64,000 bases of DNA, from the sequence record OR896834.1, one strand, 5' to 3'. How positions within the stretch are numbered: position 1 is the stretch's first letter; the number at the start of each line of letters is the position of its first letter. The DNA is from Escherichia phage Baret. The notes beneath the pieces are model-generated. The model did no database searches, had not been told where the DNA came from, and was given only the letters and a program-made list of their open reading frames with translations. The position numbers were made by a program, and so were the translations under genes. Positions 1 to 64,000 of this stretch are shown here, piece after piece.

Positions 1-668
1 TTTAATGTTCCAGATAGCCCAATCTTATAGCGAGCACATGATATTTCTAGGAAGTTAGTGAAAGTTGTAGCCACACAATGGTGAACTTCATCAACTATAA
101 CAGTACCGAATACTTTAGAAAGATTATTCGCATGTTTATTCACTGTTTGAATATTACTGACCACAATTGGTGGATCAATATTGTATTTCCCAGAACCTAT
201 TATACCGGGTTCAAACCCAAACCATTTACGAACTTCTGCTGCCCACATCTCACGAATAGATGTATTTGTACAGATTACCAAAGTTTTCTGGCCAAATTTA
301 TACGCAAGTGCAAGGGCTAGGATAGTTTTACCAAATCCAGGTTTACCATTAATAATACAGGTATCGTCACATTCTTCATATATTGGAAGCTGATCTTCTT
401 CACGCAGCTTGAACTTAGGTTCTGGTATAGCTACCGGAGCTAATGTGCGTTTATCTACTAATTCGTATTTTACTCCTTTAGCATCTAGTAAGTCCAGACG
501 CGTAATAGGAATCCACTTAATCTCTTTGGCAACAACACCACTATTCTTGTACATAATAGGGTATTTACTAGTCATTGTCTCTATGTGATAAGTGGTTTGC
601 TTGCTACAATAATCCCAAAGTTCATCATCGGGCTTGAAATAGGCTTTATTAGATATAACAACTTTCAT
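1..668 (-). CDS. SF2 DNA helicase, N-terminal portion (gene continues beyond window start)
   Basis: Minus-strand ORF open to position 1; ATG at 668-666; Walker A NGKPGFGKT and DEVH box (IVDEVHH) in translation; ATGA start/stop overlap with upstream ORF. Confidence 0.7.
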   Translation of the reverse strand, partial: MKVVISNKAYFKPDDELWDYCSKQTTYHIETMTSKYPIMYKNSGVVAKEIKWIPITRLDLLDAKGVKYELVDKRTLAPVAIPEPKFKLREEDQLPIYEECDDTCIINGKPGFGKTILALALAYKFGQKTLVICTNTSIREMWAAEVRKWFGFEPGIIGSGKYNIDPPIVVSNIQTVNKHANNLSKVFGTVIVDEVHHCVATTFTNFLEISCARYKIGLSGTL

Positions 669-1165
669 AATTTTATTCTAAGTCTAGGAATTTCAGGCTC
701 CTCTTGATGGACTTGATAAATAACAGGGCTATTATTTACCAGAATATAGCTTATATAAGCTGGAACATAGGATAATACAAATGGATATGGAACTTTAGCC
801 ACATAGCATTGGTATTTTCCATTATAAATTCTAGCTGAATGCAAAACTTTAGAGGTGACAACATCATAGAACGTAGTTTTCTTCCAATTAATAAGATTTC
901 CATCAGAATCTATAAATTGGTTACGCTTTGACCCCACTAATTGAGACAACATTGATATTCTACCCCTAATAGGATAGAGCTTGTATGGTAATTCTTTCCG
1001 TTTCTCAAATAGAATAAGCCTACGTTGAGAAAACGTGCCAGGCAACTTCCTGTTATCTAGCACATATTTATTATATCTTGTTGTAATTACGGAATAATCA
1101 CCTTCTTGCTCAATTGATACAAATGCCCGTAACGCATAGACGGGCAATTTGAAATTAAGCACCAA
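665..1165 (-). CDS. hypothetical protein (166 aa) between polymerase and helicase
   Basis: Track ORF; overlaps polymerase stop and helicase start (translational coupling); no recognisable motif. Confidence 0.5.
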   Translation of the reverse strand: MVLNFKLPVYALRAFVSIEQEGDYSVITTRYNKYVLDNRKLPGTFSQRRLILFEKRKELPYKLYPIRGRISMLSQLVGSKRNQFIDSDGNLINWKKTTFYDVVTSKVLHSARIYNGKYQCYVAKVPYPFVLSYVPAYISYILVNNSPVIYQVHQEEPEIPRLRIKL

Positions 1166-3722
1166 GAATCCTTTTCACGTTATCCAGATCTTTACATACA
1201 GCAATAAACTTATCATCCTTGTACTTGCTATGATCTGGATGCTCTTTATCCATTGCAGCTAGTTTCTTATACTCGAACTCTGCATCAAGTAATACACCCT
1301 TGACATAACGAGTATATTCATCATCATCAATACAAGCGATTGATGGATGCTGTTTCTTCATCTTACCACAGGAGTAGTCACGAGAACCCCCAGCCTCAGA
1401 ATCAGAATCAATACCAATCGGACAGCCAGGGATACTGATACCACGGTCTTTCTGAATATTACGAATCAGGATTTCATTGTATTGGTCGATCAAATCCTCA
1501 CGAACAATAGCAACTACGGAGTCATGAACCAGCATAACAATCTTCATCTCTTGTTCTAGGCCAAGAGAAATGATCTCATTATCTGCATCTACCGCACCTA
1601 AAAGGAGGCTATCAGAAGAAGCAGACTGAATGATTGCGTTAAATCCAGAACGGATTTCTTCACCCTGAACACCACGGTCTTCGGAGTGGATATTATGCAG
1701 ACGACGTTTACGACCAAAGTGACTATAGATAAATCCATGATTCTTGATCTGATCGTGGCACTTATCAATCCAACGCTTAAGCTGCGGGAACTGACCGAAG
1801 TAAGTTTCAATGTACTCTTTAGCATCTGCAACAGTACACTCTACAAACGGTTCGCCTGTCTTAGCAGCCTGTTCCAGAAGAGCTTCGTTAACAGAATGAG
1901 CTACTTTAGCTGGGCCAGAACCATACAGAATACCAAAGGTGATTGCTTTAGCTGCTTGACGCAGAGCTGGGAATAACTTTTTAACATCACGAGGTTCGCA
2001 TTGGAGCTTAAATACCATGTGTGCGATGTTAGAGTGGAAGTCAGGGTATTTATCAGGTTCATTTCTCATGTTGATAAATACCTGTTGCATATTTCTATCA
2101 CCAGATAGAACAGCAGCATAATAAACTTCCGCAGTTGTTAAGTCCCATGCGATTACACGGTATCCAGGTGGTGCAACCACACAACCCTTGATAATAGATT
2201 CATCACGAGGTAACTGTTGCAGGTTCAGTTTACCAGAAGAACTCAGACGACCAGAAGTAGTCATGTGTTCGTGGAAGCCAGTACGAATGCAACCATCAGC
2301 ATCAATGCTCAGAAGAATCTTCTCAACGTAAGTAGAGATCAGCTTAGTCAGCTTACGAATCTCTAGTAGAGTCTTAGCAATTGGATGCTGCGTAGCCAGT
2401 TCATTCAGAGCTTCTGCATCTGTAGAGTCTGCCCCAGTATCCGTCAATTTACCTGTTGGAGTTAAGCCAACATAATCAAACAGAAGAACACGCAGTTGCT
2501 TAACAGAGTTTGGGTTAAACGCCTCGTTCTGGTCTTTTTCTAGCTGAACGACTTCTGGATAAGTATACAGTTTCTCACGAGCCTTATTCAGATTATGGGT
2601 TAACTGGTACTGAGCTTCTTTTAAACGATCAATAGAAATAGGTACACCACGATCCTCAACACGCTGGAGAAATACACAACCAGGCATTAGGACATCATAA
2701 TACAGACTGCAAAGTTTTTCATTCTTCTCAATTTTTGGTAAGAAGAAGTTGTGCAAACGTATGGTGGCATCGGTATCTTTTGCAGCGTAAGGCCACATAA
2801 TATCAAACGGAATTAAATCATAGGTGAAATCTTCTTTCTTGATTTTATGTGCTTTGCAGTAATCCTCCTTGAACTTATCTAGTTCAAAGTCATAGTCGCC
2901 CATATCGGTATACTTCATTGCTAGAGATTTCAAGCCATGAGTACCACGACGCTCATCTAGAACATAATGCTGCAACATGGTATCATGGAGCCTGCGTTCT
3001 TTATGTGCTTTATCAAAAGTAAGTCCCAGATGGTACTTATAAAAGTGCATATCAAACTTCAAGTTGTGAAAAACAATAGTGTGGTTTTCACTATCCAGAA
3101 TTTTCTGGAGATAATATACTGCAACCTCTGTGAGACAATCAGAATCGATATATACACCCTGATACTCTTGGTGAGACATAGAAACACCAAGCAGATAACC
3201 ATCTCGACAGTATAGTGCTGAGGTTTCGGAGTCGAATGCGACAGGTCCGATAACCATATTATACACCATCTTGATATATTCTTCCGCCTCGTCAGGGTCA
3301 GTAATAGGACGGTAATCACCAGCTTTTGCAATCTTCTCACGACCATTGATAATATCGTGGATATTCTCTACTGTTGCATCGAAAACTGGTTTCATTTCAG
3401 GCTTAAAGTGTAACTGGGCTGGGCTGATACTCGCAATCCAGTTAGCATATCCATTATACTCTACACGTTTACCAGTATAGTCACCAATGCCTTTCTTACC
3501 TGCAAAGTACAGGAAAGGCTCGGCACCTACCAGTATAACAAAATCATAATCATTCGGGTCAAATGGGTTTTCCGGAGTCCCGATAGTAATATGCTTTTTG
3601 AGCAAACGACCGGATAACTTCTCGTTACACATATGGAATACATCAACTTCCTCGCCGTATAGCTGGAAATGTTTATCATAACGAGTGTTATTTAGAGCTT
3701 TATCAACTACTGCTATTTTCAA
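1155..3722 (-). CDS. DNA polymerase, family A with 3'-5' exonuclease domain (855 aa)
   Basis: Exo motifs FDSETSALY, HNLKFD, YAAKDTD; pol motifs DLTTAEV, RQAAKAITFGILYG, LVHDS; AGGAG RBS upstream of ATG at 3722; length matches T5 polymerase. Confidence 0.93.
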   Translation of the reverse strand: MKIAVVDKALNNTRYDKHFQLYGEEVDVFHMCNEKLSGRLLKKHITIGTPENPFDPNDYDFVILVGAEPFLYFAGKKGIGDYTGKRVEYNGYANWIASISPAQLHFKPEMKPVFDATVENIHDIINGREKIAKAGDYRPITDPDEAEEYIKMVYNMVIGPVAFDSETSALYCRDGYLLGVSMSHQEYQGVYIDSDCLTEVAVYYLQKILDSENHTIVFHNLKFDMHFYKYHLGLTFDKAHKERRLHDTMLQHYVLDERRGTHGLKSLAMKYTDMGDYDFELDKFKEDYCKAHKIKKEDFTYDLIPFDIMWPYAAKDTDATIRLHNFFLPKIEKNEKLCSLYYDVLMPGCVFLQRVEDRGVPISIDRLKEAQYQLTHNLNKAREKLYTYPEVVQLEKDQNEAFNPNSVKQLRVLLFDYVGLTPTGKLTDTGADSTDAEALNELATQHPIAKTLLEIRKLTKLISTYVEKILLSIDADGCIRTGFHEHMTTSGRLSSSGKLNLQQLPRDESIIKGCVVAPPGYRVIAWDLTTAEVYYAAVLSGDRNMQQVFINMRNEPDKYPDFHSNIAHMVFKLQCEPRDVKKLFPALRQAAKAITFGILYGSGPAKVAHSVNEALLEQAAKTGEPFVECTVADAKEYIETYFGQFPQLKRWIDKCHDQIKNHGFIYSHFGRKRRLHNIHSEDRGVQGEEIRSGFNAIIQSASSDSLLLGAVDADNEIISLGLEQEMKIVMLVHDSVVAIVREDLIDQYNEILIRNIQKDRGISIPGCPIGIDSDSEAGGSRDYSCGKMKKQHPSIACIDDDEYTRYVKGVLLDAEFEYKKLAAMDKEHPDHSKYKDDKFIAVCKDLDNVKRILGA

Positions 3723-3784
3723 ATTTAATCTCCTCTTGGTAAGTAAGTATAACTTCAGTGTTTCTTCTCTAACTTACCAATATA

Positions 3785-4675
3785 TTATACCAAATCTTTA
3801 AGCGATTCAGCAACTAAAATTTCAATACGTTTTGCTAACATATCAATTTCATCTTTGTTTAAATCACCCGGATCTTTGCCTTCAGGCAGGAGAAAGTTAG
3901 CAACTACAGGTGTTAGACGCGTTTTTGTACGAATTAGCTTAGCCAATGCTTGTGCAGCTTTATTACCAGAAGCATCATTATCTAGTAAGATAACAACAAC
4001 TTTTACACCAGCAATAATATAAGGACTGAACTTATCTGCAATGTTATCTGAAGTGAACTGATGTGTACCAAAGCAGCAAGAAGCATAATCTATACCATTA
4101 TCCTCTAGGTTCAGCATATCAAAGATACCTTCAACTAGAATAAGAACTGGAGTATTATATCGTACAGGGAAAATCGGTGGTGAAACTTGTTTTGGTTTTA
4201 CTAAGTATTTAGGAGGGGCAGAACTGTTTATAGAACGACCCAAAAATAGGATATTGCGTCCAACAGCATCTGTGATTGGGAATACAATTCTGCCTTCCCA
4301 GTTCTCTTGGTGTTGGAAAGCAAAATATTTCTTCAAGGTCTTAGAACTGATACCTCGGAAATCACCTTCAAAAAGAAAGGCAGATTCTGGGATTGCAAGA
4401 TTCGTAGATCCATTTCTAATCTCAGAAATTTTTTTACGTACTTGGGATAGTCTTGGAGATTGTCTATATTGAGTCTCATTAAAATAATGATAAATACTAG
4501 GTATACCTTTGCCAAAACCGCAACTCAAGCAGTGCATAATCCCGGTTTCAGGATCAATACGCAAACTTGGGTGTTTATCCTCGTGTTCAGGATTAAGACA
4601 ACAGATTAAAATATCCCCACCAGTATCTTTATACTCAATTCCTTTAAGATCAAGTAATTCTGTTATTCTACTCAT
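3785..4675 (-). CDS. DNA primase (DnaG-like: CHC2 zinc finger + TOPRIM)
   Basis: CCLNPEHEDKHPSLRIDPETGIMHCLSCG zinc finger; TOPRIM LVEGIFDM...LLDNDASG...DPGD. Confidence 0.85.
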   Translation of the reverse strand: MSRITELLDLKGIEYKDTGGDILICCLNPEHEDKHPSLRIDPETGIMHCLSCGFGKGIPSIYHYFNETQYRQSPRLSQVRKKISEIRNGSTNLAIPESAFLFEGDFRGISSKTLKKYFAFQHQENWEGRIVFPITDAVGRNILFLGRSINSSAPPKYLVKPKQVSPPIFPVRYNTPVLILVEGIFDMLNLEDNGIDYASCCFGTHQFTSDNIADKFSPYIIAGVKVVVILLDNDASGNKAAQALAKLIRTKTRLTPVVANFLLPEGKDPGDLNKDEIDMLAKRIEILVAESLKDLV

Positions 4676-5205
4676 GAATTTATCTCCTCTAATGCAGGAT
4701 AATTAGACGGGTCGAATATTTCTTGAATAGCATTTTCCCCATGAAATTGTAATCGTAGCTTATTAATCTTATCTACTGCTGATTCTAAATTCTGGTACTC
4801 AAAATATCCACCGAATACTTTCTTTTTATTGGTATCTCTTAGTTGAACTTGCCATTTTTGCCGTTGTTTATTCCAACTAACTCCTATATACCCTGATTTA
4901 CTTTTAGCTGCTTTATTCCTACTATTCTCTTGGTGAGAAGAATCTTTAAGATTAACCCAACGATTATCACTTCGTATACGGTTTATATGGTCTACTTCTT
5001 CAGGTAAATAACCTTCCATATAGAGAAAAGCTAGTTGATGCGCATAGTAAGGCTTTCCATCTACCCATATACATATATAACCGTCTTTTCTTAAAGAGCC
5101 AGCTATACTACCAGCTTTCTGATTGCCTCTAGATACTTTTCTAGTAAACTCCCCAGTTTCTGGGGAGTAATCAAATAACTCTTTTAGCCTTTTCTGTGTT
5201 ATCAT
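4672..5205 (-). CDS. HNH homing endonuclease with AP2 DNA-binding domain
   Basis: HNH core HQLAFLYMEGYLPEEVDHINRIRSDNRWVNL; AP2-like SGYIGVSWNKQRQKWQVQLRDTNKKKVFGGYFEYQNLESA; overlaps both neighbours by 4 nt. Confidence 0.8.
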   Translation of the reverse strand: MITQKRLKELFDYSPETGEFTRKVSRGNQKAGSIAGSLRKDGYICIWVDGKPYYAHQLAFLYMEGYLPEEVDHINRIRSDNRWVNLKDSSHQENSRNKAAKSKSGYIGVSWNKQRQKWQVQLRDTNKKKVFGGYFEYQNLESAVDKINKLRLQFHGENAIQEIFDPSNYPALEEINS

Positions 5206-6674
5206 ATATCGCTGGCCTGTTCACCTGTTGAATTTTCAGCTTTGTCTTTCTTAGCACGTTTAGATTGAGCCGGCTTATCCTTCTCAATAGGGATAACGAA
5301 CTCAGCTTCCATTTGAGATATATCTTCCATTGCTAGGTTGGTAGTGTTATCCATCCGCAGGGTTTCCCAGTTCATTTTAGGCATAAACTTCACGCTATCA
5401 GAAGAACGAGTCTTAACGAAGTCAAACATAATAGCACCTTGACCATTATCAGCTTTTGCAGCATTAAGATTAGCAGCCATGTCTGCGGAATCAAGAATCC
5501 CCTTTGACATACGTGTTCTACCATCTTGATCGATCTGGTAAGGAGCTACACCAGCTACGTTATGTTTCTGGCAGATAGATTTGAAAGACGAGCTAACAAC
5601 CATCTGTTCTTTCCAGTCATACATATCAATGGTTTTAGAGTCTGGGAGTCGGGTTTGGTTAATATAGTCCAGTAAAGCTACTGTAACTTTATCACCATAT
5701 CTAGCAACTAATTTATTTAATTCTACGTCAACTGTTGTAATGGACAGTTCAGGGTCATAAACGATAATCATAGGAGTATGTAGTTCATACCCTTCTATTA
5801 GTTTACTCTCCATATCGTAGAAATCACTCATCTTAGCCATTGTGTACTGTTTAACGAAGTTATCGAAAAGCTCTTCACCGCCATTAAACATCCTAGCTCT
5901 AGTTCTGGCTAATCTCAACAGAGCTGCACCTTCTAGAGTATTATTACGCATTGCTAGTGCTGATACACCAGCTAACATGGCTAGATTACGTCTAAATACT
6001 TCATGTTCTTTCATCTCAATTGAGAAGTATGGAGCAATATCTCCATTCAAATATTGCTGAACCTGTATGTTTGAACAGATAATGGATTTACCAGTACCAC
6101 GCCAACCACCAAGCAGTAACGTTTCTGTGCGAGCTAAACCAATTTGAGCGTCGAACTCATTACAAATACCAAGAGCGATTAAGTTCAGTTTGGTATCTTC
6201 TTCTCTCTGGAAAATACGCATGTTATCTGCGTTGAATACTTTTCCAGTATTCGTTACTTTCTCTTCTAATTTTAAGTGAAGGGAGGCAACTCGGTTGAGA
6301 ATTTCTCCCTGATCCAGCATTGTTAAATCTTGAAGCACGTCTGTTTCTAGAAGCTTCAGGAATAAATCCTGTGTATATTCAGCCTCTAGGACTTCAAGTG
6401 CCTGTTCCATGCTAACTTCTGGAATTTGAGTGTTAGCTAAAACGACTAGAGCTTGAGAAAGGCGGGCGTTCCTATTAGCCTCAAGCATCAGTGCGTCAAT
6501 GGACGGCATTGTGTTATATTTTTTATAATAATTCTGGACGGCTTGGTAAATTGAGGAGAAAGCGTCATTAAAATGATCTTTATGCAGTTTTGAGAATGTT
6601 TCCAATGCTATTTGCTTCTGTTCGGAAGCTAGAAGCATCTTCAACACTACAGCTTGCACGTTAAACAAGGTCAT
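5202..6674 (-). CDS. DnaB-like replicative helicase / P-loop ATPase
   Basis: Walker A GGWRGTGKS; start moved to internal ATG (MTLFNV) preceded by AAGGAG; track's longer ORF (to 6725) would overlap an upstream terminator hairpin. Confidence 0.7.
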   Translation of the reverse strand: MTLFNVQAVVLKMLLASEQKQIALETFSKLHKDHFNDAFSSIYQAVQNYYKKYNTMPSIDALMLEANRNARLSQALVVLANTQIPEVSMEQALEVLEAEYTQDLFLKLLETDVLQDLTMLDQGEILNRVASLHLKLEEKVTNTGKVFNADNMRIFQREEDTKLNLIALGICNEFDAQIGLARTETLLLGGWRGTGKSIICSNIQVQQYLNGDIAPYFSIEMKEHEVFRRNLAMLAGVSALAMRNNTLEGAALLRLARTRARMFNGGEELFDNFVKQYTMAKMSDFYDMESKLIEGYELHTPMIIVYDPELSITTVDVELNKLVARYGDKVTVALLDYINQTRLPDSKTIDMYDWKEQMVVSSSFKSICQKHNVAGVAPYQIDQDGRTRMSKGILDSADMAANLNAAKADNGQGAIMFDFVKTRSSDSVKFMPKMNWETLRMDNTTNLAMEDISQMEAEFVIPIEKDKPAQSKRAKKDKAENSTGEQASDI

Positions 6675-6707
6675 TCTCCTTTGCACGCTTTCGTGCCTTC
6701 TAAATGC

Positions 6708-6739
6708 AAAAAGGGGAAGGAGCATAGCCCCCTCCCCTT
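6708..6739 (-). terminator. Rho-independent terminator-like hairpin
   Basis: AAGGGGA/TCCCCTT stem with T-rich tract on minus strand, directly downstream of the 6757 stop. Confidence 0.45.
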
Positions 6740-6756
6740 AGGTTTAATTTACCAGA

Positions 6757-7524
6757 TTATTCAGCAGCCGCAGCTTTTGCATCCAGTTTAGCACGCTTAG
6801 CGGCACCATCATAGTCCTTAGCAACCAGACCACGACGAGACAACATAGATTTAACACCACGCTCAGACTTACCAGTTTTCTCAGCGATCTCAGCAACGGT
6901 CATGTTAACCAGATCCAGACCTTCTAGCAGATCTTCACGAGTTTTAGCACTTGAAGTTTCCTGTACCGGCATAGCAGCGATACGACCTTCACGAAGCAGG
7001 CTCAGAGCTTTACCACGGATCTGCTTGATATTACGACCGAAGTGAGCAGCGATAGCTTCAATAGTAGCTCCAGCAACAACCTGATTAACAAAATCGGTTT
7101 CTTCATCAGGAGTGAAGGAACGAACAGCAGCAGCTTTTTCAGTTGGTTTAACAGAGGCGGTCATTTCCAGACTCAGGATCTTACCCTGTACCTGCTTAGC
7201 ACCAAATTGACCACCAGCTACAGCAGCAGCGATTTCAGCATAAGTATACTGACCAGCATGAGCGTTCAGGAAATCAACCAGTTCAGCTTCCTGCTCAGGA
7301 GTCCATGGGGATTTCTGTACTTCGTTAGCTTTCTGTACTTCAAAACCTTCTTTACGCAGTTTAGAGCCAACAGAGCGAGCAGTAACATCTTTGCCAGTTT
7401 CAGCAGCCAGTTCAGCAGCAATAGCAGCTACTTGTTCTTGAGAGATTACAGAAACACCCAGAGCGGTGGCTTTTGCTTTCAGAGACTCGGTTACACCTTC
7501 TACGTTCCAGTTCAGTTTAGACAT
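6757..7524 (-). CDS. Ala-rich putative dsDNA-binding protein (possibly T5 D5-like)
   Basis: 255 aa, Ala/Gly/Lys rich, repeated helix-turn-helix-like segments; GC-rich codon usage unlike neighbours; position between ligase and helicase. Confidence 0.35.
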   Translation of the reverse strand: MSKLNWNVEGVTESLKAKATALGVSVISQEQVAAIAAELAAETGKDVTARSVGSKLRKEGFEVQKANEVQKSPWTPEQEAELVDFLNAHAGQYTYAEIAAAVAGGQFGAKQVQGKILSLEMTASVKPTEKAAAVRSFTPDEETDFVNQVVAGATIEAIAAHFGRNIKQIRGKALSLLREGRIAAMPVQETSSAKTREDLLEGLDLVNMTVAEIAEKTGKSERGVKSMLSRRGLVAKDYDGAAKRAKLDAKAAAAE

Positions 7525-8290
7525 TATTATTTTTCTCCAATAGTTCTTTAATCGACAGGATTTCTATCCCATTCGTTTCGGCTTTCTTATAAGATGAGGA
7601 AGAACGCTTCGATTCATCCTCACAGATTAGGTATTTGACGTCTTTGGTAACGGATTTCTTAACCGTGTATCCTAGACCTTCTAAATAGTTTGTTGCATCC
7701 GTTCGGTTTGCAAAGTCTTGCAAAGATCCGGTAATACATACCGCGATTCCATTTGGCTGGGCAACTAAATCATCAGTAACGACGGTTTTAGCTTTAGCAC
7801 CAGTTGAGAATTTCCACGGTAATTCGATAACATCCTTGCCTTGTGGGGAATTTAGCCAGGCTTTATAGTTTTCTCCAGCCTTGCCGTCAGCCTTCACATC
7901 GTGAAAGCCAGTGCAATTTTGGGATAATTTCTTTGCTGCAACCTCTCCAATTAGAGGGATTCCTAAAGAACCGAGAACTGAACCAAAGTCAATGTCTCCG
8001 CGAACTTTAGTATTTAATTCGCTAATTAACTTAGCGGCAACCTTGCTACCCACGGCTCTAACCAAATCTTCTTCGGTTAGGTAAAATAGTTCTGAAATCT
8101 TCGTCAGCTCCAGCTTCTCAATAGTTTTCGGGCCAAAGCCCTTTAACTTCATTTTTGTACAGAAGTTCTCAATTAACTTACTTGATTGCGCTGGACAGTT
8201 GGACTTATTCCGACAGAATAATTGTCCGTTGACAAGATCTAGCTTAGAACCACAAGAGGGACATTGTGTTGGAATTTCGATTTTCATCAA
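7517..8290 (-). CDS. NAD-dependent DNA ligase, C-terminal half (Zn finger, HhH, BRCT)
   Basis: CPSCGSKL...CRNKSNC zinc finger; BRCT-like CITGSL...YLICED; separate ORF from the adenylation half. Confidence 0.8.
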   Translation of the reverse strand: MMKIEIPTQCPSCGSKLDLVNGQLFCRNKSNCPAQSSKLIENFCTKMKLKGFGPKTIEKLELTKISELFYLTEEDLVRAVGSKVAAKLISELNTKVRGDIDFGSVLGSLGIPLIGEVAAKKLSQNCTGFHDVKADGKAGENYKAWLNSPQGKDVIELPWKFSTGAKAKTVVTDDLVAQPNGIAVCITGSLQDFANRTDATNYLEGLGYTVKKSVTKDVKYLICEDESKRSSSSYKKAETNGIEILSIKELLEKNNNV

Positions 8291-8317
8291 ATTTCTTCCT
8301 TATCAATTTATATAAAT

Positions 8318-8346
8318 ATTATAGCAAGTATTTAAGCATTTAGCAA
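8318..8346 (-). promoter_or_regulatory. sigma70 promoter (TTGCTA-17-TATAAT) for ligase C-terminal gene
   Basis: Minus strand reads ttgcta...17 nt...tataat followed by atttatataaattgataagg and ATG. Confidence 0.7.
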
Positions 8347-8489
8347 CTACAATTTTAACTAACTTTGCTTACCCTCGCCATAACTTTCTATCCCTCAACT
8401 GAATGATAATAGTATATACCTAAGCGGCGAAAATGTCAATAACCACTTTATAATTCCGATATGGTAGATGGGTAGCAAAGGGTTATGTA

Positions 8490-9461
8490 TTAATCATATA
8501 CTCGCTCTACTATGCACGGGATTACACCACCAGCACGAATCACTCGAATCTGGCAACCGATCTCTAGATCAAGAGAGTTAATATAATCAACGTTATTAAG
8601 AGTCGCTTTAACAATTGTAGCATCATCAATAATTACCGGTTCGAAATAACCAACTGGAGTTACTTTACCAGAGGCCCCTACCTGCCACTCAACTTTAGTA
8701 AGAGTAGTAATCTCACCTTCTTCATCCTCTTTAATAGCGAATGCTCCACGAGGGAATTTATTAGTCCAGCCTTCTCGGAAGAATTTGTTGTTGTCATTAA
8801 TACGAACAACTTTACCATCCGTTGGAATCCACTTAAAGAAGGAACGCACATTAACAACTGTTAAGAAATCTTCATTCTCTAGCCAAAGCATATCTTTTAA
8901 ATACGTTTCTGTAATACCTACAGATTCAGCAGAACACTGGATACCATATGCAACGAAGATTAAACCACCTTCCCCTATACGTTGTACGAAATCATCGCTA
9001 TCTTTGAGGTTAATAGCACCAGAGGCAAAGTTACGTTTATTTTCTACTTCTTTTGTAATTAGAACTTCACCAGTGATTTGAGTAGGTACTTTTTGGGAAA
9101 TCTTTTGAGGGATGTTCAGCAATCTTACGTTGCTTGTGACATCATTCCCTAGAATACCATTACCACGAGTTAGTGCTTGAACAAATTCGCCATTAATATA
9201 TAACAGAGAAATCGCACAACCATCTAACTTATCAGTTTCTACCTGACCTAATGGGTTAAACGGAGGTTTATCTCCACGATTATAATAAACTTTCTGTAAA
9301 GAATACATACGATACAGATGTGGAATATCGCCCTTAGGCCCGATCTCTTCTTCTAACGGAAATCTTTTAATCAGACGATCATATTCTTCGTCAGAGATTA
9401 AAGACATTCCCTGGTAATATGCTTCTTGGCAACGTTTAATAAAGTCTTTTACATTAGTCAT
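8490..9461 (-). CDS. NAD-dependent DNA ligase, N-terminal adenylation + OB-fold half
   Basis: KxDG adenylation motif (ETDKLDGCAIS); domain order matches LigA N-terminus. Confidence 0.8.
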   Translation of the reverse strand: MTNVKDFIKRCQEAYYQGMSLISDEEYDRLIKRFPLEEEIGPKGDIPHLYRMYSLQKVYYNRGDKPPFNPLGQVETDKLDGCAISLLYINGEFVQALTRGNGILGNDVTSNVRLLNIPQKISQKVPTQITGEVLITKEVENKRNFASGAINLKDSDDFVQRIGEGGLIFVAYGIQCSAESVGITETYLKDMLWLENEDFLTVVNVRSFFKWIPTDGKVVRINDNNKFFREGWTNKFPRGAFAIKEDEEGEITTLTKVEWQVGASGKVTPVGYFEPVIIDDATIVKATLNNVDYINSLDLEIGCQIRVIRAGGVIPCIVERVYD

Positions 9462-9492
9462 TTATTTGTATCTCTCATTAATTTATATAAAT

Positions 9493-9521
9493 ATTATATA
9501 ACAAAACTGAGTTGAAAGCAA
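9493..9521 (-). promoter_or_regulatory. sigma70 promoter (TTGCTT-17-TATAAT)
   Basis: Minus strand ttgctttcaactcagttttgttatataatatttatataaatt. Confidence 0.65.
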
Positions 9522-9548
9522 ATACATTTATAAAGAAAAAGCCAAGAA

Positions 9549-9857
9549 CTAGGCATTCTTGGCTTTGAGTTCTTCAGCTCGTTTCTGTACTTCATGTAAA
9601 ACCTCAGATTCGCTAAGAATCTGTGTAAACGCATAGAAAAGCTGCGATGTTGTTTCTAGGGTGTAAGGAAAAGAGAAGCCAGATTTCGTTGGAAACCATT
9701 CATCATTAATATCAAGAAGCCAGTAACGAATACCCATGTATAGATTCCCACGAAATTCAGATACTGTTAATCTTACTTGTTCTCCCTCCTTCTCCCAGAG
9801 TATGATGGACTGGTCATCAACGTGTCCTTCATAGTTTTGATTTACCTGTTCGCTCAT
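9549..9857 (-). CDS. PC4/Sub1-like ssDNA-binding protein
   Basis: VRLTVSEFRGNLYMGIRYWLLDINDEWFPTKSGFSF matches the PC4 fold signature (SEF-G-Y-DIR...P-KKG-S); a PC4 homologue is known in T5. Confidence 0.6.
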   Translation of the reverse strand: MSEQVNQNYEGHVDDQSIILWEKEGEQVRLTVSEFRGNLYMGIRYWLLDINDEWFPTKSGFSFPYTLETTSQLFYAFTQILSESEVLHEVQKRAEELKAKNA

Positions 9858-9873
9858 TTACATATCCCAAATA

Positions 9874-9897
9874 CACAAAAAGCCCCATATAGGGGCT
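9874..9897 (-). terminator. Rho-independent terminator
   Basis: AGCCCC-atata-GGGGCT hairpin followed by TTTTTGT on minus strand. Confidence 0.6.
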
Positions 9898-9907
9898 AAT
9901 TGGTTTC

Positions 9908-10204
9908 TTATCGGCCTACTGGAGAAGCACGATCTAACTCTGATTGGAGGCTAGTCACACGACGGACTTTCTCGACAGGAATAAAACGGAAGCTATCATT
10001 AGTACGAGAGAAGACAAGGATCTCATCATCTTTCGCTTTACGAATACGTTCACGTTTAATACGCTCAGCCAGATATTTATCTTGGGCTGGATCAAATTCC
10101 ATCGTACCCTGAAGGTACGTGGTTCCTTTCTGACGAAGTTTCTCGTAATGAAGATAAAACTCACCAAATTTTTCACATTGTGCGATAATTTCAGCTTTGG
10201 TCAT
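9908..10204 (-). CDS. hypothetical protein (98 aa)
   Basis: Track ORF, terminator immediately downstream. Confidence 0.5.
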   Translation of the reverse strand: MTKAEIIAQCEKFGEFYLHYEKLRQKGTTYLQGTMEFDPAQDKYLAERIKRERIRKAKDDEILVFSRTNDSFRFIPVEKVRRVTSLQSELDRASPVGR

Positions 10205-10240
10205 AACTGTGTTCCTTTTGTTGGTGGATTTATCTAAAAA

Positions 10241-10651
10241 TTACTTAGTGATAGCTCGGATTGCTTCTGCCAGATGAGCAGCCGCTTTACCAGTCAGTTT
10301 GTCGATAATTGCATCATCCAGAAAATCTGGTGCTAAGCCAGCATCAGAGAATGCTGAACGAAGATCGGCATGAGCTTGGGCTTTGGAAGTACGAGAACCA
10401 CCAGAAGCTTTTTCTCCAGTAGATGCGCTAGATTTAGAAGCAGAGCCAGCAGCTTTCTTGATATACACACCTGCTTTAGTTAGCTTCATACGAAAACCGT
10501 TCGGAGTTACACCATTTTCCTGGGCAATTTCGCTAACAATTTCCATGCTAACACCCGGACGTTCATCCTCTGGGAATTGCTCCATACGAGCAACGTATTC
10601 GGAAGACATTTTTTCGAACAGTTCATCAGTCCACTGAGTTGGAGTAGTCAT
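10241..10651 (-). CDS. hypothetical Ala/Gly/Ser-rich protein (136 aa)
   Basis: Track ORF; own promoter upstream. Confidence 0.5.
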   Translation of the reverse strand: MTTPTQWTDELFEKMSSEYVARMEQFPEDERPGVSMEIVSEIAQENGVTPNGFRMKLTKAGVYIKKAAGSASKSSASTGEKASGGSRTSKAQAHADLRSAFSDAGLAPDFLDDAIIDKLTGKAAAHLAEAIRAITK

Positions 10652-10708
10652 ATTTTATATTTCCTTAATTAATAATTAAACAGAATAGTTCTTTCAAACT
10701 ATGAGAAT

Positions 10709-10737
10709 ATTATACCAAGAATTATAGGATTAAGCAA
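10709..10737 (-). promoter_or_regulatory. sigma70 promoter (TTGCTT-17-TATAAT)
   Basis: Minus strand ttgcttaatcctataattcttggtataat. Confidence 0.65.
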
Positions 10738-10757
10738 CTGAAATTTTTCTGTAATTG

Positions 10758-11045
10758 CTACACATCTAGCTCAACGATCTCCCAATCATCCGCCAGAGCT
10801 TCTTCTAGGGTTAGGGAGGAGGTTTTCCATGTTGCGTCTTTTATATCGAACTTGGTATACCCATCTTCATTGGGCCACCAGGTAAACTCGACAATATCAT
10901 TATTATCAACATCTACTTTTATAATGGTAGAGTAATAAGTACGAGCGTCCCAATTACCCCAGCTATCCCGCTGGAGATATTTTACATCTCCATCTTTAAG
11001 CAAATCTGTTAGCTTACTCACGGCGTTTTCCTTTTTCTTTATCAA
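10758..11045 (-). CDS. hypothetical protein (95 aa)
   Basis: Track ORF; overlaps upstream gene end. Confidence 0.45.
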   Translation of the reverse strand: MIKKKENAVSKLTDLLKDGDVKYLQRDSWGNWDARTYYSTIIKVDVDNNDIVEFTWWPNEDGYTKFDIKDATWKTSSLTLEEALADDWEIVELDV

Positions 11046-11718
11046 GCTTCAGGGCGGCCTTAACAGCTTCGTTAATCAACGTAATAATTTCTTCACGAGT
11101 CCACTTGTACCCTAGAGATTTTACGTCAACCCCTAACTTTTCTAGATGCTTAACAGAGGCCAACTCGTAATTCATATAATGGACGTTCTGTTGTTTGCCT
11201 TCCGATAGAAGCCATACACGGTAACAACCAACAGGATTATCCATTGCTTTTTTGATTTCACCGATACACTGGTATCCAGGAACCCAAACAAGCTCACCAA
11301 CTGCAAATTCTTCTGCTACAGCATCATCAGGAATAATTGGAGGATTCAATGGATCTACAATATCGTTCAAACGAAGTAGAGCACCATATCGTTCCAGAAC
11401 AGATTTAACCATTGCTACAGAGCGGTAATTACGATCGGCAATTTCTTCAAAAGAATCACCAGATAAATACTGCTCAATAACGTTAGCTAACTCAATGCCT
11501 TCAATGAGTGTGCCACGTTTCTTTTTCTTCATTTCGGCAACTTGAATCTGGCGGTCTTGCCATTCTTCAATCATTCTTTCCATAGTTGGATTAGATGATA
11601 CGCCGAGCATTTCACACGCTGCTTTCTTAGTACCACCGTTCTCCAGATGCTCTATAACCTTTTTAAAGACTTCATCCGGGATTTCATGGATATGTTTCTT
11701 TCTACGAGAACCAGCCAT
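11014..11718 (-). CDS. HTH-containing early protein driven by PN25-like promoter
   Basis: Starts MAGSRRKK; HTH-like TKKAACEMLGVSSNPTMERMI; preceded by GAGAGGAG RBS. Confidence 0.6.
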   Translation of the reverse strand: MAGSRRKKHIHEIPDEVFKKVIEHLENGGTKKAACEMLGVSSNPTMERMIEEWQDRQIQVAEMKKKKRGTLIEGIELANVIEQYLSGDSFEEIADRNYRSVAMVKSVLERYGALLRLNDIVDPLNPPIIPDDAVAEEFAVGELVWVPGYQCIGEIKKAMDNPVGCYRVWLLSEGKQQNVHYMNYELASVKHLEKLGVDVKSLGYKWTREEIITLINEAVKAALKLDKEKGKRRE

Positions 11719-11749
11719 ATTTAAACTCCTCTCTCAAATTTATGAATCT

Positions 11750-11778
11750 ATTATACAGAAATTTTTTGCACTATGCAA
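11750..11778 (-). promoter_or_regulatory. PN25-like strong early sigma70 promoter
   Basis: Minus strand aaaaatttatttgcatagtgcaaaaaatttctgtataatagattcataaatttgagagaggagtttaaatATG; closely resembles the classical T5 PN25 promoter. Confidence 0.8.
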
Positions 11779-11786
11779 ATAAATTT

Positions 11787-12029
11787 TTACGATTCCTTGA
11801 GCAAAGAAGCAAGTTCAGCATAGACTTTATCTAATTCAAAGCCGATGCGAAGAGACACGTTTGTTTTCCGTTGTTTAAGTAACCACTCGGATATGTTAGG
11901 GATGCCAGCTAATCTAGCAGGAACCACCCTACATAGCTTTTCCGAAGTATCGTAAACAGGAACTTTACGCTCTTTTACTGGGAACTTCCTTGTTTCCCAT
12001 TTTTTATTCTTCACTGTCATTTCTAGCAC
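11787..12029 (-). CDS. hypothetical protein (80 aa)
   Basis: Track ORF. Confidence 0.45.
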   Translation of the reverse strand: MLEMTVKNKKWETRKFPVKERKVPVYDTSEKLCRVVPARLAGIPNISEWLLKQRKTNVSLRIGFELDKVYAELASLLKES

Positions 12030-14793
12030 CTAGCTCTGCCATTGCTTCATCATGCATATGTTTCTCCTCATCAGGCATAAACTTATAAGGAATTGGCATA
12101 CACTCGATTTTACAATAGGTTCTGTACCAGTCTACAATATTTTCAGTGTTCATATCCTTACCAATACCCATCATACCAAGATACATTCTAGCATATTTTG
12201 GGTTAGCACTCTGACCTGTTTTAAGGAAGAAGTCCTTCTTCTTACCTTTCAGAGCTTCTATGAATGGTTTGATAGTGACGTTTGAACACTTCTTAATATC
12301 TTCCCAAAACATCTCGTGCATTTTATGGAAGAATGCCGCTCGATCATTAGGTTTATCCTTGATATATTGTTCAACATGCTCAACTGTTACATCTTTAATA
12401 GACTCAAGATGATAATAGCGAACAAGAAGTAGTTTAGCTTCATACGCATCCGCATGACGTGGAGCACAATAATCAGGAGTTGAATGTAGAATAGCTTTGA
12501 TTCGCTCTTCCATATATTCTTTCCCTGCACCTTCAATAGTTCCCCAGCTTTCGCTGAAAATATCAATAGTTGCACCCTGATCAAGCAAGTAATAACGTAA
12601 AGTACTAGTATAATTTCTAGATTCCAGCTCTCTACGACGTGCATATAATTGCTGTGCTAACTCCAGCCAGCCCTCATCAATATTATATTGTTCAGAACCT
12701 GCAGAGAATCCACTCGTAGATTTATCAATAAAATAATAGATATTCTGAGCACCACGGTCGCGCCTGATTGCTTGAAAACGCATGTTTGGCGCTTGGTTAC
12801 TGGTTCTAGTAATAACGAATACGTTATCAAAATAGTTGAAGTCAACCCCACTCGTTACGGATGGACTACATAATAAGCAATCAATTTGTTGATCAATCAG
12901 CTCATTAGTTGTGTAATCCAGAATACGTCTAATATCCACATCAGACGTAGAATTTGAGTGGATTTCCTTAACTAACGCACCCGTATTACGACGTAATGCC
13001 ATACCCTTCTCATTCAGCTCATCAGGGGCACAATCAGATACCAGAATAGATTTCTCACCCATCTCTAGAGAAGTCTGAAGTGCAACCCAAATACTGGATT
13101 CATCAGGAAACTCATAAGCATGAGCTTTTGACAGCATTTTACGGTGATGATTATAAAATGCAACCGGTTTATCAAACTCGATCAAAGAACCATATGCTTC
13201 AATTGTTTCTGCACTAATATCACCATCTGATAATATAATGATTTTTGCAGTTGCAAGAATATCCCGAAGAACCTGAATACATTCACGACGTTGTTTAACA
13301 ACCGGGGCGAATAGTAGGTCATTCATTACTGCATCACATTCATCTATAAAGATTGCATCAATTTGACCAATAAAACTCTTGAACTTATGCAAAGAGTGAA
13401 TAGTTGTGGACATACGGTCAATAGCACCACGCTTAAAATTAAGCATATCTACAGACTTATCATATTGTCCTGCACTAAATTTCTTAGCATTGGAAGATAC
13501 CAGTGCTCGAGTATTGGTAATTGCTAAGAAATTACCTTTAATAACTCTTGAATCTAACCAACGCACAACCGCTGTAGTTTTACCTGTACCTAGACTCGCT
13601 TTTACAAAAGTCATATAACCTTCTGGTGGCACAGTATTTAATTTCAAGAAGTTATCAGTCTCTAAAGAGTTAGTTTCTAGCTTTTTGAGTGGAATACCTT
13701 TTAAAACATCCGGTATATCACGTTTAGAATTATTAACAAATGCTTTTAGAGCCTGTTTACGACCATTATTAAAGTAGTCTTGAATATTACGACTATTATC
13801 TTTAGTTGCAATATATTCTGATAAGGCTGGACGGATTTCTTTTTCTAGCCATGCAAAATCAACACCATCCTCTAAAGCCCTGTGATAGAGTTTAGGAATA
13901 ATACGTAGATACACTCCATCCTCAGCTTCTTCTAGTTCGCTGATGGTTTCTTCTACTTTATCAGAGGCAGCTTTTTTACCCTTAATTTGGTCGAGTAAAG
14001 AGTAGAACTCTTCTTTAAACTCACCTCTAGTTGTTTCATAGTCAACCAGATTATTGGGTAAATTTACTTTAGAACCCTTAACAAATACCAGACGTGAAGC
14101 ACCCTCCGCTTTAAACGGATCTACTATACCATCGGTAAATAACGGATCTGCAAAATAATGGAGCTGTACGGAAGAGTAATAAGCTAAGTCGGCAATATCA
14201 AAGCCATACTTTTGTCTACTACTTTCGTTGATAGATGTAAATAAGAATTTGATTTGACCCTGAGTTACTTTAACATTAGATTCTAGTATTAAGTGCATTC
14301 GGATACCTGGTTTTAGCCCAGCCGAAGATGATGCATGAGCGATAAACCCTGCATCAAGAGGAAACATATCCTCACTAATACTATTTAACATTCTAATAAT
14401 ATGTCGAGCCATGCCAACAAGATCAAACTTGTTACAACCACCTGTATCTACAATACCATCCACGTCCATTGCAATTATATGACTTGGGTTAGATACATTA
14501 AAGTTGCCCTTCTTACGTCGCACATTATTTTTAGGTGCAAGACATCGACCTCGTACCGCAACGATATGAGGGTCAGACGTTAAACGTCTCATAAGAGGAA
14601 GCATTTCTACTAGGGTTTGAGGATCAACTTCGTCAATTACATCAAACTTGAAGGGCATTGAAGCTGGTTTACCTTCAGGATGCTTTGAGGAAAATCTTTT
14701 AGCAAAAAGATAATCTTCTGCTTTAACTTCTCGCCAATTGCCTGTGGCTAAATCGCGATGAAATCCTGCATGACCTTGTAGGATTGAAAACAC
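12004..14793 (-). CDS. large P-loop/SF2-type ATPase, replication origin-binding-protein-like
   Basis: Walker A FVKASLGTGKTT and DEAD-like IFIDECDAV; start set at GTG preceded by AGGAG (track TTG start at 14871 lacks RBS); start uncertain. Confidence 0.55.
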   Translation of the reverse strand: MFSILQGHAGFHRDLATGNWREVKAEDYLFAKRFSSKHPEGKPASMPFKFDVIDEVDPQTLVEMLPLMRRLTSDPHIVAVRGRCLAPKNNVRRKKGNFNVSNPSHIIAMDVDGIVDTGGCNKFDLVGMARHIIRMLNSISEDMFPLDAGFIAHASSSAGLKPGIRMHLILESNVKVTQGQIKFLFTSINESSRQKYGFDIADLAYYSSVQLHYFADPLFTDGIVDPFKAEGASRLVFVKGSKVNLPNNLVDYETTRGEFKEEFYSLLDQIKGKKAASDKVEETISELEEAEDGVYLRIIPKLYHRALEDGVDFAWLEKEIRPALSEYIATKDNSRNIQDYFNNGRKQALKAFVNNSKRDIPDVLKGIPLKKLETNSLETDNFLKLNTVPPEGYMTFVKASLGTGKTTAVVRWLDSRVIKGNFLAITNTRALVSSNAKKFSAGQYDKSVDMLNFKRGAIDRMSTTIHSLHKFKSFIGQIDAIFIDECDAVMNDLLFAPVVKQRRECIQVLRDILATAKIIILSDGDISAETIEAYGSLIEFDKPVAFYNHHRKMLSKAHAYEFPDESSIWVALQTSLEMGEKSILVSDCAPDELNEKGMALRRNTGALVKEIHSNSTSDVDIRRILDYTTNELIDQQIDCLLCSPSVTSGVDFNYFDNVFVITRTSNQAPNMRFQAIRRDRGAQNIYYFIDKSTSGFSAGSEQYNIDEGWLELAQQLYARRRELESRNYTSTLRYYLLDQGATIDIFSESWGTIEGAGKEYMEERIKAILHSTPDYCAPRHADAYEAKLLLVRYYHLESIKDVTVEHVEQYIKDKPNDRAAFFHKMHEMFWEDIKKCSNVTIKPFIEALKGKKKDFFLKTGQSANPKYARMYLGMMGIGKDMNTENIVDWYRTYCKIECMPIPYKFMPDEEKHMHDEAMAELGARNDSEE

Positions 14794-14894
14794 AACAATA
14801 CTCCTGTGTTGAAAATGAAATAAGTTTTCTTTAGGACTATTCAGAAAGAATAGAACAACTGTTACTGTCAATTTCTCAACAAATTAATCGCAAA

Positions 14895-15290
14895 TACTGA
14901 AGGGGGGTGGCAACTTCCCCTTTCACGCTACACTGCCGCTTCACTATACCGCACAAATCCTTGAGGATGGCCGCTAAGCCAGATTTGCTCACCTAATGCT
15001 TCATGTACTAGCTCATACTAGATGCAGTATACCTTACGTCATCACTTCTCAGAGTTTTTCACTCTTCCCGTCTCACTTCACAACCACCTCACACTAGGTT
15101 GCTTCGAGGCCTTACCAGGGTTCCTACGGGATGTAGATCGCTAAGTATTCTATTAACTATTTGTTTAAAAACTAACACGTAACAGTTAAAACAACCCTTA
15201 ATGGGGCAGCCTAACTGTTCCGTATCGCGGATTGTAAACAAGAAAAATTAGCAAAATCAATTTTTACTAATGTCTCTCAATTCAATATAA
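14895..15290 (-). other. ORF-free promoter-to-hairpin unit (candidate ~370-nt noncoding RNA or long leader)
   Basis: Promoter at 15293-15321 fires into ~400 nt with no ORF over 10 codons; GC hairpin AAGGGG...CCCCTT at about 14893-14918. Confidence 0.3.
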
Positions 15291-15292
15291 AT

Positions 15293-15321
15293 ATTATATC
15301 AAGATTTTGGGCATCCTGCAA
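15293..15321 (-). promoter_or_regulatory. sigma70 promoter (TTGCAG-17-TATAAT)
   Basis: Minus strand acttgcaggatgcccaaaatcttgatataatatttatattgaattgagag. Confidence 0.6.
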
Positions 15322-15363
15322 GTAAAATTTTCCGGATGGTGCTATCATTGGTCTTGAGTACGG

Positions 15364-15390
15364 ATAAAACCGAGCCAAAATGACTCGGTT
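15364..15390 (-). terminator. Rho-independent terminator
   Basis: CCGAG...CTCGG hairpin followed by TTTTAT on minus strand. Confidence 0.5.
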
Positions 15391-15397
15391 ATGTGGA

Positions 15398-15595
15398 TTA
15401 GACGCTTAAAATACTTCTAATCTCTTCTATATACTTACCTACTTTTTTAGCATCTACTTTACTTAGTTTTCCTATATCAAAATCAGGATCAGTAAACATT
15501 CTAGCTATCTCTATCTCTAGAGACTTACTAATTTTCCCGGTAGTATTCCACTTAGAAATCTTACCTTTTATTTTCCAAAATTCCTTATTCATCAT
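15398..15595 (-). CDS. hypothetical protein (65 aa)
   Basis: Track ORF. Confidence 0.4.
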   Translation of the reverse strand: MMNKEFWKIKGKISKWNTTGKISKSLEIEIARMFTDPDFDIGKLSKVDAKKVGKYIEEIRSILSV

Positions 15596-15977
15596 TTAGG
15601 CCTGGAACATAAATCCCAACACGGTTTAATTGTTCTTTAGCTTCTTTGAGAATATCTGGAGTGTACTCCCAAATATCATCTTCTACCTGTAAAAGATGGG
15701 GCGAACAACCGTCATCAGGCACACGACATATGGCCAAACCACGTGGATGGAATATAGAGAAGTTTAGGGCAACAATTAAACCCATAGCAGACAATTCATT
15801 CCAATCCAATTCCCATTCCCTAGCGTAGCCTGATAGGAAAACACCAACACAGGGATCATCTATTTGCTGCTCTGGAAAAGTGAAGGAGGCTTGTCTTACC
15901 CCCAACCAACGTTGTAGCAGCTTCTCAGCACGCTTCACCAAACTAGGATCAATCTGACGCCAATATACTTGTTCCAT
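15585..15977 (-). CDS. hypothetical protein, tandem paralogue A
   Basis: Shares W-x-ELD-x-MGL-x-ALN...PGL pattern with adjacent ORF 15987-16415. Confidence 0.55.
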   Translation of the reverse strand: MEQVYWRQIDPSLVKRAEKLLQRWLGVRQASFTFPEQQIDDPCVGVFLSGYAREWELDWNELSAMGLIVALNFSIFHPRGLAICRVPDDGCSPHLLQVEDDIWEYTPDILKEAKEQLNRVGIYVPGLNDE

Positions 15978-15986
15978 TCTGCCTCC

Positions 15987-16415
15987 TTAAGCAGTTAAAC
16001 CTGGGATCATATACCCGAAATGGCGAAGTTTCTGAATCCCCTCATTCACTTCTTCCGGTGAGTAAGACCAACCATAACGTTCATTAACCTGAAAACCAGG
16101 AGATTCACTAGTTTTATAGTTAACAACTAGGCGATGCTTAGCAGGCATAAACAGCTTATAGTTTAACGCAAAAACTAAGCCCATTTCGTCTAACTCTTTC
16201 CAGCCCACAATCTCTTCAAGACCATCCTCTACCTGCACAATTAAACCAATACAGGGGGCCTCATCAATATCATCCTTAAAAGCAAAGGAGATTTCGTTAT
16301 TCTCACACCATATTTTCAAAGAGTTAATAGCCTCATTATACAGGCTAGCTGGGAGAGTACGCCAAAAGTTAACCAAAATTGGGTTAGCTTCTTTAGAGAA
16401 TACATTATTGAACAT
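15987..16415 (-). CDS. hypothetical protein, tandem paralogue B
   Basis: GWKELDEMGLVFALN...GYMIPGL aligns with the neighbour's WNELSAMGLIVALN...GIYVPGL. Confidence 0.55.
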   Translation of the reverse strand: MFNNVFSKEANPILVNFWRTLPASLYNEAINSLKIWCENNEISFAFKDDIDEAPCIGLIVQVEDGLEEIVGWKELDEMGLVFALNYKLFMPAKHRLVVNYKTSESPGFQVNERYGWSYSPEEVNEGIQKLRHFGYMIPGLTA

Positions 16416-16417
16416 AT

Positions 16418-16924
16418 TTACACCTTAAATTGTTGTAAGGATTTACACATTTCAATATCTGGGCTAAATTCTAGCATATAGCTAACAGCTTTTAAATCTT
16501 GAAGATTTATCCCAGTCCTACCGTTGACTATAACCGTTGGATACTGATACATCATAGCACCAGCATCATCAAGCACACACCAATGTTTGAGCTTATGCTT
16601 TTCAACGAAACGGAGAACAGAATTACCTCTAGATAGCCCACCCCCAGTAAAATCAGTTGTACCAAGAAAACGATCGATAAGACCTAATCCGGTCATAATC
16701 TGAACGTTCTCCATCTCATTCCTGACAGAGAACCATGAGGATACTCCAACAATCATTATCGGAGAAGGACGAATAAAATCCTGAAAAGCCTTGAGAAGCG
16801 GTTTGAAAACCCAGTCACTTCCAAAGAAAATCTTTTCATTATCAGGTGCATGATGATGGGAGATGCTCGAATTGAGCACCCCATCAATGTCTAGAAAAAT
16901 AATTGGAGTATTACTTATTTCCAT
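16418..16924 (-). CDS. HAD-superfamily phosphatase
   Basis: Motif I IIFLDIDGVLN (DxDG); later VLDDAG. Confidence 0.6.
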   Translation of the reverse strand: MEISNTPIIFLDIDGVLNSSISHHHAPDNEKIFFGSDWVFKPLLKAFQDFIRPSPIMIVGVSSWFSVRNEMENVQIMTGLGLIDRFLGTTDFTGGGLSRGNSVLRFVEKHKLKHWCVLDDAGAMMYQYPTVIVNGRTGINLQDLKAVSYMLEFSPDIEMCKSLQQFKV

Positions 16925-17093
16925 TTTTGTTCCTTTCTAAGAACGTATCATACTCAACCGTATCAACATATATAACACCATAGTCATCAGATTTATAGTC
17001 CATTTCCCACAGCTCACAACGATAGCACCAACTACCGTCCGCCCATACAAATATATCATCAGGGTGTGTATACACAGATTTAATTATGGACAT
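16911..17093 (-). CDS. hypothetical protein (60 aa)
   Basis: Track ORF, overlaps neighbours. Confidence 0.35.
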   Translation of the reverse strand: MSIIKSVYTHPDDIFVWADGSWCYRCELWEMDYKSDDYGVIYVDTVEYDTFLERNKNGNK

Positions 17094-17938
17094 ATTTGTT
17101 TCCCCGGCACATAAGGTCTACCCTCTAAATGGGCTTCTACACGAGCGATAAAATCAGGGTCATTGAAAGCATCTACCGCACCTTTACTCCAGTAAGAGAT
17201 ACCACGTTCTTCCAGCTGGTACATCTCACTACGAGTCATACCTTGATAGCCAGGTTCCGCTGCGAGGGCACTATCATAGTAGTTAACAACCATAAGTTTC
17301 GCAGCAGTCAAATTAAGAACAGGAAATAATTCCCAGTAGAAGTTAATTACTTGGTTAGAGCAACCAACCACAATGATCATATCTTGACTGGTAATACCAT
17401 CAAAAATATTGTACATTTCTGCATACGCTGGAGCATGCTCCCCAAAGAAGATTACATTAGGTTTAACCCATTTATAATCATCTGGATCAATAGAAGTGTA
17501 CCCTACATCAATAATCCGTTTATTGCTACTATTGTAGCTATCAGCTACAACAACCTCTTTTAAATATCCGTGAATGTGCAGAATGTCACTATGTGGAACG
17601 CCAGCACGCTCAATAAGGTCATCAACGTTGGTAGTCAAGTTTACTACCTGACCTGGATATTGTTTATACCATTCACCAATACGCAAATGTGCAAGATTGG
17701 GTTCAACAGTTTTTAGCTCTTCACGACGTTTGTTGTAAAACATATGGGTTTTATGGTAAAAATTACCACGAAAGGCATGAATATTACATACTTCTTCTAG
17801 ATCATAATCATCCCACAGTGCTTTACCACTAGCAGTATCAGTACGAAAAGCTCGTACACCACTTTCAACACTCAAACCCGCACCGCTAATAATAATTAAT
17901 CTACGCATTTTCCACCTGTTCTCTGAAGTTTTGCCCAA
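17084..17938 (-). CDS. Sir2-like NAD-dependent deacylase/ADP-ribosyltransferase family protein
   Basis: GAGLSVESGVRAFR, TTNVDDL and HIHG resemble sirtuin GAGIS-ESG-FR, TQNID-L and H-G motifs; no zinc-ribbon cysteines. Confidence 0.55.
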   Translation of the reverse strand: MGKTSENRWKMRRLIIISGAGLSVESGVRAFRTDTASGKALWDDYDLEEVCNIHAFRGNFYHKTHMFYNKRREELKTVEPNLAHLRIGEWYKQYPGQVVNLTTNVDDLIERAGVPHSDILHIHGYLKEVVVADSYNSSNKRIIDVGYTSIDPDDYKWVKPNVIFFGEHAPAYAEMYNIFDGITSQDMIIVVGCSNQVINFYWELFPVLNLTAAKLMVVNYYDSALAAEPGYQGMTRSEMYQLEERGISYWSKGAVDAFNDPDFIARVEAHLEGRPYVPGKQICP

Positions 17939-18122
17939 TACTGTCTAATAGCTCAGCTAATTCTTTATTGCCTTTCTCCATTAAGGTATTAGCAATAACT
18001 TCTAGCATATTAGCGCAGGATTCAACACCATCCTTATAGCCAGTTTCCCAATACTGCATTAATGCGTTTTCCAAAGCGGCATTTAAACCCTTATCTGGTA
18101 GCATCGGCTTCGAGAATGCCAT
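17901..18122 (-). CDS. hypothetical protein (73 aa)
   Basis: Track ORF. Confidence 0.4.
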   Translation of the reverse strand: MAFSKPMLPDKGLNAALENALMQYWETGYKDGVESCANMLEVIANTLMEKGNKELAELLDSIGQNFREQVENA

Positions 18123-18315
18123 AAAGTTTCTCCTCTAGTTCCATAACACGATTTTCATAAGAAGCACGCAACTTTTCAATTGCCAGCGCACGCACTGTAA
18201 CCTCATTAGAATTAATAGCTAACTGGGCTAGGTCTTCTGTTTCCATACGTCCGTTGTAAATTAAGCGATATTTAAGGTGTTTCACATTCTTAGTCATTAT
18301 TAAACTCCACTGCAA
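18091..18315 (-). CDS. hypothetical protein (74 aa)
   Basis: Track ORF. Confidence 0.4.
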   Translation of the reverse strand: MQWSLIMTKNVKHLKYRLIYNGRMETEDLAQLAINSNEVTVRALAIEKLRASYENRVMELEEKLYGILEADATR

Positions 18316-18670
18316 CTGTTTCTAGGTCTTCATCAGAAAAACTAGAGTATACATCTTTAAGATATTGTTTAATACTCCAAGTAATATCTTCGTACCCATG
18401 GGGGCTACGTTGGTACACTTTTAGCACTCTATTATACACAAATTCAAGATTACATTTTACTTCATCTCTGTCTTCATCAAACAAGCAATATGGATTATAA
18501 GGTGATACATCTAGATTTGTTCCCACCCAATCGCCAATAATTGATGAATATCCAATACCCTCTAGATGGGAATAATCTCCAGTAGATGCAAAAATAGCTT
18601 CTCTAAGATCGTCTACGCCAAGATGGAAACTACCACATGTAGACTCAACTATATAGGGCTTTAATTCCAT
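18290..18670 (-). CDS. hypothetical protein (126 aa)
   Basis: Track ORF; promoter upstream. Confidence 0.45.
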   Translation of the reverse strand: MELKPYIVESTCGSFHLGVDDLREAIFASTGDYSHLEGIGYSSIIGDWVGTNLDVSPYNPYCLFDEDRDEVKCNLEFVYNRVLKVYQRSPHGYEDITWSIKQYLKDVYSSFSDEDLETVAVEFNND

Positions 18671-18698
18671 ACCTTTCTCCTATCAAATTTATAAATCT

Positions 18699-18727
18699 AT
18701 TATATATAAATTTTTGGCTGAAAGCAA
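18699..18727 (-). promoter_or_regulatory. sigma70 promoter (TTGCTT-17-TATAAT)
   Basis: Minus strand ttgctttcagccaaaaatttatatataatagatttataaatttgatagg. Confidence 0.6.
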
Positions 18728-18769
18728 ATAAAATAAAAGCCAGGTCGACTAGCAACCCGGCTGATTAGC

Positions 18770-20644
18770 TTACTTAGCTCGAATATCCTGATGCTTCACC
18801 CTGCCCATCACCTCGTGCTGTTTGCCAGGGTTAAATGGACGAGCACCCGGATTTCCAAGATACCCACAAACCCGACGAGTTACTTCAAGAGTTTCAGGGT
18901 CATGATTACCACAGATAGGGCACTTGAATCCATCTTCGGATGCTACTGTTTCACCTAAGAATCCACATTTACCACAAGAATCCACTGGAGTATTAATACC
19001 AAAGTAATGAACCTTACTAGCAGCATAATTAATAACCCATTCCAGTGCATCTGGGAATCGTTTCATATCCGGTAGTTCTACATAGGAAATGCACCCACCA
19101 GAAGCAATCGGAGTAAAGTTAGATTCATAATCAAATTTGACGTTAGGAGCAACTTTACGTTCCACATCAAGGTGGTGAGAGTTAGTGTAGTAACCTTTGG
19201 ACAGAATATCTTCATGCTCCGGGAAATATTCACGGTCTAGACGACAAAAGCGATCACATAGGGACTCTGATGGTGTAGCATACAGACTATAGCCTAACTG
19301 AGTCTCTTCCTTCTTCTGATCGACTCTATCTCGCATGTACTGCAATACACGCTGAACAAACTTGATGCAGGTCTCGGACATTGTATCTACATCTTTGCCA
19401 AACATGAACTGTAGCATTTCATGGCAACCAATATACCCTAGAGATACAGAAGCACGGTTATAGAAATGATCGAATACATATTCATCAGGCCCCAAGCGTA
19501 ACCCAAAGGCTCCTGACATATAGAGGATGGGTGCAGCTTTAGCTTGAATGTATTTTAAGCGATCAACTCTCCACTCCAACGCTTTTAATGCTGTATCCAC
19601 ACGTAGCTCAAGCAAATCAAAGAATAGATCAATATTTCCTTCAGCTTCGATAGCAATTCTAGGCAAGTTTACAGAAACAACACCTAAGTTATTACGACCG
19701 GCAGTTTCACCATCTTCTGTAGCAGCTAGGAATGAACGGCAGCCCATAGAAACTTTGTAGTCTCCAGTAACCTCTACAACTTTGTCATAGCTGATATAAT
19801 CTGGATACATACGTTCAGCAGTACATTTCATAGATAACTTCTTGATGTCATAATTAACATCTCCTGGTTTCATATTAACGCCATCACGAAGTACAAATAC
19901 CAGTTTCGGGAAGATAGCTGTACGTTTATTGATACCTAAACCATCCATGCGTACTTTCAGTATTGCCCTCTGTACTAGACGTGCTTCCCAAGAAGTTCCT
20001 AGACCAAAACCAAAGGTAATAAATGGGCTCTGACCATTAGAGTTGAACATGGTATTGATTTCATATTCTAAACCCTGACAAGCGTCATAGACTTCTTTTT
20101 CAGTCATCTCCGTAGCCATTACGGATGCTTTGGCTTCATCCTTAGTCCAACGTTTTGCAAACGCATGATTTTTATCATAGGATTTACGAACATAAGGTGC
20201 TAATACTTCATCAAGGCGATCTACAGAAGTACCACCATACTGATGGGAGCTAACTTGAGTGATAATCTGAGCAGTGATAGCCGCCGCAGTAGTGATAGAG
20301 TTTGGAGTGCTAATTTCAGCATTACCAACCTTCATACCATTCTTCAACATATCTTCCAGAGCTACCAGGCAACAGTTAGTCATGCCTAATGCAGCATAAT
20401 CAGCATCATGGAAATGAATATCCCCAATCATATGAGCATTTCGAATCTGAATTGGCATTTCTTCTAGAATCAGATACTTACTCAATTCACCTGCAAGCAT
20501 ATCCCTTTGTGTAGGGAAACGTTCTGAGGGTTTATTGGCATTATTAAACAGCAGCTCTTCATCTGCTGACCCTTCGATAATCTCTTTGCAGTTTCTAATT
20601 AACGCCTGCATTTCTTTATACTTTAGTTCTTCATTGCGATTCAT
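18770..20644 (-). CDS. nrdD: anaerobic ribonucleoside-triphosphate reductase (class III)
   Basis: C-terminal zinc ribbon CGKCG...CPICG and glycyl-radical motif RRVCGYLG; AGGAGAG RBS. Confidence 0.85.
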   Translation of the reverse strand: MNRNEELKYKEMQALIRNCKEIIEGSADEELLFNNANKPSERFPTQRDMLAGELSKYLILEEMPIQIRNAHMIGDIHFHDADYAALGMTNCCLVALEDMLKNGMKVGNAEISTPNSITTAAAITAQIITQVSSHQYGGTSVDRLDEVLAPYVRKSYDKNHAFAKRWTKDEAKASVMATEMTEKEVYDACQGLEYEINTMFNSNGQSPFITFGFGLGTSWEARLVQRAILKVRMDGLGINKRTAIFPKLVFVLRDGVNMKPGDVNYDIKKLSMKCTAERMYPDYISYDKVVEVTGDYKVSMGCRSFLAATEDGETAGRNNLGVVSVNLPRIAIEAEGNIDLFFDLLELRVDTALKALEWRVDRLKYIQAKAAPILYMSGAFGLRLGPDEYVFDHFYNRASVSLGYIGCHEMLQFMFGKDVDTMSETCIKFVQRVLQYMRDRVDQKKEETQLGYSLYATPSESLCDRFCRLDREYFPEHEDILSKGYYTNSHHLDVERKVAPNVKFDYESNFTPIASGGCISYVELPDMKRFPDALEWVINYAASKVHYFGINTPVDSCGKCGFLGETVASEDGFKCPICGNHDPETLEVTRRVCGYLGNPGARPFNPGKQHEVMGRVKHQDIRAK

Positions 20645-20673
20645 TATACTCTCCTTCTCTAACTAAGACTACT

Positions 20674-20702
20674 ATTATAACTCATTCGAGGGCGGATGTC
20701 AA
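20674..20702 (-). promoter_or_regulatory. sigma70 promoter (TTGACA-17-TATAAT) for nrdD
   Basis: Minus strand ttgacatccgccctcgaatgagttataat. Confidence 0.65.
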
Positions 20703-20753
20703 CAATATTTTACTATAAAGTTCTGTAACATGATCTGAGTCAAAAAATTTTAT

Positions 20754-20782
20754 TTGCCAATCTCTATTAAAAATTGTATAAT
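20754..20782 (+). promoter_or_regulatory. sigma70 promoter (TTGCCA-17-TATAAT)
   Basis: ttgccaatctctattaaaaattgtataat. Confidence 0.6.
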
Positions 20783-20894
20783 CACGCACTCGTACACGCG
20801 ATATAAAATGATTATCTAGTATCACACATCTCACGTTAAAAGCAAGCAAATTTTTTATTTAAATGCAATATCATAGGCTTATTTAAAATTGTAG

Positions 20895-20923
20895 TTGCTT
20901 TTTACTGTATATATTGGTATAAT
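20895..20923 (+). promoter_or_regulatory. sigma70 promoter (TTGCTT-17-TATAAT) for phoH-like gene
   Basis: ttgctttttactgtatatattggtataat. Confidence 0.65.
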
Positions 20924-20996
20924 ATATTTGTAAGTTGATAAACAAGATCTTTTTGTTGATCCTCTGTTAGCGAAGTACACTATAGGAGTGTTATTT

Positions 20997-21749
20997 ATGG
21001 GAAAAGCACGTCAAAAAAGAGAGAACCGCAATGGTTCAAGAAAGCGTGGCAACAAATATGAGAATAACGTAATTCAGGCTGATTTTTCTAATGATTACGC
21101 TAACCCAGTTGCTAAATCCCTAGTAGGTAAAAACCGCGAGCAAAAATCATATATCAATATGATCAAGAACAACACAGTGACTGTGGGTATCGGTGAGCCA
21201 GGTACTGGTAAAACCTTTATTCCGTCCGTTCTTGCAGCTCAGGAACTCGTAGACATTCACTCAGATATTGAGCAAGTGATTCTCGTACGTCCTAATGAAC
21301 CTCTAGGTAAGTCTCTTGGTATGCTTCCTGGTGATCTGGCGGAAAAGCTAGAGCCTTGGTTAGAGCCAATAGCTGATGGTATGAAATGGGCCATCGGCGA
21401 TCATGCCTATAAGGGATATGTCGAACGTCAGAAAATTAAATTTTTGGCTGTCGAACATGCTCGTGGCAGAACTTTCAACAACTCCTATGTAATTGTCGAT
21501 GAAGCTCAGAATATTTCCGTTGAGGCAATGATTTGTCTCCTAACTCGTGTAGGGCAAGACTGCCGTTTAATTATCTGTGGAGATATAGCTCAGAAAGACA
21601 TTAAAGGTGACTCAGGTCTAGCACTCCTTATGGAAGTCTATGAGAAATATGAAAATGCCCCATTCTCAATGATCGAATTGATTGATAACGTTCGTTCTGT
21701 TGAGTCTAAAGCATTCTATGATATTTTTAAAGATATGGGAAAGGTGTAA
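20997..21749 (+). CDS. phoH: PhoH-like ATPase
   Basis: Walker A GEPGTGKTF, Walker B VIVDEAQN; TAGGAG RBS 8 nt before ATG at 20997. Confidence 0.8.
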   Translation: MGKARQKRENRNGSRKRGNKYENNVIQADFSNDYANPVAKSLVGKNREQKSYINMIKNNTVTVGIGEPGTGKTFIPSVLAAQELVDIHSDIEQVILVRPNEPLGKSLGMLPGDLAEKLEPWLEPIADGMKWAIGDHAYKGYVERQKIKFLAVEHARGRTFNNSYVIVDEAQNISVEAMICLLTRVGQDCRLIICGDIAQKDIKGDSGLALLMEVYEKYENAPFSMIELIDNVRSVESKAFYDIFKDMGKV

Positions 21750-21750
21750 T

Positions 21751-21993
21751 ATGGGAAACGTCGTTCATCTGAGCCGTAAAACTAAAATACATCGTACTTC
21801 ACTGAGTGCTGCTAATATGATTACACGTAAGGAAGGGGAAGAAAGTCCTAAGACAACCCTAGCGTGGAAAATTGTAACCTCAAATCCAAATAAACCATTC
21901 AATTATAACGAGCTGAGCACCTCTATAGATATTCTATTAAAAGAAGTAGCTAGAGCTAAAGTAATTGAACAAGCTAAAAAGCTAGACTGGTAA
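21751..21993 (+). CDS. hypothetical protein (80 aa)
   Basis: ATG overlapping phoH stop (TAATATG), AAGGTG RBS. Confidence 0.45.
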   Translation: MGNVVHLSRKTKIHRTSLSAANMITRKEGEESPKTTLAWKIVTSNPNKPFNYNELSTSIDILLKEVARAKVIEQAKKLDW

Positions 21994-21999
21994 TATACA

Positions 22000-22030
22000 G
22001 GGCCTGGGTATGAAAATACTCGGGCCTTTT
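22000..22030 (+). terminator. terminator-like hairpin
   Basis: GGGCC...GGGCC imperfect hairpin followed by TTTTC. Confidence 0.35.
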
Positions 22031-22047
22031 CTATCAGAAAATTTTAT

Positions 22048-22076
22048 TTGCCTAATGACAGATAATAAAGTAGAAT
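22048..22076 (+). promoter_or_regulatory. sigma70 promoter (TTGCCT-17-TAGAAT) for nrdA
   Basis: ttgcctaatgacagataataaagtagaat. Confidence 0.55.
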
Positions 22077-22114
22077 ATTCCTTAAATCCTGATAACTATA
22101 AAAAGGAAAGCCAA

Positions 22115-24445
22115 ATGAGCCATCGCATTGAAAAAGTAATTAAACGTGACGGTACTGTAGAAGACTTTGCTCCTGAAAAACTCAATGGTTGGGCAGAGTA
22201 TGGTTGCAAAACAGTTGATGTAAGTTGGTCAGCCATTACTATGGCTGCTCAAAAAACTCTGCCTAAGGGGGTTGTAGATTCCGACACTCTGATGGACGCA
22301 TTAATTAAAGCTGCTGAAAGTCTTATCAAAGATAACCCAGCATACGATGTGCCAGCAAAGGAATTACGTCTTGCGCAAATGCGTAAACGCCTTTACGACT
22401 CTTTCGAACCACCTTCTCTACGCTTCTTCCATGACCATATGGTTAGCGTAGGTGCATGGGAAGACATGAGTGCATGGATTACCGATGAGCAGTTCGAAGC
22501 TCTGAATCAGGTTATCGACCATGATCGTGACCGTCTTTTTACTAGTGGTGGACTGAAACAGTTCTTTGATAAGTATTCCCGTCGTAACATAGCCACTGGT
22601 GAAATTTATGAAACTCCGCAGTTTGCCTACATGGGTATGGCAATGGCGATGTTATCTCAACCTAGCTGGACAATTCTAGATGCAATCGACCTCTACAACG
22701 CAATGTCACTCCACAAAATCAACGTTCCTACGCCGCCACTGGTTGGTCTGCGCTCTAGTGACCGTGGATTTGCTAGTTGCTGCCTCGTGGATTCCACTGA
22801 CACGTTGGATTCAATCGACACCGCCGAGCACATCGTCTTCAAAATGGTCGCAGCCAGAGCGGGAATCGGGTATCATCTTGAAAGCCGATCAATTGCTGAT
22901 CCGGTGCGAAATGGGGCATTCCCGCATTCCGGAAAACTGCCATATTATCGACACATTGACCGCTCAGTAAAGGCCAATACTCAGCAAACTCGTGGTGGTT
23001 CTGCCACAGTGTCTTATCCGTACTTCGACCCTGAAATCATTCAATTGATGCAGGTTAAGCAACAACGTGCTACAGATGAGAATAAAATCGATAAGATGGA
23101 TTATTCTCTGAGCTTTAACAATCTTTTGTTAAAACGTTATCTTAAAAACGAAGATATTACGCTAATGTCATACTTCTATGCTCCAGAAGTTCATGAAGCG
23201 TTTTATAGTGATGACGAGGCTAAATTTGAAGAAATCTACGTGGCAGCGGAGAAACGTGTGGCATCTCTTACAAAGATCGACCACGAAGGAAAAACAGTTC
23301 CAGCAGCTCCTAAAGTCTCTGCAAAAGAAATCCTAGATACTTGGCTACGTATCCGAATGGAAACAGGACGTATGTATGCGCATCACATCGGGGAATCTAA
23401 TCGTCACGGTAATTTCCTTGATCCGATCCGTATGACAAACCTTTGTGTTGAGATTACTCAGCCTACACGCCCGTTCCACCATATCACGGAACTGTATAAA
23501 ACAAAAGAACAACTTGATCAAATGAAGCCGGAGGATATTGGTGAAGTATCTCTGTGTAACTTAGGTGGTGTTGTACTTGGACGCATGGAATCTCTGGCTG
23601 AGTGGGAAAAAACTTGCTACATCCTCCTGAAATTCGTTGATACAATTATTGAAATCCAGGATTATCCGTTCCCAACTATGGAATATACGGCTAAGAAACG
23701 TCGTAATGTTGGTATTGGACTGATGAACGCAGCAGGTGCAATGGCAGCAGAAGGTCTGGCTTATGAAGGTATTGAAGCCCGTAACTGGATTCACCGTGAG
23801 GCTGAAAAACTGTCTTACTTCCTGCATAAAGCCTCTGTACGCCTAGCTAAAGAACAGGGTGCATGTGAGTGGTTTGATCGTACTAAACCATCTAAAGGAA
23901 TTCTGGTAATCGACACGTACAAGAAAACTGTTGATGAGCTGGTATCCGTAGGTCTAGAAATGGATTGGGAGTCTCTACGTGCAGATATTCTGAAATATGG
24001 TATGCGTAACTCTGTTCTGACTGCTCAGATGCCGGGAGAAAGTTCTTCTGTTCTGTTAGGTGTTACTAACTCTATTGAACCACCTCGTAAGATTGTATCT
24101 ATCAAGGGTAGTGCAGTAAATAAAGTAATTGCAATTGCTCCAGGTGCAACCGATTGGGAAACGTTAATGAGCTATAAACTGGCCTATGATGTAGATCGTA
24201 TCGAGTGGATCAAGTGGGTAGCAACTATGCAGAAATTCTTCAGTCAGTCTATCAGTACTAATATGTACTATGACTACACCAAGTTTGAGAATGAAATCAT
24301 TCCTGGCCCAGTAGTAGTTCGTGATTTCATGACTGCTGTTAAGTATGGGTGGAAAACTTGGTATTATGCTAACTTCAATACCGCAAATGGTGGAGGTGCT
24401 GGAGAAGAAGCAGCCGGTTGTGCATCCGGTGGTTGTACTATTTAA
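22115..24445 (+). CDS. nrdA: ribonucleoside-diphosphate reductase large subunit (class Ia)
   Basis: 776 aa from ATG with AAGGAAAG RBS; ATP-cone N-terminus and C-terminal Cys pair CASGGC typical of NrdA. Confidence 0.88.
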   Translation: MSHRIEKVIKRDGTVEDFAPEKLNGWAEYGCKTVDVSWSAITMAAQKTLPKGVVDSDTLMDALIKAAESLIKDNPAYDVPAKELRLAQMRKRLYDSFEPPSLRFFHDHMVSVGAWEDMSAWITDEQFEALNQVIDHDRDRLFTSGGLKQFFDKYSRRNIATGEIYETPQFAYMGMAMAMLSQPSWTILDAIDLYNAMSLHKINVPTPPLVGLRSSDRGFASCCLVDSTDTLDSIDTAEHIVFKMVAARAGIGYHLESRSIADPVRNGAFPHSGKLPYYRHIDRSVKANTQQTRGGSATVSYPYFDPEIIQLMQVKQQRATDENKIDKMDYSLSFNNLLLKRYLKNEDITLMSYFYAPEVHEAFYSDDEAKFEEIYVAAEKRVASLTKIDHEGKTVPAAPKVSAKEILDTWLRIRMETGRMYAHHIGESNRHGNFLDPIRMTNLCVEITQPTRPFHHITELYKTKEQLDQMKPEDIGEVSLCNLGGVVLGRMESLAEWEKTCYILLKFVDTIIEIQDYPFPTMEYTAKKRRNVGIGLMNAAGAMAAEGLAYEGIEARNWIHREAEKLSYFLHKASVRLAKEQGACEWFDRTKPSKGILVIDTYKKTVDELVSVGLEMDWESLRADILKYGMRNSVLTAQMPGESSSVLLGVTNSIEPPRKIVSIKGSAVNKVIAIAPGATDWETLMSYKLAYDVDRIEWIKWVATMQKFFSQSISTNMYYDYTKFENEIIPGPVVVRDFMTAVKYGWKTWYYANFNTANGGGAGEEAAGCASGGCTI

Positions 24446-24454
24446 TAAAAACAA

Positions 24455-24478
24455 GGAGATCTTCGGGTCTCCTTTTTC
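24455..24478 (+). terminator. Rho-independent terminator
   Basis: GGAGATC-ttcg-GGTCTCC hairpin followed by TTTTTC. Confidence 0.65.
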
Positions 24479-24491
24479 TTTGAAATTTTAC

Positions 24492-24520
24492 TTGCTAATC
24501 GCTACCAGATTTGCTATAAT
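24492..24520 (+). promoter_or_regulatory. sigma70 promoter (TTGCTA-17-TATAAT) for nrdB
   Basis: ttgctaatcgctaccagatttgctataat. Confidence 0.65.
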
Positions 24521-24551
24521 ATTCCTGAAATAGTGAGAAAGAGGAAAATCA

Positions 24552-25697
24552 ATGACTACTTTACTAAACCTGAATTGGGATCATACTAACGCTGACCTTT
24601 TCCTGGGAGATTCTCTCGGTATCGCAGATTATGTACGTGTAGCACATCCAGAACTAGAACGTCTGGCACTTCTGCAACGCTCTCAATTTTGGACTGAAAC
24701 TGAAATTAGTCTGGAAGCAGATAAGAAACAGTGGCCTAATCTCCCGCGTGAAATTCAGGAAATTACACTCCTGAACTTAGCATGGCAGACTCAAACAGAT
24801 TCCTTTATCAGTCGTGCCCCTGAAGCAGCTATTATGCCGCTTGTAAGTCGTCCAGAGTTGGAAGGTATGCTCAAGCAGTGGAGCTACTTCGAAGATCTGC
24901 ATAGCCGTGCATATAGTAATATTATTCGTAATGTGCTGACTGATCCAGCAGAATTTATTGATTCTGTAACCAAAAACCAAGAAGCATTCGCACGCATCGC
25001 TGATTCTGTTGAACTATTCGATGAACTGTACCAGTTAGGTCAGTATTTCATCGCAGTACGCGATCATCGTGGCGACAATACATATCCAGAAACTGAGTTC
25101 CCTGAAGTTAAACGTGAAACTCAGGCTAAGCTATTAGATGCTTACTTTGCGATCTATGGTCTGGAAGCAATGCAGTTTTACGCATCCTTTGCATGTACCT
25201 TTGCATTAGCAGAGAACGATATTCTGCAAGGTATTGCTAAAAATCTGCAATTAATCGCTAAAGATGAAGCTCTGCACACTCAGATGTCCAAAGCAATCAT
25301 CCAGATTATGTTTCAACAATTTGACAAAGATCTGGTAGATGAAGCAGTGGCTAAAGCACCAGCACAGCTCCTGAAAACTCTGAAAACTGAAATTGAATGG
25401 GGTCATTTCATTTTCAAAGGTCGTAGTCTGATTGGTTTGAACGCAGAACTTCTAGAAGAGTATCTATATTTTGTGGGGCGTAATGCGTTTATGCACATTG
25501 GTGTAGAATGGCCTAGTCATTTACCAGTAATCACCAAAAACCCTATTCCGTGGATCATGAACTGGTTGGATACCACTTCTTTACAGCCTGCTCCACAAGA
25601 AATCCAGATTGGTGCAGCCTACCGTGTGGGTCAGGTAACTGAGACCTCTACTGATACTCTGAAAGATCTGGGTAATGAATTTGGAGATTTCTTATGA
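24552..25697 (+). CDS. nrdB: ribonucleoside-diphosphate reductase small subunit
   Basis: 381 aa, di-iron ligand pattern (E...EALH...E...H), follows nrdA. Confidence 0.85.
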   Translation: MTTLLNLNWDHTNADLFLGDSLGIADYVRVAHPELERLALLQRSQFWTETEISLEADKKQWPNLPREIQEITLLNLAWQTQTDSFISRAPEAAIMPLVSRPELEGMLKQWSYFEDLHSRAYSNIIRNVLTDPAEFIDSVTKNQEAFARIADSVELFDELYQLGQYFIAVRDHRGDNTYPETEFPEVKRETQAKLLDAYFAIYGLEAMQFYASFACTFALAENDILQGIAKNLQLIAKDEALHTQMSKAIIQIMFQQFDKDLVDEAVAKAPAQLLKTLKTEIEWGHFIFKGRSLIGLNAELLEEYLYFVGRNAFMHIGVEWPSHLPVITKNPIPWIMNWLDTTSLQPAPQEIQIGAAYRVGQVTETSTDTLKDLGNEFGDFL

Positions 25698-26227
25698 TAA
25701 CGGCATTATATGCAGTTGGGCCGAATGGGGAGTTCGGCCTCCGAGGTAAACTCCCTTGGGGTTCCTTCAAAGAAGAACTAGATGCTTTCTACTCTCAACT
25801 GGACGTGTTGAACCCAGATAACATCATCATTGGTGCGGGTACTTATTTAGCACTTCCAGAAGTTATTCGGCAACGTATGATTGGAGAATCTGACCTCTTT
25901 ATTCGTGCGGATCGTCCTCTGCCTGATGATATTAAACATGGTATCTATACCCCAATTTCTAAGATTGGGGATACATTACCTACGTTCTTAAAAGATCAGC
26001 AAACAGTAGTTCTAGGCGGAGCTAATCTTCTCCTAGAAATGTATCAGCATGGACATATAGAAAGTGCTTTTGTATCTACAATCTTTAGCGAGCAGAAGCT
26101 AGAGGCGGATATACACCTAGATAGTATGATACTGGATTATAACTACGAATCCACTCGATTAGTCTATGCAGTTGGCGCAAACAGTGATAACAGCCTGCGA
26201 TTTGTACAGGAATTGGTTACTTATTAA
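25694..26227 (+). CDS. dihydrofolate reductase
   Basis: N-terminal ALYAVGPNGEFGLRGKLPW matches DHFR M-PW signature; precedes thyA. Confidence 0.7.
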   Translation: MITALYAVGPNGEFGLRGKLPWGSFKEELDAFYSQLDVLNPDNIIIGAGTYLALPEVIRQRMIGESDLFIRADRPLPDDIKHGIYTPISKIGDTLPTFLKDQQTVVLGGANLLLEMYQHGHIESAFVSTIFSEQKLEADIHLDSMILDYNYESTRLVYAVGANSDNSLRFVQELVTY

Positions 26228-27066
26228 TGCAACAATACTTAAAAATTTTGACAGATGTAATTTTACTAGGTGAACCCCGTAATGACCGTACAGGAACAGG
26301 CACAGTTTCAATTTTTGATTCCTATGCTAAATTCGACCTACGTGAGGGGTTTCCGGCTGTAACTACCAAACGTCTAGCTTGGAAATCCGTAGTAGGAGAA
26401 CTCTTATGGTTCTTGTCTGGTTCCACAAATCTCCATGATCTACGTGTATTCACATTTGGTCGTGACGAAGGACAGTGGACCATCTGGACTCCAAATTATG
26501 AAGATCAAGCTATAAGTATGGGGTATGATAAGGGTAATCTAGGACCGGTATATGGTAAACAGTGGCGTAACTTTGGTGGGCGAGATCAGATTCTAGAACT
26601 TATTGAAGGACTCAAGAATAATCCTCATGGCCGCAGACATCTAGTTTCTGCGTGGAACGTAGCTGAACTTGATAAAATGGCATTACCACCTTGTCACTAC
26701 GGCTTCCAGTGCTATGTAAGTAACGATGGATACCTAGATCTTAAATGGACACAACGCTCTGTGGATTGTTTCCTCGGTTTACCTTTCAATATTGCTAGTT
26801 ATGCTTTATTAACACATATCCTGGCAAAACTGACTGGATTAAAACCTCGCTACCTTATCTTTAGTGGCGGTGATACTCATATCTATAATGACCATATGGA
26901 ACAGGTAGAAGAACAGGTAAAACGTAAACCTCGTTCTTTACCAACTCTAGTAATGCCAGAATTTGTAGATCTCTACGATTTACTGGAGAATAATACTGCA
27001 GCTTGGTCATTCCATTTAGAGGGGTACGATCCTCACCCAGCTCTTAAAGCTAAGATGTCTTCTTAA
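26227..27066 (+). CDS. thyA: thymidylate synthase
   Basis: 279 aa; RTGTGT and active-site region LPPCH, DLKWTQRSVD. Confidence 0.85.
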   Translation: MQQYLKILTDVILLGEPRNDRTGTGTVSIFDSYAKFDLREGFPAVTTKRLAWKSVVGELLWFLSGSTNLHDLRVFTFGRDEGQWTIWTPNYEDQAISMGYDKGNLGPVYGKQWRNFGGRDQILELIEGLKNNPHGRRHLVSAWNVAELDKMALPPCHYGFQCYVSNDGYLDLKWTQRSVDCFLGLPFNIASYALLTHILAKLTGLKPRYLIFSGGDTHIYNDHMEQVEEQVKRKPRSLPTLVMPEFVDLYDLLENNTAAWSFHLEGYDPHPALKAKMSS

Positions 27067-27071
27067 CTCAA

Positions 27072-27098
27072 ATAGCCCTTCGGGGCTATTATATTTAA
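27072..27098 (+). terminator. Rho-independent terminator
   Basis: ATAGCCC-ttcg-GGGCTAT hairpin followed by TATATTT. Confidence 0.7.
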
Positions 27099-27105
27099 AT
27101 TTCAT

Positions 27106-27134
27106 TTGCTTACTGAGTGAAATTTAGATATAAT
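27106..27134 (+). promoter_or_regulatory. sigma70 promoter (TTGCTT-17-TATAAT)
   Basis: ttgcttactgagtgaaatttagatataat. Confidence 0.65.
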
Positions 27135-27158
27135 ATATTTTATAAATCGGAGACAACT

Positions 27159-27413
27159 ATGGGACTATTTAAAAAGAAAGTTTATTTAACACAAAGTCAA
27201 GAACGTAGGTTCTTAGCTCTGTCTCAGTATTATCACTTACCTTTCGATCATTTTGTAGAACGGGCGTTAGAACAATTCATAGAAAAGGAATTAAAGGCAA
27301 TTAGACCTGAACCGCCAAGAGTACTAAATGATGCACAGAGAGGTCAACCATGTATTCCTCCTATGCCGCCAATTCCTCCAGCGACTAGGGTAATTATAGA
27401 AGGCGAAAACTAA
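27159..27413 (+). CDS. hypothetical protein, possible ribbon-helix-helix DNA binder
   Basis: ATG at 27159 after CGGAGA RBS (track start 27117 lies inside the promoter); C-terminal proline-rich tail. Confidence 0.45.
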   Translation: MGLFKKKVYLTQSQERRFLALSQYYHLPFDHFVERALEQFIEKELKAIRPEPPRVLNDAQRGQPCIPPMPPIPPATRVIIEGEN

Positions 27414-27682
27414 TGTCTATTCTTTTATCTGCTTTAGAAGCAAAACAAAATACTATTGCTGTTATTAAACAGGAAGTACTTAATCTAGAGTCACTTATTG
27501 CCGTAGAGATTGATAAAGCAATCAAAGAAAAAGAATTTAACTGCCATATTCAGGGATTAACTGAATATTCAGAAAACGCCAGAAACAGCGTTATGCAACG
27601 ACTCACTAAACTAGGCTACGTCGTAGAAGCTAAGTATGAGCAGCGTGAAGGTTTTTGGCTTGAAATTGACTGGAGCAAATAA
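27413..27682 (+). CDS. hypothetical protein (89 aa)
   Basis: Track ORF, start overlaps upstream stop. Confidence 0.45.
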   Translation: MSILLSALEAKQNTIAVIKQEVLNLESLIAVEIDKAIKEKEFNCHIQGLTEYSENARNSVMQRLTKLGYVVEAKYEQREGFWLEIDWSK

Positions 27683-28158
27683 TGTCGGTTTTCCACATTT
27701 ACACAGATGGTGCTTGTAAGTCTAACCCAGGTCCAGGTGCTTGGGGATTTATTGTCTATGATGATAACGATGATCGTTTAGGTTCTAAATCTGGATATAG
27801 TCCTAAAACTACAAATAATGAGATGGAACTCACGGCTATTGTAGAGGCTCTACGTTGGTCAGTTAAAAAAGATAATAGACCAATTGTTATCTATACTGAT
27901 TCTGCTTATTGCAAAAATGGTATGGAAAGTTGGATGTTTTCTTGGCAAAGGAAAGGCTGGAAGAAAGCAGATGGTGAAGTTCCTCTTAATCTAGAACTTT
28001 GGCAGGAAGCATTTAAATTAACACAGCAGTATATCAACTTTCATAATACTAACCCTACCTTTATTAAGGTTAAAGGACATTCTGGTATTAGTGGTAATGA
28101 AGCTGTAGACGCCTTATGTAACACAGTTATTACTGAAGCTGAAATGGCTGAGATGTGA
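27682..28158 (+). CDS. rnhA: ribonuclease HI
   Basis: IYTDGACKSNPGPGAWGFIV...ELTAI...IYTDS...VKGHSG; DEDD catalytic pattern of RNase H. Confidence 0.85.
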   Translation: MSVFHIYTDGACKSNPGPGAWGFIVYDDNDDRLGSKSGYSPKTTNNEMELTAIVEALRWSVKKDNRPIVIYTDSAYCKNGMESWMFSWQRKGWKKADGEVPLNLELWQEAFKLTQQYINFHNTNPTFIKVKGHSGISGNEAVDALCNTVITEAEMAEM

Positions 28159-28179
28159 TAAATAAATTAAAAAATTTTC

Positions 28180-28208
28180 TTGCTTAAAGCCCTCTAATTT
28201 AGTATAAT
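28180..28208 (+). promoter_or_regulatory. sigma70 promoter (TTGCTT-17-TATAAT)
   Basis: ttgcttaaagccctctaatttagtataat. Confidence 0.65.
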
Positions 28209-28235
28209 ATTCGTATTGAAAGTGAGGAGGGCTTT

Positions 28236-28514
28236 ATGAGAATTTATAACTCAAATTCATTAGGATTTAAACCGTTGAGAAAACGTGCACAATCACCTCG
28301 TCAAATAAGAAAGGCTAATATTGGTGAGCCAGAAACACGTCTTCCACCTCCTCCGGAACAACGTTTAGTTTATCTGGATGAAGAATTAGCTGAACGCGAA
28401 AGAAAAGCTCAAGAAGAGATTGAGCGTAAGAAAATGTGTACTGCTCCAGCATATAATAAAGGAGCGTATCAATATGTTTCCGATGCAGAACAAGCCAAGA
28501 TGGTTGGTAGATAA
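28236..28514 (+). CDS. hypothetical protein (92 aa)
   Basis: Track ORF, GAGGAGG RBS. Confidence 0.5.
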   Translation: MRIYNSNSLGFKPLRKRAQSPRQIRKANIGEPETRLPPPPEQRLVYLDEELAERERKAQEEIERKKMCTAPAYNKGAYQYVSDAEQAKMVGR

Positions 28515-28531
28515 TTTTTAAAAAATTCATT

Positions 28532-28560
28532 TGCTAAACGCTTCAAATTCTCGTATAATA
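28532..28560 (+). promoter_or_regulatory. sigma70 promoter (TTGCTA-17-TATAAT)
   Basis: aaaaaattcatttgctaaacgcttcaaattctcgtataat. Confidence 0.7.
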
Positions 28561-28597
28561 TACTTCATAAATTGATAAACAAAAAGGAAAATAAATA

Positions 28598-29113
28598 ATG
28601 GCTAAGCAGAAAAACGCAAAAACTCAAGCAGCCCCGGCAGTTAAAACTTTCCCTCAGACTGAGGCTAACCGCAAAGCTCGTCTGGAACGCCACCTGCGCA
28701 AGCACCCTACTGATGCTCAAGCTGCACAGGCACTGAATCGTCCGGCTCCGATTCGTCAAAAGCCGAAGGCTAAGAATACCACTCGTTCTGTAGCCCGCCT
28801 TGTGACCTATGTACAGGGTTATGGTCACAAATCTGTTCCAGTAGCACTGAGTTTCAATGCTGGAGCAGAATTGTTCCCTCGTAATGGCATGGCCATGAAA
28901 GATTACGAGAAAGCAGTTAACCAGAAACGCAAACCAACGGCAGATGTATTGCGTGATACTCGTGGACAGTTTGGTTCTGTTAAGCCAAATATCTTCGGTG
29001 TAGGGTATAGCAAAGATAATGTTCGTGCTCTATGTTACGGTGTAGGCATTAAGTTCACGGGTGATTCTGCTCGTAAATCTGCTAAACCAGCTCGTAAACG
29101 TAAAGCGAAGTAA
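28598..29113 (+). CDS. highly basic protein, possible nucleic-acid binder (171 aa)
   Basis: Track ORF; Lys/Arg-rich termini. Confidence 0.5.
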   Translation: MAKQKNAKTQAAPAVKTFPQTEANRKARLERHLRKHPTDAQAAQALNRPAPIRQKPKAKNTTRSVARLVTYVQGYGHKSVPVALSFNAGAELFPRNGMAMKDYEKAVNQKRKPTADVLRDTRGQFGSVKPNIFGVGYSKDNVRALCYGVGIKFTGDSARKSAKPARKRKAK

Positions 29114-29176
29114 TAGATAAATAGGGGCAGAAGCCCCTACAATCTACTAATTCTCTAACTAATCAAGGATATTTTT

Positions 29177-29392
29177 ATGTTCTCTAAGAAACCACGTTCC
29201 GTTACTGAAATCGTTGCTTCCTTTACCACTATCACTGATGAGCTTCAAGCTCGTATTGAGGCTGATCAAAAAATTGCGGCGGATATTCAGAAACAGCAGG
29301 AAGAACTCGCTTTAAAGTTGGCTGAAACCAACAAGAGTGAAAAATCTGCCCAAACTATTATGGAAAATATCCTTAAACTGCTGGGCAAGTGA
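29177..29392 (+). CDS. hypothetical protein (71 aa)
   Basis: Track ORF. Confidence 0.45.
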   Translation: MFSKKPRSVTEIVASFTTITDELQARIEADQKIAADIQKQQEELALKLAETNKSEKSAQTIMENILKLLGK

Positions 29393-29401
29393 TTTAAATC
29401 A

Positions 29402-29424
29402 GGGGGCGAAAGCCCCTCTTATTT
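29402..29424 (+). terminator. Rho-independent terminator-like hairpin
   Basis: GGGGC-gaaa-GCCCC followed by TCTTATTT. Confidence 0.5.
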
Positions 29425-29433
29425 GGAGAAACT

Positions 29434-29670
29434 ATGCGTAATTTTGTAGCAAAGAATGATTTTAACCGTGCTAGCACTCATAAGTCCGCTAGAGATTATA
29501 CACGACTTTCTAGTCATGAGGTAATGGACACCTGTTATGAAGAGCTGGAAGGTAGCTGGAATGAATGGCCCGACTTCTCTATGGAAGAGAACTGGGATGT
29601 CAGTGAGGATATGCTTCCTGGCTTTAAAGACCCCAAGAAGTGGGAGTCTATTAAAGAGACAGCTCTTTAA
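29434..29670 (+). CDS. hypothetical protein (78 aa)
   Basis: Track ORF. Confidence 0.45.
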   Translation: MRNFVAKNDFNRASTHKSARDYTRLSSHEVMDTCYEELEGSWNEWPDFSMEENWDVSEDMLPGFKDPKKWESIKETAL

Positions 29671-29698
29671 TAGTTTTCTACACAGTAAAGGATAAGTT

Positions 29699-30400
29699 AT
29701 GAAAGTAAAACCATTTGGTATGCTAGATATTGAATCTCTAGGAACTCCAGGAGATTGTGGTACTACTCATATCGTAATGCCTTCTTTCGCTTTTGTGGCT
29801 ATGCATGGGGTTGATAAAGACCCTGATCTAGTATTTGTTACTTTGGATGTGCAGGATCAGCTTAATTCTGGTGCCAAAGTTACAGCATCTACTCTAGCAT
29901 TCTGGATGGATCAAGCTAAAAATAGCCCCTCTGCTATCCACATTATGGAAGCTATGAAGGAACGTAATACAAAACTGATTGCCTTCCAAAATGGTAAACA
30001 TCATTGCACTAATAAATTAGGCTCAAACTATGCTGCCTTCTCTATGGCTCAAAATATTATGGAGTTGGCTCTAGGCGAAAATGCTTTGTATTATGGCAAT
30101 GGCCCAGAGTTTGATATGACTATCTACTCTGCAAACACGTTCCATGCTGGAACCAATGAAGAGGTAGTTCCATGGAAATTCTGGAATTTGGGTAATGTTC
30201 GATCTCTTCGTAATCTCTGGATGCAAGCTGGATACAGTTATAAGGCTCTAGAGACCGAAGGTATTAGCTGGGCAATAGCTAAAATGGAGAAGATGGACAC
30301 CATTCGTTATGGGATCTATCCGGTTAAGCACGACCCAGCATTCGATGCCCTAGTTGAGAGTTATTGTGTTGCAGCTATGATCGAAAAAATGAAAATTTGA
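29699..30400 (+). CDS. DEDDh-type 3'-5' exonuclease (DnaQ/RNase T-like)
   Basis: Exo I FGMLDIESLG; Exo III H-x4-D in YPVKHDPAFDAL. Confidence 0.55.
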   Translation: MKVKPFGMLDIESLGTPGDCGTTHIVMPSFAFVAMHGVDKDPDLVFVTLDVQDQLNSGAKVTASTLAFWMDQAKNSPSAIHIMEAMKERNTKLIAFQNGKHHCTNKLGSNYAAFSMAQNIMELALGENALYYGNGPEFDMTIYSANTFHAGTNEEVVPWKFWNLGNVRSLRNLWMQAGYSYKALETEGISWAIAKMEKMDTIRYGIYPVKHDPAFDALVESYCVAAMIEKMKI

Positions 30401-30401
30401 T

Positions 30402-30430
30402 TTGCTTCCGGCTCCAAAATTCTGTATAAT
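30402..30430 (+). promoter_or_regulatory. sigma70 promoter (TTGCTT-17-TATAAT)
   Basis: ttgcttccggctccaaaattctgtataat, within the 3' end of the upstream CDS. Confidence 0.65.
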
Positions 30431-30470
30431 ATATTCATAAATTTGAGAAAACAATAAAAGGAAAACAAAT

Positions 30471-30653
30471 ATGCCAGTATCTAAAAATGTTCGTAAAAAT
30501 GGTAAGAAAGCTACTCGTAATCTGGGTATCCGTCGTATGGCTGAACGTCAATCAGGTATCCAGAAAATCTTTGATCTGCTAAATCGTGCTAATCCTAAAA
30601 TTGATAACAGTAATGATACTGTTCTGCGCACTCTGCTGGCAATTGGTCTGTAA
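30471..30653 (+). CDS. small basic protein (60 aa)
   Basis: Track ORF. Confidence 0.45.
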   Translation: MPVSKNVRKNGKKATRNLGIRRMAERQSGIQKIFDLLNRANPKIDNSNDTVLRTLLAIGL

Positions 30654-30706
30654 TAGACCAAATTTAAACAAATTCAAATCTCAAACTTCATATAAGGAAG
30701 CAAATA

Positions 30707-31345
30707 ATGACTACTCGTATCTCTAAAACTCGCGCTCTAGCAACTATCAAATCTCTGGAAGCTAAAATCCGTAAAGCTACTGAACAACAGCTTCTGATCG
30801 CTGTTGGTGAAGGTAAGGATAAAAATAAGGTTGTAGTTGGCGCTGCAATCGAAGTAGATGATTTATCTGAGCGTATTAAGACAGATTTCCAGTCTCTGCT
30901 GGATATGATGTCTCAGCGTGATCGTATCAAAGCTGCTCTGATTAAGAGCAATGCGGAAACAGTAGTTGAGATTGGCTCTCGTAAGATGACTGTTGCGGAA
31001 GCAATTGAAGCTAAGCGTTCTATGGAGCTTAAAGCTCAACTGCTGGCTAACATGCGTAAGCAGTTCCATGCCGCTACGGTTAAATTTAATACGCAGAAAG
31101 CACAGTTTGATGCTAAATATGAGCGTTTGCAGGATAGCATGGCTACCCGCGATAAGAAAACTTCCGAAGATGAAGTTAAAATGCAGCTCAACCTGCTGGA
31201 ACTCAAGAATACTCCATTCTTGATTGATCCGCTGGAACTGGAGAAGCTGATTAAGCAGCATGACGAGGAATACCAGGACTTTGCAACAAATGTTGACTTT
31301 GTTCTGTCCGAGTCTAACGCCTCTACCTTCATTGAAGTAGAGTAA
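30707..31345 (+). CDS. hypothetical coiled-coil protein (212 aa)
   Basis: Track ORF, AAGGAAG RBS. Confidence 0.55.
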   Translation: MTTRISKTRALATIKSLEAKIRKATEQQLLIAVGEGKDKNKVVVGAAIEVDDLSERIKTDFQSLLDMMSQRDRIKAALIKSNAETVVEIGSRKMTVAEAIEAKRSMELKAQLLANMRKQFHAATVKFNTQKAQFDAKYERLQDSMATRDKKTSEDEVKMQLNLLELKNTPFLIDPLELEKLIKQHDEEYQDFATNVDFVLSESNASTFIEVE

Positions 31346-31728
31346 TAATTTAAAAGCTAGTAAATCGGTAGACGAAAGCCCAAGCATCTTACCTCGCAGC
31401 AGCGGTTGAAATACGAGGTTAAATAAGACCGCTGACCATACTATAAAGTATAATCTATTGGAGATTATGTTTATTACACCAGCCTTTTAAGCTGACACGT
31501 AAGAACAAAGCGTCGTTGATATTACCGACACAACTTCAAAGATCAACATTTAAGTATGAAAGCTGAAAAGTTTAAAGAACTCAAACTTCTAAACTTCTAA
31601 AGCTAAAAGATGCAAAGTATTCGTTGATGATTCAAACCCTAGATCAAAGGTACATGGCTCATAAGATATGGCCTGTGGCGCCTCTAGGCTGTTTATCGGT
31701 TTACTAGTTTCACAATTTAAAAATGTAT

Positions 31729-31757
31729 TTGCTAATCCACTAAATTATATGTATAAT
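31729..31757 (+). promoter_or_regulatory. sigma70 promoter (TTGCTA-17-TATAAT)
   Basis: ttgctaatccactaaattatatgtataat. Confidence 0.65.
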
Positions 31758-31787
31758 ATATTTTTAAATTGATGAAACGAGGCTATT

Positions 31788-32105
31788 ATGACTTTTCATA
31801 TTTTGATTGATGATGTGCGTAATCTTCATGGAATGGACATTATCATTCGAACCCCAGAAGCCGCTGTAGAGTTTCTGAATAAAACTGATACCACAGGCCA
31901 TTTCGTTTATATGGATAATGACTTGGCTGTAGATGGTATGGAAGGTTATCAAATTCTTCGTTTACTCTTAGAATTTGGGCAGAGACCAAAGAAAGTGGTA
32001 CTAGTAACCTCGAACCCAGTAGCTAAGCAAAATATGCGTAATGATTTGCTTGACTTAGGGTATAAAGAAAATCCCAATCGTGTTGAATATGATTGGCAGG
32101 AGTAA
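31788..32105 (+). CDS. hypothetical protein, receiver-domain-like (105 aa)
   Basis: Track ORF; HILIDD...YMDNDLAVDGMEGYQIL loosely resembles a CheY-like acidic pocket. Confidence 0.4.
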   Translation: MTFHILIDDVRNLHGMDIIIRTPEAAVEFLNKTDTTGHFVYMDNDLAVDGMEGYQILRLLLEFGQRPKKVVLVTSNPVAKQNMRNDLLDLGYKENPNRVEYDWQE

Positions 32106-32110
32106 AAAGA

Positions 32111-32560
32111 ATGAAGGCAGCTTTGCTTTTAGTAGCTGCCCTTACCTTCAGCTTTAGTAGTCAGGCATCGCACGATGCAAAAGAAATAGATTGCATTGCT
32201 AAAAATATCTATTTCGAAAGTCGTGGTGAGGGCATAAAGGGAATGACGGCGATTGCACATGTTACTAAAAACCGTGTAAACTCCGGTAAATTCCCAGATT
32301 CCTACTGTAAAGTAGTATATCAGTCTAACCAGTTCTCTTGGGTATCTAAGAGACCAAAAGTTGATAAAACTGATGAGGCTTGGCAAACCGCCAAGAATTT
32401 AGCTAGAGTGATATACTACGTTGATTTACCACAAGATCCTACACATGGAGCACTATACTTCCATAGTGGTAAAGATAAACCTTACTGGACAAAGAAGTTT
32501 AAGAAAACAACTAAGATTAAGGGACATACGTTTTATAAACCTGTTGTCACTAAAACTTAA
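32111..32560 (+). CDS. secreted cell-wall hydrolase, SleB/CwlJ (Hydrolase_2) family
   Basis: Signal peptide MKAALLLVAALTFSFSSQA; core IYFESRGEG...AIAHVTKNRV...FP...VVYQSNQFSW. Confidence 0.65.
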   Translation: MKAALLLVAALTFSFSSQASHDAKEIDCIAKNIYFESRGEGIKGMTAIAHVTKNRVNSGKFPDSYCKVVYQSNQFSWVSKRPKVDKTDEAWQTAKNLARVIYYVDLPQDPTHGALYFHSGKDKPYWTKKFKKTTKIKGHTFYKPVVTKT

Positions 32561-32568
32561 AAATTTAC

Positions 32569-32597
32569 TTGCTTAAATACTTAAATTTCCGTATAAT
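32569..32597 (+). promoter_or_regulatory. sigma70 promoter (TTGCTT-17-TATAAT)
   Basis: ttgcttaaatacttaaatttccgtataat. Confidence 0.65.
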
Positions 32598-32628
32598 ACT
32601 TCCATAAATTAATGAGAGGAAGCGAAAT

Positions 32629-32799
32629 ATGAAATCAGTTGTAATTATTGGTGTTAACACTCGCGGTATTCGTACTACGAAAACTGTTAAAACTTCTAAC
32701 GTTGCTGAGATCACTACGAACCCTAAAAAGTTTGATTTCGCCAAAGTCTCAGCAGTTATGACAGAACGATCTTTTAACCAAGCGTTAGGAATGAAATAA
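32629..32799 (+). CDS. hypothetical micro-protein (56 aa), not in ORF track
   Basis: ATG 8 nt after GAGAGGA RBS and downstream of promoter; stop overlaps next ATG (ATGAAATAATGG). Confidence 0.45.
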   Translation: MKSVVIIGVNTRGIRTTKTVKTSNVAEITTNPKKFDFAKVSAVMTERSFNQALGMK

Positions 32800-33242
32800 T
32801 GGAAGAGAATATTTTAGATGTTTTGCGTAGAGCTTTGCAGGATTCTAAGTTTAATGGTTCTGATAAAGAAGTCGCTAAAAGCTATCAGACCATAATCGGG
32901 GATCTTCAGCGTATTAATAAAGATTTCATCACTTCTGAACAATTTGTGTCTTATCTCAAAGCTCAACTAAAAAGCATTAACCAGATGAAAGCTAAACTTC
33001 ATGGTCAAGATCTTGATAGTTATAGCTTGCAGTCCGCTCAGTATGAATACATTCTAAATAAGTGGTTGCAGGAGTATCTGCCTCCTCAGTTATCTGATAC
33101 TGAGATTCGTAAATACTTTGCAGAATTAGTTAAGCTAAACCCTGGAATTACAAAAGGTATGCTAATGAAAGCGATTAAGGAAGAATTTCCTGGGCGTTAT
33201 GATGGTGGTACTGCTGCTCAGATTGCTGGCGAATTTAATTAA
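32799..33242 (+). CDS. hypothetical protein (147 aa)
   Basis: Track ORF. Confidence 0.5.
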   Translation: MEENILDVLRRALQDSKFNGSDKEVAKSYQTIIGDLQRINKDFITSEQFVSYLKAQLKSINQMKAKLHGQDLDSYSLQSAQYEYILNKWLQEYLPPQLSDTEIRKYFAELVKLNPGITKGMLMKAIKEEFPGRYDGGTAAQIAGEFN

Positions 33243-33250
33243 AAATTTAT

Positions 33251-33279
33251 TTGCTAAATGCTTATAAATTCTGTATAAT
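33251..33279 (+). promoter_or_regulatory. sigma70 promoter (TTGCTA-17-TATAAT) driving an ORF-free RNA region
   Basis: aaaaatttatttgctaaatgcttataaattctgtataat; no ORF downstream for ~800 nt. Confidence 0.65.
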
Positions 33280-33299
33280 ATATTCATAAATTAGAGAAC

Positions 33300-34090
33300 A
33301 GCGAGCCGATTACGCTGAACTTGTCTTAATGTAAGATGCGTCAAGCACTAAGATTCGTTGAATAGAGTCGGTGGGTTAGTTGTAAAACTAGTACACAGGG
33401 GGCGGCAATCCCGGTTAGTGGCTAGAACGTGTAAAATGAGGCGTCTGAAACCTCTCCCCTAAACTCTTCTCTAATTTATAAATAGTGGGGTGTGGAAATC
33501 ACTTATGTAGTAACACTGCCGTCCTAGTATAATTGGTATTATCAAGCCGTAACTGGTGGAAGATGTAGGTTCGAATCCTACGGTCGGTAAGAACTGGATA
33601 ACTGATGCTTTTAACGTAAAAGCTTCCGAGGTTAGTTGCGCACTGCCTAAACCACGCGGTAGTTGGTTCCAGACTAACCAACCAGTCTGCTGAATAGTTT
33701 TATTACGATTTAACTATGCCCAGGCTAAAGAAGAACTTTAGAAGGTATTCTAGGGTAGTGAAGTTCTTTCTCCATATCGGAGTAGTTTTTCAAGCTATCC
33801 ACAAAGTGGGAAATGCTGACATGAGAGATGTCACTAATGGTGCACAATAGCACAGGTAATTCGCGATAACTCCTGTTGAGTAGCAGCAAAAGGTGGGAAG
33901 TCATGACCCCAAGCCTAACCGAGTCCTCAATATACCGCAGGACATAACCACTAAGTCACCCTGACTTAAACTGGAAAATAATAGACGTTACCGTATTTTG
34001 TCTTGAAATACTTAATGAGTGAGACTTATGACTCTCCCGGTATCGTCTGTATTTTTAAGAGTTTTTACGAGAGTTCTTAAAAATACTTAA
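33300..34090 (+). other. ORF-free structured region (candidate noncoding RNAs) upstream of tRNA-Arg
   Basis: No ORF of 60 aa or more; stacked hairpins (GTTGGTT/AACCAAC, AAGAACTT/AAGTTCTT, TTTTTAAGA/TCTTAAAAA); DnaA-box-like CTATCCACA. Confidence 0.3.
33518..33589 (+). pseudogene. tRNA-like element (degenerate)
   Basis: Canonical T-arm GTAGG-TTCGAAT-CCTAC and 6/7 acceptor pairing, but no convincing anticodon arm. Confidence 0.25.
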
Positions 34091-34091
34091 A

Positions 34092-34166
34092 CGGGGTGTA
34101 GTCTAAGGGATAGGCAGGAGTCTTCTAAATTCCTTTATGCAGGTTCGAATCCTGTCACCTCGGCCA
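34092..34166 (+). tRNA. tRNA-Arg (anticodon UCU), CCA encoded
   Basis: Acceptor CGGGGTG/CACCTCG, D-stem GTCT/AGGC, anticodon loop CTTCTAA, T-loop TTCGAAT, 3' GCCA. Confidence 0.8.
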
Positions 34167-34200
34167 ATTTTATTAACTGTAACTAAAACAAAGGAAATAT

Positions 34201-35148
34201 ATGTTTAATACTAAAAATATGAAAGAACTAACTTCTGAGCAGAAAGTAATTCGTACTATTAAACGTTGGGGGATTGGTGCTGTAGTTGGTTTAGCAGGTT
34301 TAATCCTAGCTTTTAATTCATATACTATTGTTTCTGATGGTACGGTTAAAACCCAAACATTTCTTGGTAAAGTAGATCCTAACCCAGTATTACCTGGTTT
34401 CCATCCTGTAAACCCATTTGCATCTTTCGATACTTTTAGTACAAAAGATATTGCTGTAAAATTAGATAAACTTCAGGTTCCTAGCCAGGATAAGTTTAAA
34501 TCCACTGTTGACCTGACTGTTATGTTGCAGTTTGATGGTTCTAAGGCACCGATTAACCGTATTAATGCAGGTACTCAGGATCAAGCATTAGACAAATATG
34601 TAACTGAAAAATTACTGTCTACTATTCGTGAGTTTGGTAAGTCTGTACCTAAAGCACAAGATTTATTTGATGCTAAAATTCAGGCTCAATTGCAAACTGC
34701 AATTCAACAGGAAGTTGAAGAGTATGCACGCCCATATGGCTACACAGTTAAGCAGGTGTTTCTTCAGGATATTACTTTGCCACCAGTAATCATGGAACAG
34801 GTACAGAATACCAAAGTTCGTGAAGAGCAAGTTAATGCTGCAAAAGCTGAACTGGCTCGCGTTGAACAAGAAGCTCAGCAGAAAGTTAAACAAGCAGAAG
34901 CAGACCGTGAAGCTCGTAATAACCAAGCTATTGCTAACGAACGCGACGCAGATGCTAAACTGTATGCAGCTAAGAAAGAAGCTGAAGCTAACGCCGCGCT
35001 GCAACGTACCATTACTCCTGAGATGATTCGCTGGAAGCAACTAGAAGTTGAAATGATTCGTGCTCAGAAGTATCAAGGTGGTGTACCGCAGACTGTGGTT
35101 GGCACTGGTTACGATGGCCAGATGATTATGGATATGCGTAATAAGTAA
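34201..35148 (+). CDS. SPFH/band-7 domain membrane protein (HflC/prohibitin-like)
   Basis: N-terminal TM helix IGAVVGLAGLILAF; SPFH-like core; C-terminal Ala/Glu/Gln-rich coiled coil. Confidence 0.55.
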   Translation: MFNTKNMKELTSEQKVIRTIKRWGIGAVVGLAGLILAFNSYTIVSDGTVKTQTFLGKVDPNPVLPGFHPVNPFASFDTFSTKDIAVKLDKLQVPSQDKFKSTVDLTVMLQFDGSKAPINRINAGTQDQALDKYVTEKLLSTIREFGKSVPKAQDLFDAKIQAQLQTAIQQEVEEYARPYGYTVKQVFLQDITLPPVIMEQVQNTKVREEQVNAAKAELARVEQEAQQKVKQAEADREARNNQAIANERDADAKLYAAKKEAEANAALQRTITPEMIRWKQLEVEMIRAQKYQGGVPQTVVGTGYDGQMIMDMRNK

Positions 35149-35171
35149 TATCCACGCGTAATATTCGAAGT

Positions 35172-35206
35172 AAGCCCTGTGTTTCCTGGAGAGCGCAGGG
35201 CTTTTC
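35172..35206 (+). terminator. Rho-independent terminator
   Basis: AGCCCTG...CAGGGCT hairpin followed by TTTTCTG. Confidence 0.6.
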
Positions 35207-35245
35207 TGTATAATGTATTTATACAACTAACTAGGGGATCAAATA

Positions 35246-35764
35246 ATGACTGTTGATGAACTAACAGAACATCTCTTATCTAGAGGGTTTGATACAGATA
35301 AATATCACTGCTGGCTAAGCCCAGAAGGATGGCTAACAGTCCCATTGTATGACTTCTCTGGGATGTTGAGAGGCTATCAGACTTATAATCCTTCTGCTCC
35401 AAAAGGTCATGGTAAATGCCCCTTTGAAGCTAGATATTTTACTTATTCTACTACACAGTGTGTATGGGGACTAGAAACTCTCAATGGAGACGAAAAAGTA
35501 GTATTGATTGCTGAATCTGTATTTAAGGCAGTTGCGTTACATAACGCTGGTTATCCAGCCCTGGCAATGTTGGGTTCTTCCCCCGGAAAAGCGTTGTTAA
35601 AGCAATTGAAATTACTACCTTTTAAATTGGTAGCTGTTGGGGATAATGATCCTGCTGGTGAAAAATTTGCTAGACAATTAAATGGATTTGTTTCTCCTGT
35701 AGATGTGGATGAGATGTCTACCGAAAACTTGAAAAATTTTCTTGCTATGAAGCTAAATTTCTAA
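35246..35764 (+). CDS. TOPRIM-domain protein (172 aa)
   Basis: VVLIAESVFKAV (E) ... LVAVGDNDPAGEKFA (DxD) fits TOPRIM; promoter TTGCTA embedded in its 3' end. Confidence 0.5.
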   Translation: MTVDELTEHLLSRGFDTDKYHCWLSPEGWLTVPLYDFSGMLRGYQTYNPSAPKGHGKCPFEARYFTYSTTQCVWGLETLNGDEKVVLIAESVFKAVALHNAGYPALAMLGSSPGKALLKQLKLLPFKLVAVGDNDPAGEKFARQLNGFVSPVDVDEMSTENLKNFLAMKLNF

Positions 35765-35770
35765 TATAAT
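35742..35770 (+). promoter_or_regulatory. sigma70 promoter (TTGCTA-17-TATAAT) for tRNA transcription unit
   Basis: ttgctatgaagctaaatttctaatataat. Confidence 0.6.
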
Positions 35771-35784
35771 ATATTTATAAATTC

Positions 35785-35873
35785 GGAAGAATAGCATAAC
35801 GGTATTGCAGCAGATTGCTAATCTGTCGGTTTGAAATATAGCCTTGTGGGTTCGATTCCCACTTCTTCCGCCA
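35785..35873 (+). tRNA. tRNA-Ser (anticodon GCU), type II, CCA encoded
   Basis: Acceptor GGAAGAA/TTCTTCC, anticodon arm GCAGA-TTGCTAA-TCTGT, long variable arm, T-arm GTGGG-TTCGATT-CCCAC. Confidence 0.8.
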
Positions 35874-35879
35874 AATTCT

Positions 35880-35957
35880 GGTTCTCAAGCTCATATGGTA
35901 TGAGCACCCGGCTCATAACCGGAAGGTACGTAGGTTCGAATCCTCGGGGAGCCACCA
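35880..35957 (+). tRNA. tRNA with CAU anticodon (Met/Ile2-type), CCA encoded
   Basis: Acceptor GGTTCTC/GGGAGCC, D-arm GCTC...GAGC, anticodon loop CTCATAA; T-stem has mismatches. Confidence 0.5.
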
Positions 35958-35977
35958 ACTTAATTAGGGGATTACAA

Positions 35978-36166
35978 GTGGAATTATACATAGTTTATGT
36001 TGTGTTTATTCAAGATAGAGAATACCCTGATGAATATAAAAAAGGATATAGGTTAGCCAGAGCTACTTCTGAAGCCCAAGCTATGGATAAAGTGGCAGAT
36101 TATATGCTTACAGTAGAAAACGTACACTACATCGACTACCTTGAAGCCTCAAAAGTAATTGACTAA
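35978..36166 (+). CDS. hypothetical protein (62 aa, GTG start)
   Basis: Track ORF trimmed to exclude tRNAs; GTG after AGGGGA. Confidence 0.35.
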   Translation: MELYIVYVVFIQDREYPDEYKKGYRLARATSEAQAMDKVADYMLTVENVHYIDYLEASKVID

Positions 36167-36173
36167 ACTACAC

Positions 36174-36250
36174 GGGGGTGTAATCGAATTGGCATAGGTA
36201 CTGGACTTAAAATTCAGGTTTTGTGGGTTCGAATCCCACCACCCCTACCA
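36174..36250 (+). tRNA. tRNA with UAA anticodon (Leu by anticodon), type I length, CCA encoded
   Basis: Acceptor GGGGGTG/CACCCCT, anticodon arm CTGGA-CTTAAAA-TTCAG, T-arm GTGGG-TTCGAAT-CCCAC; D region GAATTGGCATA lacks a clear stem. Confidence 0.55.
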
Positions 36251-36265
36251 AATTAAGGAAATAAG

Positions 36266-36433
36266 ATGTATAGACACCCACCTCCGCCAACACGTCGTTC
36301 TAGAGAAGTTATCCTCATGGAATTGACTAAAAACTTCAAGGCAACTCTTGAGGATAGAGATTTAGGCACGGATGAAGACATTGATTTTATTTGTAGACTA
36401 TTAAAGATGAAACTGGAGAAACAACATGGCTAA
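36266..36433 (+). CDS. hypothetical micro-protein (55 aa), not in ORF track
   Basis: ATG after AAGGAA RBS; overlaps next ORF start. Confidence 0.35.
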   Translation: MYRHPPPPTRRSREVILMELTKNFKATLEDRDLGTDEDIDFICRLLKMKLEKQHG

Positions 36434-36632
36434 TCCTGAAATTACCATGCAACGATTCATGGCTAAAGGCATGATAGCTGAGGCAGGCATTGAACAAGAA
36501 GTAAAAAGTTATTACGAACAGATTAAGGGTATTGTAGACTCGGCTAAAAACACCGGAGAAAAAGAACATGGTGCGGCAATTATGGCTATAACTCTTATTA
36601 GTCTAGACTTGGCCGAAGAATCTGGAGTTTAG
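36426..36632 (+). CDS. hypothetical protein (68 aa)
   Basis: Track ORF, GGAG RBS. Confidence 0.45.
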   Translation: MANPEITMQRFMAKGMIAEAGIEQEVKSYYEQIKGIVDSAKNTGEKEHGAAIMAITLISLDLAEESGV

Positions 36633-36662
36633 CTCCTCCAAACAGAATTTTTAAAAATGTAC

Positions 36663-36692
36663 TTGCCTTTTGCCTTAAATTTCTGATATAAT
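36663..36692 (+). promoter_or_regulatory. sigma70 promoter (TTGCCT-18-TATAAT)
   Basis: acttgccttttgccttaaatttctgatataat. Confidence 0.6.
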
Positions 36693-36722
36693 AATTATAT
36701 AAATTGATGGAGGAGTTAACGA

Positions 36723-36998
36723 ATGCAAAATCGTGTTGTAGCAACTGGTATTGAAAGTGCAATCTGTAAATCCTGGGAAGGCTGGGAAGGTGAGATTGAA
36801 TGGCTTTATTTCTATGATGTAGAACTTCTACCGGAAGTTAAAGCTAAATGTATTGAAGCTGGCATGGCTCCAGATGCAAAAGCTGATATTGATATTTTAA
36901 TGTCTGAACTTAAAGGTCGTGTAGTTACCGTTAGTAATGAGGGCGAAGAAGTTTTCGAACTTCCATTTTCCTTAACTGTCACTCCTAAGTTCGACTAA
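36723..36998 (+). CDS. hypothetical protein (91 aa)
   Basis: Track ORF, GGAGGAG RBS. Confidence 0.5.
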   Translation: MQNRVVATGIESAICKSWEGWEGEIEWLYFYDVELLPEVKAKCIEAGMAPDAKADIDILMSELKGRVVTVSNEGEEVFELPFSLTVTPKFD

Positions 36999-37006
36999 CT
37001 AATACA

Positions 37007-37045
37007 GCACTGAGCAAGTTCTTTAAAATTTGACTTGCTCAGTGC
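37007..37045. repeat. 12-bp perfect inverted repeat enclosing the -35 of the next promoter
   Basis: GCACTGAGCAAG (37007-18) and CTTGCTCAGTGC (37034-45). Confidence 0.6.
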
Positions 37046-37063
37046 CTTAAAACTTGATATAAT
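37035..37063 (+). promoter_or_regulatory. sigma70 promoter (TTGCTC-17-TATAAT) for tRNA unit
   Basis: ttgctcagtgccttaaaacttgatataat. Confidence 0.6.
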
Positions 37064-37079
37064 AGTTATCTAATTCGGA

Positions 37080-37129
37080 AACATATTTAAAAGTGTTTAA
37101 ACTAGTATTTGAATACTTTTAAATATGTT
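37080..37129. repeat. 15-bp perfect inverted repeat (leader hairpin) abutting tRNA-Tyr 5' end
   Basis: AACATATTTAAAAGT (37080-94) and ACTTTTAAATATGTT (37115-29), 20-nt spacer containing GTTTAAAC. Confidence 0.7.
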
Positions 37130-37217
37130 GGATTAGTATCGTAGAGGTAGCGAAGCAGACTGTAAATCTGCCGACTCGGAAGGGTCTCGGGTGGTTCGAC
37201 TCCATCATCCAACACCA
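37127..37217 (+). tRNA. tRNA-Tyr (anticodon GUA), type II, CCA encoded
   Basis: Acceptor GTTGGAT/ATCCAAC, anticodon arm GCAGA-CTGTAAA-TCTGC, long variable arm, T-arm GGTGG-TTCGACT-CCATC. Confidence 0.8.
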
Positions 37218-37224
37218 AATTTAA

Positions 37225-37301
37225 GTCCTGTTAGACAAACTGGTAAAGTCACTACCCTTTCAAGGTAGGGTTTGCGGGTTCGATCCCCGCACAGGACGCC
37301 A
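37225..37301 (+). tRNA. tRNA-Glu (anticodon UUC), CCA encoded
   Basis: Acceptor GTCCTGT/ACAGGAC, anticodon arm CTACC-CTTTCAA-GGTAG, T-arm GCGGG-TTCGATC-CCCGC. Confidence 0.8.
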
Positions 37302-37310
37302 ATTAATAAT

Positions 37311-37381
37311 TGGGGTACGCATAGGTTGCAAATGGGCCTCCAAAACCCATGAAAAGGTTTCGAATACCTTTACCCCTGCCA
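37311..37381 (+). tRNA. tRNA, probable Trp (anticodon CCA), CCA encoded
   Basis: T-arm AAGGT-TTCGAAT-ACCTT, acceptor TGGGGTA/TACCCCT (1:72 mismatch), anticodon loop CTCCAAA with 4-bp stem. Confidence 0.45.
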
Positions 37382-37387
37382 AAATTT

Positions 37388-37462
37388 GCACCTTTAGCTG
37401 AGATGGATTAGCGCTTGCCTGAAGAGCTTGAGAGGTTCGTTCGATACGAACAGGGTGCACCA
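37388..37462 (+). tRNA. tRNA, possibly Phe (anticodon GAA), CCA encoded
   Basis: Acceptor GCACCTT/AGGGTGC, D-arm GCT...AGC, T-arm GTTCG-TTCGATA-CGAAC; loop CTGAAGA but anticodon stem has U-U mismatches. Confidence 0.45.
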
Positions 37463-37478
37463 AATTGAAGGAGATGCT

Positions 37479-37749
37479 GATGCATCCTGAAAACTTCTTT
37501 ATTTACTGCGCGGATAAGTTGCTGAAACGTAGAATTAACAAAGTCTATCATTATCGTGTTAGTCAACAGCCTTATGTATACGCTTTTGACGGTGATCACA
37601 TTTCATTAGAACAATTATCTTGTGATTACATGATATTGAAGAACTTTGACGAGACGAAGATCTCAAGCGTTCACAATCGACAGAATCCATTAACGTGGAA
37701 ATATAAGAAAAAGAAAGGCATCAAATTCTTAAAAAATGTAGTTGCTTAG
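37479..37749 (+). CDS. hypothetical protein (90 aa)
   Basis: ATG 6 nt after AAGGAG; track start adjusted. Confidence 0.45.
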
Positions 37750-37770
37750 TTTCCAAAAGTTCTGTATAAT
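37742..37770 (+). promoter_or_regulatory. sigma70 promoter (TTGCTT-17-TATAAT)
   Basis: ttgcttagtttccaaaagttctgtataat. Confidence 0.6.
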
Positions 37771-37799
37771 AAATACATAAATTGAACTGGAGAAGCAAC

Positions 37800-38018
37800 A
37801 TGACAGAACAAGAATTGAATGAACGTAAGCTAGTAATGCTTCGCTTACTAAATATTTTCTCTGGTATGGACGGTGGTGGTGATTTCTTAAGACTTAAGGT
37901 ATTTACAGAAACTGCCGAAGGTGATGCAATCTCTAGAGTTATTAGGAACATGGGAAGCCTGCTAGATGTGGCTGGAGTAGCTACTCAATACACCTTAGAT
38001 AATCCTACTGGAGAATAA
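37800..38018 (+). CDS. hypothetical protein (72 aa)
   Basis: ATG after GGAGAAG RBS. Confidence 0.45.
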   Translation: MTEQELNERKLVMLRLLNIFSGMDGGGDFLRLKVFTETAEGDAISRVIRNMGSLLDVAGVATQYTLDNPTGE

Positions 38019-38210
38019 ATGAGAAGATTAGTTAGATTTAAGTGTTGTAGTTCTGAACATATTTTCACACATCTTCGTGAATTTAAAATGTGTGATTGTG
38101 GTAAATCAGGCTATGACTCTGGAAATGGGTTCTACACCCGTACTCTAGGGAACTTCAATGATTTAGAATTTGAAGATCTCGAAAAACAAGATAAACCGAC
38201 CGTTGGCTGA
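38019..38210 (+). CDS. hypothetical Cys-rich micro-protein (63 aa)
   Basis: C-C...C-x-C pattern; start overlaps upstream stop. Confidence 0.4.
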   Translation: MRRLVRFKCCSSEHIFTHLREFKMCDCGKSGYDSGNGFYTRTLGNFNDLEFEDLEKQDKPTVG

Positions 38211-38272
38211 ATGGCTTAGGCGAAGGATTGCAAATCCTTTTTATGTGAGTTCAAATCTCATGCGGTCGTCCA
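38197..38272 (+). tRNA. tRNA-Cys (anticodon GCA), CCA encoded
   Basis: Acceptor CGACCGT/GCGGTCG, anticodon arm AAGGA-TTGCAAA-TCCTT, T-arm GTGAG-TTCAAAT-CTCAT. Confidence 0.75.
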
Positions 38273-38293
38273 AATTACTAAAGGAAAGAAGTA

Positions 38294-38812
38294 GTGCATA
38301 CAAAAGTTTTTGATAGTTTGGTAAAGAAAGGCGTTGTTACTAACGAGCCCTTCTATATAACCGCAGAACTAATCCAGAGATTTATGGAAGAATATATAAA
38401 TCTTTCAGGAACCAATGGTAATACCAAAAAGAATACAAATACTATGTATTCGAGAAAACTTGCTGCACTTTCCTTTATAAAGTTTAAGCAGGAAAATAAA
38501 CTTCCTATTTCTGAAGGTTTTGTATACTGTATTAGTAATCCTGCATGGAAAAATCAGTATAAAATAGGTATGAGTCAAAATCCAAAAGAGAGATTAGCTC
38601 AATATCAGACTTATTCCCCTTATAGGGATTATAAGTTAGAGCATTGGTCTTTTTGGTTTGACAAACGAAAAGGTGAAAAACTAATTCACCAGTATTTCAA
38701 AGATTTAAAAGAACATGAGTGGTTTAGTATAAATTCTAGGGATCTTAGTAAATATCTAGAACGTATTAACTCTAGTTCTGACTTATATGGTTCCTTAGCT
38801 CTAATTGGTTAG
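38294..38812 (+). CDS. T5orf172/GIY-YIG-like domain protein (172 aa, GTG start)
   Basis: GFVYCISNPAWKNQYKIGMSQNPKERLAQYQT matches the T5orf172 (MUG113) signature; 3' end overlaps tRNA-Asn by ~24 nt. Confidence 0.55.
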   Translation: MHTKVFDSLVKKGVVTNEPFYITAELIQRFMEEYINLSGTNGNTKKNTNTMYSRKLAALSFIKFKQENKLPISEGFVYCISNPAWKNQYKIGMSQNPKERLAQYQTYSPYRDYKLEHWSFWFDKRKGEKLIHQYFKDLKEHEWFSINSRDLSKYLERINSSSDLYGSLALIG

Positions 38813-38866
38813 AGCGGCATCTTGTTAAGTTGAGGGTTGCTGGTTCGAATCCAACAGGAACCGCCA
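38789..38866 (+). tRNA. tRNA-Asn (anticodon GUU), CCA encoded
   Basis: Acceptor GGTTCCT/AGGAACC, D-arm GCTC...GAGC, anticodon loop TTGTTAA (stem with mismatches), T-loop TTCGAAT. Confidence 0.6.
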
Positions 38867-38968
38867 AATTCTGTGTAGAGTTAAGTAAACCGGTAGCCAA
38901 CCAGCTATCATTGCTGACATCGAATTCAGCCATAGATACCATTTTCGTTAATAACTGAGGAAACAAGC

Positions 38969-39154
38969 ATGTCCAAGAATGTAATTGCGCAGCTAGAAGT
39001 TCATCGTGATAGCACTATCAACAATATTGAAGTTGAGAAGAAATACATAGAAGAACTTAAACATGATATACTGGTAAGTCTCAACCGTCTTAATGTACGA
39101 AAAGAGTTTCTTAAAGAACTTAATGCAGCTATTGAAAAACTCAAAGCTGAGTAA
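38969..39154 (+). CDS. hypothetical coiled-coil micro-protein (61 aa)
   Basis: Track ORF. Confidence 0.4.
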   Translation: MSKNVIAQLEVHRDSTINNIEVEKKYIEELKHDILVSLNRLNVRKEFLKELNAAIEKLKAE

Positions 39155-39163
39155 ATGAATTAT

Positions 39164-39240
39164 GCGACCGGGGCTGGCTTGGTAATGGTACTCCCCTGTC
39201 ACGGGAGAGAATGTGGGTTCAAATCCCATCGGTCGCGCCA
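39164..39240 (+). tRNA. tRNA-Asp (anticodon GUC), CCA encoded
   Basis: Acceptor GCGACCG/CGGTCGC, anticodon arm CTCCC-CTGTCAC-GGGAG, T-arm GTGGG-TTCAAAT-CCCAT. Confidence 0.8.
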
Positions 39241-39257
39241 AATAAGGTAGGTTAGCT

Positions 39258-39416
39258 ATGGAACGTAGGGAGTTTACTCCAGAAGAGATAGAGCAGATAA
39301 AAGAATCTGCTATGAAAAATGCTAGAATATCTCTGTCACTGGAAGGTATCATTATTAGTGATGTAAACTTTGAAAAAATCAAAGCCATAGCTGATGAACT
39401 GGAAAAAGTAATTTAA
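39258..39416 (+). CDS. VbhA/FicA-antitoxin-like micro-protein (52 aa), not in ORF track
   Basis: AAGGTAGG RBS; sequence NARISLSLEG contains the (S/T)xxxE(G/N) inhibitory motif of Fic antitoxins. Confidence 0.45.
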   Translation: MERREFTPEEIEQIKESAMKNARISLSLEGIIISDVNFEKIKAIADELEKVI

Positions 39417-39417
39417 T

Positions 39418-39493
39418 ACATCCATAGCTCAATGGTTAGAGCTACCGCCTCTTAAGCGGAGGGTTCTAGGTTCAAGTCCTAGTGGGTGTACCA
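39418..39493 (+). tRNA. tRNA-Lys (anticodon CUU), CCA encoded
   Basis: Acceptor ACATCCA/TGGGTGT, D-arm GCTC...GAGC, anticodon loop CTCTTAA, T-arm CTAGG-TTCAAGT-CCTAG. Confidence 0.75.
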
Positions 39494-39519
39494 AATTAAA
39501 CTAGCACGAGAAATATGCT

Positions 39520-39867
39520 ATGATTAATGCTAAAGAAGAATTGTTACTTGCCCTAAAGAATACTAATTCTGAAGTTAAGTGTATTAAGATAGAATTCGGT
39601 TATTATGGGGATAAAGAAGTTTGGGTATTACCCGTAGGTTATACAGAAAAAGATATTGAAGATTTTCTAGATAATCTAGACTTTAAATATGATTCTGGTT
39701 TCGGCGGACAATTGCTTTATGGTAACGTATGGTTTACCGATGGAACTTGGTTAGAACGTGGTGAATATGATGGTTCTGAATGGTGGGAATATAAGACTAC
39801 ACCAGCAATCCCAGAAGAATGCCGAACAATTAATGGTGAAGTAGATCGTACTTTACTATTAAATTAA
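39520..39867 (+). CDS. hypothetical protein (115 aa)
   Basis: Track ORF. Confidence 0.5.
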   Translation: MINAKEELLLALKNTNSEVKCIKIEFGYYGDKEVWVLPVGYTEKDIEDFLDNLDFKYDSGFGGQLLYGNVWFTDGTWLERGEYDGSEWWEYKTTPAIPEECRTINGEVDRTLLLN

Positions 39868-39869
39868 CA

Positions 39870-40250
39870 AAATTTCAGTGCAGAACACGGAGCTAGCAAT
39901 TCGGAAGTGCTGACTCATGATAAGCTGCCTATGTACTTGCGAAGCGGTCGTGTCCAAGACTCGGACTCTTGCACTGAAAACAATCAAACATTCTAGCGTG
40001 GTTGATGGGGAAACCAGCTTGGCGAGGGCAGAAGCTCGTTCGATTCGAGTGAAAGAATGGTTCTCGTAAGTCCGCACAAGTGATAACAGGTTCGAGTCCT
40101 GTCTAGAATGACACTATAAAGTTTACTTATTATGTAGGTTCCGATAGACCGGCGGGTCTATTCTGGCATTTAAGAGAGGTCTCGCAAACTTCTTTGTCAG
40201 CCGTGGGGTTGGTAGCCTCCAGGTGGCCTACACAATAAGTAAATTTATTA
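39870..40250 (+). other. ORF-free structured region with tRNA-like modules
   Basis: T-arm-like hairpins CTCG-TTCGATT-CGAG and ACAGG-TTCGAGT-CCTGT; 7-nt pairing ATTCTAG (39990-96) with CTAGAAT (40103-09) spanning ~120 nt. Confidence 0.3.
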
Positions 40251-40259
40251 AAAATTCAT

Positions 40260-40288
40260 TTGCTATTCTGCTTTATTATCTGTATAAT
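40260..40288 (+). promoter_or_regulatory. sigma70 promoter (TTGCTA-17-TATAAT)
   Basis: aaaaattcatttgctattctgctttattatctgtataat. Confidence 0.65.
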
Positions 40289-40320
40289 ATATTTTATAAA
40301 GTGAAGAGAAGGAAAGCAAA

Positions 40321-40479
40321 ATGAAACACAAGATAGCTCAAGTTTTTATGGCATTATGGTGTATACCAATAGCTATAACAGCATTTAATCTAGATACTTT
40401 TACTATAGAAGAAAAATGTATCGGATTAGTTAGCGGTTTTAGTATGCTGGGCTTATCTTTGCTGTGGTTAAAGAAATAA
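40321..40479 (+). CDS. small hydrophobic membrane protein (52 aa), not in ORF track
   Basis: ATG after GAGAAGGAAAG RBS; two predicted TM segments. Confidence 0.45.
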   Translation: MKHKIAQVFMALWCIPIAITAFNLDTFTIEEKCIGLVSGFSMLGLSLLWLKK

Positions 40480-40483
40480 TATT

Positions 40484-40561
40484 CTCCGTGTAGCTCAGTT
40501 TGGCCAGAGCGTTTCGTTTGGGGCGATAGGGTCGGGGGTTCAAATCCTCCCACGGAGACCA
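40484..40561 (+). tRNA. tRNA-Pro (anticodon UGG), CCA encoded
   Basis: Acceptor CTCCGTG/CACGGAG, D-arm GCTC-AGTTTGGCCA-GAGC, anticodon loop TTTGGGG, T-loop TTCAAAT. Confidence 0.7.
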
Positions 40562-40567
40562 AACAAT

Positions 40568-40645
40568 TGCGGGTTAGATCTCTGGTAGAGATCGCTAGTC
40601 TCATAAGCTAGAAAGAGGTAGGTTCGATTCCTGCACCCGCTTCCA
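40568..40645 (+). tRNA. tRNA-Met (anticodon CAU; could be initiator or Ile2), CCA encoded
   Basis: Acceptor TGCGGGT/ACCCGCT (1:72 mismatch), D-arm GATC...GATC, anticodon arm CTAGT-CTCATAA-GCTAG. Confidence 0.7.
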
Positions 40646-40665
40646 CTTTAATAGAGGATTTCGAA

Positions 40666-40833
40666 ATGAAAGTATTTCGATTAGTAGTAAGTGACAAACG
40701 TTTAGGTAAGAATACCTCAAAATCCTTACTTGCTCATTATGGAAAAGATGAGAAAGAAGTAATGGCGGAGTTTGGGATTAATCACCCTTACTTGAAAGTT
40801 CACTCTATTAAAGAAGTATATAATGGTTACTAA
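40666..40833 (+). CDS. hypothetical micro-protein (55 aa), not in ORF track
   Basis: ATG 8 nt after AGAGGA RBS. Confidence 0.4.
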   Translation: MKVFRLVVSDKRLGKNTSKSLLAHYGKDEKEVMAEFGINHPYLKVHSIKEVYNGY

Positions 40834-40834
40834 T

Positions 40835-40913
40835 AGATCGCTAGCTCAATAGGTTTAGTAGCATCCGACTTTTAATCGGAAGGTTCTGGGTTCGAGTCCC
40901 AGGCGATCTACCA
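40835..40913 (+). tRNA. tRNA-Lys (anticodon UUU), CCA encoded
   Basis: Acceptor AGATCGC/GCGATCT, anticodon arm TCCGA-CTTTTAA-TCGGA, T-arm CTGGG-TTCGAGT-CCCAG. Confidence 0.8.
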
Positions 40914-40931
40914 ATTTCAAGAAAAACGCAG

Positions 40932-40960
40932 TTGCTTGATGCTTAATTTCTTGTTATAAT
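40932..40960 (+). promoter_or_regulatory. sigma70 promoter (TTGCTT-17-TATAAT) for RNA-only unit
   Basis: ttgcttgatgcttaatttcttgttataat. Confidence 0.65.
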
Positions 40961-40972
40961 ATTTATATAAAT

Positions 40973-40994
40973 TGATGAGGATTTCTCCTCATCA
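40973..40994. repeat. perfect 9-bp hairpin at transcript 5' end
   Basis: TGATGAGGA-tttc-TCCTCATCA; the 5' arm is the conserved leader box that elsewhere provides the RBS. Confidence 0.6.
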
Positions 40995-41198
40995 TAGTTC
41001 ACTAAGGTATTAGCTCGACCTAGGACTGGCTGCCAAAAAGCACGATCCCTACGATTCGGGAGGAGTTCTAGATTAGTCCACTAGATTCAGCGGCAACTGA
41101 ATAGTGTATTGGGTTTGCGAGATGACGCGGTTCCTTCCGCTCGAAGCGAAGGTGCTGTAGTTACGCCGAGCTAATAGCCTTAGTAAACTAAAGAATTT

Positions 41199-41277
41199 GG
41201 GGGATGGGTCTGCTAGGGGTGGACACCTCGCTTGCACCGAGGACATCAGAACGATTCGAATTCGTTATCCTCCACCA
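41199..41277 (+). tRNA. tRNA-Ala (anticodon UGC), CCA encoded
   Basis: Acceptor GGGGGAT/ATCCTCC, anticodon arm CCTCG-CTTGCAC-CGAGG, T-arm AACGA-TTCGAAT-TCGTT. Confidence 0.8.
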
Positions 41278-41282
41278 AATAC

Positions 41283-41359
41283 GCGTGATTGATGGAATTG
41301 GCATACATACCGTCCTTAGAAGTCGGGTTTTGAGGGTTCGAATCCCTTGTCACGCACCA
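41283..41359 (+). tRNA. tRNA with UAG anticodon (Leu by anticodon), type I length, CCA encoded
   Basis: Acceptor GCGTGAT/GTCACGC, anticodon loop CTTAGAA, T-arm GAGGG-TTCGAAT-CCCTT; D region GAATTGGCATA shared with tRNA at 36174. Confidence 0.55.
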
Positions 41360-41484
41360 AATTTGATGGTCAGAGTAAATTAAACCTACTATCTCGGTTG
41401 AGCTGTTTTAATGGGTTCGAATCCCAGCGAGGCGTAACTGCCTGGTGTGATAGAGGCATCATTCCACTAACATTGGAAAAACTA

Positions 41485-41715
41485 ATGAAACGAAAATTAA
41501 AAAAGTCTTATATAATTAAGATAAATAAGCTACGAAGTAGGGCAAAAGGATGGCCACTTCGAATATTAATTGCGGATAACCATACTAGATACCATGCGGA
41601 ACAACGTCATTACAAACAGTGGGAGTCATACTGCCGCTCAAAAGCAGGTCGTTTAGATGGATCTTATGAGTTTCTATTTGGTAAGAAGCCTACTAGAGTA
41701 GCTTTAGGTAATTAA
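41485..41715 (+). CDS. hypothetical basic micro-protein (76 aa)
   Basis: Track ORF trimmed to ATG at 41485; upstream part of track ORF overlaps a tRNA-like T-arm. Confidence 0.35.
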   Translation: MKRKLKKSYIIKINKLRSRAKGWPLRILIADNHTRYHAEQRHYKQWESYCRSKAGRLDGSYEFLFGKKPTRVALGN

Positions 41716-41720
41716 TACTT

Positions 41721-41811
41721 GGAAGAGCAAATCGAATTGGCGACGAAAACCGCTTGGAAAGTGGCTGACTGGTAAAACGGCTTGAGAGTTCAAATCTCTC
41801 CTCTTCCGCCA
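41721..41811 (+). tRNA. tRNA-Ser (anticodon GGA), type II, CCA encoded
   Basis: Acceptor GGAAGAG/CTCTTCC, D-stem TCG/CGA, anticodon loop TTGGAAA, long variable arm, T-arm GAGAG-TTCAAAT-CTCTC. Confidence 0.65.
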
Positions 41812-41823
41812 AACAATTTATAT

Positions 41824-41918
41824 GGTAGGTCAATCCAACGGCTGGCGCTGGACTCCGACTTGAAATCGGTTGATCGTAGTGATACGGTGTAAGGGTTCGA
41901 TCCCCTTACCTACCTCCA
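41824..41918 (+). tRNA. tRNA-Ser (anticodon UGA), type II, CCA encoded
   Basis: Acceptor GGTAGGT/ACCTACC, anticodon loop CTTGAAA, long variable arm, T-arm AAGGG-TTCGATC-CCCTT. Confidence 0.7.
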
Positions 41919-41923
41919 AATCT

Positions 41924-42054
41924 TGGAATATGCCGGAATTGGTAGACGGGACTGCCGAATAGGTTTACTAGGAACATCCACTCCTAGAAATATACCTTAA
42001 AAGCGGTTGAGTTAAATGGTCTAACTCATGAAGGTTCAAGCCCTTCTATTCCTT
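41924..42054 (+). other. oversized tRNA-like element (~131 nt; alternative 85-nt fold from 41970)
   Basis: T-arm GAAGG-TTCAAGC-CCTTC; 3' TATTCCT pairs with TGGAATA (41924) or AGGAACA (41970); D-like GCCGGAATTGGTAGACGG; 7-bp internal hairpin TGAGTTA/TAACTCA; no CCA. Confidence 0.3.
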
Positions 42055-42283
42055 GATACATCAATGGCTCAAAGTGTAACGGTGCTATTTGATGCTCTTG
42101 GAAAGACTTTCCCGACATGCGTTCGGGGGTAAGCTTCTGAGGCTAGAATAGAAGAGTTTCTGAGAGCCGCCACAATTGAAAATTCGTACTCGTCTTGAGC
42201 TGCGTGCAATAGGAGATAACTTGATTAGTATTCTAGAACATGCTAATTGAGGATGGTTTCGCTAACCCTGCGAGTTTTCAATT

Positions 42284-42357
42284 GTGGCTATATCATAATT
42301 GGTTAATGATCCTGATTGTGAATCAGGCCTATGTGGATTCGAATTCCACTAGCCACC
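42284..42357 (+). tRNA. tRNA-His (anticodon GUG)
   Basis: Acceptor GTGGCTA/TAGCCAC, D-arm TCAT...ATGA, anticodon arm CCTGA-TTGTGAA-TCAGG, T-arm GTGGA-TTCGAAT-TCCAC. Confidence 0.75.
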
Positions 42358-42386
42358 CCCAAATTAACTTAAATAGGAAATAAAAT

Positions 42387-42581
42387 ATGGCTGATTTCTG
42401 CAAACAATGCTCCATTGATATGTGGGGCAGAGATACTGGTGATCTTTCTGGGCTGATTACAGAAGCCGAAGTCAAAGAAGGTTATGGTGCAGTTGTGGTT
42501 TGTGAAGGATGCGGAGTCATTCGAGTAGATCATGAGGGTAAGCGCCTTGAAGAATCTGAGCCAGTTACCCTATTTCCCTAA
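42387..42581 (+). CDS. zinc-ribbon micro-protein (64 aa)
   Basis: CKQC...CEGC pattern; AGGAAA RBS. Confidence 0.45.
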   Translation: MADFCKQCSIDMWGRDTGDLSGLITEAEVKEGYGAVVVCEGCGVIRVDHEGKRLEESEPVTLFP

Positions 42582-42594
42582 AGTAAAGAATTAT

Positions 42595-42670
42595 TGGGAT
42601 GTAGATCAATTGGCAGATCGTCGGCCTCTGACTCCGAAGGTTCCACGTTCGATCCGTGGCATCCCAGCCA
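42595..42670 (+). tRNA. tRNA-Gln (anticodon CUG), CCA encoded
   Basis: Acceptor TGGGATG/CATCCCA, D-arm GATC...GATC, anticodon loop CTCTGAC, T-arm CCACG-TTCGATC-CGTGG. Confidence 0.75.
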
Positions 42671-42676
42671 AATACT

Positions 42677-42752
42677 TGGAGAGTAGTGTAACGGTTAGCA
42701 CAACGGCCTTTGACTCCGTTAATGGTAGGTTCGATTCCTCCTTCTCCAGCCA
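42677..42752 (+). tRNA. tRNA-Gln (anticodon UUG), CCA encoded
   Basis: Acceptor TGGAGAG/TTCTCCA, anticodon loop CTTTGAC, T-loop TTCGATT. Confidence 0.7.
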
Positions 42753-42759
42753 AATTAAT

Positions 42760-42834
42760 GCGTGATTAGTTCAGTGGCTAGAATAACTGGCTTCCAACCA
42801 GTAGACACGAGTTCGACTCTCGTATCCCGCACCA
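42760..42834 (+). tRNA. tRNA-Gly (anticodon UCC), CCA encoded
   Basis: Acceptor GCGTGAT/ATCCCGC, anticodon arm ACTGG-CTTCCAA-CCAGT, T-arm ACGAG-TTCGACT-CTCGT. Confidence 0.75.
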
Positions 42835-42848
42835 AATAAGGAAACACT

Positions 42849-43100
42849 ATGCACGTTTTTGAGTTTCGTAATAAAAGTACTGATAAGCGAGTTATCATTA
42901 TTGGAGAAACATATCGAGCATATGAACAAACTGATGGCTCTGTTATCTTGAATGATGAGAAAGGAGGTTTTAGCTTTTATCCAGAAGAACCTTATGAAGA
43001 GTTTCGAAAACAATTTAACCTAGACTGGAGAAAGCATTTAAACACTGTTGCTTCATCTGTAGTATTGCCAACTACCAGTACTGTACTCTCTAATGGCTGA
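42849..43100 (+). CDS. hypothetical protein (83 aa)
   Basis: Track ORF, AAGGAAA RBS. Confidence 0.45.
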   Translation: MHVFEFRNKSTDKRVIIIGETYRAYEQTDGSVILNDEKGGFSFYPEEPYEEFRKQFNLDWRKHLNTVASSVVLPTTSTVLSNG

Positions 43101-43257
43101 CAACCTAAAAGTAAAGATTGATAAACAAAAGAAACGTGTAGAAGTAGAGATTGGTGAAGAACGTGTTGCCTTTACTTTTGAATTTCTACAGCAAATGGCA
43201 ATGGCAGTTATGACTGATAAGTCTCCTGTTATTGAAAAAGAAATCCCGTTGAAATAA
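43093..43257 (+). CDS. hypothetical micro-protein (54 aa), not in ORF track
   Basis: ATG overlapping upstream stop (ATGGCTGA). Confidence 0.35.
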   Translation: MADNLKVKIDKQKKRVEVEIGEERVAFTFEFLQQMAMAVMTDKSPVIEKEIPLK

Positions 43258-43267
43258 CGGGATCATC

Positions 43268-43342
43268 GCTCCTAAAGCATTGCTGGCGATGCAGTTGCCT
43301 TGTAAGCATCTGAACCGGGTTCGATTCCTGGTGGGAGCACCA
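43268..43342 (+). tRNA. tRNA-Thr (anticodon UGU), CCA encoded
   Basis: Acceptor GCTCCTA/TGGGAGC, D-arm GCAT...ATGC, anticodon loop CTTGTAA, T-arm CCGGG-TTCGATT-CCTGG. Confidence 0.7.
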
Positions 43343-43357
43343 AATTTAAAAATTCAT

Positions 43358-43386
43358 TTGCCTTCTCTCTTATTTATTGTTATAAT
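43358..43386 (+). promoter_or_regulatory. sigma70 promoter (TTGCCT-17-TATAAT)
   Basis: aaaaattcatttgccttctctcttatttattgttataat. Confidence 0.65.
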
Positions 43387-43416
43387 ATTCATATAAATTA
43401 ATGAGAGGGAAACCAA

Positions 43417-43707
43417 ATGAAACGTTATCTTTCTATTGTATTCCAAACTGGTGGTCAAAGATATACCTATGAATTTCCATCTTCTTGGAAAATCAAAGAA
43501 GGTGATCAAGTAGTAGTGTTAACACCGCGTGAAGGGTATAAAGTAGTAATGGTTAAACAAGTATTCCCAAAAGATCATGAACCAGCTAAAGGCATTCGCT
43601 ATAAGATGATTCATGGTGTGGTCCGTCAAGTACCACGAACTGAGGTAGAAGTAGATAAGACTGGAGAAACTAAATTCCATTATACTTCTTACTTAGATAG
43701 TGTGTGA
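43417..43707 (+). CDS. hypothetical protein (96 aa)
   Basis: Track ORF, GAGAGGG RBS. Confidence 0.5.
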   Translation: MKRYLSIVFQTGGQRYTYEFPSSWKIKEGDQVVVLTPREGYKVVMVKQVFPKDHEPAKGIRYKMIHGVVRQVPRTEVEVDKTGETKFHYTSYLDSV

Positions 43708-43722
43708 TGTAAATATTCTAAT

Positions 43723-43799
43723 ACTTCGGTAGCTTAGCGATCTAAAGCACCCGGCTGATAACCGAGAGATCGGGGGTTTAAATCCCTCCCGGAGTACCA
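43723..43799 (+). tRNA. tRNA-Ile (anticodon GAU), CCA encoded
   Basis: Acceptor ACTTCGG/CCGGAGT, D-arm GCTT...AAGC, anticodon loop CTGATAA, T-arm GGGGG-TTTAAAT-CCCTC. Confidence 0.7.
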
Positions 43800-43895
43800 A
43801 ATTTAGGAATTAAGACTATGCGTCCAGGAAAGTTTAAAAAAGCTAATTGGTCTAAAGAGTATAAAGAATACTTACTTAGTCTAGTAAAACATAAC

Positions 43896-43971
43896 AGTTA
43901 GTTGGCAGAGTGGTTATGCACCTCCTTCATACGGAGCGACTACAGTGGTTCAAATCCACTACTAACTACCA
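43896..43971 (+). tRNA. tRNA with CAU anticodon (third CAU tRNA; Met/fMet/Ile2), CCA encoded
   Basis: Acceptor AGTTAGT/ACTAACT, D-arm GCA...TGC, anticodon loop TTCATAC, T-arm AGTGG-TTCAAAT-CCACT. Confidence 0.7.
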
Positions 43972-44008
43972 TTAAAATAGCTAGAGATAGCTAAATTTAG
44001 GAGCAGCT

Positions 44009-44203
44009 ATGTTAACAATTAAAATAATGTCAGCCAAGAATGGTGAACATATCCATACAGGCAAAAGCGTAAGCTTTAATCCTAGAAATAAGAGATTGGC
44101 TATAGTTGGAGTAGATCAAGCCATCTTTTTAAAAGAAGATGAAGTAGCATACGTCATGAACCAAACTGGTAAGACAGTTTCCGTATACTATGGAAAAGTA
44201 TAA
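44009..44203 (+). CDS. hypothetical protein (64 aa)
   Basis: Track ORF, AGGAG RBS. Confidence 0.45.
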   Translation: MLTIKIMSAKNGEHIHTGKSVSFNPRNKRLAIVGVDQAIFLKEDEVAYVMNQTGKTVSVYYGKV

Positions 44204-44245
44204 AGAATAAAGAGCTGAGCCAAATTCTAGCATCGTGGAGATCTA

Positions 44246-44614
44246 ATGAAAGCATATCAAAATCTTAAGTCTGGCGTAATTAATCTTGTTCATGATAATC
44301 AGATTATTCAACTGTACTCTAAAAATGGCGAACTTAAACAAAAAGTTCTGGTTGAGGATCTAGAGGGTATTACACCCCATTTTGACCCCGAGTCCTTTCG
44401 TGAAGTCAAGGTGGAAGTCGCCCCTCAAATTGAAGGTGGTCAGCACCTAAATGTCAATGTGTTAAGTCGTGATCAGCTTTTGGATGCACAGAAACATCCT
44501 GAAAAATACCCTCAATTAACTATCCGTGTTTCAGGGTACGCTGTGCGTTTTAACGCACTGACGCGTGAACAGCAGAACGACGTTATTAGTCGTACATTTA
44601 CTCAGGCGATGTAA
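44246..44614 (+). CDS. grcA: autonomous glycyl-radical cofactor, GrcA/YfiD homologue
   Basis: C-terminus [60 protein letters not shown] is near-identical in pattern to enterobacterial GrcA, including glycyl-radical motif RVSGYAV. Confidence 0.85.
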
Positions 44615-44695
44615 TGGGGCTTGGATACGGTTTCTACGAACTACGTAAGGTAGTCGAGCAAACTCCATTTATCTCCCAAGTTTTAGGAGAAATGT

Positions 44696-45010
44696 GTGGA
44701 TCGAGCATTAAGACGTCATCACCGGCAACGTGTAAAGAACAACCGCAAGAAGTATTGGACAGTCTTCCCACATGAAGAAAGCCCTAAACGGTTAGGTATT
44801 ATCACTACTACTCCTTGTATCTGTTCTTGTTGGATGTGCGGGAATCCTCGCAAATACTTTAAGAATAGTAAAGCAGGGATGAAAACCTCGGAGATTAGGA
44901 AAATGGAAGCAATGATTACGGATATTTCAAATGATGAATTTGATGGCTTTGTAGGATTCGGAGAAGGAATTAGCTCAGGCTGTTTCGAAGATGTACGCCC
45001 CGATTTGTAA
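44696..45010 (+). CDS. hypothetical basic Cys-containing protein (104 aa, GTG start)
   Basis: GTG 6 nt after AGGAG. Confidence 0.45.
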   Translation: MDRALRRHHRQRVKNNRKKYWTVFPHEESPKRLGIITTTPCICSCWMCGNPRKYFKNSKAGMKTSEIRKMEAMITDISNDEFDGFVGFGEGISSGCFEDVRPDL

Positions 45011-45018
45011 TTAATAAC

Positions 45019-45055
45019 AAACCCCAGCTATTGAATAGGTAGTCTGGGGTTTTTC
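45019..45055 (+). terminator. Rho-independent terminator
   Basis: ACCCCAG...CTGGGGT hairpin followed by TTTTTCTG. Confidence 0.7.
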
Positions 45056-45131
45056 TGTATACAGGTAGATAATTTATGTATAATAAAATTCATCCACATT
45101 AGGTTAATTTAAAAAACTTAATGGAGGTAAT

Positions 45132-45479
45132 ATGAGCCGTACTTATCGTAAACAATCTGGTGATCAGTGGTGGAAGTCTAAAGAACAATTCTCTCAAGAA
45201 TATTCTTTCATCAAAGAAAATGGCTACTGGATTCGTGTTATTTATGCCAAATCTTGGGACGACATCAAAAAAGAAATGAAGGAAGCAACCATTCGTAATG
45301 AGAAAAAGGATGGTTATAACTGGAATTCTGTTAGTAAGAATGTTAAGTGGCATTCTAATAAAATGGTTCGTCAAGGGAATCGTCAAGAACTCCACCGCGT
45401 GATGAAAGATCCAGAAAATTACGACTATAATCGCGATCATGACATGCGTAAGCGTGGATTATGGTGGTGCTATGACTAA
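45132..45479 (+). CDS. hypothetical protein (115 aa)
   Basis: Track ORF, GGAGG RBS; extended -10 TGTATAAT at ~45076-84. Confidence 0.5.
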   Translation: MSRTYRKQSGDQWWKSKEQFSQEYSFIKENGYWIRVIYAKSWDDIKKEMKEATIRNEKKDGYNWNSVSKNVKWHSNKMVRQGNRQELHRVMKDPENYDYNRDHDMRKRGLWWCYD

Positions 45480-45496
45480 ATTCTGAAATAATTCAT

Positions 45497-45525
45497 TTGC
45501 TAAACCTCTCTTTTCTTGCTATAAT
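45497..45525 (+). promoter_or_regulatory. sigma70 promoter (TTGCTA-17-TATAAT)
   Basis: attcatttgctaaacctctcttttcttgctataat. Confidence 0.65.
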
Positions 45526-45555
45526 ATATTTATAAATTGATGAGAGAGGTTTGAA

Positions 45556-45837
45556 ATGAAAAATCGCCTAGACTGTGCCATTCATGTTCTTGAACATGAT
45601 GTTGTGGGAACCTGTATGTCTTACCACGAAGCAGGTCCTTTAATTAAAGAACGTGTGGCAGATGTGTGTGGATTGAAGATTACTGCTGAGGAAGCTGATG
45701 ATCTTTTAGGTCAAGCACTGGAAAAAACCGAAATGTTCCTATGCGATTCTTGTTCTTGGTGGTGTGAAGCTCACGAACGTTCTTTCAACGATTATGATGT
45801 ATGTCGTGATTGTAGTGGGGAGGATGAAGATGAATAA
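45556..45837 (+). CDS. hypothetical Cys-rich acidic protein (93 aa)
   Basis: Track ORF; CDSCSWWC...CRDCSG. Confidence 0.5.
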   Translation: MKNRLDCAIHVLEHDVVGTCMSYHEAGPLIKERVADVCGLKITAEEADDLLGQALEKTEMFLCDSCSWWCEAHERSFNDYDVCRDCSGEDEDE

Positions 45838-46129
45838 GTTTATTATTGCACTGATGATCTCCGCAGTTAGTTTCGGTTCTCTGGCATCTACCAAAGTTTC
45901 TATGAAAAACGGTAATGTTAAAGTCCAACAAAACGGCATCATTACTGAATATGGTAAAGTGCGTGATGTTAAGGAACGTAATGGCAAAGTAGAAATATAT
46001 ACTAATAAAAACTTCTCTACTCCGGCTGTTACTGTTAGCAAACGTGGTGAGATAACTACTCAACGTACTAATAGCTCTAGTTCTTTTACTTGTCGTTATG
46101 ATTGCGACTTTGAAGGTGAAGATGAATAA
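45830..46129 (+). CDS. secreted small protein with signal peptide (99 aa)
   Basis: ATG overlapping upstream stop; MNKFIIALMISAVSFGSLAST signal peptide. Confidence 0.5.
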   Translation: MNKFIIALMISAVSFGSLASTKVSMKNGNVKVQQNGIITEYGKVRDVKERNGKVEIYTNKNFSTPAVTVSKRGEITTQRTNSSSSFTCRYDCDFEGEDE

Positions 46130-46514
46130 TTTAGATCCTAGAATTAAATTTGCAATTACAGAAATCCAAGATCAAATTGATGAAGACTTCACTATTTGGT
46201 CAAGATCTGGTAATGGGGAATACTGCCAGCTTTACAGCATGAAAATGGGTATCTCAATTGAGCTTAATATCAACTCTGAAGGTAGGGTAGAAGCCCAACC
46301 CATGTTCAGTGTTCCAGGCTTCTCTGGGTTTGTTGCGGGTATGAAATTATGCCTACCAAATAACCATCTTCATCGAGTTATTTGTCAGCTAGAGACTATT
46401 AAGCATTTCTTGCCAGAAGATAATATTAATGACTACTACCATGAAGTTGTAGCAGCTCATATGATGAAAGAATGCAAACGTCGGAGAGAAGAACGTGAAA
46501 AGACTAAATATTAA
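46122..46514 (+). CDS. hypothetical protein (130 aa)
   Basis: ATG after AAGGTGAAG, overlapping upstream stop. Confidence 0.5.
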   Translation: MNNLDPRIKFAITEIQDQIDEDFTIWSRSGNGEYCQLYSMKMGISIELNINSEGRVEAQPMFSVPGFSGFVAGMKLCLPNNHLHRVICQLETIKHFLPEDNINDYYHEVVAAHMMKECKRRREEREKTKY

Positions 46515-46791
46515 TAGCACAGTGCAGATCCCAGCAACTAAGGATATTTTAACATTCCTACGTAGTGAGAATGCCCAGTTTTGGCATGACTATATCCAGA
46601 AAAATAAAAATAACCCAGATGTAGTTGCCTTTGCCAAAAAACGTATCGAAGAATATAAAGATCCAGAGATTAAAGATGGGATGATCACTATGCAATTGTG
46701 GGTAGCCATGAATACGTTTGGACCTACTATGAGTCTAGGATTTACTCCGCTGTTTACAAATATTCTAATTAATGAAAAGGATCTGAAATGA
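46495..46791 (+). CDS. hypothetical protein (98 aa)
   Basis: Track ORF. Confidence 0.45.
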   Translation: MKRLNINSTVQIPATKDILTFLRSENAQFWHDYIQKNKNNPDVVAFAKKRIEEYKDPEIKDGMITMQLWVAMNTFGPTMSLGFTPLFTNILINEKDLK

Positions 46792-47072
46792 TTATCTCTC
46801 CCTTTGCTCTTTGGTTCGTCATTGGATCCATAGTAGCTATTTATAGCTTGGTTGATGATCTGTATATTTCTAAGAACAAAGATGTAATATTATATGTTAT
46901 ACATAAAACCCGACCGTTAGACCTACCACCTCTTGATGATAAAACATTACTCAGATGTGCTAGATCTGTGATATTTATTATGGATATTCTTCTAGGCCCA
47001 ACATCTGTATTTTTCTATTACCGAAAAACTCGTAATATGAAAAAATTTAAAGCAGAAATGCAGAATAATTAA
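46788..47072 (+). CDS. hypothetical membrane protein (94 aa)
   Basis: Track ORF; N-terminal TM helix. Confidence 0.45.
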   Translation: MIISPFALWFVIGSIVAIYSLVDDLYISKNKDVILYVIHKTRPLDLPPLDDKTLLRCARSVIFIMDILLGPTSVFFYYRKTRNMKKFKAEMQNN

Positions 47073-47182
47073 AGAACTCGCGTAGGACCGAGTTGCGTCA
47101 CCTGCAACTGTTACGGATAAGGGAGTCGTGCCCCTTAGTGCGGTAAGTGGTGAGGTGGCTGCTAGCCCTAACTGGAGATGAT

Positions 47183-47527
47183 ATGACTATATTACTAATT
47201 CTTGTTACTACCTGGTTTTTAATCGGTGCTGGATATGCGATAGCTATTATTAGACATTTGGACGAATATTCTGCTGAATGGTTTATTAAGTATCTACGTA
47301 TTGATGATAAAGAACAGAAGTTTAAAGATGAAAAGCAGAAAAAAGCAGTAAATAATATGACAGCCAAAGAATGCTTGTTCTACATGCGTATTGTAGGGTT
47401 CTTTGGACTATTAGTTGCTGGCCCAATTGGTTCTACCATTGCTCCATATAAAGAAACAGTTGCTGACATCAAATTGTGGAGAAATGCAGGGGTACTGCGT
47501 AAAGCTAGAGAAACCAATATTACATAA
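47183..47527 (+). CDS. hypothetical membrane protein (114 aa)
   Basis: ATG after TGGAGA; two predicted TM helices. Confidence 0.45.
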   Translation: MTILLILVTTWFLIGAGYAIAIIRHLDEYSAEWFIKYLRIDDKEQKFKDEKQKKAVNNMTAKECLFYMRIVGFFGLLVAGPIGSTIAPYKETVADIKLWRNAGVLRKARETNIT

Positions 47528-47571
47528 GATTGATACTAAATCAACTTACTAGCAAAAGCAAATAATGACAA

Positions 47572-47607
47572 AGCCCAGCCTGCACTTTTGCGACTGGGCT
47601 ATTTTTA
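47572..47607 (+). terminator. Rho-independent terminator
   Basis: AGCCCAG...CTGGGCT hairpin followed by ATTTTTAT. Confidence 0.7.
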
Positions 47608-47621
47608 TAATAAAATTTTAA

Positions 47622-47650
47622 TTGCTTAGATGCCCAAACTTTTGTATAAT
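47622..47650 (+). promoter_or_regulatory. sigma70 promoter (TTGCTT-17-TATAAT)
   Basis: ttgcttagatgcccaaacttttgtataat. Confidence 0.65.
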
Positions 47651-47681
47651 ATGTTTATAGATTGAGGCAAGAGGATTAAAT

Positions 47682-48380
47682 ATGAGGATTATTTCTAAGT
47701 TCGCCGATGTGTATGATTTGCAGAACAGTTTGTTCGACCCAGATCGTGTGTGGGAACGTAAAACTGAGGAGTTACTGGTTAAAGTAACCGATGATGCAGA
47801 AAAGAACATTGTGCATACTCGCCAGGTATTTCGTGATGGTTCGCTATCTTTCCGTGGTGATTTCGAATACTTCGTAAACCCCCTATTTGTTGCAGGTGAA
47901 GTTTACTGGTTACACGAGCTGTACTGCTGGCATCCAGCATTTAGCTTCAAAACGTTTAATCTCGACACTATGTTCGATAAAATGGAAGAGATGGGATTAC
48001 ATGCTCGCTCTTACTTAAGGGATAAGAGTCGTGGAGATGTTCGTGAAACAATGCGTGATCTGCTAGCTGAAGCAAAACCTAAAGCAGAACGTATCTTATC
48101 CGAACTGCGTGTACCGATTGCATATGTGAAAGGTATTAAAAAGAACGATAACGATGATGTTCGTAACTTCGTAATTCAGACTAACATTCGTTTCCATCAG
48201 TCCGGTATTCCGTGGCAGGAAATTGAAAGTAACTTATACCGTTTACACCAAGTTCTCGAACAGTATATCTTCGGTGTACTAGGAACTGGTGAGCCTGATA
48301 TGATTAAAGTATCAGATAAAGACAGGTTAGCAGCGCATGGATTTGATACAAAAACTTCTTTCAGGAATATGGCGCGGTAA
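47682..48380 (+). CDS. hypothetical protein (232 aa)
   Basis: Track ORF, AGAGGA RBS. Confidence 0.55.
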   Translation: MRIISKFADVYDLQNSLFDPDRVWERKTEELLVKVTDDAEKNIVHTRQVFRDGSLSFRGDFEYFVNPLFVAGEVYWLHELYCWHPAFSFKTFNLDTMFDKMEEMGLHARSYLRDKSRGDVRETMRDLLAEAKPKAERILSELRVPIAYVKGIKKNDNDDVRNFVIQTNIRFHQSGIPWQEIESNLYRLHQVLEQYIFGVLGTGEPDMIKVSDKDRLAAHGFDTKTSFRNMAR

Positions 48381-48786
48381 GTGGTATATCCTGGGAGCAG
48401 GTCTAGCGATAGGCATCGGGTTCGGTGCTTATCACTTAATAAATAAAGTGGAGACTTTGTCGGGAGATCTTGCGGTAGCTACTAAAAAGATCTCTTCTCT
48501 AGAGACTTCCCTTAACAAGGTGAAAGCTGAGAGTGAACTTCGCGAGACTCGTATGAATCAGTATTTCACAATGAATAATGTTTCCCAAGCAGATCTAGAT
48601 AAGAAAATTAGTCAGCTTGATAAAGCACTTAGTCGTCAAGACATTATAGCTGCAAAGCCTGGATTGGTAACATTAATTGCTAAAAAGCAGAGTAAGGAGT
48701 TCGAGGAAAGATTAGCATGTTTAACTGGAAACTTGGAATACTGCTCGCAGCCGCAATCACAATCACAGGCTGTGCACAAGAAATAA
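48337..48786 (+). CDS. i-spanin-like protein (N-terminal TM helix + coiled coil)
   Basis: TM WYILGAGLAIGIGFGAY followed by coiled-coil region; next ORF is embedded in its 3' end in another frame. Confidence 0.45.
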   Translation: MDLIQKLLSGIWRGKWYILGAGLAIGIGFGAYHLINKVETLSGDLAVATKKISSLETSLNKVKAESELRETRMNQYFTMNNVSQADLDKKISQLDKALSRQDIIAAKPGLVTLIAKKQSKEFEERLACLTGNLEYCSQPQSQSQAVHKK

Positions 48787-49070
48787 AGACAGAATCTACA
48801 CATGAGCTACCAACAGCTCATGTAGACTGGCCCAAAGGACTTCAACCTTGTAGCTTTGACTTTAAGTTTGAAAAGAAATTAGCTACAAATGGAGAAGATG
48901 GTGTAGTAGTTGTTGTACCATATAAAGATTGGAATATGTTGGCAAAATGCCGTGAGGCAGAATATTCATATATTTCACGACTGACAAGTATGGTTTGCTT
49001 CTATCGCCAAGATTTACAAGAAAAACGTTGCTTAGTTTACTATCCACCCATTACAAATAGGAAAGATTAA
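48717..49070 (+). CDS. o-spanin-like outer-membrane lipoprotein
   Basis: Lipobox LLAAAITITGC; Cys-rich; starts 70 nt inside the upstream ORF (Rz/Rz1-like overlap). Confidence 0.45.
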   Translation: MFNWKLGILLAAAITITGCAQEIKTESTHELPTAHVDWPKGLQPCSFDFKFEKKLATNGEDGVVVVVPYKDWNMLAKCREAEYSYISRLTSMVCFYRQDLQEKRCLVYYPPITNRKD

Positions 49071-49822
49071 TGTCAGTATTAGTCGGTTTACATGGTGAAG
49101 CTGGTTCGGGAAAAGATACCGTTGCAAAATTAATTATCGATTGGTGTAATGACACGTATCCAACGTGTTTACCCCGTCGTTATAGTTTTGCTAAGCCCGT
49201 TTATGAACTTGCATCCGTAATCCTCGGTGTAACTCCAGAGTTTCTAGGAGAGCGCAGGGGAAAAGAGGTTGACCAATGGTTTACGATCACACAATCTCAA
49301 TTGGAGCGAGCCAGAGATGTGTGGGTTAAGTATGGTATCGATAAGTTTGAAGACTTCTCGTACGTTTGGCCTATTTTTGAGGAAAAATATCTTAATCCCC
49401 AACAACTTATCTCAGAGAGTAAAGAAGATGGTCTTTATAGTTTATTTATTTCTCCGAGAAAAATGTTACAGCTCGTAGGAACAGAGCTAGGAAGGCAGCT
49501 GGTGCATGAACGCATTTGGCTCATAATTCTGGAGCAATCCATCGCTAAAGACGACCCAGACGTCGCTGTAATAACAGATGTTAGATTCCCCAATGAAGGA
49601 GAGCTACTCAGAGAAACAAACCATTTAGATATGGATTCTTTGATAGTAAATGTAGTACCAGCTGAGCAGAAGTTCACTATTAAATCAGATCATCCATCTG
49701 AAAGGGGTATTCCTGCAAAATATATTACTCACGAATTAGTTAATAAATTCGATGGTATCAATAACCTTAAACTAGAAGTTTATAACTTCTGTGACTTAGA
49801 GCTAGAACCACTAGTTGGATAA
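49070..49822 (+). CDS. P-loop kinase, probable deoxynucleoside monophosphate kinase
   Basis: Walker A GLHGEAGSGKDT; 250 aa; T5 is known to encode a dNMP kinase. Confidence 0.5.
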   Translation: MSVLVGLHGEAGSGKDTVAKLIIDWCNDTYPTCLPRRYSFAKPVYELASVILGVTPEFLGERRGKEVDQWFTITQSQLERARDVWVKYGIDKFEDFSYVWPIFEEKYLNPQQLISESKEDGLYSLFISPRKMLQLVGTELGRQLVHERIWLIILEQSIAKDDPDVAVITDVRFPNEGELLRETNHLDMDSLIVNVVPAEQKFTIKSDHPSERGIPAKYITHELVNKFDGINNLKLEVYNFCDLELEPLVG

Positions 49823-49834
49823 TCAAGGATCGCT

Positions 49835-50434
49835 ATGACTAATAAAAAAGAAGAAAAGACTAACCTGTTTCACTCCATTCGCCAATCTAATGAGTATACC
49901 TTTTTCTTTGATGAAGAACTCGGTCCGCCGGATGAATACCGTGATTTATCAATGGTACTTATGCAAGCAAATGAGGACGACGAAATTAATCTGATGATTA
50001 ATGGTCCAGGTGGTTATGTTGATACTGCTGCACAGTTATCTAACTTAATTGCTAATTGCCGTGGAACAGTTATAGGACATCTGGTTGGTCCTAGTGCTTC
50101 TGCTTACTGCACAATTTTCCTATCCTGTCATGGATGGGTAGTACATCCACATGCTACGCTAATGGGACACACGTTCTCTGGCGGATTCTGTGAGAAAGGT
50201 CAAGAAATCAAGAAAGCCTATGAATCTTACAACAAGTTCGTAGAAGATATGATGCTAGATGTCTACTATCCGTTCTTCTCAATAGATGAAATAGACGAGA
50301 TGGTAAAAGACAACAAAAATATCTATCTAGATAGCAAGGAAATCCATAAGCGTATTGAAATCTTGGCGAAATATAGATCTGAGCAATATAATAAAATGCA
50401 GTTAACTCAATCTGAGGAGCACAACGAAGAGTAA
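49835..50434 (+). CDS. ClpP-like serine protease family protein
   Basis: INGPGGYV...GPSASAY...VVHPH parallels ClpP INSPGG...AAS...MIHQP. Confidence 0.55.
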   Translation: MTNKKEEKTNLFHSIRQSNEYTFFFDEELGPPDEYRDLSMVLMQANEDDEINLMINGPGGYVDTAAQLSNLIANCRGTVIGHLVGPSASAYCTIFLSCHGWVVHPHATLMGHTFSGGFCEKGQEIKKAYESYNKFVEDMMLDVYYPFFSIDEIDEMVKDNKNIYLDSKEIHKRIEILAKYRSEQYNKMQLTQSEEHNEE

Positions 50435-50444
50435 GTAATTTTAA

Positions 50445-50470
50445 GCCAGGGTTAAGTACCCTGGCTTTTC
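50445..50470 (+). terminator. Rho-independent terminator
   Basis: GCCAGGG-ttaagta-CCCTGGC followed by TTTTCTTTT. Confidence 0.75.
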
Positions 50471-50536
50471 TTTTATCTAAAATTCTTCTTGACAACGACA
50501 TAATTTTATGCTCCAAGTGTAACATTTAAAAACCCA

Positions 50537-50565
50537 TTGAAATTTTCCTCCAAAATTAGTATAAT
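50537..50565 (+). promoter_or_regulatory. sigma70 promoter (TTGAAA-17-TATAAT) for lysis cassette
   Basis: ttgaaattttcctccaaaattagtataat. Confidence 0.6.
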
Positions 50566-50590
50566 GGTACTGGTTAGAGGAGGTTACAAA

Positions 50591-51247
50591 TTGGAAAAGT
50601 TCTTACAATTATTAACAGTACTGCTCCAAGAAGCGAAAGACCCAGCATCGCTTCTTAAACGTCTGCTAACTATCTTAGTTGCTGTCATTATTTTCTTATT
50701 TGTTAGTAATACTAGTGAAGTAATGTCATTCTTAAAGACTTTTTCCACGTCTGCAGTTTTACAGGATTTACAAACCCAGAGGATAGATAACTTCCCTAAT
50801 GTGGCGAGGGAAAAGAGCATGGTTCTCTTCTCTCAGACGGGTGCAGATGCTGTTTTTGTAGTCAAGTATAAACCAGATGCTATCAATGATTATTCCAATA
50901 TTATTGCATGGGAAAGTAATGCGCAATTAGATAGGGCTGACTTGGCCGATAAAGCGGTAAATAAAACGTCTGAATTATACAGACGTCATTTAGAGGGCTT
51001 TAACTACGCATCGGATTTAAGTGTAAGAGTAAATAAATATATGGGGTTAAATATACCTGCGTTTAAAAACGTTACTTTTAATTACATATACACTTGTCCA
51101 TACTTCAATCTAAAAAATATCTATGCTGGGTACATTGGTATTGCTTGGAAAGATAATCCGGTAGATACAGCTGATTCTGAACAGTTCAAGGAATATTTAG
51201 CAAAGCTCTGTTCCCCACAACAGAGATCTTTAGGTAGGTCAATATGA
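50591..51247 (+). CDS. holin-like membrane protein (218 aa, TTG start)
   Basis: TTG 8 nt after AGAGGAGG and downstream of promoter (track ATG at 50537 lies in the -35); single TM LLTILVAVIIFLFV; immediately upstream of endolysin. Confidence 0.5.
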   Translation: MEKFLQLLTVLLQEAKDPASLLKRLLTILVAVIIFLFVSNTSEVMSFLKTFSTSAVLQDLQTQRIDNFPNVAREKSMVLFSQTGADAVFVVKYKPDAINDYSNIIAWESNAQLDRADLADKAVNKTSELYRRHLEGFNYASDLSVRVNKYMGLNIPAFKNVTFNYIYTCPYFNLKNIYAGYIGIAWKDNPVDTADSEQFKEYLAKLCSPQQRSLGRSI

Positions 51248-51657
51248 GTTTTAAATTTGGTAAAAATAGCGAAAAACAATTAGCTACCGTTAAGCCCGAG
51301 CTACAAAAAGTAGCTCGTAGGGCTTTAGAATTATCTCCGTATGATTTCACAATCGTGCAAGGTATTCGTACAGTAGCACAAAGTGCCCAGAACATTGCTA
51401 ATGGTACTTCATTTCTAAAAGATCCTAGTAAAAGCAAACATATTACTGGGGATGCTATTGATTTTGCTCCATATATTAATGGCAAAATTGATTGGAATGA
51501 CTTAGAAGCATTTTGGGCGGTTAAAAAGGCTTTTGAACAAGCTGGTAAAGAACTAGGCATTAAACTTCGTTTTGGTGCTGATTGGAATGCTTCAGGAGAC
51601 TATCACGATGAAATAAAACGTGGTACCTATGATGGCGGTCATGTCGAACTAGTTTAA
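51244..51657 (+). CDS. endolysin, L-alanyl-D-glutamate peptidase (M15-type zinc peptidase)
   Basis: 137 aa; zinc ligand pattern HITGDAIDF...GGHVE; length matches T5 endolysin. Confidence 0.8.
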   Translation: MSFKFGKNSEKQLATVKPELQKVARRALELSPYDFTIVQGIRTVAQSAQNIANGTSFLKDPSKSKHITGDAIDFAPYINGKIDWNDLEAFWAVKKAFEQAGKELGIKLRFGADWNASGDYHDEIKRGTYDGGHVELV

Positions 51658-51667
51658 TTAATAACTG

Positions 51668-51692
51668 AGGCGGGAATATTCCCGCCTTTTTA
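51668..51692 (+). terminator. Rho-independent terminator
   Basis: AGGCGGG-aatatt-CCCGCCT followed by TTTTT. Confidence 0.8.
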
Positions 51693-51735
51693 GGCAAAGG
51701 GGGCTTTAATAATTTTTTGAAGATAGGAGAAAGCC

Positions 51736-52152
51736 ATGTTTGCAGAGCTATTCACTATGATGCTGCTAGGTATCTGGAAAATAAGTCTAGTAGTATTCGT
51801 TTTAATGATAGTCTTTACTATCATTGCATTAACTACCCGAAATAGCTTATTAATAAAGGTTATTCACGGACTAGAGTATATAATTATGGGTTCATTCGGC
51901 GTTTGTAAATGCAATTGCCATAGAGATACGAAATATTGTTGGTTATGGATGGAACTAGAGAATCCCATATCCATAGCTTTGGCTGTTTCATTCGGTATGA
52001 TTCTTATGGCCCTTACTCTAGCATTAATACCTTTAATGTTAGCTGGGGGAGTTACAGCGTATTTCACCCTTTTCTCCCCGATACTTATGTACTCAATTTA
52101 CCCAATAACTATGTATCTAGTTAGGAAAAGATTTATACATGCAGTAGATTAA
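51736..52152 (+). CDS. polytopic membrane protein (138 aa)
   Basis: Track ORF; 3-4 hydrophobic helices; AGGAGAAAG RBS. Confidence 0.5.
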   Translation: MFAELFTMMLLGIWKISLVVFVLMIVFTIIALTTRNSLLIKVIHGLEYIIMGSFGVCKCNCHRDTKYCWLWMELENPISIALAVSFGMILMALTLALIPLMLAGGVTAYFTLFSPILMYSIYPITMYLVRKRFIHAVD

Positions 52153-52165
52153 TATAAAAAAGTAG

Positions 52166-52194
52166 TTGACTTTTAGCCCTAGTTATTATATAAT
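52166..52194 (+). promoter_or_regulatory. sigma70 promoter (TTGACT-17-TATAAT)
   Basis: ttgacttttagccctagttattatataat. Confidence 0.65.
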
Positions 52195-52227
52195 ATATAC
52201 ATAAATTAGTTAAGAGAGGTATATATT

Positions 52228-52659
52228 ATGTCTGATCGTTTCTACACTCAAATGGCGGAACATTTTCGTATACCACATTACGAGCTAAACATTGCACTCC
52301 GTGATCATGACTCTCCTGAGTACAAAAAGCTCGAAAAGAAAGCGGAAAAATCTATTGATACAAAGGTAGGTGCATCTATGTCTAAGGGCAAAAAGTTAAC
52401 TCGTCTTGATCTTAATAAAATTTTAACTGAACTTTTGGGTACTGATATTGAAGGTGCTAAATTACCACTTCTTGTACTAGAGACTATGATTAAAAAGGTC
52501 AAAAATAAAGAATATAAGAAGGTAGAAGTCCCAGAGGGCAGATTAAAGGCTCCTTATCAGGAAGCATTAACCGAGTGTTTGGGTGTAAATCTTGATCTGA
52601 GCACCGCAACCGTAAAAACTATGAAAAACTTCTTAGAGGCCATTAATAACTATGAGTAA
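52228..52659 (+). CDS. hypothetical protein (143 aa)
   Basis: Track ORF, AGAGAGG RBS. Confidence 0.5.
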   Translation: MSDRFYTQMAEHFRIPHYELNIALRDHDSPEYKKLEKKAEKSIDTKVGASMSKGKKLTRLDLNKILTELLGTDIEGAKLPLLVLETMIKKVKNKEYKKVEVPEGRLKAPYQEALTECLGVNLDLSTATVKTMKNFLEAINNYE

Positions 52660-52942
52660 ATTAGTATATCTATTAAAAGGTTCTACTTGCAATCCTTGCA
52701 AAATGTTTGAGCCAGTATTTGATAAAGTAGTCAATGAATATAATTTGGAAGTCCATAAAGAGACTGATAATGCAGAATTAATGCAGAAATTTGGTGTGCG
52801 CCAAGTACCTGTAGTAGTTCTGGCGGATCGCTTACCTAATGGTCGAGTAGAAGCTAATCATATTTTGATTGGACGTCAGCTTCGTAAAGAAACTATGCAC
52901 GAAGCTATTAAAAATTTCCTGGATGATAATCCAGAGGATTAA
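52652..52942 (+). CDS. thioredoxin/glutaredoxin-fold protein (possible RNR reductant)
   Basis: CxxC active site STCNPC near N-terminus, cis-Pro-like VPVVVL; 96 aa. Confidence 0.5.
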   Translation: MSKLVYLLKGSTCNPCKMFEPVFDKVVNEYNLEVHKETDNAELMQKFGVRQVPVVVLADRLPNGRVEANHILIGRQLRKETMHEAIKNFLDDNPED

Positions 52943-52948
52943 TAAACC

Positions 52949-52980
52949 AAGCCTGATCTTAGCGGATCAGGCTTTTATTT
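52949..52980 (+). terminator. Rho-independent terminator
   Basis: AGCCTGATC-ttagcg-GATCAGGCT followed by TTTTATTTT. Confidence 0.8.
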
Positions 52981-52983
52981 TAC

Positions 52984-53012
52984 TTGCTTTTTGCTAAAAA
53001 TTTTGGTATAAT
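52984..53012 (+). promoter_or_regulatory. sigma70 promoter (TTGCTT-17-TATAAT)
   Basis: ttgctttttgctaaaaattttggtataat. Confidence 0.65.
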
Positions 53013-53069
53013 ACTTATATAAATTGATGAGAAGGCTATCTACGCACTACAAGAAATAGGGGTATTCCA

Positions 53070-53447
53070 ATGAACTATGCATATCTAATTATTAATAATA
53101 ACGTAGTTTGTGGTACTCGCGCTGTTGAGATGGGTATTACAGAAGAAAAGTATAAGTCACTTCCAGAAAAGGAACAACAATATTATGTTGAAGAAGCTGC
53201 TTGGGAGTATGCTGAGGTTTATCCCGAAGAACGTGAAGATCGTCTTACTCTTGTTGTGTCTCTGGGTTTGGTTGGCTGTGATACCGAAGTTGATACAGAC
53301 TTAGAGACTTTGGAAGAGTGGGAAGAGTTAGATATCTCAGCTAAAAACTCCTTAATCCGTGAAGCCTTTTGGGAAGCTGTAGATTGCCACGTAGTATTTG
53401 AGCCTAATGATGAAGAGGCTGAAAAACATACCAACCATTGGAGATAA
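53070..53447 (+). CDS. hypothetical acidic protein (125 aa)
   Basis: Track ORF. Confidence 0.5.
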   Translation: MNYAYLIINNNVVCGTRAVEMGITEEKYKSLPEKEQQYYVEEAAWEYAEVYPEEREDRLTLVVSLGLVGCDTEVDTDLETLEEWEELDISAKNSLIREAFWEAVDCHVVFEPNDEEAEKHTNHWR

Positions 53448-53451
53448 TTAA

Positions 53452-53697
53452 ATGTTAGCGGAACAAGCAAAACGTTTAGCTAGGATAAATAGAGCCGCGT
53501 CCCTTAAGAGCCGAAAGAAAACGTATAGATGGGTTAAGCGGAGGATAGTATCTTCTGTAGAGATTGGAGGTTCTTTTGTACAGCTTAATCGTGACGAAAT
53601 TAGTTATGAAGCTATAAAAGCCCTCAATAAAGAGGGTTATACTCTAAAACTATCAAATAATTATGGTACAACTATTTTAAATGTTATTTGGGAATAA
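53452..53697 (+). CDS. hypothetical protein (81 aa)
   Basis: Track ORF. Confidence 0.45.
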   Translation: MLAEQAKRLARINRAASLKSRKKTYRWVKRRIVSSVEIGGSFVQLNRDEISYEAIKALNKEGYTLKLSNNYGTTILNVIWE

Positions 53698-53699
53698 TT

Positions 53700-54563
53700 A
53701 TGAAAAAAGAATTTAATGTGCATAAAACACTAGTAGTACCTGATGATGTTAACTTATTCTTTGTTGGTGATATTCATGGATGCAACGATTTGCTAGAAGA
53801 TGCACTACAATTAGCTGGCTATAACGGCAAGAAAGATTGCGTTGTATGCGTGGGAGATTTAATTGATCGAGGCACACAGAATCTGCAAGTTTTAGCCAAA
53901 TTCCTGTATAATCCACGCTTTATCAGTGTCCGTGGTAATCATGACCAATTTATGATTGTGGGAGATTGGGCTAACTGGATGTATAACGGTGGTATGTGGG
54001 CTATGAATGAACTAGATGCAGATACCATTAAAAATATTGCCGAAGACATGGCTGAAAAAATGCCAGTATTCCTAACTGTTAAACATCGTGGCAAGAAGTA
54101 TGGTGTTGTTCATGGTGGTGTACCTTTTACGTACAAAGAATGTGGTAACGAAGTAGAAACCCCAGTGTGGGATAACCTTATTGCACAAGTAGAAGCAGCT
54201 AAGGAAGACCCACATGACCACCCCGGATACCATGTTGAACCATACTTATGGGATCGAGATGTAATCCAAGAAATAGGTTTTCACTTAGCTAAAAATGGTG
54301 AAGAACACTCACATTTCCAGCGTTATGCAGGGTTTAAAGAGAAATACATGGTAGAAGTACCTCCGGTTAATGGAGTAGACTTTGTATTTCATGGGCATAC
54401 CGGAGTACCTTACCCGATTTTATACCAGAACCGTGTTTACCTAGATACTGGCGGTGTTTTCAACGGGCAGTTGACGGTTGCGCAGGTTAACGATGAAACT
54501 GGCAAAATCACCACATTTACCACAGACAAAAATGATAGCTGCGGTGTACAGAGGATCCTTTAA
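53700..54563 (+). CDS. Ser/Thr protein phosphatase (PPP-family metallophosphatase)
   Basis: GDIHG, GDLIDRG, GNHD motifs in order; ATG at 53700. Confidence 0.75.
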   Translation: MKKEFNVHKTLVVPDDVNLFFVGDIHGCNDLLEDALQLAGYNGKKDCVVCVGDLIDRGTQNLQVLAKFLYNPRFISVRGNHDQFMIVGDWANWMYNGGMWAMNELDADTIKNIAEDMAEKMPVFLTVKHRGKKYGVVHGGVPFTYKECGNEVETPVWDNLIAQVEAAKEDPHDHPGYHVEPYLWDRDVIQEIGFHLAKNGEEHSHFQRYAGFKEKYMVEVPPVNGVDFVFHGHTGVPYPILYQNRVYLDTGGVFNGQLTVAQVNDETGKITTFTTDKNDSCGVQRIL

Positions 54564-54850
54564 TGAATGATAGAATGAAAGAAGTACAAGAAGAATTACG
54601 AGCAATGCGTATTGATGCCCTTCGTTGGAGGGCATTAGCTAATGCTTTCGTCAAAGGAGATACCGGAGTAATATATTCTGGAATAGCAGTCAATTTTTGT
54701 TTTAATTCTCCTGCTGAAATAGAGATAGAAACAAGGCTTACTACCTACCTTAATGAGGTAGACCTTAAGGAAGGAGAGACTCCAAAGGAGTTTAAAACTA
54801 GAGTATTAACTACCTGGGTTGATAATTTAATACAAAAAAGGAGTAAGTGA
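54563..54850 (+). CDS. hypothetical protein (95 aa)
   Basis: Track ORF. Confidence 0.45.
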   Translation: MNDRMKEVQEELRAMRIDALRWRALANAFVKGDTGVIYSGIAVNFCFNSPAEIEIETRLTTYLNEVDLKEGETPKEFKTRVLTTWVDNLIQKRSK

Positions 54851-55440
54851 TGAAGGTTAAATTCTGGTCAGACTTGCACTTAGACCACCCTGGAGCACTA
54901 CGTTTCCGTCCGTGGTTTAAGAACATGAAAGAGCACGATGAGTATATTCTAGATACTTTGTCCAAGCATATTGGTAAACGAACAAAACTTATTTTGCTAG
55001 GAGATATTGCAGTAGGTCGTGAAGGTCTGGCCAAGTTAAAGTCGGTTATCCACAATGTCCCTAATCAACTCATTATGGGTAATCATGATGCGGAGCGTCA
55101 AGGACTGAGTATTAGGGACTTAGCGGAAGTTTATGACGATATTCAAGCTCTAGGCAAACAGACTGGAGGTGGCAAAAAGTTTTGGCTATCTCACTGCCCT
55201 TTGCATCCCAATGAACTTCGTGGCAAACTAAATATTCACGGACATGTACATACTACTTCTTTACGTGACCCACGTTATATTAATGTCTCATTTGAAATGA
55301 GTAGAACTCCAATTCCACTAGAGGATATTGTGTCTGGTAAGTTTACTAGTTACGATAGAGTGGTTAATTGTACTACCGGCGAGGTATTACAAATAGGAGA
55401 AGACGTAGCTGCTGTATTGCGTGGCGATATAAATGTCTAA
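54850..55440 (+). CDS. calcineurin-like metallophosphoesterase
   Basis: DLHLD, GDIAVG, GNHD, GHVH motifs; AAGGAG RBS. Confidence 0.65.
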   Translation: MKVKFWSDLHLDHPGALRFRPWFKNMKEHDEYILDTLSKHIGKRTKLILLGDIAVGREGLAKLKSVIHNVPNQLIMGNHDAERQGLSIRDLAEVYDDIQALGKQTGGGKKFWLSHCPLHPNELRGKLNIHGHVHTTSLRDPRYINVSFEMSRTPIPLEDIVSGKFTSYDRVVNCTTGEVLQIGEDVAAVLRGDINV

Positions 55441-55555
55441 GTATATAGCTGAGGTTATTATTAAACGAATCATACAGGCGATAGCAATACTTATAATCAT
55501 TTGTATTGCTGTTGGCACAGGATTAGGCATTTTAATTAAAAGTTTTATTTGCTAA
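55433..55555 (+). CDS. possible 40-aa hydrophobic micro-protein
   Basis: ATG overlapping upstream stop; strongly hydrophobic; 3' end overlaps next promoter -35. Confidence 0.25.
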   Translation: MSKYIAEVIIKRIIQAIAILIIICIAVGTGLGILIKSFIC

Positions 55556-55577
55556 AATGCTTAAGTTTCTGTATAAT
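55549..55577 (+). promoter_or_regulatory. sigma70 promoter (TTGCTA-17-TATAAT)
   Basis: ttatttgctaaaatgcttaagtttctgtataat. Confidence 0.65.
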
Positions 55578-55607
55578 TACTGTATAAATTGATGAGAAGG
55601 AATCAAA

Positions 55608-56039
55608 ATGAACAAAGTTGATAAAGCTCTAGTTTTTGCAGCAGCAGATAAGTTTGAACAAGTTAAAGCTACTTTCAGAACCCTGTTTCAGTCCTACGTT
55701 CAGGATAAGTCTAATCCTATTTCTGAACGCTTGATGGTTTGGGAGTGTCATGCTTGTAATGCCCTGCTAATTGCTGATTACCGTAGTGATATAGATAAAG
55801 ATCTTTGTGAAATCCTTATCCCCGAGGAAGCAGAACGTTATCAGTTAATCTCTTTTCAAGATTTAGCAGAACACATCATCCCAGATGATCTTTGGGACAA
55901 GTATTATGGTGATCCTGAAGACGAAGGAATGGCTCCAGAAGCATGTATTGAGTTAATCTGTAAAGATCATCCTGAAATTGCAGAAAAATTTGAAAAAGTT
56001 TTTGCTTCTGAGTTCTCAGGTTTCGTTAACGATTGGTAA
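55608..56039 (+). CDS. hypothetical protein (143 aa)
   Basis: Track ORF, GAGAAGG RBS. Confidence 0.5.
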   Translation: MNKVDKALVFAAADKFEQVKATFRTLFQSYVQDKSNPISERLMVWECHACNALLIADYRSDIDKDLCEILIPEEAERYQLISFQDLAEHIIPDDLWDKYYGDPEDEGMAPEACIELICKDHPEIAEKFEKVFASEFSGFVNDW

Positions 56040-56056
56040 GTAATTAAAAAATTCAG

Positions 56057-56085
56057 TTGCTTTAAGCCTTAAAATTCTGTATAAT
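56057..56085 (+). promoter_or_regulatory. sigma70 promoter (TTGCTT-17-TATAAT)
   Basis: ttgctttaagccttaaaattctgtataat. Confidence 0.65.
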
Positions 56086-56117
56086 AAGTTCATAAATTAA
56101 TGAGAGAGGAAATTCTA

Positions 56118-56369
56118 ATGGAAAACATGACTAAAAATGAAATGGCTAACGTTCTGGCAATTCTCCTCGACATGCAAGGATTTGAGGGGCAACTGATGAA
56201 AATGTCTATTCCGGCGATGAAGAAGATGTATGATTCCCTGAATAAGAATGCTATGGCATTCAACCTTGCAAAACAAGAAGCACGTTTTGCTAAAGAGCAT
56301 CAGGCAACTGCCGAACGTCGTGCAGCATCTTTTGAGCGTGAAGTTAAGCAACTGAAAGGTAAGAAATAA
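56118..56369 (+). CDS. hypothetical protein (83 aa)
   Basis: ATG 8 nt after AGAGAGG. Confidence 0.5.
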   Translation: MENMTKNEMANVLAILLDMQGFEGQLMKMSIPAMKKMYDSLNKNAMAFNLAKQEARFAKEHQATAERRAASFEREVKQLKGKK

Positions 56370-56533
56370 TGGAAAGAATATCCATTTTTATGCTATCACT
56401 CCTTTTAGGAGTGTTAATATATAGTATAGTTTCTCTTCACATACGTTTAGCAGAACTAGACAATTCTATCCACGAGTTAAATGTGGAGATGTGTAAACTA
56501 GTTCCAAACAATGAAAAATGTAAGGATATTTAA
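56369..56533 (+). CDS. hypothetical membrane micro-protein (54 aa), not in ORF track
   Basis: ATG overlapping upstream stop; N-terminal TM helix. Confidence 0.35.
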   Translation: MERISIFMLSLLLGVLIYSIVSLHIRLAELDNSIHELNVEMCKLVPNNEKCKDI

Positions 56534-56814
56534 TGTTGGTTGAAATTCTTATTGGGTTACTAATTCTTACTACGCTAGTAGCGATTGGTGGAGTTATTGG
56601 AGTTGTAAACGCACGAAAAAACATGGAAAGTATGCTCATTACTAATGATGGGCTACACCACCGTTTGCTAGAGCAAGAGCAAGATATTGAAATAGCCCAA
56701 AGACGCTCGGATATTCTTAAGGAAAAATTAAATAATATAGAAGCAATAGTTGGGAATAATAAATTACCTGCTAAAGTAATGCGTACACAGATAATCACGG
56801 AGATTAAAAAATGA
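56533..56814 (+). CDS. hypothetical membrane-anchored protein (93 aa)
   Basis: Track ORF. Confidence 0.45.
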   Translation: MLVEILIGLLILTTLVAIGGVIGVVNARKNMESMLITNDGLHHRLLEQEQDIEIAQRRSDILKEKLNNIEAIVGNNKLPAKVMRTQIITEIKK

Positions 56815-57056
56815 TGATGTTTATTCTAGCATTTTATCTAATCGTGGTGGGAGTTCTAGTTACTAAGTACCATACATGGGCACCAAAGAATGTAGTTAAG
56901 GTAGCACTATTTGTTATCCCAGTTCCACTTATTATACTTTCTATGTTACTGGTGATGTTAATCGGTAAAGTAACAAAAACAGATGTTAAGCGCATTGCTG
57001 ACGAATTGCAACAGTCCTGTGATATGATTGAGGATATTCTTAAAGATGAAACTTAA
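56811..57056 (+). CDS. hypothetical membrane protein (81 aa)
   Basis: Track ORF. Confidence 0.45.
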   Translation: MMMFILAFYLIVVGVLVTKYHTWAPKNVVKVALFVIPVPLIILSMLLVMLIGKVTKTDVKRIADELQQSCDMIEDILKDET

Positions 57057-57372
57057 TTTTAACGAATTAAATACTTTGCATGAGCTGTTACAGTTTGTAA
57101 ATAATAATATTAGTATTCCAGATGACACACTAGAAGTTCTCATGGTAATCGAGAAAAAGGTAGGAAATGAAATTGAGGACTCTTGGAAACCGCTCTCTGA
57201 ACTGACACCTCTCAAAATGAAGGTGGTTGTTAAAAATATTGAAACTGGAGAAGAACGTGAGATGGTTCGTACAGAACTGGCGAATAGTTACTCTCCAACG
57301 TCTGTAGTGATGCAACATGATGATGTTTCCGAAGTTCTACAGACAGCTAATTACGTATGGCGTCTCCCATGA
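57046..57372 (+). CDS. hypothetical protein (108 aa)
   Basis: ATG at 57046. Confidence 0.45.
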   Translation: MKLNFNELNTLHELLQFVNNNISIPDDTLEVLMVIEKKVGNEIEDSWKPLSELTPLKMKVVVKNIETGEEREMVRTELANSYSPTSVVMQHDDVSEVLQTANYVWRLP

Positions 57373-57471
57373 TTGATTTAGTACCAATTACTGCGTGGCT
57401 AATAGCACTATTAGTGCTCGCAGTTTTCATTATTGTGGAGCAGGCCAAAGTAATAAGGAGACTTAAAAACA

Positions 57472-57672
57472 ATGATAAAACGTCTTGTTTATCAGGCACC
57501 AAAGATTGTAACTGAGTATTTTGTATTACTGCCTAAGATTGTATTTCTAACAGCATTATTTAATATACTTTTTCGACATCTAGGAATAACGGAAAATATC
57601 TTCTACACTTCTGGACTACTTCCTTTTATGTACGAAGGCATCATCGTGGCAATTAACGGAGTTCGTAAATGA
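57472..57672 (+). CDS. hypothetical membrane protein (66 aa)
   Basis: Track ORF; an alternative overlapping small ORF from 57369 exists. Confidence 0.35.
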   Translation: MIKRLVYQAPKIVTEYFVLLPKIVFLTALFNILFRHLGITENIFYTSGLLPFMYEGIIVAINGVRK

Positions 57673-58130
57673 CAGCACTACAACAACTACAGAATTACTG
57701 GTTTGATAACCAATTTAATGATCTCTTCATCCAGTTGTTTGTCGAAACGAACGGACGCTTCAACTACCGATTCTTTAATAAGTTTCACGAAACAAAATTC
57801 TCGCATACAGAAATTAATGCAGCGATCCAAGACCTAACTGGTTCTAAAGTAGTTCAATATCGTGAAGTAGACTTTACACCAGATTGTTTTGGATTTGAAT
57901 TGTTTAAGAAAGCGTATAAATTTGGTAAGTTTGAAGACGCTCGTCAATGGGTTCACGATTTTTGGTATAACACCGATATTGTCCCTAGTCGCGTGCTGAT
58001 TCTTAACTGGATTGCTAAGCAACATCCACCTAAAACGCAATCATCCTTCTTACCGACTGACACAGGAAACCTCTACCATGACAGAAAAGAAAAATCCATT
58101 ATTGGAGCAGATGAAGGAGTGGGAGAGTAA
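57669..58130 (+). CDS. hypothetical protein (153 aa)
   Basis: Track ORF. Confidence 0.5.
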   Translation: MTALQQLQNYWFDNQFNDLFIQLFVETNGRFNYRFFNKFHETKFSHTEINAAIQDLTGSKVVQYREVDFTPDCFGFELFKKAYKFGKFEDARQWVHDFWYNTDIVPSRVLILNWIAKQHPPKTQSSFLPTDTGNLYHDRKEKSIIGADEGVGE

Positions 58131-58449
58131 TATTGAAACTGGTCTAATAGACGGTGAAGATATTGTCAACTCCATGCTAGAAGTAACAGTAGATAATATT
58201 AATCCTATTTTGGCTGGAGAAACCTCAGATCTTATAGGACTCTCTAGCACATTTGATTCTTTGGCTAAATTAGCTTTAGACGATGAAGAGATAACCAAAG
58301 AAGATCTCGCTACAGCTATGAATATGGCTATTAATGCTTACATCGGTAAACGTACTGATGAACTTGGTAAACAGATCAATAAGCGTGATGCTACGCTAGG
58401 TCTTATGGAAACGGCCACTATGTTAAGAAGTGGTAAACAACTTCATTAA
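58078..58449 (+). CDS. hypothetical protein (123 aa)
   Basis: ATG (MTEKKNPLL) after AGGAAA; overlaps upstream gene. Confidence 0.45.
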   Translation: MTEKKNPLLEQMKEWESNIETGLIDGEDIVNSMLEVTVDNINPILAGETSDLIGLSSTFDSLAKLALDDEEITKEDLATAMNMAINAYIGKRTDELGKQINKRDATLGLMETATMLRSGKQLH

Positions 58450-58457
58450 TTTTAGGA

Positions 58458-58486
58458 GGCCAGGACTTAATTGTTCTGGCCTTTTA
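58458..58486 (+). terminator. Rho-independent terminator
   Basis: GGCCAG...CTGGCC hairpin followed by TTTTATGTTTT. Confidence 0.65.
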
Positions 58487-58505
58487 TGTTTTCAAGGAAT
58501 ATAAT

Positions 58506-58703
58506 ATGAAAGCACTAGATAATTACTTAAAGGCTAAATATAGTCCTACAGAAGATCAATCTGCTGTAACTTGTGAAATAAGTCGAAATAATACAGTACG
58601 ATTGGCTCAAAAAGGCGGGGGAACATCTGCCAGTATTATTTGGCTATCCGAAGAACAAGCAAAAGACTTGTACCATAAACTAGACAAGTTATTTAACAGG
58701 TAG
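58506..58703 (+). CDS. hypothetical protein (65 aa)
   Basis: Track ORF. Confidence 0.45.
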   Translation: MKALDNYLKAKYSPTEDQSAVTCEISRNNTVRLAQKGGGTSASIIWLSEEQAKDLYHKLDKLFNR

Positions 58704-58704
58704 T

Positions 58705-59151
58705 ATGAGAGAAAAAGTAAATGAATTATTAATCGAGGAAGCTAACAACTTTCCAATAAATAGGTTCATCAAATCGGATGGATCTATTAATAGAACTAAA
58801 ATTAAACAGCTACATCCCGACTTCCAACAAGAAGCACTAAACCTTATATTTATCAAGAAAGCTGTTGCAGCTCATGGAGCTTTCTTCGGGTATGAGCGTG
58901 TAAATTATAAGACAATGCAACAGCAAGTTGAGATCTATTGTCCAGATCACGATGGTTATTACTGGCAGACTGCTAGATCTCATTTAGAAGGGCATGGTTG
59001 CCGACTGTGTGCACACAAGGTTGTGCAGCGTGTCACGGATTATGGAACTTATACCGTACCAGCATGTTACCATAAATTTGTAATTGACGATAATCATATA
59101 GTTTGGTATAATAAGTTTTCAAAGCTAAGAATGGAGATAAGTAGTGAGTAG
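58705..59151 (+). CDS. hypothetical protein with Cys/His-rich domain; paralogue of N-terminus of 61160-61888
   Basis: LHPDFQQEALNLIFI...YERVNYKT...QTARSHLEGHGC-x2-CA shared with downstream gene. Confidence 0.5.
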   Translation: MREKVNELLIEEANNFPINRFIKSDGSINRTKIKQLHPDFQQEALNLIFIKKAVAAHGAFFGYERVNYKTMQQQVEIYCPDHDGYYWQTARSHLEGHGCRLCAHKVVQRVTDYGTYTVPACYHKFVIDDNHIVWYNKFSKLRMEISSE

Positions 59152-59434
59152 CTATATTGTATGGTCAAACCCACTAGCAGCACTTAGTAACAAACTATTT
59201 AAAACAACGTGGGGATATAATGAAATAGACTTAGGTAGTCGCCCAATACCAAACAAACACCCCTTAGTTCCAGAGCTGTATAGGGTAGGGATAAATGGCA
59301 CGGAGTATTTGGTTGATAAATTTGACAGAAAACGTCTACTAGAGGGTATCTACGATAATTCTACATCGATAAATGAATTAGTAGAACATGCCCAAATATA
59401 TGATAAAAGCTGGATGTTAATATGGAGATCATAG
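59144..59434 (+). CDS. hypothetical protein (96 aa)
   Basis: Track ORF. Confidence 0.45.
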   Translation: MSSYIVWSNPLAALSNKLFKTTWGYNEIDLGSRPIPNKHPLVPELYRVGINGTEYLVDKFDRKRLLEGIYDNSTSINELVEHAQIYDKSWMLIWRS

Positions 59435-59646
59435 TAATTATTTTAGCAGTTATGTTATTTATTGTAACATTTGCTATTATGCGCAGAGCTAGAGAACTAG
59501 CGGAAGATATAACAAAATTACGTGGTGAGTTGGCTGCTCTTAAATTACAGCGAGAGGCTTTAAAGTTGTTTGTGGTTCAGGGTAGCGTAGAGCATACAGC
59601 AGAAGACTTCATCATATATCTCAAACGTTACATGGGAGTTAAATAA
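59422..59646 (+). CDS. hypothetical membrane protein (74 aa)
   Basis: Track ORF. Confidence 0.4.
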   Translation: MEIIVIILAVMLFIVTFAIMRRARELAEDITKLRGELAALKLQREALKLFVVQGSVEHTAEDFIIYLKRYMGVK

Positions 59647-59831
59647 TGGAAACTCTTTTTCTTTTAATGCTCGTAGGTTCCTTGCTAGTTATATTAGCAC
59701 TTCTACTGATCTGCAATATTCTTAATAATAAGAATCTAGAGCTAAAGTGTGAAAACCAAATCCTTAATCGTGAACTTAAACAATATAACATAGCAGCGCA
59801 CAAGCTACTAGACAAATTGGAGAATAAGTAA
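59646..59831 (+). CDS. hypothetical membrane protein (61 aa)
   Basis: Track ORF. Confidence 0.4.
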   Translation: METLFLLMLVGSLLVILALLLICNILNNKNLELKCENQILNRELKQYNIAAHKLLDKLENK

Positions 59832-60442
59832 TGACTTTATATGCACAACAACCTGTTCAAGTAGTACCAGACCATGAATTAAATACATGGGATTATGATT
59901 TTAAAGACTTAACTGCCACTGTACAGTTCAAATCTATGAAGCTAACCTTTGCGCACACTAATATTAAAGCATGTAAAGATTTTGAAGGTAGGCTCAACAA
60001 CGCTCGTAAGATTTTTGGCAAGGCTCGCATCCCAGCTGATAATCTAATTAATACACTAATCGATGCTGGTTATAAACTTGTAAAGACTGAGGTTAACCGT
60101 CCTAGTACTCCTGTGACTATTCGAGATCCGTGGCAGTCAGGGCCAATTACAATGTGGAACAGCCCTAAAATAACGTCGGATTTGCACAATGTTCCATGCG
60201 GTGGCGTTATAGAAAATAATTCCTCATATCGAGTTGGTGAAGATTATGGACCTTCTGCACAATTGAAACATACTCAAGAAGCTTTTGAATCTGATATGAA
60301 AAGCGTAGCGCCTGTGGATACTGAAGGTTTTAGAAGTCCCATCTATGTTACTCACTTTAATAATCTTAGGCCTGGGGGTATAAATGATACTATCCTTGAA
60401 GCGTTGGGAGCTGCTATTAATGAAGATAAGAGGGGTAATTAA
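59831..60442 (+). CDS. hypothetical protein (203 aa)
   Basis: Track ORF. Confidence 0.5.
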   Translation: MTLYAQQPVQVVPDHELNTWDYDFKDLTATVQFKSMKLTFAHTNIKACKDFEGRLNNARKIFGKARIPADNLINTLIDAGYKLVKTEVNRPSTPVTIRDPWQSGPITMWNSPKITSDLHNVPCGGVIENNSSYRVGEDYGPSAQLKHTQEAFESDMKSVAPVDTEGFRSPIYVTHFNNLRPGGINDTILEALGAAINEDKRGN

Positions 60443-61167
60443 TGAGTATAAAAAAGAATTTAGCAGAGATTATTAAGTTAGCTAGAGCTTGTAATGGAAA
60501 ATGTGTTTCTCAGCTTAATGAACTAGAGGCACATGCAGTAGCGTTTTGTGCAGAGTTTTACCCTGCATATATTAACGCTAGTGGACAGCCGAAATATAAT
60601 AAGGATGCCGAAGAAGTTACGTTAGCTCCTTCATATATTAGCTTGCGTCGTTTAATTCAAACCGTTGATCCTACTATTAAAGGATTCTCAGCAGATTCAT
60701 TCCACGTCTTTGCAGATAAAGAACTCCCGTATTTTAAAGAAGGAAATGCAAAGTCATGTTTAGAATGTTATCCTAATATACTGATGATTCCTCAAAAGCA
60801 ATGTAAATACGATCATCTTCCTAGACTTACAAAGAAAGTAGCACCACCTTATTCTTCTCTATCTGAATTAAAGCTAGGAATTGTATCTACACTTGCGCAG
60901 ATTCATCTAAGTATAGTTGACGACTCAACAACATCTAACCCTATTCTAGACGCTGCTCACTTTGAAATTTTACGTGATCCTGAACAAGCTAGAAAAGTTG
61001 CTAAGTCTGTTAAGTTTGATATATCAACAATTCTTGACACTAAACAAGAAACTAGACCTAGAGGAAGTGTAGATTATTCTGCGCTAAATTCCGAGTCATC
61101 TTACTTAGCAACATTCCTTTTCATGGCGTCAAAAGGGGTTATTCTAAAGGTTAATAAAGATGGATGA
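60442..61167 (+). CDS. hypothetical protein (241 aa)
   Basis: Track ORF. Confidence 0.5.
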   Translation: MSIKKNLAEIIKLARACNGKCVSQLNELEAHAVAFCAEFYPAYINASGQPKYNKDAEEVTLAPSYISLRRLIQTVDPTIKGFSADSFHVFADKELPYFKEGNAKSCLECYPNILMIPQKQCKYDHLPRLTKKVAPPYSSLSELKLGIVSTLAQIHLSIVDDSTTSNPILDAAHFEILRDPEQARKVAKSVKFDISTILDTKQETRPRGSVDYSALNSESSYLATFLFMASKGVILKVNKDG

Positions 61168-61888
61168 TTTACGTGCTGAAATTAATAAAAAGTTACGAGA
61201 GGAAGCCCGGAGGTTTCCTCTTAAAAACTTTTTGAAGTCAAATGGCTCTACTAATATAACGAAGATTAGGCAACTTCACCCTGACTTCCAACAAGAGGCC
61301 TTAAACCTTATCTTTATTAGGAAAGCTTTAAAAGTCCAGAAAGAAGAGTATGGGTATGAAAGAGTTAATTATAAGACAGCCAATCAGTTAGTAGAGATAT
61401 GGTGCTATAAACATAAAGGATACTTTATGCAAACTGCTAGATCTCACCTAGATGGGCACGGTTGTTTACAATGTGCTAGGGAAAGCAACCTAAATACACC
61501 TATCGAGAAACCGGAGGTAGAAGAAGATGTTCAGTCCCCCACATATCTCTATATCTTCTCTAATAAAGATCAGTCTAGGAAGAAATTAAAGACAAAGATT
61601 GGGGTTTCTAGAGAGCCACATCAAAGGTTTAAGAATCTAGAGTATGATAAATTGCGTGTGCCGGGTTTTGAAGATATGGAAGTATTTGGTATCTACCAGT
61701 ATAAGAAAGGATCGAAAGAACTCGCTTACAAAATAGAACACCAAGCACATAAATTTTTCGAGAATAAATTTGCTAACCATTATAAATTCGATGGAGCAAA
61801 AGAGATATTCAACATTAAAGCTGTAGAGGCAGAAGAATATCTATTAAGTCAAGGTTGCATAAAAATTTACCCAACTCCAAACTCATGA
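61160..61888 (+). CDS. two-domain protein: Cys/His-rich N-domain (paralogue of 58705) + T5orf172/GIY-YIG-like C-domain; possible homing-endonuclease-like
   Basis: N-domain shared with 58705-59151; C-domain TYLYIFSNKDQSRKKLKTKIGVSREPHQRFKNL resembles the T5orf172 signature also seen at 38294. Confidence 0.5.
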   Translation: MDDLRAEINKKLREEARRFPLKNFLKSNGSTNITKIRQLHPDFQQEALNLIFIRKALKVQKEEYGYERVNYKTANQLVEIWCYKHKGYFMQTARSHLDGHGCLQCARESNLNTPIEKPEVEEDVQSPTYLYIFSNKDQSRKKLKTKIGVSREPHQRFKNLEYDKLRVPGFEDMEVFGIYQYKKGSKELAYKIEHQAHKFFENKFANHYKFDGAKEIFNIKAVEAEEYLLSQGCIKIYPTPNS

Positions 61889-61915
61889 CAAAAATTTAAA
61901 AGTAACGAAATCTGC

Positions 61916-61945
61916 TTGACATTCGTGAGAATAATGTGTTATAAT
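61916..61945 (+). promoter_or_regulatory. consensus sigma70 promoter (TTGACA-18-TATAAT) firing into the repeat region
   Basis: ttgacattcgtgagaataatgtgttataat; no ORF with RBS downstream. Confidence 0.6.
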
Positions 61946-62353
61946 AATCTCATAGATTAAAAACATCAACTTGTTTTTACCTCTAGGCCGTAGATTTACA
62001 TCATTCCTCGTAGGAAAACACTTGATGACGGTTCTGTTCGCAGGTTCTCGTCAATTGTTCTTCCACACCGAGACTTAGGAGGATGTATCAAATCGCACGC
62101 GCCTAGAGGGACTAACTCTCATGAAATGGGGGTATATTTACTTTTAAATAACTAAAAAATATTTAAAGGCAATATCTGTGTTCAAGATGATACACCTGTT
62201 GCCGCTCATCTGCTAGGATGGCACAACACTTTCTTCTAGACTCCTAAGTTTCTAGGAATAGTTGAGCACTAACTCTAGAGTTTACATTAAACTTTAAATC
62301 TGCTTCTCTAGTTAACTCAGGCGGTTTTCATATTCCTAGAAACTCCAGCAATA

Positions 62354-62390
62354 GGCGGTTAATACAGGGCGGTTATAGGGAGGGCGGTTA
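62354..62390. repeat. three direct copies of GGCGGTTA
   Basis: taGGCGGTTAatacagGGCGGTTAtagggagGGCGGTTAttt. Confidence 0.6.
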
Positions 62391-62433
62391 TTTCTAAGAG
62401 ACATTTTTTGAAAACACATTTCCAGAAATTACT

Positions 62434-63034
62434 GTCGGATTTGCACATTGTGTTTCTAGAAATTTATGGTCGGATTTGCACAAACGCCTAAGTTTTTAGG
62501 AACTCTTACTCTCCTGAAAATACCAGCATTATTTCGGGCCGAAGGCCCGTGATTGCCTGAGTTTTTAGAGCCACAGAAATTTTCACTTGTCAAGCTATTT
62601 TGCCACCTTTAGCAAATAAAATCTTACTTTATCTCCACTAATCTCAAATTAACCCAAATCTTCTCAACTCTTCCCCAAAAACGCAGCAAATCAGGTGCTC
62701 CGCACCAAACATGCTGCTCCTCCAGTTTCTCCTCTTATTTTCTCTCGCTCTCTCATCTTCTCCTCAAACCTATACAATCACACACTCTCCAATCGAAGTC
62801 ACAAAAATCTTGTCGGTTTCGCACACCTCAACACATGTCGGATCTGCACATATTCTAGCTAATTCCACAGGATTCGAACGCAGTTCGTGATTGCTGGAGT
62901 TTCTAGAAAAATTCATTGTCGGATTTGCACACTATAAAAATTTTTCGGGTCGGATTTGCACACTACCAAAAATTGTCGGATTCGCACATACACGCCCACA
63001 CGTAACACCCGTGGAGCAATGTCGGATTTGCACA
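62434..63034. repeat. eight dispersed direct repeats, consensus GTCGGATTTGCACA
   Basis: Copies at ~62434, 62469, 62812, 62837, 62918, 62949, 62975, 63021 (variants GTCGGTTTCGCACA, GTCGGATCTGCACA, GTCGGATTCGCACA); irregular spacing. Confidence 0.8.
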
Positions 63035-63039
63035 AAAGC

Positions 63040-63057
63040 GCAGGGCAATTGCCCTGC
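63040..63057. repeat. 18-bp perfect palindrome
   Basis: GCAGGGCAATTGCCCTGC. Confidence 0.7.
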
Positions 63058-63063
63058 TCGCCT

Positions 63064-63267
63064 GAATGCGAATGATAATGAGAATCAATCTTATTTAAAA
63101 AGCGGAATGAGAATGATAATGATTCGCATTTAAGAAAGGGAATGAGAGCTATTCAAGAAGTGAAATGATTCTCATTTAAGAAAGGAAATGATTATCGGTT
63201 AGACAGTGGAATGCGAATGATAATGATTCGCATTTAAAAACGGAAGTGAGAAACACTGTTATTTAAG
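63064..63267. repeat. tandem array of ~30-35-bp imperfect repeats with internal palindrome
   Basis: About 7 units, consensus gGAATGaGAATGATAATGATTCGCATTTAAgaaag; inner inverted repeat AATGCGAAT...ATTCGCATT. Confidence 0.75.
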
Positions 63268-63360
63268 TTATCCACAGACTTATCAACAGCACGATTTGAC
63301 TTGACAGAATCCTAGCCATTTTGAGGCGTTATTAACAGACTTATCCACAGCTTATCCTAC
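63268..63360. promoter_or_regulatory. cluster of DnaA-box-like 9-mers
   Basis: TTATCCACA at 63268-76 and 63341-49 (exact consensus); TTATCAACA at 63280-88; TTATCCTAC at 63352-60. Confidence 0.6.
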
Positions 63361-63633
63361 TGTATAAATATACAGTATTCCTATGTAGTGAATAATTCTA
63401 ATATAGGCCTAAAACGTCCTGAATCGCATTCTAACGCGTTTAATTTTGATGGGGATACTAAAACAAGGGCAAAATTGGAGGAGGCTTAAAAATTAGTTAG
63501 CTTGCTAACGATCACACAAGGCGACATGTAACACCTTAATCATTAGCAGGCTAACCATCGCGGGCGCGGTTAAATGAGAATCACTCTCATTTGAGAATTG
63601 GGGGCACTCCCTGGTAGTTACGCCCCGTTATTA

Positions 63634-63828
63634 TTAGTCTGGTAGTCGATGCGTGATCTTTTCCTCCTCCCCGTAGGAATCCACCAAATGCTGATAATAA
63701 CCATCGGCATCATAAATAACGCTATCATATTCGCCACGCTCGACCGCTTGCCGATTCTCCGGCGTATCGGGCACGTAAAAAACATCAACCATTGTACTGA
63801 TTTTGGTTACAACAATTTTATTGTTCAT
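63634..63828 (-). CDS. hypothetical protein beyond the repeat region (64 aa from internal ATG)
   Basis: Minus-strand track ORF; start set at MNNKIVV preceded by AGGGG. Confidence 0.4.
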   Translation of the reverse strand: MNNKIVVTKISTMVDVFYVPDTPENRQAVERGEYDSVIYDADGYYQHLVDSYGEEEKITHRLPD

Positions 63829-64000
63829 AATAACCCCTAGTAAATATATTTTTGCCAATAGTGGCGAACGTTATCGCCACCAGCGGAATCATTTGCAGCC
63901 TCAACATTACCAGCGAAAATATATAATCTCATTGCGCCACCTTTCGAAACGCTGTTTCAATACTATCCGCAGTGGATTGAATATACGCGCCTTTCATTAT

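Follow-up and report, generated by a model that had tools for sequence, protein, structure and literature searches.

Distribution of promoter copies in the window

The window, by which we mean the whole 64,000-nucleotide stretch of DNA analyzed, belongs to a T5-like phage; Salmonella phage EH4 and Escherichia phage mar004NP2 are 99.4% identical to it. The window carries a genuine promoter family. The pattern TTGCT(A/T)-17-TATAAT had 27 matches compared to 2.0 expected, and a PWM covering only -46..-7 retrieved 32 sites in the window and none in shuffles, confirming the large family with an A-rich upstream tract that a previous sequence-only reading had described. That reading had also counted about 33 near-identical copies between 20674 and 61945. 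We found 27 strong + strand copies in this region, to which a lower threshold added no further ones, plus a divergent - strand copy at 20702. The whole window contains 35 strong copies, and their pairwise identity over the 61 nt compared ranged from 31-84% with a mean of 56%. Tallies out of 36 include these 35 copies and a weaker - strand site at 8439.

Promoters are designated here by the position of their -35 element. On the + strand, 20754 (20744-20804) has neither an ATAAATT box nor an adjacent CDS and is followed by 20895 (20885-20945; leader GTAAGTTGA, ATG at +68), 22048 (22038-22098; -10 TAGAAT, ATG of nrdA at +34), 24492 (24482-24542; ATG at +28), 27106 (27096-27156; ATAAATC, ATG at +18) and 28180 (28170-28230), which has the alternative leader ATTGAAAGTGAGGAGG. 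Promoters 28531 (28521-28581; ATAAATTGA, ATG at +32) and 32569 (32559-32619; one box mismatch, ATG at +26) occupy the positions of T5 P-H207 and P-D/E33, respectively, with 30402 (30392-30452; ATAAATTTGAG, ATG at +35) and 31729 (31719-31779; three box mismatches, ATG at +25) located between them. Promoter 33251 (33241-33301) keeps ATAAATT, its SD half is absent, and it drives about 800 nt that contain no credible ORF and extend to tRNA-Arg. At 35742 (35732-35792) the leader ATAAATTC is followed by tRNA-Ser at +9 (35785), while 36663 (36653-36714; 18-bp spacer, ATAAATTGATGGAGGAG) has an ATG at +25 and 37035 (37025-37085), with the degenerate box ATCTAATTCGG, drives tRNA-Tyr/Glu/Phe. Next are 37742 (37732-37792; ATG at +24), 40260 (40250-40310; T5 P13a, ATG at +26) and 40932 (40922-40982; T5 P13b, three box mismatches, no CDS). 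Promoter 43358 (43348-43408), directly after tRNA-Thr, as well as 45497 (45487-45547) and 55549 (55539-55599) each have one box mismatch and an ATG at +25. The remaining + strand copies are 47622 (47612-47672; ATAGATTGAGG, ATG at +26), the holin-gene promoter 50537 (50527-50587; -35 TTGAAA, without the early box), 52166 (52156-52216; -35 TTGACT, ATAAATTAG, ATG at +28), 52984 (52974-53034; one box mismatch, start codon at +52 behind a separate SD), 56057 (56047-56107; two box mismatches, ATG at +27), 59084 (59074-59134; -35 TTGACG, no box, GTG at +27) and 61916 (61906-61967; -35 TTGACA, 18-bp spacer, ATAGATTAAAAAC, no adjacent CDS).

The - strand carries the divergent promoter 20702 (20652-20712; -35 TTGACA, ATG of an nrdD-like gene at +24), 18727 (18677-18737; ATAAATTTGATAGGAG, ATG at +23), 15321 (15271-15331; ATTGAATTGAGAGAC, no adjacent CDS), the T5 P-N25 ortholog upstream of D3 (11728-11788; ATAAATTTGAGAGAGGAG, ATG at +26), the T5 P-N26 ortholog (10687-10747; ATAGTTTGAAAG, ATG at +52), 9521 (9471-9531; two box mismatches, ATG at +26), 8346 (8296-8356; ATAAATTGATAAGGAAG, ATG at +25) and 3813 (3762-3823; 18-bp spacer, GTAAGTTAGAG, TTG at +56).

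Relationship to T5 promoters and conservation among relatives

Annotated counterparts of these promoters exist in the T5 records, among them P-N25, P-N26, P13a and P13b, plus "putative promoters". The window copies are orthologs of T5 P-N25, P-N26, P13a, P13b, P-H207, P-D/E33 and the "putative promoters" and very probably act as host-sigma70-dependent early promoters. The likeness of 11750-11778 to PN25 that had been pointed out earlier proved correct, the (-) strand promoter being the ortholog of T5 "promoter P-N 25", from which it does not differ at any position between about -15 and the end of the start codon. The family is that of the long-known strong early promoters, each fused to a short standard leader with an RBS, which is ordinary for T5-like phages; together with the conserved transcribed segment it is old knowledge for T5 and no discovery. 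Gentz and Bujard (1985) reportedly gave the classical description of the homology in the transcribed region.

With a PWM lacking downstream information, the leaders of the promoters recovered from T5, Yersinia phiR2-01, a Klebsiella phage and Pectobacterium DU_PP_V again read ATAAATTnATGAGAGG; the dNMP kinase of DU_PP_V is just 37% identical. As read from these genomes, the whole promoter-leader architecture is conserved across Demerecviridae subfamilies. In phiR2-01, loss of the P13a ORF is accompanied by loss of the SD half, while ATAAAGTGA is kept.

Repeated cassettes of this type could also owe their persistence mainly to recombination, as substrates through which gene modules are shuffled, similar to the PeSL (promoter/stem-loop) cassettes of T4-type phages, an explanation that we consider improbable. 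PeSLs consist of an AT-rich block, -35/-10, SD and start codon (PMC4122927), the same parts that are combined in the window cassettes, but the stem-loop just upstream of the promoter by which PeSLs are defined is absent from most window copies. The tRNA region between promoters is highly variable among relatives, and in phage L053 the 43358 promoter has been replaced with a breakpoint inside the box. On the other hand, each promoter has a spacer specific to it and conserved among orthologs, which indicates that the copies are old and individually maintained rather than homogenised.

Promoter anatomy and the leader box

The information profile of the 35 copies revealed conservation at -45..-37, -35..-31, -12..-6 and +2..+7 as well as a purine-rich stretch at +9..+13. 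Since the -12/+2 oligonucleotide of the orthologous T5 N25 is TATAATAGATTCAT (Klimuk 2020, PMC7472727), +1 corresponds to the A of ATAAATT and the leader box is transcribed, as had been proposed. The same study mapped T5 promoters by primer extension and described an ATATT discriminator in the early ones. For copies other than N25 we infer the start site by extrapolation from T5 N25.

Each copy is a compact expression cassette that begins with an A-rich UP-like block (-45..-37), followed by the -35 TTGCT, a 17-bp spacer, the -10 TATAAT and an A/T-rich discriminator. Transcription would initiate at the A of ATAAATT, and a purine-rich initial transcribed sequence would lead straight into the SD at about +12..+17, with the start codon at +25/+26. 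ATAAATT(G/A/T) belongs to the promoter and would comprise the start site together with the early transcribed stretch that governs promoter escape in N25, and the GAGAGG part would serve as RBS of a leader whose entire short length is covered by the ribosome. In units without a downstream CDS, the first half of the box is kept and the second half decays or, in P13b, is locked in a small leader hairpin. In N25 the initial transcribed sequence shifts productive output about 10-fold, with escape limiting the promoter (PMC12464699; PMC5961368, citing Kammerer 1986). For the window phage we infer the roles in promoter escape and translation.

As part of this explanation, in which we have high confidence, the box consists of two abutting elements, a classical N25-type initial transcribed sequence and a Shine-Dalgarno site, instead of the single box with two alternative uses that had been suggested. 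Nor is the entire segment present in most copies: the 16-mer ATAAATTGATGAGAGG was detected with up to three mismatches in 11 of 36 promoters (9/27 on the + strand), and only its first 7 nt, ATAAATT, are widespread (23/36 with at most one mismatch). The assignment of the GAGG end as RBS in front of CDSs was borne out by a canonical SD distance, with the information peak at -13..-9 from the start codon alike in promoter-proximal and operon-internal genes, and by the phasing of start codons. Among 86 promoters from five genomes, start codons peaked at +25/+26 (31 of 65 CDS-coupled copies), and an SD of at least 4 nt at +9..+20 was present in 78% of CDS-coupled versus 38% of uncoupled copies (Fisher p=0.001). 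In this set the heptamer was somewhat rarer at promoters without a CDS (52% versus 75%; p=0.06). The box is almost perfect in 40932 and 52984, neither of which has a start codon at +25, so RBS function cannot be all there is to the 3' half. Conservation of TGATGAG, between the heptamer and GAGG, exceeds the needs of an SD alone.

Instead of simply an initial transcribed sequence plus SD, the conserved +1..+16 could be an operator-like element, in DNA or RNA, that is bound by a phage-encoded regulator, for instance one that turns early transcription off or works together with the RNAP-binding protein gpT5.026; we regard this as quite unlikely. The heptamer is conserved across subfamilies even without a downstream CDS, which a regulator site would fit, but the escape effect of the initial transcribed sequence already accounts for this conservation. 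Further points in favor of such a site are the loosening by gpT5.026 of the contacts between RNAP and -5/+2 and the specific discriminator common to early promoters (both Klimuk 2020, PMC7472727), as well as the absence of the box from the holin promoter, whose expression is presumably required later. No regulator binding the +1..+16 sequence was found in this analysis, and to our knowledge none has been described. Furthermore, N25, which carries this sequence, drives strong constitutive transcription in E. coli without infection, as in the pQE/pDS vectors, which argues against a regulator site.

Leaders of RNA-only units

The composite of initial transcribed sequence and SD also has to be compared to the proposed rule that a single leader box is an RBS when a protein gene follows and a hairpin arm when the unit encodes only RNA. 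As a general rule this is largely refuted, and we assign it little probability. It applies to P13b, where the predicted hairpin TGATGAGGA-TTTC-TCCTCATCA (40973-40994, +) is present with the SD-like half of the box as its 5' arm, box GATGAGGA pairing with the downstream TCCTCATC. This leader precedes a structured non-coding RNA (41001-41184, +; "RNA2H" of the T5 record) and tRNA-Ala. The hairpin is kept in 24/24 Tequintavirus-type orthologs, mostly with GNRA loops and with one variable pair (AU:15 / GU:5 / AC:1 / GC:1), but Epseptimavirus-type P13b orthologs (phiR2-01 L003, plus L006 and L012) have an insert of about 110 nt in its place. Among the promoters without adjacent CDS, the consensus box forms a hairpin arm in P13b alone: at 33251 a hairpin begins after the box, at 35742 the tRNA already starts at +9, and 52984 and 61916 exhibit nothing comparable.

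The previously reported inverted repeat (37080-37129, +), which lies in the tRNA-Tyr leader, is real, with 22-nt arms at 91% and a 15-bp perfect core; however, it is located downstream of the box of promoter 37035, which is degenerate and not involved. Its 3' arm extends 3 nt into tRNA-Tyr, and phiR2-01-type phages retain the outer stem in their long-leader form. In the MFE fold of this unit the degenerate box remnant CUAAUUCGG pairs with the 5' strand of the tRNA.

Possible masking of ribosome-binding sites in readthrough RNA

A few copies seem to be built with a ribosome site that would be hidden in readthrough RNA, a possibility that adds to the promoter and leader explanation and does not replace it. 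In four to six promoters (28180, 37742, 40260, 43358, 45497 and probably holin 50537), the untranscribed upstream half at about -42..-21 is complementary to the promoter's own SD-to-AUG region at +9..+30. Readthrough RNA from an upstream promoter would form a hairpin of 23-31 pairs hiding the RBS, while RNA started at the own promoter would have no 5' arm and be translatable, thus tying translation to the own promoter. We consider the chances of this arrangement evenly balanced. It would resemble T4 genes e, soc, 49 and I-TevI, with translation tied to their own promoter, and T4 provides a precedent for a masked RBS in readthrough RNA (PMC3014915).

At 43358 the predicted hairpin (43353-43422, +; -23 to -25 kcal/mol) pairs -42..-21 with the SD through AUG, and at 45497 (45492-45561, +; -24 kcal/mol) spacer AACCTCTCT pairs with AGAGAGGTT and TTCATTT with AAATGAA. 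Similar masking hairpins are predicted in readthrough RNA at about 37734-37806 and 40255-40326 for promoters 37742 and 40260. At 28180 spacer AAAGCCCTC is complementary to the own SD region GAGGGCTTT, and in the holin promoter the spacer TTCCTCC would mask the SD GGAGG (predicted hairpin at about 50512-50595). Readthrough into 43358 would be close to unavoidable, since tRNA-Thr, which is without its own promoter, ends 11 nt before the arm with no terminator in between.

The arrangement has statistical support from computation. When promoters and leaders were combined at random across copies, no more than 0-2.4% of these mismatched combinations gave duplexes as stable as the own ones (-20 to -24 kcal/mol), and own pairs outperformed cross pairs over 86 promoters (p=0.015). 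Addition of 70 nt of native upstream sequence lowered RBS accessibility from 0.44-0.58 to 0.03-0.20 (z -2.6 to -5.0 versus shuffled arms), with about 100% of the RBS pairing involving nucleotides upstream of +1, and MFE hairpins reached -17 to -25 kcal/mol, whereas the leaders that start at the promoters themselves gave -0.1 to -5.5. The effect was observed for 4/19 promoter-proximal versus 0/62 operon-internal control genes (Fisher p=0.002). However, just 4-6 of the roughly 24 CDS-coupled promoters are affected, complementarity is missing from the Klebsiella ortholog of 45497, and for T5 P13a it does not reach significance. Some of the complementarity is shared by the entire family (TTCATTTGC versus GCAAATGAA), where it could have arisen incidentally from two consensus sequences that are independent of each other.

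Conservation alone proves little because promoter and RBS function place their own constraints on both arms. Ortholog group G3 was 94.4% paired (reached by 1/500 shuffles) with a covariation score reached by 5/500, two pairs with double changes and one G.U intermediate, and group G2 contained a single C-G to U-A change; these covariation events are few, come from closely related phages and are accompanied by single-sequence disruptions. The sense RNA was more stable than the antisense in 6/6 cases, with 1-5 G.U pairs each. In phage L063 the spacer has been rewritten as a perfect complement with promoter geometry kept, and in three genera a CCUCC-containing spacer would cover the holin SD, although the arm sequences differ.

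Genome setting and anatomy of the promoter family

Between 36 and 46 kb the window shares 99.4% identity with Salmonella phage EH4 and Escherichia phage vB_Eco_mar004NP2 and ~95% identity with T5-group phages, and Baret is a T5-like siphovirus of the genus Tequintavirus (Demerecviridae). The early region is encoded on the - strand as far as ~20.7 kb and on the + strand between 20.75 and ~62 kb, and its 22 clustered tRNA genes lie at 34-44 kb. Divergent promoters, 20702 (-) versus 20754 and 20895 (+), mark the point at which the coding strand changes (window 20652-20804; promoters are named by the window position of their -35), and the GC skew reverses at ~20 kb and once more at ~62 kb.

With at most one mismatch, TTGCTW-N17-TATAAT was found 27 times in the window against an expectation of 2.0, and a weight matrix built from positions -46..-7 only recovered 32 sites there and none in shuffled sequence. 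Hand curation that allowed 18-bp spacers yielded 35 strong copies, namely 27 on the + strand in 20674-61945, the divergent 20702 (-) and seven (-) at 3.8-18.7 kb, while a weaker - strand site, 8439, was counted additionally in the tallies over 36. The sequence-only reading had placed about 33 near-identical promoters in 20674-61945. The family as such is real and far beyond chance, but this range holds the 27 (+) copies plus 20702 (-), and a relaxed threshold applied to reach the proposed number gained no weak extra copies. Nor are the copies near-identical, as their pairwise identity averaged 56% over 61 nt (range 31-84%); what they have in common is a strong consensus.

The information profile revealed conserved blocks at -45..-37 (AAAA-w-TT-y-A), -35..-31 (TTGCT), parts of the spacer, -12..-6 (TATAATA) and +2..+7 (TAAATT), the last being followed by a purine-rich stretch at +9..+13. 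Among the 35 copies, TATAAT was essentially invariant, the -35..-32 positions read T in 35, T in 32, G in 32 and C in 30, and the UP-like block was A-rich, 28-32 copies carrying A at -45..-42 and TT(T/C)A coming next. The discriminator was A/T-rich, with A at -6 in 32/35 copies and a T-rich -5..-1 (ATATTT or ATTTAT in many copies). The 16-mer ATAAATTGATGAGAGG, which had been described as following the -10 in most copies, was present with up to three mismatches at only 11 of the 36 promoters. The heptamer ATAAATT, which forms the 5' half of this conserved transcribed segment (hereafter the box), occurred with at most one mismatch in 23/36 copies and contributed 0.6-1.0 bit per position at +2..+7. 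An inverted repeat between upstream AAATTTAT and downstream ATAAATTT, suggested by the logo, was dismissed since the variants do not co-vary (an upstream TTCAT, for instance, occurs together with a downstream ATAAATT). At window 28217-28236, ATAAATTGA is replaced by a less common second type of leader, ATTGAAAG(T)..., which recurs in distant genera (Pectobacterium phage DU_PP_V at 6691 and 10226; a further relative, L004, at 5114 and 9106).

Correspondence with the T5 early promoters

T5 N25, the promoter of the pQE/pDS expression vectors, is a standard model for promoter escape, and its initial transcribed sequence is a textbook object. Gentz and Bujard reportedly noted the homology of T5 promoters in the transcribed region as early as 1985. 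The GenBank record of T5 st0 already lists the corresponding elements as promoters, several under the classical names P13a, P13b, P-H207, P-D/E33, P-N25, P-N26 and P-K28a/b; of these, P13a, P13b, P-H207 and P-D/E33 were recovered at matching window positions together with the "putative promoters" of the T5 record, and 10737(-) was identified as P-N26 by alignment. The resemblance of 11750-11778 to the classical PN25 promoter was borne out, as window 11778(-) aligned with "promoter P-N 25" upstream of D3, with complete identity from about -15 to the end of the start codon.

According to Klimuk 2020 (PMC7472727), T5 promoters were mapped by primer extension, an ATATT discriminator is typical of the early class and the -12/+2 non-template oligonucleotide of N25 is TATAATAGATTCAT. 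Because of this oligonucleotide, the +1 of N25 is the A of ATAAATT, and the box would hence be transcribed from its first base and be part of the RNA, as had been proposed, rather than a DNA-only element. Its sequence equals +1..+16 of T5 N25 (ATAAATTTGAGAGAGG), bar the TTGA/TGATGA variation of the family. Replacement of N25 +3..+20 is described in PMC12464699 and PMC5961368 (citing Kammerer 1986) as lowering productive output ~10-fold, and N25 as an escape-limited promoter.

Compared with the T5 early promoters studied in the Bujard and Ksenzenko labs (P-N25, P-N26, P25/P26/P28, P-H207, P-D/E20/33 and P13a/b), the window copies share consensus, genome positions and downstream genes, with no essential difference; Baret represents another Tequintavirus species with differences at the level of the spacers. 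Judged by sequence, the window copies are early-class σ70 promoters of the T5 type, a class whose recognition by E. coli RNA polymerase, mapped start sites and early timing are documented in T5 only (Klimuk 2020). The promoter family and the fusion of an N25-type transcribed region to a Shine-Dalgarno (SD) sequence were therefore already known, and the sequence-only reading was correct in this respect but overstated; by re-describing one of the best-studied promoter families it adds little.

A promoter half and an SD half within the box

Promoters from five genomes (86 in total, from the window, T5, Yersinia phage phiR2-01, a Klebsiella phage and DU_PP_V) were classed by the presence of an ORF start within 40 nt. 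Phasing was tight, with the start codon at +25 or +26 in 31 of the 65 CDS-coupled copies. An SD with at least 4 nt of complementarity to the 16S 3' end lay at +9..+20 in 78% of the coupled copies (51/65), as against 38% of the uncoupled ones (n=21; Fisher p=0.001), whereas the heptamer was much less dependent on a CDS (75% versus 52%, p=0.06). The SD information peak of promoter-proximal genes at -13..-9 matched that of 62 operon-internal genes, which carry an ordinary SD at this position and no extended box. The GAGG end (GAGAGG/GAGG) thus acts as the ribosome-binding site (RBS) before CDSs, as the sequence-only reading had stated, being placed canonically and tracking CDS presence.

The notion of a single dual-purpose box did not hold, because the SD half follows the CDS and the heptamer does so far less, and individual cases agree. 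At promoter 35742, tRNA-Ser (35785) begins only 8 nt past the predicted start (35777-35785 (+)), so that the predicted transcript consists of AUAAAUUC and the tRNA. This arrangement is kept in phiR2-01 (~5700), while in DU_PP_V (~4630) the heptamer is followed by a similar GGAAGG-type leader. Likewise, phiR2-01 has lost the small ORF after P13a, and its SD half is replaced while ATAAAGTGA is retained. In the box, the promoter's start region and initial transcribed sequence run directly into the RBS of a ~25-nt leader. This division, and the extension of the architecture to the Mccorquodalevirinae, are what the present comparison adds.

Conservation across the Demerecviridae

Relatives were probed with dNMP kinase, since GrcA, which T4-like phages also carry, was unsuitable. 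Promoters recovered in other genomes by a matrix without downstream information still read ATAAATTnATGAGAGG-N7-9-ATG, including those of DU_PP_V, a phage of another subfamily with only 37% identity in dNMP kinase. The whole cassette (ATAAATT, +25/+26 phasing) is constant across Demerecviridae subfamilies with proteins down to ~37% identity, and this constancy provides natural-variation evidence for selection on the initial transcribed sequence. The spacers are specific to each promoter and common to its orthologs, a distribution which argues that the copies are old and individually maintained rather than recent repeats.

RNA-only units

The box had also been proposed to serve as a hairpin arm in RNA-only units. 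This applies to one unit only, 40932 (P13b); 33251, 52984 and 61916 are without a box-containing helix. At P13b the leader folds at 40973-40994 exactly as claimed (TGATGAGGA-TTTC-TCCTCATCA). The T5 stem differs by a single A.C mismatch, and orthologs carrying the hairpin keep the stem with a loop that is usually GNRA; one stem pair varies as AU (15), GU (5), AC (1) and GC (1) among 22 aligned sequences. In Epseptimavirus-type orthologs (phiR2-01, L006 and L012) an insert of ~110 nt between GATG and CATC takes the place of the hairpin. A role as intrinsic terminator was rejected since there is no U-tract, the + strand stem being followed by TAGTTCAC and a weak match occurring on the - strand only. 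Most simply, the P13b hairpin would serve either to keep an orphan SD-like sequence paired on a non-coding RNA or to cap the 5' end.

Between the P13b leader and tRNA-Ala lies RNA2H (41001-41184 (+); T5 st0 name), a highly structured non-coding RNA of ~185 nt with a 17-bp closing stem and a z-score of -6.3, in which 11 of 70 predicted pairs show a compensatory change and the 3' hairpin is swapped in two phages. Promoter 37035 drives tRNA-Tyr, and the 15-bp perfect inverted repeat reported at 37080-37129 is real; its arms do not include the box, which is degenerate at this promoter. The outer stem persists in a second, longer form of the leader. A 13-bp perfect inverted repeat (GCACTGAGCAAGT / ACTTGCTCAGTGC) at 37007-37045 (+) holds the -35 of the tRNA-Tyr promoter in its 3' arm and an A-tract in its loop. 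Exact loop inversions between relatives were observed both at 40982-40985 (TTTC in the window versus GAAA in T5, ~12006, and most others) and in the long tRNA-Tyr leader (L029; CAGGAAATCCTG versus CAGGATTTCCTG), and bear the sequence signature of template switching within palindromes.

Long hairpins before tRNAs are not a general feature, as only tRNA-Tyr and tRNA-Arg have them. The latter is preceded at a distance of 5 nt by an AT-rich hairpin (34049-34086 (+); 12-bp perfect, longer if imperfect), and ~40 nt around it are ~93% identical in DU_PP_V (2390-2431), far above background. The same tRNA-Arg ends a promoter-driven stretch of ~800 nt (33286-34091 (+)) without a credible ORF, which is unannotated in relatives, has its first 93 nt 89% conserved in a Klebsiella phage, contains a tRNA-like element at 33518-33589 (Rfam tRNA, 35.5 bits) and may encode further stable RNAs. 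An Rfam search (E<=1, 20-64 kb) returned tRNAs only; the P13b leader, RNA2H and the 33251 unit matched no known family. Three of the Rfam tRNA or tRNA-Sec-like matches lacked an ARAGORN call (35880-35954, 33518-33589 and 41824-41914 (+), with 40.3, 35.5 and 38.3 bits) and may be extra or degenerate tRNA genes of the cluster.

Promoters complementary to their own ribosome-binding sites

Several promoters have an untranscribed spacer that is reverse-complementary to their own SD region, as in 28180 (AAAGCCCTC versus GAGGGCTTT) and 45497 (AACCTCTCT versus AGAGAGGTT). About a dozen promoters formed duplexes of -20 to -24 kcal/mol with their own leaders (-50..-2 versus +5..+34); measured against all mismatched promoter/leader combinations, these ranked in the lowest 0-2.4%. 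Overall, own pairs were stronger than cross pairs (p=0.015). In silico, SD and/or AUG paired with an arm upstream of the internal start at 37742, 40260 (P13a), 43358, 45497 and 28180, with 50537 as a borderline case. Inclusion of 70 nt of native upstream sequence lowered RBS accessibility from 0.44-0.58 to 0.03-0.20 at 37742, 40260, 43358 and 45497 (z -2.6 to -5.0 versus shuffled arms), and essentially all RBS pairing was to nucleotides upstream of +1. The predicted folds are hairpins of 23-31 pairs (-17 to -25 kcal/mol) in which the AUG is paired to a CAU that adjoins the -35 on its 5' side, and the SD to the spacer, while leaders of the masked promoters would be nearly unstructured if started at +1. 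With identical geometry, masking was detected in 0/62 operon-internal versus 4/19 promoter-proximal genes (Fisher p=0.002), with mean accessibility ratios of 0.99 and 0.62, respectively.

Such symmetry between promoter and leader could also reflect a DNA cruciform or antisense promoters. Both the greater stability of sense over antisense RNA (6/6 cases) and the conserved G.U pairs (1-5 per case) favor a structure of the sense strand at the RNA level over a cruciform. A good antisense σ70 match was found only at 40260 (40291-40319 (-)) and none at 43358 or 45497, which speaks against antisense promoters as the source.

Covariation among orthologs was modest. The ortholog set of 45497 was 94.4% paired, a value reached by 1/500 shuffles, and its covariation score was reached by 5/500; it contains two double changes and a G.U intermediate. 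For 43358, 96.6% of cells were paired with one compensatory C-G to U-A change, and in both sets the independent events are few. In one 45497 ortholog (L063, same contig as L016) the spacer changed from ...CTCTTTTCTTGC to ...CTCTCATCAATT, the perfect complement of AATTGATGAGAG, which yields a near-perfect 26-nt promoter/leader palindrome with the -35/17/-10 geometry kept. The holin gene (TTG start; 50527-50600 (+)) has its own promoter, 50537, which lacks the early box and, unlike its neighbors, combines a weak -35 (TTGAAA) with a G-rich discriminator, possibly indicating a different temporal class; in three genera its SD would be masked by a CCUCC-containing spacer, with differing arm sequences. 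The case for masking is limited in that both arms are also constrained as promoter and RBS and the complementarity is not kept in all lineages.

At 43358, tRNA-Thr, which is without its own promoter, ends 11 nt before the arm with no terminator between, so readthrough into this unit would be hard to avoid. RNA arriving at masked promoters from further upstream, e.g. long tRNA-cluster precursors or early readthrough into the holin gene, would then be translationally silent, and only RNA started at the masked promoter itself would be translated. On this computational evidence it is quite conceivable, if short of probable, that a subset of Demerecviridae σ70 promoters functionally double as anti-RBS elements that silence readthrough RNA.

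A precedent exists in T4, where the RBSs of genes e, soc, 49 and I-TevI are hidden in long early transcripts and the (late) promoter lies inside the 5' arm of the helix (Uzan & Miller 2010, PMC3014915). As in the T4 e-type arrangement, SD and AUG are predicted to pair upstream of the internal start so that only own-start transcripts would have a free RBS, and a lysis gene is among the cases in both phages (holin in the window, lysozyme in T4). In contrast to T4, the 5' arm predicted computationally for Baret is the σ70 promoter's own UP/-35/spacer, and masked and upstream promoters alike belong to the early class, the holin promoter perhaps excepted, so that the pay-off may not be temporal. 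In the literature searched we found no description of an anti-RBS in T5-type phages or in promoters of such architecture, which is not proof of absence. If functional, these hairpins would explain how the small ORFs among the tRNA genes and the holin gene escape translation from readthrough RNA, and would extend the T4 regulatory principle to another phage family; they are the part of the analysis that is worth follow-up.

Relation to PeSL cassettes

For the repeated-cassette aspect, the closest analogues are the PeSL (promoter-early-stem-loop) cassettes of T4-type phages, in which a terminator-like stem-loop lies just upstream of a promoter and which are defined by association with indels (PMC4122927). 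Both systems comprise dozens of repeated intergenic cassettes with an AT-rich block, σ70-like -35/-10 elements, an SD and a start codon. Unlike PeSLs, the T5-type copies mostly lack the defining upstream stem-loop, and each has its own conserved spacer. An inverted repeat at the -35 was confined to 37035 among the window copies (37007-37045), and terminator-like sites did not exceed the shuffle expectation (10 found versus 9.8). In the 43358 ortholog of one relative (L053), unrelated sequence takes the place of the whole promoter up to a breakpoint within the box, of which only ATTAATGAGAGGG... is left, and this hints that the cassettes can act as recombination junctions.

What the first reader, a model, noticed from the sequence alone, without database searches (positions are those of the whole stretch)
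33251..34090. About 800 nt of promoter-driven, ORF-free, hairpin-rich sequence at the head of the tRNA island
The promoter at 33251-33279 is followed by ~800 nt lacking any ORF of 60 aa or more before tRNA-Arg. The stretch has a degenerate tRNA-like module (33518-33589), several long perfect inverted repeats and a DnaA-box-like CTATCCACA. Such units could encode small RNAs, tRNA-processing leaders or decayed tRNA genes.
Basis: seen in the sequence. Interest (0 to 1): 0.55.

Follow-up and report, generated by a model that had tools for sequence, protein, structure and literature searches.

The report
Large structured RNA heading T5 tRNA island
The ORF-free 800 bases are a single large, intricately folded non-coding RNA (labelled "RNAX, function unknown" in one old phage BF23 record) that is conserved across T5-like phages and resembles in size and setting the mysterious giant phage RNAs GOLLD and ROOL, but in a phage–host pair where it can be tested genetically.

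Summary
Window 33251-34091 is a T5-type early promoter followed by about 806 nt with no conserved ORF, ending exactly at tRNA-Arg(UCU). The window is a Tequintavirus. The homologous BF23 stretch is annotated in GenBank as "rnaX, stable RNA with unknown functions".

Comparison across six or more Demerecviridae genera shows a multi-domain structured RNA read from the + strand:
- a 5' domain with a pseudoknot;
- a central domain closed by a long-range helix, carrying a tRNA-like "top half" (33518-33589);
- a 3' domain displaying an invariant palindromic loop (GAGUCAUGACC);
- a three-way junction and a very conserved terminal hairpin 5 nt before the RNase P site of tRNA-Arg.

Each of three test alignments has more compensatory pairs than every shuffle or slid control. 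G·U pairs outnumber A·C 215 to 12. Substitutions show no codon periodicity, and every small ORF is broken in relatives.

No Rfam family other than tRNA matches, and I found no paper on it. The DnaA-like box is chance. "Decayed tRNAs" and "small RNAs" are not supported.

The function is unknown. I read it as a trans-acting structural RNA analogous to GOLLD/ROOL.

The parts
33251..33279 (+). Sigma-70 early promoter (-35 TTGCTA 33251-33256, -10 TATAAT 33274-33279) with an A/T-rich upstream tract at 33233-33250. The transcription start is inferred at about A33286. The BF23 annotation starts RNAX at the equivalent of 33293.
   Evidence: One of at least 12 similar promoter copies in the window. The likeness to T5 promoter PN25 is from my own memory.
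33281..33484 (+). 5' domain (D1), closed by helix 33281-33301 / 33464-33484. Its interior (33298-33461) is absent from T5 and about 8 other Tequintaviruses, and is replaced by an HNH endonuclease ORF in some Epseptimaviruses.
33299..33372 (+). Hairpin CAGCG/CGCUG (33299-33303 / 33313-33317). Its loop GCCGAUU (33305-33311) pairs with AGUCGGU (33366-33372), forming a pseudoknot. A variable hairpin lies between the two.
   Evidence: Compensatory variants: GCAGACU/AAUCUGU (DU_PP_V, Stubb), GCAUACU/AAUAUGU (PR1), and CAGCA/UGCUG in the stem.
33438..33454 (+). Hairpin GAGG-cgucugaaa-CCUC in D1. Other lineages have GUGG/CCAC, CGGGA/UCCCG or CUCAG/CUGAG at this place.
33486..33655 (+). Central domain (D2), the most widely conserved part. 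It is closed by the long-range helix GUGG 33486-33489 / CCAC 33652-33655. It holds the conserved junction strands 33484-33517 and 33590-33606.
   Evidence: Helix variants: ACGG/CCGU (DU_PP_V), AUGG(G)/(C)CCAU (PR1, PSTCR5, Stubb, YZU-L1).
33500..33604 (+). Helix PJ, CACUUAU 33500-33506 / AUAACUG 33598-33604, which brackets the tRNA-like element.
   Evidence: C-G to G-C at the outer pair in 5 sequences; U-A to C-G at two other pairs.
33518..33589 (+). tRNA-like 'top half'. The acceptor stem (with a U5·U68 mismatch kept in most lineages), D arm, T arm and elbow G-G / T loop are conserved. The anticodon arm is degenerate and of variable length. No CCA is encoded. It is replaced by a short hairpin in some Epseptimaviruses (L026, L044), in Providencia PR1, and apparently in Proteus Stubb (the CM match there is only 111 nt; its alignment was not read).
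33607..33623 (+). Hairpin H1 (GCUUUUA-acg-UAAAAGC).
   Evidence: Variants: GCUUAU/AUAAGC, GCUUC/GAAGC, GGUUC/GAACC, GCGUA/UACGC.
33656..33801 (+). Variable linker with lineage-specific hairpin modules. It includes the non-conserved DnaA-like CTATCCACA at 33795-33803.
33802..33967 (+). 3' domain (D3). Closing helix GUGG 33806-33809 / CCAC 33948-33951. Hairpins at 33817-33833, 33838-33885 and 33923-33943. Hairpin AAGUCA-ccc-UGACUU at 33953-33967.
33891..33916 (+). Stem with an internal loop that presents the apical loop 33898-33907 (AAGUCAUGAC). The motif (G/A)AGUCAUGACC, containing the palindrome UCAUGA, is invariant in all lineages that have D3, while the supporting stem differs in sequence.
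33968..33982 (+). Conserved, apparently single-stranded motif AAACUGGAA(A/G)AUA.
33983..34048 (+). Sub-terminal three-way junction closed by AGACGUUACCG 33983-33993 / CGGUAUCGUCU 34038-34048. The closing helix has a different sequence in each lineage but always pairs.
   Evidence: Read directly from the sequences; not formally scored.
34049..34086 (+). Terminal 17-bp hairpin, about 92% identical even in Pectobacterium phage DU_PP_V, with no U tract after it. It sits 5 nt before the tRNA-Arg 5' end. I infer that it caps and protects the 3' end.
34092..34166 (+). tRNA-Arg(UCU). Its 5' end, the expected RNase P site, defines the 3' end of the large RNA. The transcription unit continues through the Band_7 ORF (34201-35148) to the terminator-like site at 35172-35203.

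Best explanation
The interval encodes one large (~806 nt), multi-domain, structured non-coding RNA, the homologue of BF23 'RNAX'.

Shown here:
- It lies on the + strand downstream of a canonical T5-type early promoter.
- It has no conserved ORF.
- It folds into three helix-closed domains (5' domain with pseudoknot; central domain carrying a tRNA-like top half; 3' domain with an invariant palindromic apical loop), followed by a three-way junction and a terminal hairpin.
- These helices are maintained by compensatory substitutions across Tequinta-, Epseptima-, Sugarland-, Hongcheon-, Priuna- and Novosibvirus.

Inferred from established RNA processing:
- Host RNA polymerase transcribes it early, as the head of a transcript that continues into tRNA-Arg and the SPFH/Band_7 gene.
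- RNase P cleavage at the tRNA-Arg 5' end releases it.
- The terminal hairpin shields the new 3' end, giving a stable RNA.
- RNase P may also cut at the internal tRNA-like element (AACACU|GCCG). The two halves would stay joined by helix PJ and the long-range GUGG/CCAC helix.

Proposed function (my commitment, roughly 35% likely): it acts in trans as a structural or scaffold RNA of the GOLLD/ROOL kind. Its conserved junction core would bind a partner, and its palindromic loop could make RNA-RNA (homo-oligomer) contacts. It would not act as a cis leader or as a source of small RNAs.
For: Identity and annotation:
- 100% identical to Escherichia phage vB_Eco_mar004NP2 and others.
- BF23 record NC_042564 annotates the homologous 784 nt as misc_RNA rnaX, 'stable RNA with unknown functions', after 'promoter P16-17' and abutting tRNA-Arg.

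Covariation:
- Central module: 15 pairs changed on both sides, against 6.4 +/- 1.4 in shuffles (0 of 500 reach it) and 3-6 in slid controls.
- 5' domain with pseudoknot: 9 against 3.1 +/- 1.2 (0 of 500); slid controls 0-3.
- 3' domain: 99.7% of cells paired and 5 double-change pairs, against 3.4 +/- 0.8 in shuffles (21 of 500 reach 5) and 0-1 in slid controls.
- The long-range helix GUGG/CCAC becomes ACGG/CCGU or AUGG/CCAU in other genera.
- Independent single-sequence folds of four of five lineage representatives (not DU_PP_V) give the same 3' architecture, with AGUCAUGA in an apical loop.

Strand: 215 G·U cells against 12 A·C cells in the helices.

Non-coding:
- Substitutions by codon position are 84/92/81 (p = 0.69), against 10/3/33 and 27/10/107 in the flanking ORFs.
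- Every small ORF is frameshifted or stopped in relatives.

Distribution:
- 537 phage records match.
- The covariance model finds the central module in Providencia and Proteus phages and in metagenomic contigs, those of ~107-115 kb being T5-like in size.
- None in 5,426 E. coli genomes.

Transcription unit: there is no terminator between the promoter and 35172.

Setting: GOLLD and ROOL are phage RNAs near tRNA islands, and GOLLD sometimes carries tRNAs in its linker (PMC12286853).
Against: - I have no expression data. The basis of the BF23 'stable RNA' annotation is unknown to me, and I found no paper on it.
- Whole-RNA folding energy is only weakly better than shuffles (z = -1.8), and the reverse strand is similar (z = -2.1).
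- The RNA is mosaic. The 5' domain interior is missing in T5 and replaced by an HNH gene in some phages. The tRNA-like element is replaced in some. The 3' domain motifs were not found in Providencia or Proteus phages. No single domain other than the central junction is therefore universal.
- Most sequences are closely related, so shuffle controls overstate significance.
- The 3' domain structure was derived by RNAalifold from the same alignment on which it was scored.
- No similarity to GOLLD or ROOL models. In GOLLD the 3' half is the conserved part; here it is the centre and the 5' side.
- The function and the oligomerisation idea are untested.
Confidence: 0.8

Rival explanations
1. A passive or cis-acting leader. 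The 800 nt would be only the 5' leader of the tRNA-Arg / Band_7 transcript. Its hairpins and tRNA-like element would serve as processing or stability signals, or as a cis regulator of the downstream genes, with no trans function.
For: - It is co-transcribed with tRNA-Arg and the Band_7 ORF, with no terminator in between.
- The terminal hairpin sits 5 nt from the RNase P site.
- The tRNA-like top half is a plausible RNase P handle.
Against: - Three separately closed domains with covariation, a pseudoknot and invariant junction strands are far more than processing needs.
- Klebsiella Sugarlandviruses keep the RNA and its terminal hairpin, but an ORF follows instead of tRNA-Arg.
- Several Epseptimaviruses have a 169-aa ORF between the hairpin and the tRNA.
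- The downstream gene differs between genera.
Confidence: 0.1
2. A graveyard of decayed tRNA genes and homing-endonuclease scars, that is, neutral mosaic junk in a recombination-prone tRNA region.
For: - Mosaic module content between lineages.
- HNH ORF insertions.
- One tRNA-like element, annotated as a pseudo-tRNA in T5.
Against: - Only one tRNA-like hit, even at E <= 10.
- Its stems covary rather than decay.
- Junction strands and several loops stay invariant in genera whose flanking protein is only 31-40% identical.
- Compensatory changes occur in at least 29 pairs.
Confidence: 0.04
3. It encodes one or more small proteins, as PHANOTATE-style annotations of some records suggest.
For: - Several GenBank records annotate 30-60 aa 'hypothetical proteins' here.
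- A 44-aa ATG ORF lies at 33716-33850.
Against: - No codon periodicity of substitutions.
- Each ORF is frameshifted, stopped or absent in T5, BF23 or Epseptimaviruses.
- No Shine-Dalgarno sequence precedes the ATG ORF (read from the sequence).
- The minus-strand ORFs overlap the conserved tRNA-like element.
Confidence: 0.02
4. A DNA-level element, such as a replication origin with a DnaA box, cruciforms, or a protein-binding or packaging site.
For: - DnaA-like 9-mer at 33795 and AT-rich palindromes.
- The terminal hairpin and TCATGA are palindromic and very conserved in sequence.
Against: - The DnaA-like count is at chance level and the box is not conserved.
- No GC-skew change.
- G·U to A·C asymmetry of 215:12 shows the pairing is selected in the + strand RNA.
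- Long-range and pseudoknot pairings make no sense in duplex DNA.
Confidence: 0.03

Closest known systems
BF23 'RNAX' (misc_RNA rnaX, GenBank NC_042564, tRNA gene region record)
   Same: Same locus and orthologous sequence (about 95% identity). It has the same promoter (P16-17), and the same 3' boundary at tRNA-Arg.
   Different: The record gives only 'stable RNA with unknown functions'. I found no structure, family definition, distribution or publication. The window's RNA carries a different variable hairpin at 33319-33358.
GOLLD RNA (Rfam; Weinberg et al. 2009; cryo-EM in PMC12286853)
   Same: Phage-encoded, about 800 nt, next to a tRNA island, with function unknown. It is a multi-domain ornate fold, with one part variable and another conserved. 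A tRNA or tRNA-like element sits in the linker between the halves (compared).
   Different: No match to the Rfam model at E <= 10 in any lineage. In GOLLD the 3' half is universal; here the central junction and the 5' hairpin are the widest-spread parts. The hosts are Enterobacterales phages. The oligomeric state is untested.
ROOL RNA (Rfam; PMC5737381; PMC12286853)
   Same: A large phage or prophage RNA near tRNA islands, with pseudoknots and no known protein partner.
   Different: No model match. RNAX is about 200 nt longer. ROOL has no reported embedded tRNA-like element.
T4 species 1 / species 2 RNAs, and the T5/BF23 small stable RNAs (RNA I, III, IV, RNA1-3)
   Same: Stable RNAs of unknown function, co-transcribed with phage tRNAs and released by the tRNA-processing machinery. 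BF23 RNA1-3 are annotated as tRNA-like. The T4 part is from my own knowledge.
   Different: Those RNAs are 70-170 nt with a single domain. RNAX is 5-10 times larger, with three closed domains and a pseudoknot.
tRNA-like processing handles (mascRNA of MALAT1; the tRNA-like domain of bacterial YrlA Y RNAs)
   Same: An embedded tRNA-like element that keeps the acceptor/T minihelix and elbow but has no working anticodon arm. That is the part recognised by RNase P, RNase Z and the CCA-adding enzyme (own knowledge).
   Different: No Rfam match to Y RNA families. The element is dispensable in some lineages, where a hairpin replaces it. Cleavage is untested.

Membership tests
tRNA (RF00005), for the module 33518-33589 | Score above the Rfam gathering threshold with the cloverleaf model | tested here: met
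   35.5 bits against a gathering score of 29. Homologues score 29.3-39.6 bits in four genera.
tRNA (RF00005), for the module 33518-33589 | Canonical anticodon arm (5-bp stem, 7-nt loop) and a decodable anticodon | tested here: not met
   The model skips the anticodon arm (local end of 18 nt). The arm is 3-4 bp with a 6-nt loop, is expanded in Kpn13-P1, and is replaced in EK80. ARAGORN makes no call.
tRNA (RF00005), for the module 33518-33589 | Fully paired acceptor stem and a 3' CCA (encoded or added), allowing aminoacylation | tested here: inconclusive
   The U5·U68 mismatch is present in 20 of 25 sequences and repaired in the others. Pair 1:72 is G·U or G·A. No CCA is encoded. Aminoacylation cannot be tested here.
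GOLLD RNA | Match to the Rfam covariance model (conserved 3' region) | tested here: not met
   No hit at E <= 10 in the window or in the Klebsiella, Pectobacterium, Proteus, Providencia and Epseptimavirus homologues.
GOLLD RNA | Phage or prophage location near tRNA genes, about 800 nt, tRNA sometimes in the linker | tested here: met
   The family description is from PMC12286853.
GOLLD / ROOL | Homo-oligomeric nanocage assembly | not testable with these tools
   The only lead is the invariant palindromic apical loop UCAUGA.
ROOL RNA | Match to the Rfam covariance model | tested here: not met
   No hit at E <= 10.
BF23 RNAX locus | Orthologous sequence between promoter P16-17 and tRNA-Arg | tested here: met
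   94.8% identity over 849 nt; the promoter is 93% identical.
BF23 RNAX locus | Accumulates as a stable RNA in infected cells | not testable with these tools
   This rests on the depositor's annotation only.
Group I intron or other ribozymes (considered because of the neighbouring HNH ORFs) | Match to the Rfam intron or ribozyme models | tested here: not met
   No hits.
Replication origin with DnaA boxes | A cluster of conserved DnaA boxes, or a GC-skew switch | tested here: not met
   A single 8-of-9 match at chance frequency, not conserved, with no skew change.

The most novel reading that the evidence does not exclude
RNAX is the founding member of a third class of GOLLD/ROOL-like 'ornate' phage RNAs. 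It would self-associate through its invariant palindromic UCAUGA apical loop, as a dimer or a higher-order assembly. It would display a tRNA top half and act during early T5-type infection on the host's tRNA or translation or RNA-processing machinery, or on tRNA-targeting defences. That would make the function of such giant phage RNAs testable for the first time in E. coli and T5.
Probability: 0.15. Interest if true: 0.9.

Novelty: new variant of a known kind. Interest (0 to 1): 0.68.

Why it matters
Large structured phage RNAs next to tRNA islands (GOLLD, ROOL) have striking solved structures but no known function. They occur in organisms that are hard to manipulate.

This work shows that the classic model phages of the T5 family carry an RNA of comparable size, setting and complexity, and it gives a concrete domain map:
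- a pseudoknotted 5' domain;
- a conserved junction core carrying a swappable tRNA-like top half;
- a 3' domain with an invariant palindromic loop;
- a conserved 3' cap hairpin.

The locus has had only a one-line GenBank label. It is absent from Rfam and from the literature I could search.

T5-like phages and E. coli are genetically tractable, and T5 tRNAs are already tied to anti-defence roles. Deletion, compensatory mutagenesis, pull-downs and cryo-EM are therefore all feasible.

A practical point also follows. Many GenBank records annotate spurious 'hypothetical proteins' or 'tRNA-OTHER' here, and a covariance model would correct them.

Tried and rejected
- **Rfam** at permissive thresholds, on the window and on five other lineages: only tRNA hits. 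One call failed because too much sequence was given.
- **Literature searches** for RNAX, BF23 stable RNAs, T5 transcriptomes and large phage RNAs: nothing on this locus. One search was malformed.
- **DnaA box / origin idea**: rejected.
- **Small-ORF idea**: rejected.
- **Motif scans**: exact-motif scans of viral, metagenome and genome collections matched several unrelated contigs. The covariance model showed these to be chance matches (L063, L070, L078, L090, and all 7 bacterial genome contigs).
- **H-type pseudoknot at 33663-33690** (GUUGGUU/AACCAAC with CAGAC/GUCUG): considered, then dropped. The second stem is not conserved in rutana and the loops are too short.
- **Pairing of AAACUGGAA (33968-76) with UUCCAG (33667-72)**: not consistent across lineages, so dropped.
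- **3' domain covariance model spanning Klebsiella and Pectobacterium**: not built, because MAFFT misaligned the variable modules. Cross-lineage support for the 3' domain therefore rests on independent single-sequence folds and on reading the sequences.
- **Several of my regular expressions** for cutting sequences failed on the first try.
Full report
**What the window is.** The stretch 33200-34200 is 100% identical to Escherichia phage vB_Eco_mar004NP2 and to several Salmonella phages. Records matching it at 99% (e.g. Phage NBEco001) are classified as Demerecviridae, Tequintavirus. ARAGORN finds 22 tRNA genes from 34092 to 43971, so the finding sits at the head of the T5-type tRNA island.

**Check of the observation.**
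- The promoter call is correct. TTGCTA-17-TATAAT lies at 33251-33279. It is 93% identical to the feature 'promoter P16-17' of the BF23 tRNA-region record, and it is one of at least 12 copies of the same ~55-nt promoter sequence in the window.
- Between the stop of the upstream ORF (33242) and tRNA-Arg(UCU) (34092) there is no plus-strand ORF longer than 45 aa.
- At an 80-aa cut-off, 33243-34200 is the third-longest ORF-free interval of the window.
- The tRNA-like module at 33518-33589 is real: Rfam tRNA 35.5 bits against a gathering score of 29, with the anticodon arm unmatched, and no ARAGORN call.
- Inverted repeats exist, but the longest perfect arms are 12 nt.
- CTATCCACA is present at 33795. 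However, DnaA-box-like 9-mers occur at chance frequency (179 against 167 +/- 13), the motif is replaced in Epseptimaviruses, and GC skew does not change here.

**It is already labelled, but only labelled.** The BF23 record NC_042564 annotates the orthologous 784 nt as misc_RNA rnaX, 'RNAX, stable RNA with unknown functions'. The feature runs from promoter P16-17 to the first base of tRNA-Arg. T5 (AY587007) annotates only a pseudo-tRNA there. Other records annotate nothing, 'tRNA-OTHER', or short hypothetical proteins. Full-text searches found no paper that discusses this RNA. The 2023 BF23 genome paper mentions the tRNA-region record but not RNAX.

**It is not coding.**
- Against an Epseptimavirus homologue, substitutions fall 84/92/81 on the three codon positions (p = 0.69). 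The flanking ORFs give 10/3/33 and 27/10/107.
- Each of nine candidate small ORFs is frameshifted, interrupted or missing in BF23, T5 or Epseptimaviruses.

**It is conserved well beyond the genus, in a mosaic way.**
- blastn finds the region in 537 phage records.
- The synteny 'cell-wall hydrolase – YqeY-like protein – ORF-poor ~0.7-1.3 kb – (tRNA-Arg)' holds, with variations (extra ORFs; no YqeY gene or adjacent tRNA-Arg in Sugarlandvirus), in Epseptimavirus, Sugarlandvirus (Klebsiella), Hongcheonvirus (Pectobacterium DU_PP_V), Priunavirus (Providencia PR1) and Novosibvirus (Proteus Stubb). In the more distant of these genera (DU_PP_V, PR1) the YqeY-like protein is only 31-40% identical.
- Modules come and go. 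The interior of the 5' domain (33298-33461) is missing in T5 and about eight other Tequintaviruses. In PRF-SP13, rutana and misterkot it is replaced by an ORF, shown for PRF-SP13 to be an HNH endonuclease.
- A 169-aa ORF of unknown family sits between the terminal hairpin and tRNA-Arg in several Epseptimaviruses. Klebsiella phages have extra hairpin modules and no adjacent tRNA-Arg.

**Structure: central domain.**
- The tRNA-like element keeps its acceptor stem, T arm, D arm and elbow nucleotides. Compensatory changes include GUAGG/CCUAC, GCAGG/CCUGC and GUGGG/CCCAC in the T stem; G4-C69 to C4-G69 and C7-G66 to U7-A66 in DU_PP_V; and C6-G67 to U6-A67 in L010.
- Its anticodon arm is short, variable, expanded or replaced.
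- It is bracketed by a helix, CACUUAU/AUAACUG (33500-06 / 33598-604), whose outer pair flips from C-G to G-C in five sequences.
- It is followed by a hairpin (33607-23) that appears as GCUUUUA/UAAAAGC, GCUUAU/AUAAGC, GCUUC/GAAGC, GGUUC/GAACC or GCGUA/UACGC.
- On a 25-sequence alignment, 15 of 33 pairs show changes on both sides. Shuffles give 6.4 +/- 1.4 (0 of 500 reach 15), and structures with slid partners give 3-6.
- The whole module is closed by a long-range helix, GUGG 33486-89 / CCAC 33652-55. This helix reads ACGG/CCGU in DU_PP_V and AUGG(G)/(C)CCAU in Providencia, Proteus and Citrobacter phages.

**Structure: 5' domain.**
- A closing helix (33281-301 / 33464-84) contains a hairpin, CAGCG/CGCUG.
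- The hairpin's loop, GCCGAUU, pairs with AGUCGGU 55 nt downstream, which is a pseudoknot. The variants are GCAGACU/AAUCUGU and GCAUACU/AAUAUGU.
- The domain also holds a variable hairpin and a hairpin that is GAGG/CCUC, GUGG/CCAC, CGGGA/UCCCG or CUCAG/CUGAG in different lineages.
- Nine of 30 pairs change on both sides. Shuffles give 3.1 +/- 1.2 (0 of 500), and slid controls give 0-3.

**Structure: 3' domain and end.**
- RNAalifold on 20 Tequinta- and Epseptimavirus sequences gives a domain closed by GUGG 33806-09 / CCAC 33948-51. It contains four inner hairpins and is followed by the hairpin AAGUCAcccUGACUU.
- 99.7% of cells are paired, and five pairs change on both sides, against 0-1 in slid controls. 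This structure was derived from the same alignment, so the paired fraction is biased.
- As an independent check, single-sequence minimum-energy folds were made for the window, EscoHU1, SB13 and Klebsiella Kpn13-P1. Their stems differ in sequence, yet they give the same layout. In all four the motif AGUCAUGA is an apical loop closed by G-C pairs. The fifth representative, DU_PP_V, folds differently.
- (G/A)AGUCAUGACC is invariant in every lineage that has this domain.
- Downstream lies a three-way junction whose closing helix has a different sequence in each of four lineages. I read this from the sequences and did not score it.
- Last comes a 17-bp terminal hairpin (34049-86) that is about 92% identical even in DU_PP_V, where almost nothing else aligns by blastn.
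- No U tract follows the hairpin. The first plus-strand terminator-like site is at 35172, which matches BF23 'ter1'.

**Strand.** In the proposed helices there are 215 G·U cells against 12 A·C cells. This is as expected if the pairing is selected in the + strand transcript, not in DNA or in an antisense RNA. There is some circularity, because G·U pairs were allowed when the helices were chosen.

**Family limits.**
- A covariance model of the central module finds full-length matches in Providencia PR1 and PSTCR5, Proteus Stubb, a DU_PP_V-like contig, Citrobacter YZU-L1, and in metagenomic contigs, those of ~107-115 kb being T5-like in size.
- It rejects the pattern-only matches in unrelated metagenome and bacterial contigs.
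- In PR1 (and, from the short CM match, apparently in Stubb) the tRNA-like element is replaced by a small hairpin. In both, the 3'-domain motifs were not found, while the 5' hairpin and the central junction are kept.
- The universal core is therefore the central junction, not the tRNA mimic.
- No match exists in 5,426 complete E. coli genomes.

**Comparison with known RNAs.**
- No Rfam 15 family other than tRNA matches at E <= 10 in any of six lineages. Membership in GOLLD, ROOL, Y RNA, tmRNA, group I introns or the small ribozymes is therefore not supported.
- In setting and scale the closest analogues are GOLLD and ROOL. Both are phage or prophage RNAs near tRNA islands with unknown function, and GOLLD sometimes has tRNAs in the linker between a variable and a conserved half (PMC12286853).
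- The differences are the lack of sequence and structure similarity, a reversed pattern of which half is conserved, and an unknown oligomeric state.
- The small stable RNAs of T4, T5 and BF23, which are co-processed with tRNAs, are the other relatives in kind (the T4 part is from my own knowledge).

**How it most likely works.**
- Shown: a promoter-proximal, non-coding, plus-strand RNA structure under selection.
- Inferred from standard E. coli RNA processing: early transcription by host RNA polymerase; release by RNase P at the tRNA-Arg 5' end; protection of the 3' end by the terminal hairpin; and possibly an internal RNase P cut at AACACU|GCCG, with the halves held together by the bracketing helices.
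- Proposed: a trans-acting scaffold RNA whose conserved junction binds a partner and whose palindromic loop may mediate RNA-RNA contacts.
- The neighbouring YqeY-like gene (PF09424, 25.4 bits, just below threshold; PHROG 'tRNA amidotransferase') is a candidate partner by synteny only, and it is mostly absent from Klebsiella phages.
- Known viable T5 deletions in the tRNA region (29191-38625) stop short of this locus, which lies at about 40.7-41.5 kb. Dispensability is therefore untested (coordinates).

**Verdict.** It is a large ornate RNA family of Demerecviridae. It is known only as an unexplained label in one record, is absent from Rfam, and is experimentally tractable. Its existence as a stable RNA and its function remain to be shown.

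Noticed in passing
window 61889-63700: An ORF-poor region of about 1.8 kb. It holds eight copies of a 22-mer ending in TGTCGGATTTGCACA (62426-63034), AATGAGAATGATAATGATTCGCATTTAA-type repeats (63060-63251, 63573), and two perfect DnaA boxes TTATCCACA within a duplicated 24-mer (63267-63290, 63328-63351). It is conserved at about 90% in T5-like phages. It is probably the T5 'large non-coding region / injection stop signal' zone.
   Followed up: partly
window 38869-38941, 39989-40112, 40132-40234, 41008-41179, 41922-42065, 42066-42172, 42177-42282: Homologues (95-100% identity) of the other BF23 'stable RNAs of unknown function': RNA3, RNA2, RNAIV, RNA 2H, RNA1, RNAI and RNAIII. None matches a non-tRNA Rfam family at the thresholds used.
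   Followed up: partly
window 35880-35954 and 41824-41914: Rfam calls a tRNA at 35880-35954 (40.3 bits) that ARAGORN missed. It also gives a tRNA-Sec-like match at 41824-41914 (38.3 bits, below the gathering score of 47).
   Followed up: no
window 3765-56099 (e.g. 28513-28573, 30388-30449, 32557-32611, 40242-40310, 56041-56099): At least 12 copies of the same ~55-nt early-promoter sequence, on both strands. This is the T5-type strong promoter family.
   Followed up: partly
L055 1244-1723 and 2310-2819; L052, L056 and L051 equivalents: Two insertion sites for mobile ORFs inside or next to the RNA in Epseptimaviruses. An HNH endonuclease replaces the 5' domain. A 169-aa ORF with no Pfam or PHROG match sits exactly between the terminal hairpin and tRNA-Arg.
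   Followed up: partly
L004 (T5) about 3070-3150; L109 7214-7477: T5 and one metagenomic relative carry an insertion of about 83 nt in the 3' domain. It duplicates the AGUCACCUUGAC...AAACUGGAA segment.
   Followed up: no
L035-L042 (IMG/VR contigs of 142-180 kb): The Band_7/SPFH protein downstream of tRNA-Arg has relatives at 76-80% identity on much larger phage contigs, which appear to be of another phage family. This suggests the gene was exchanged between phage families.
   Followed up: no
window 32799-33242: The upstream ORF is a YqeY-like protein (PF09424, 25.4 bits, below the cut-off of 27; PHROG 1460 'tRNA amidotransferase', E = 4e-47). It is syntenic with the RNA in most genera but mostly absent from Klebsiella Sugarlandviruses.
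   Followed up: partly
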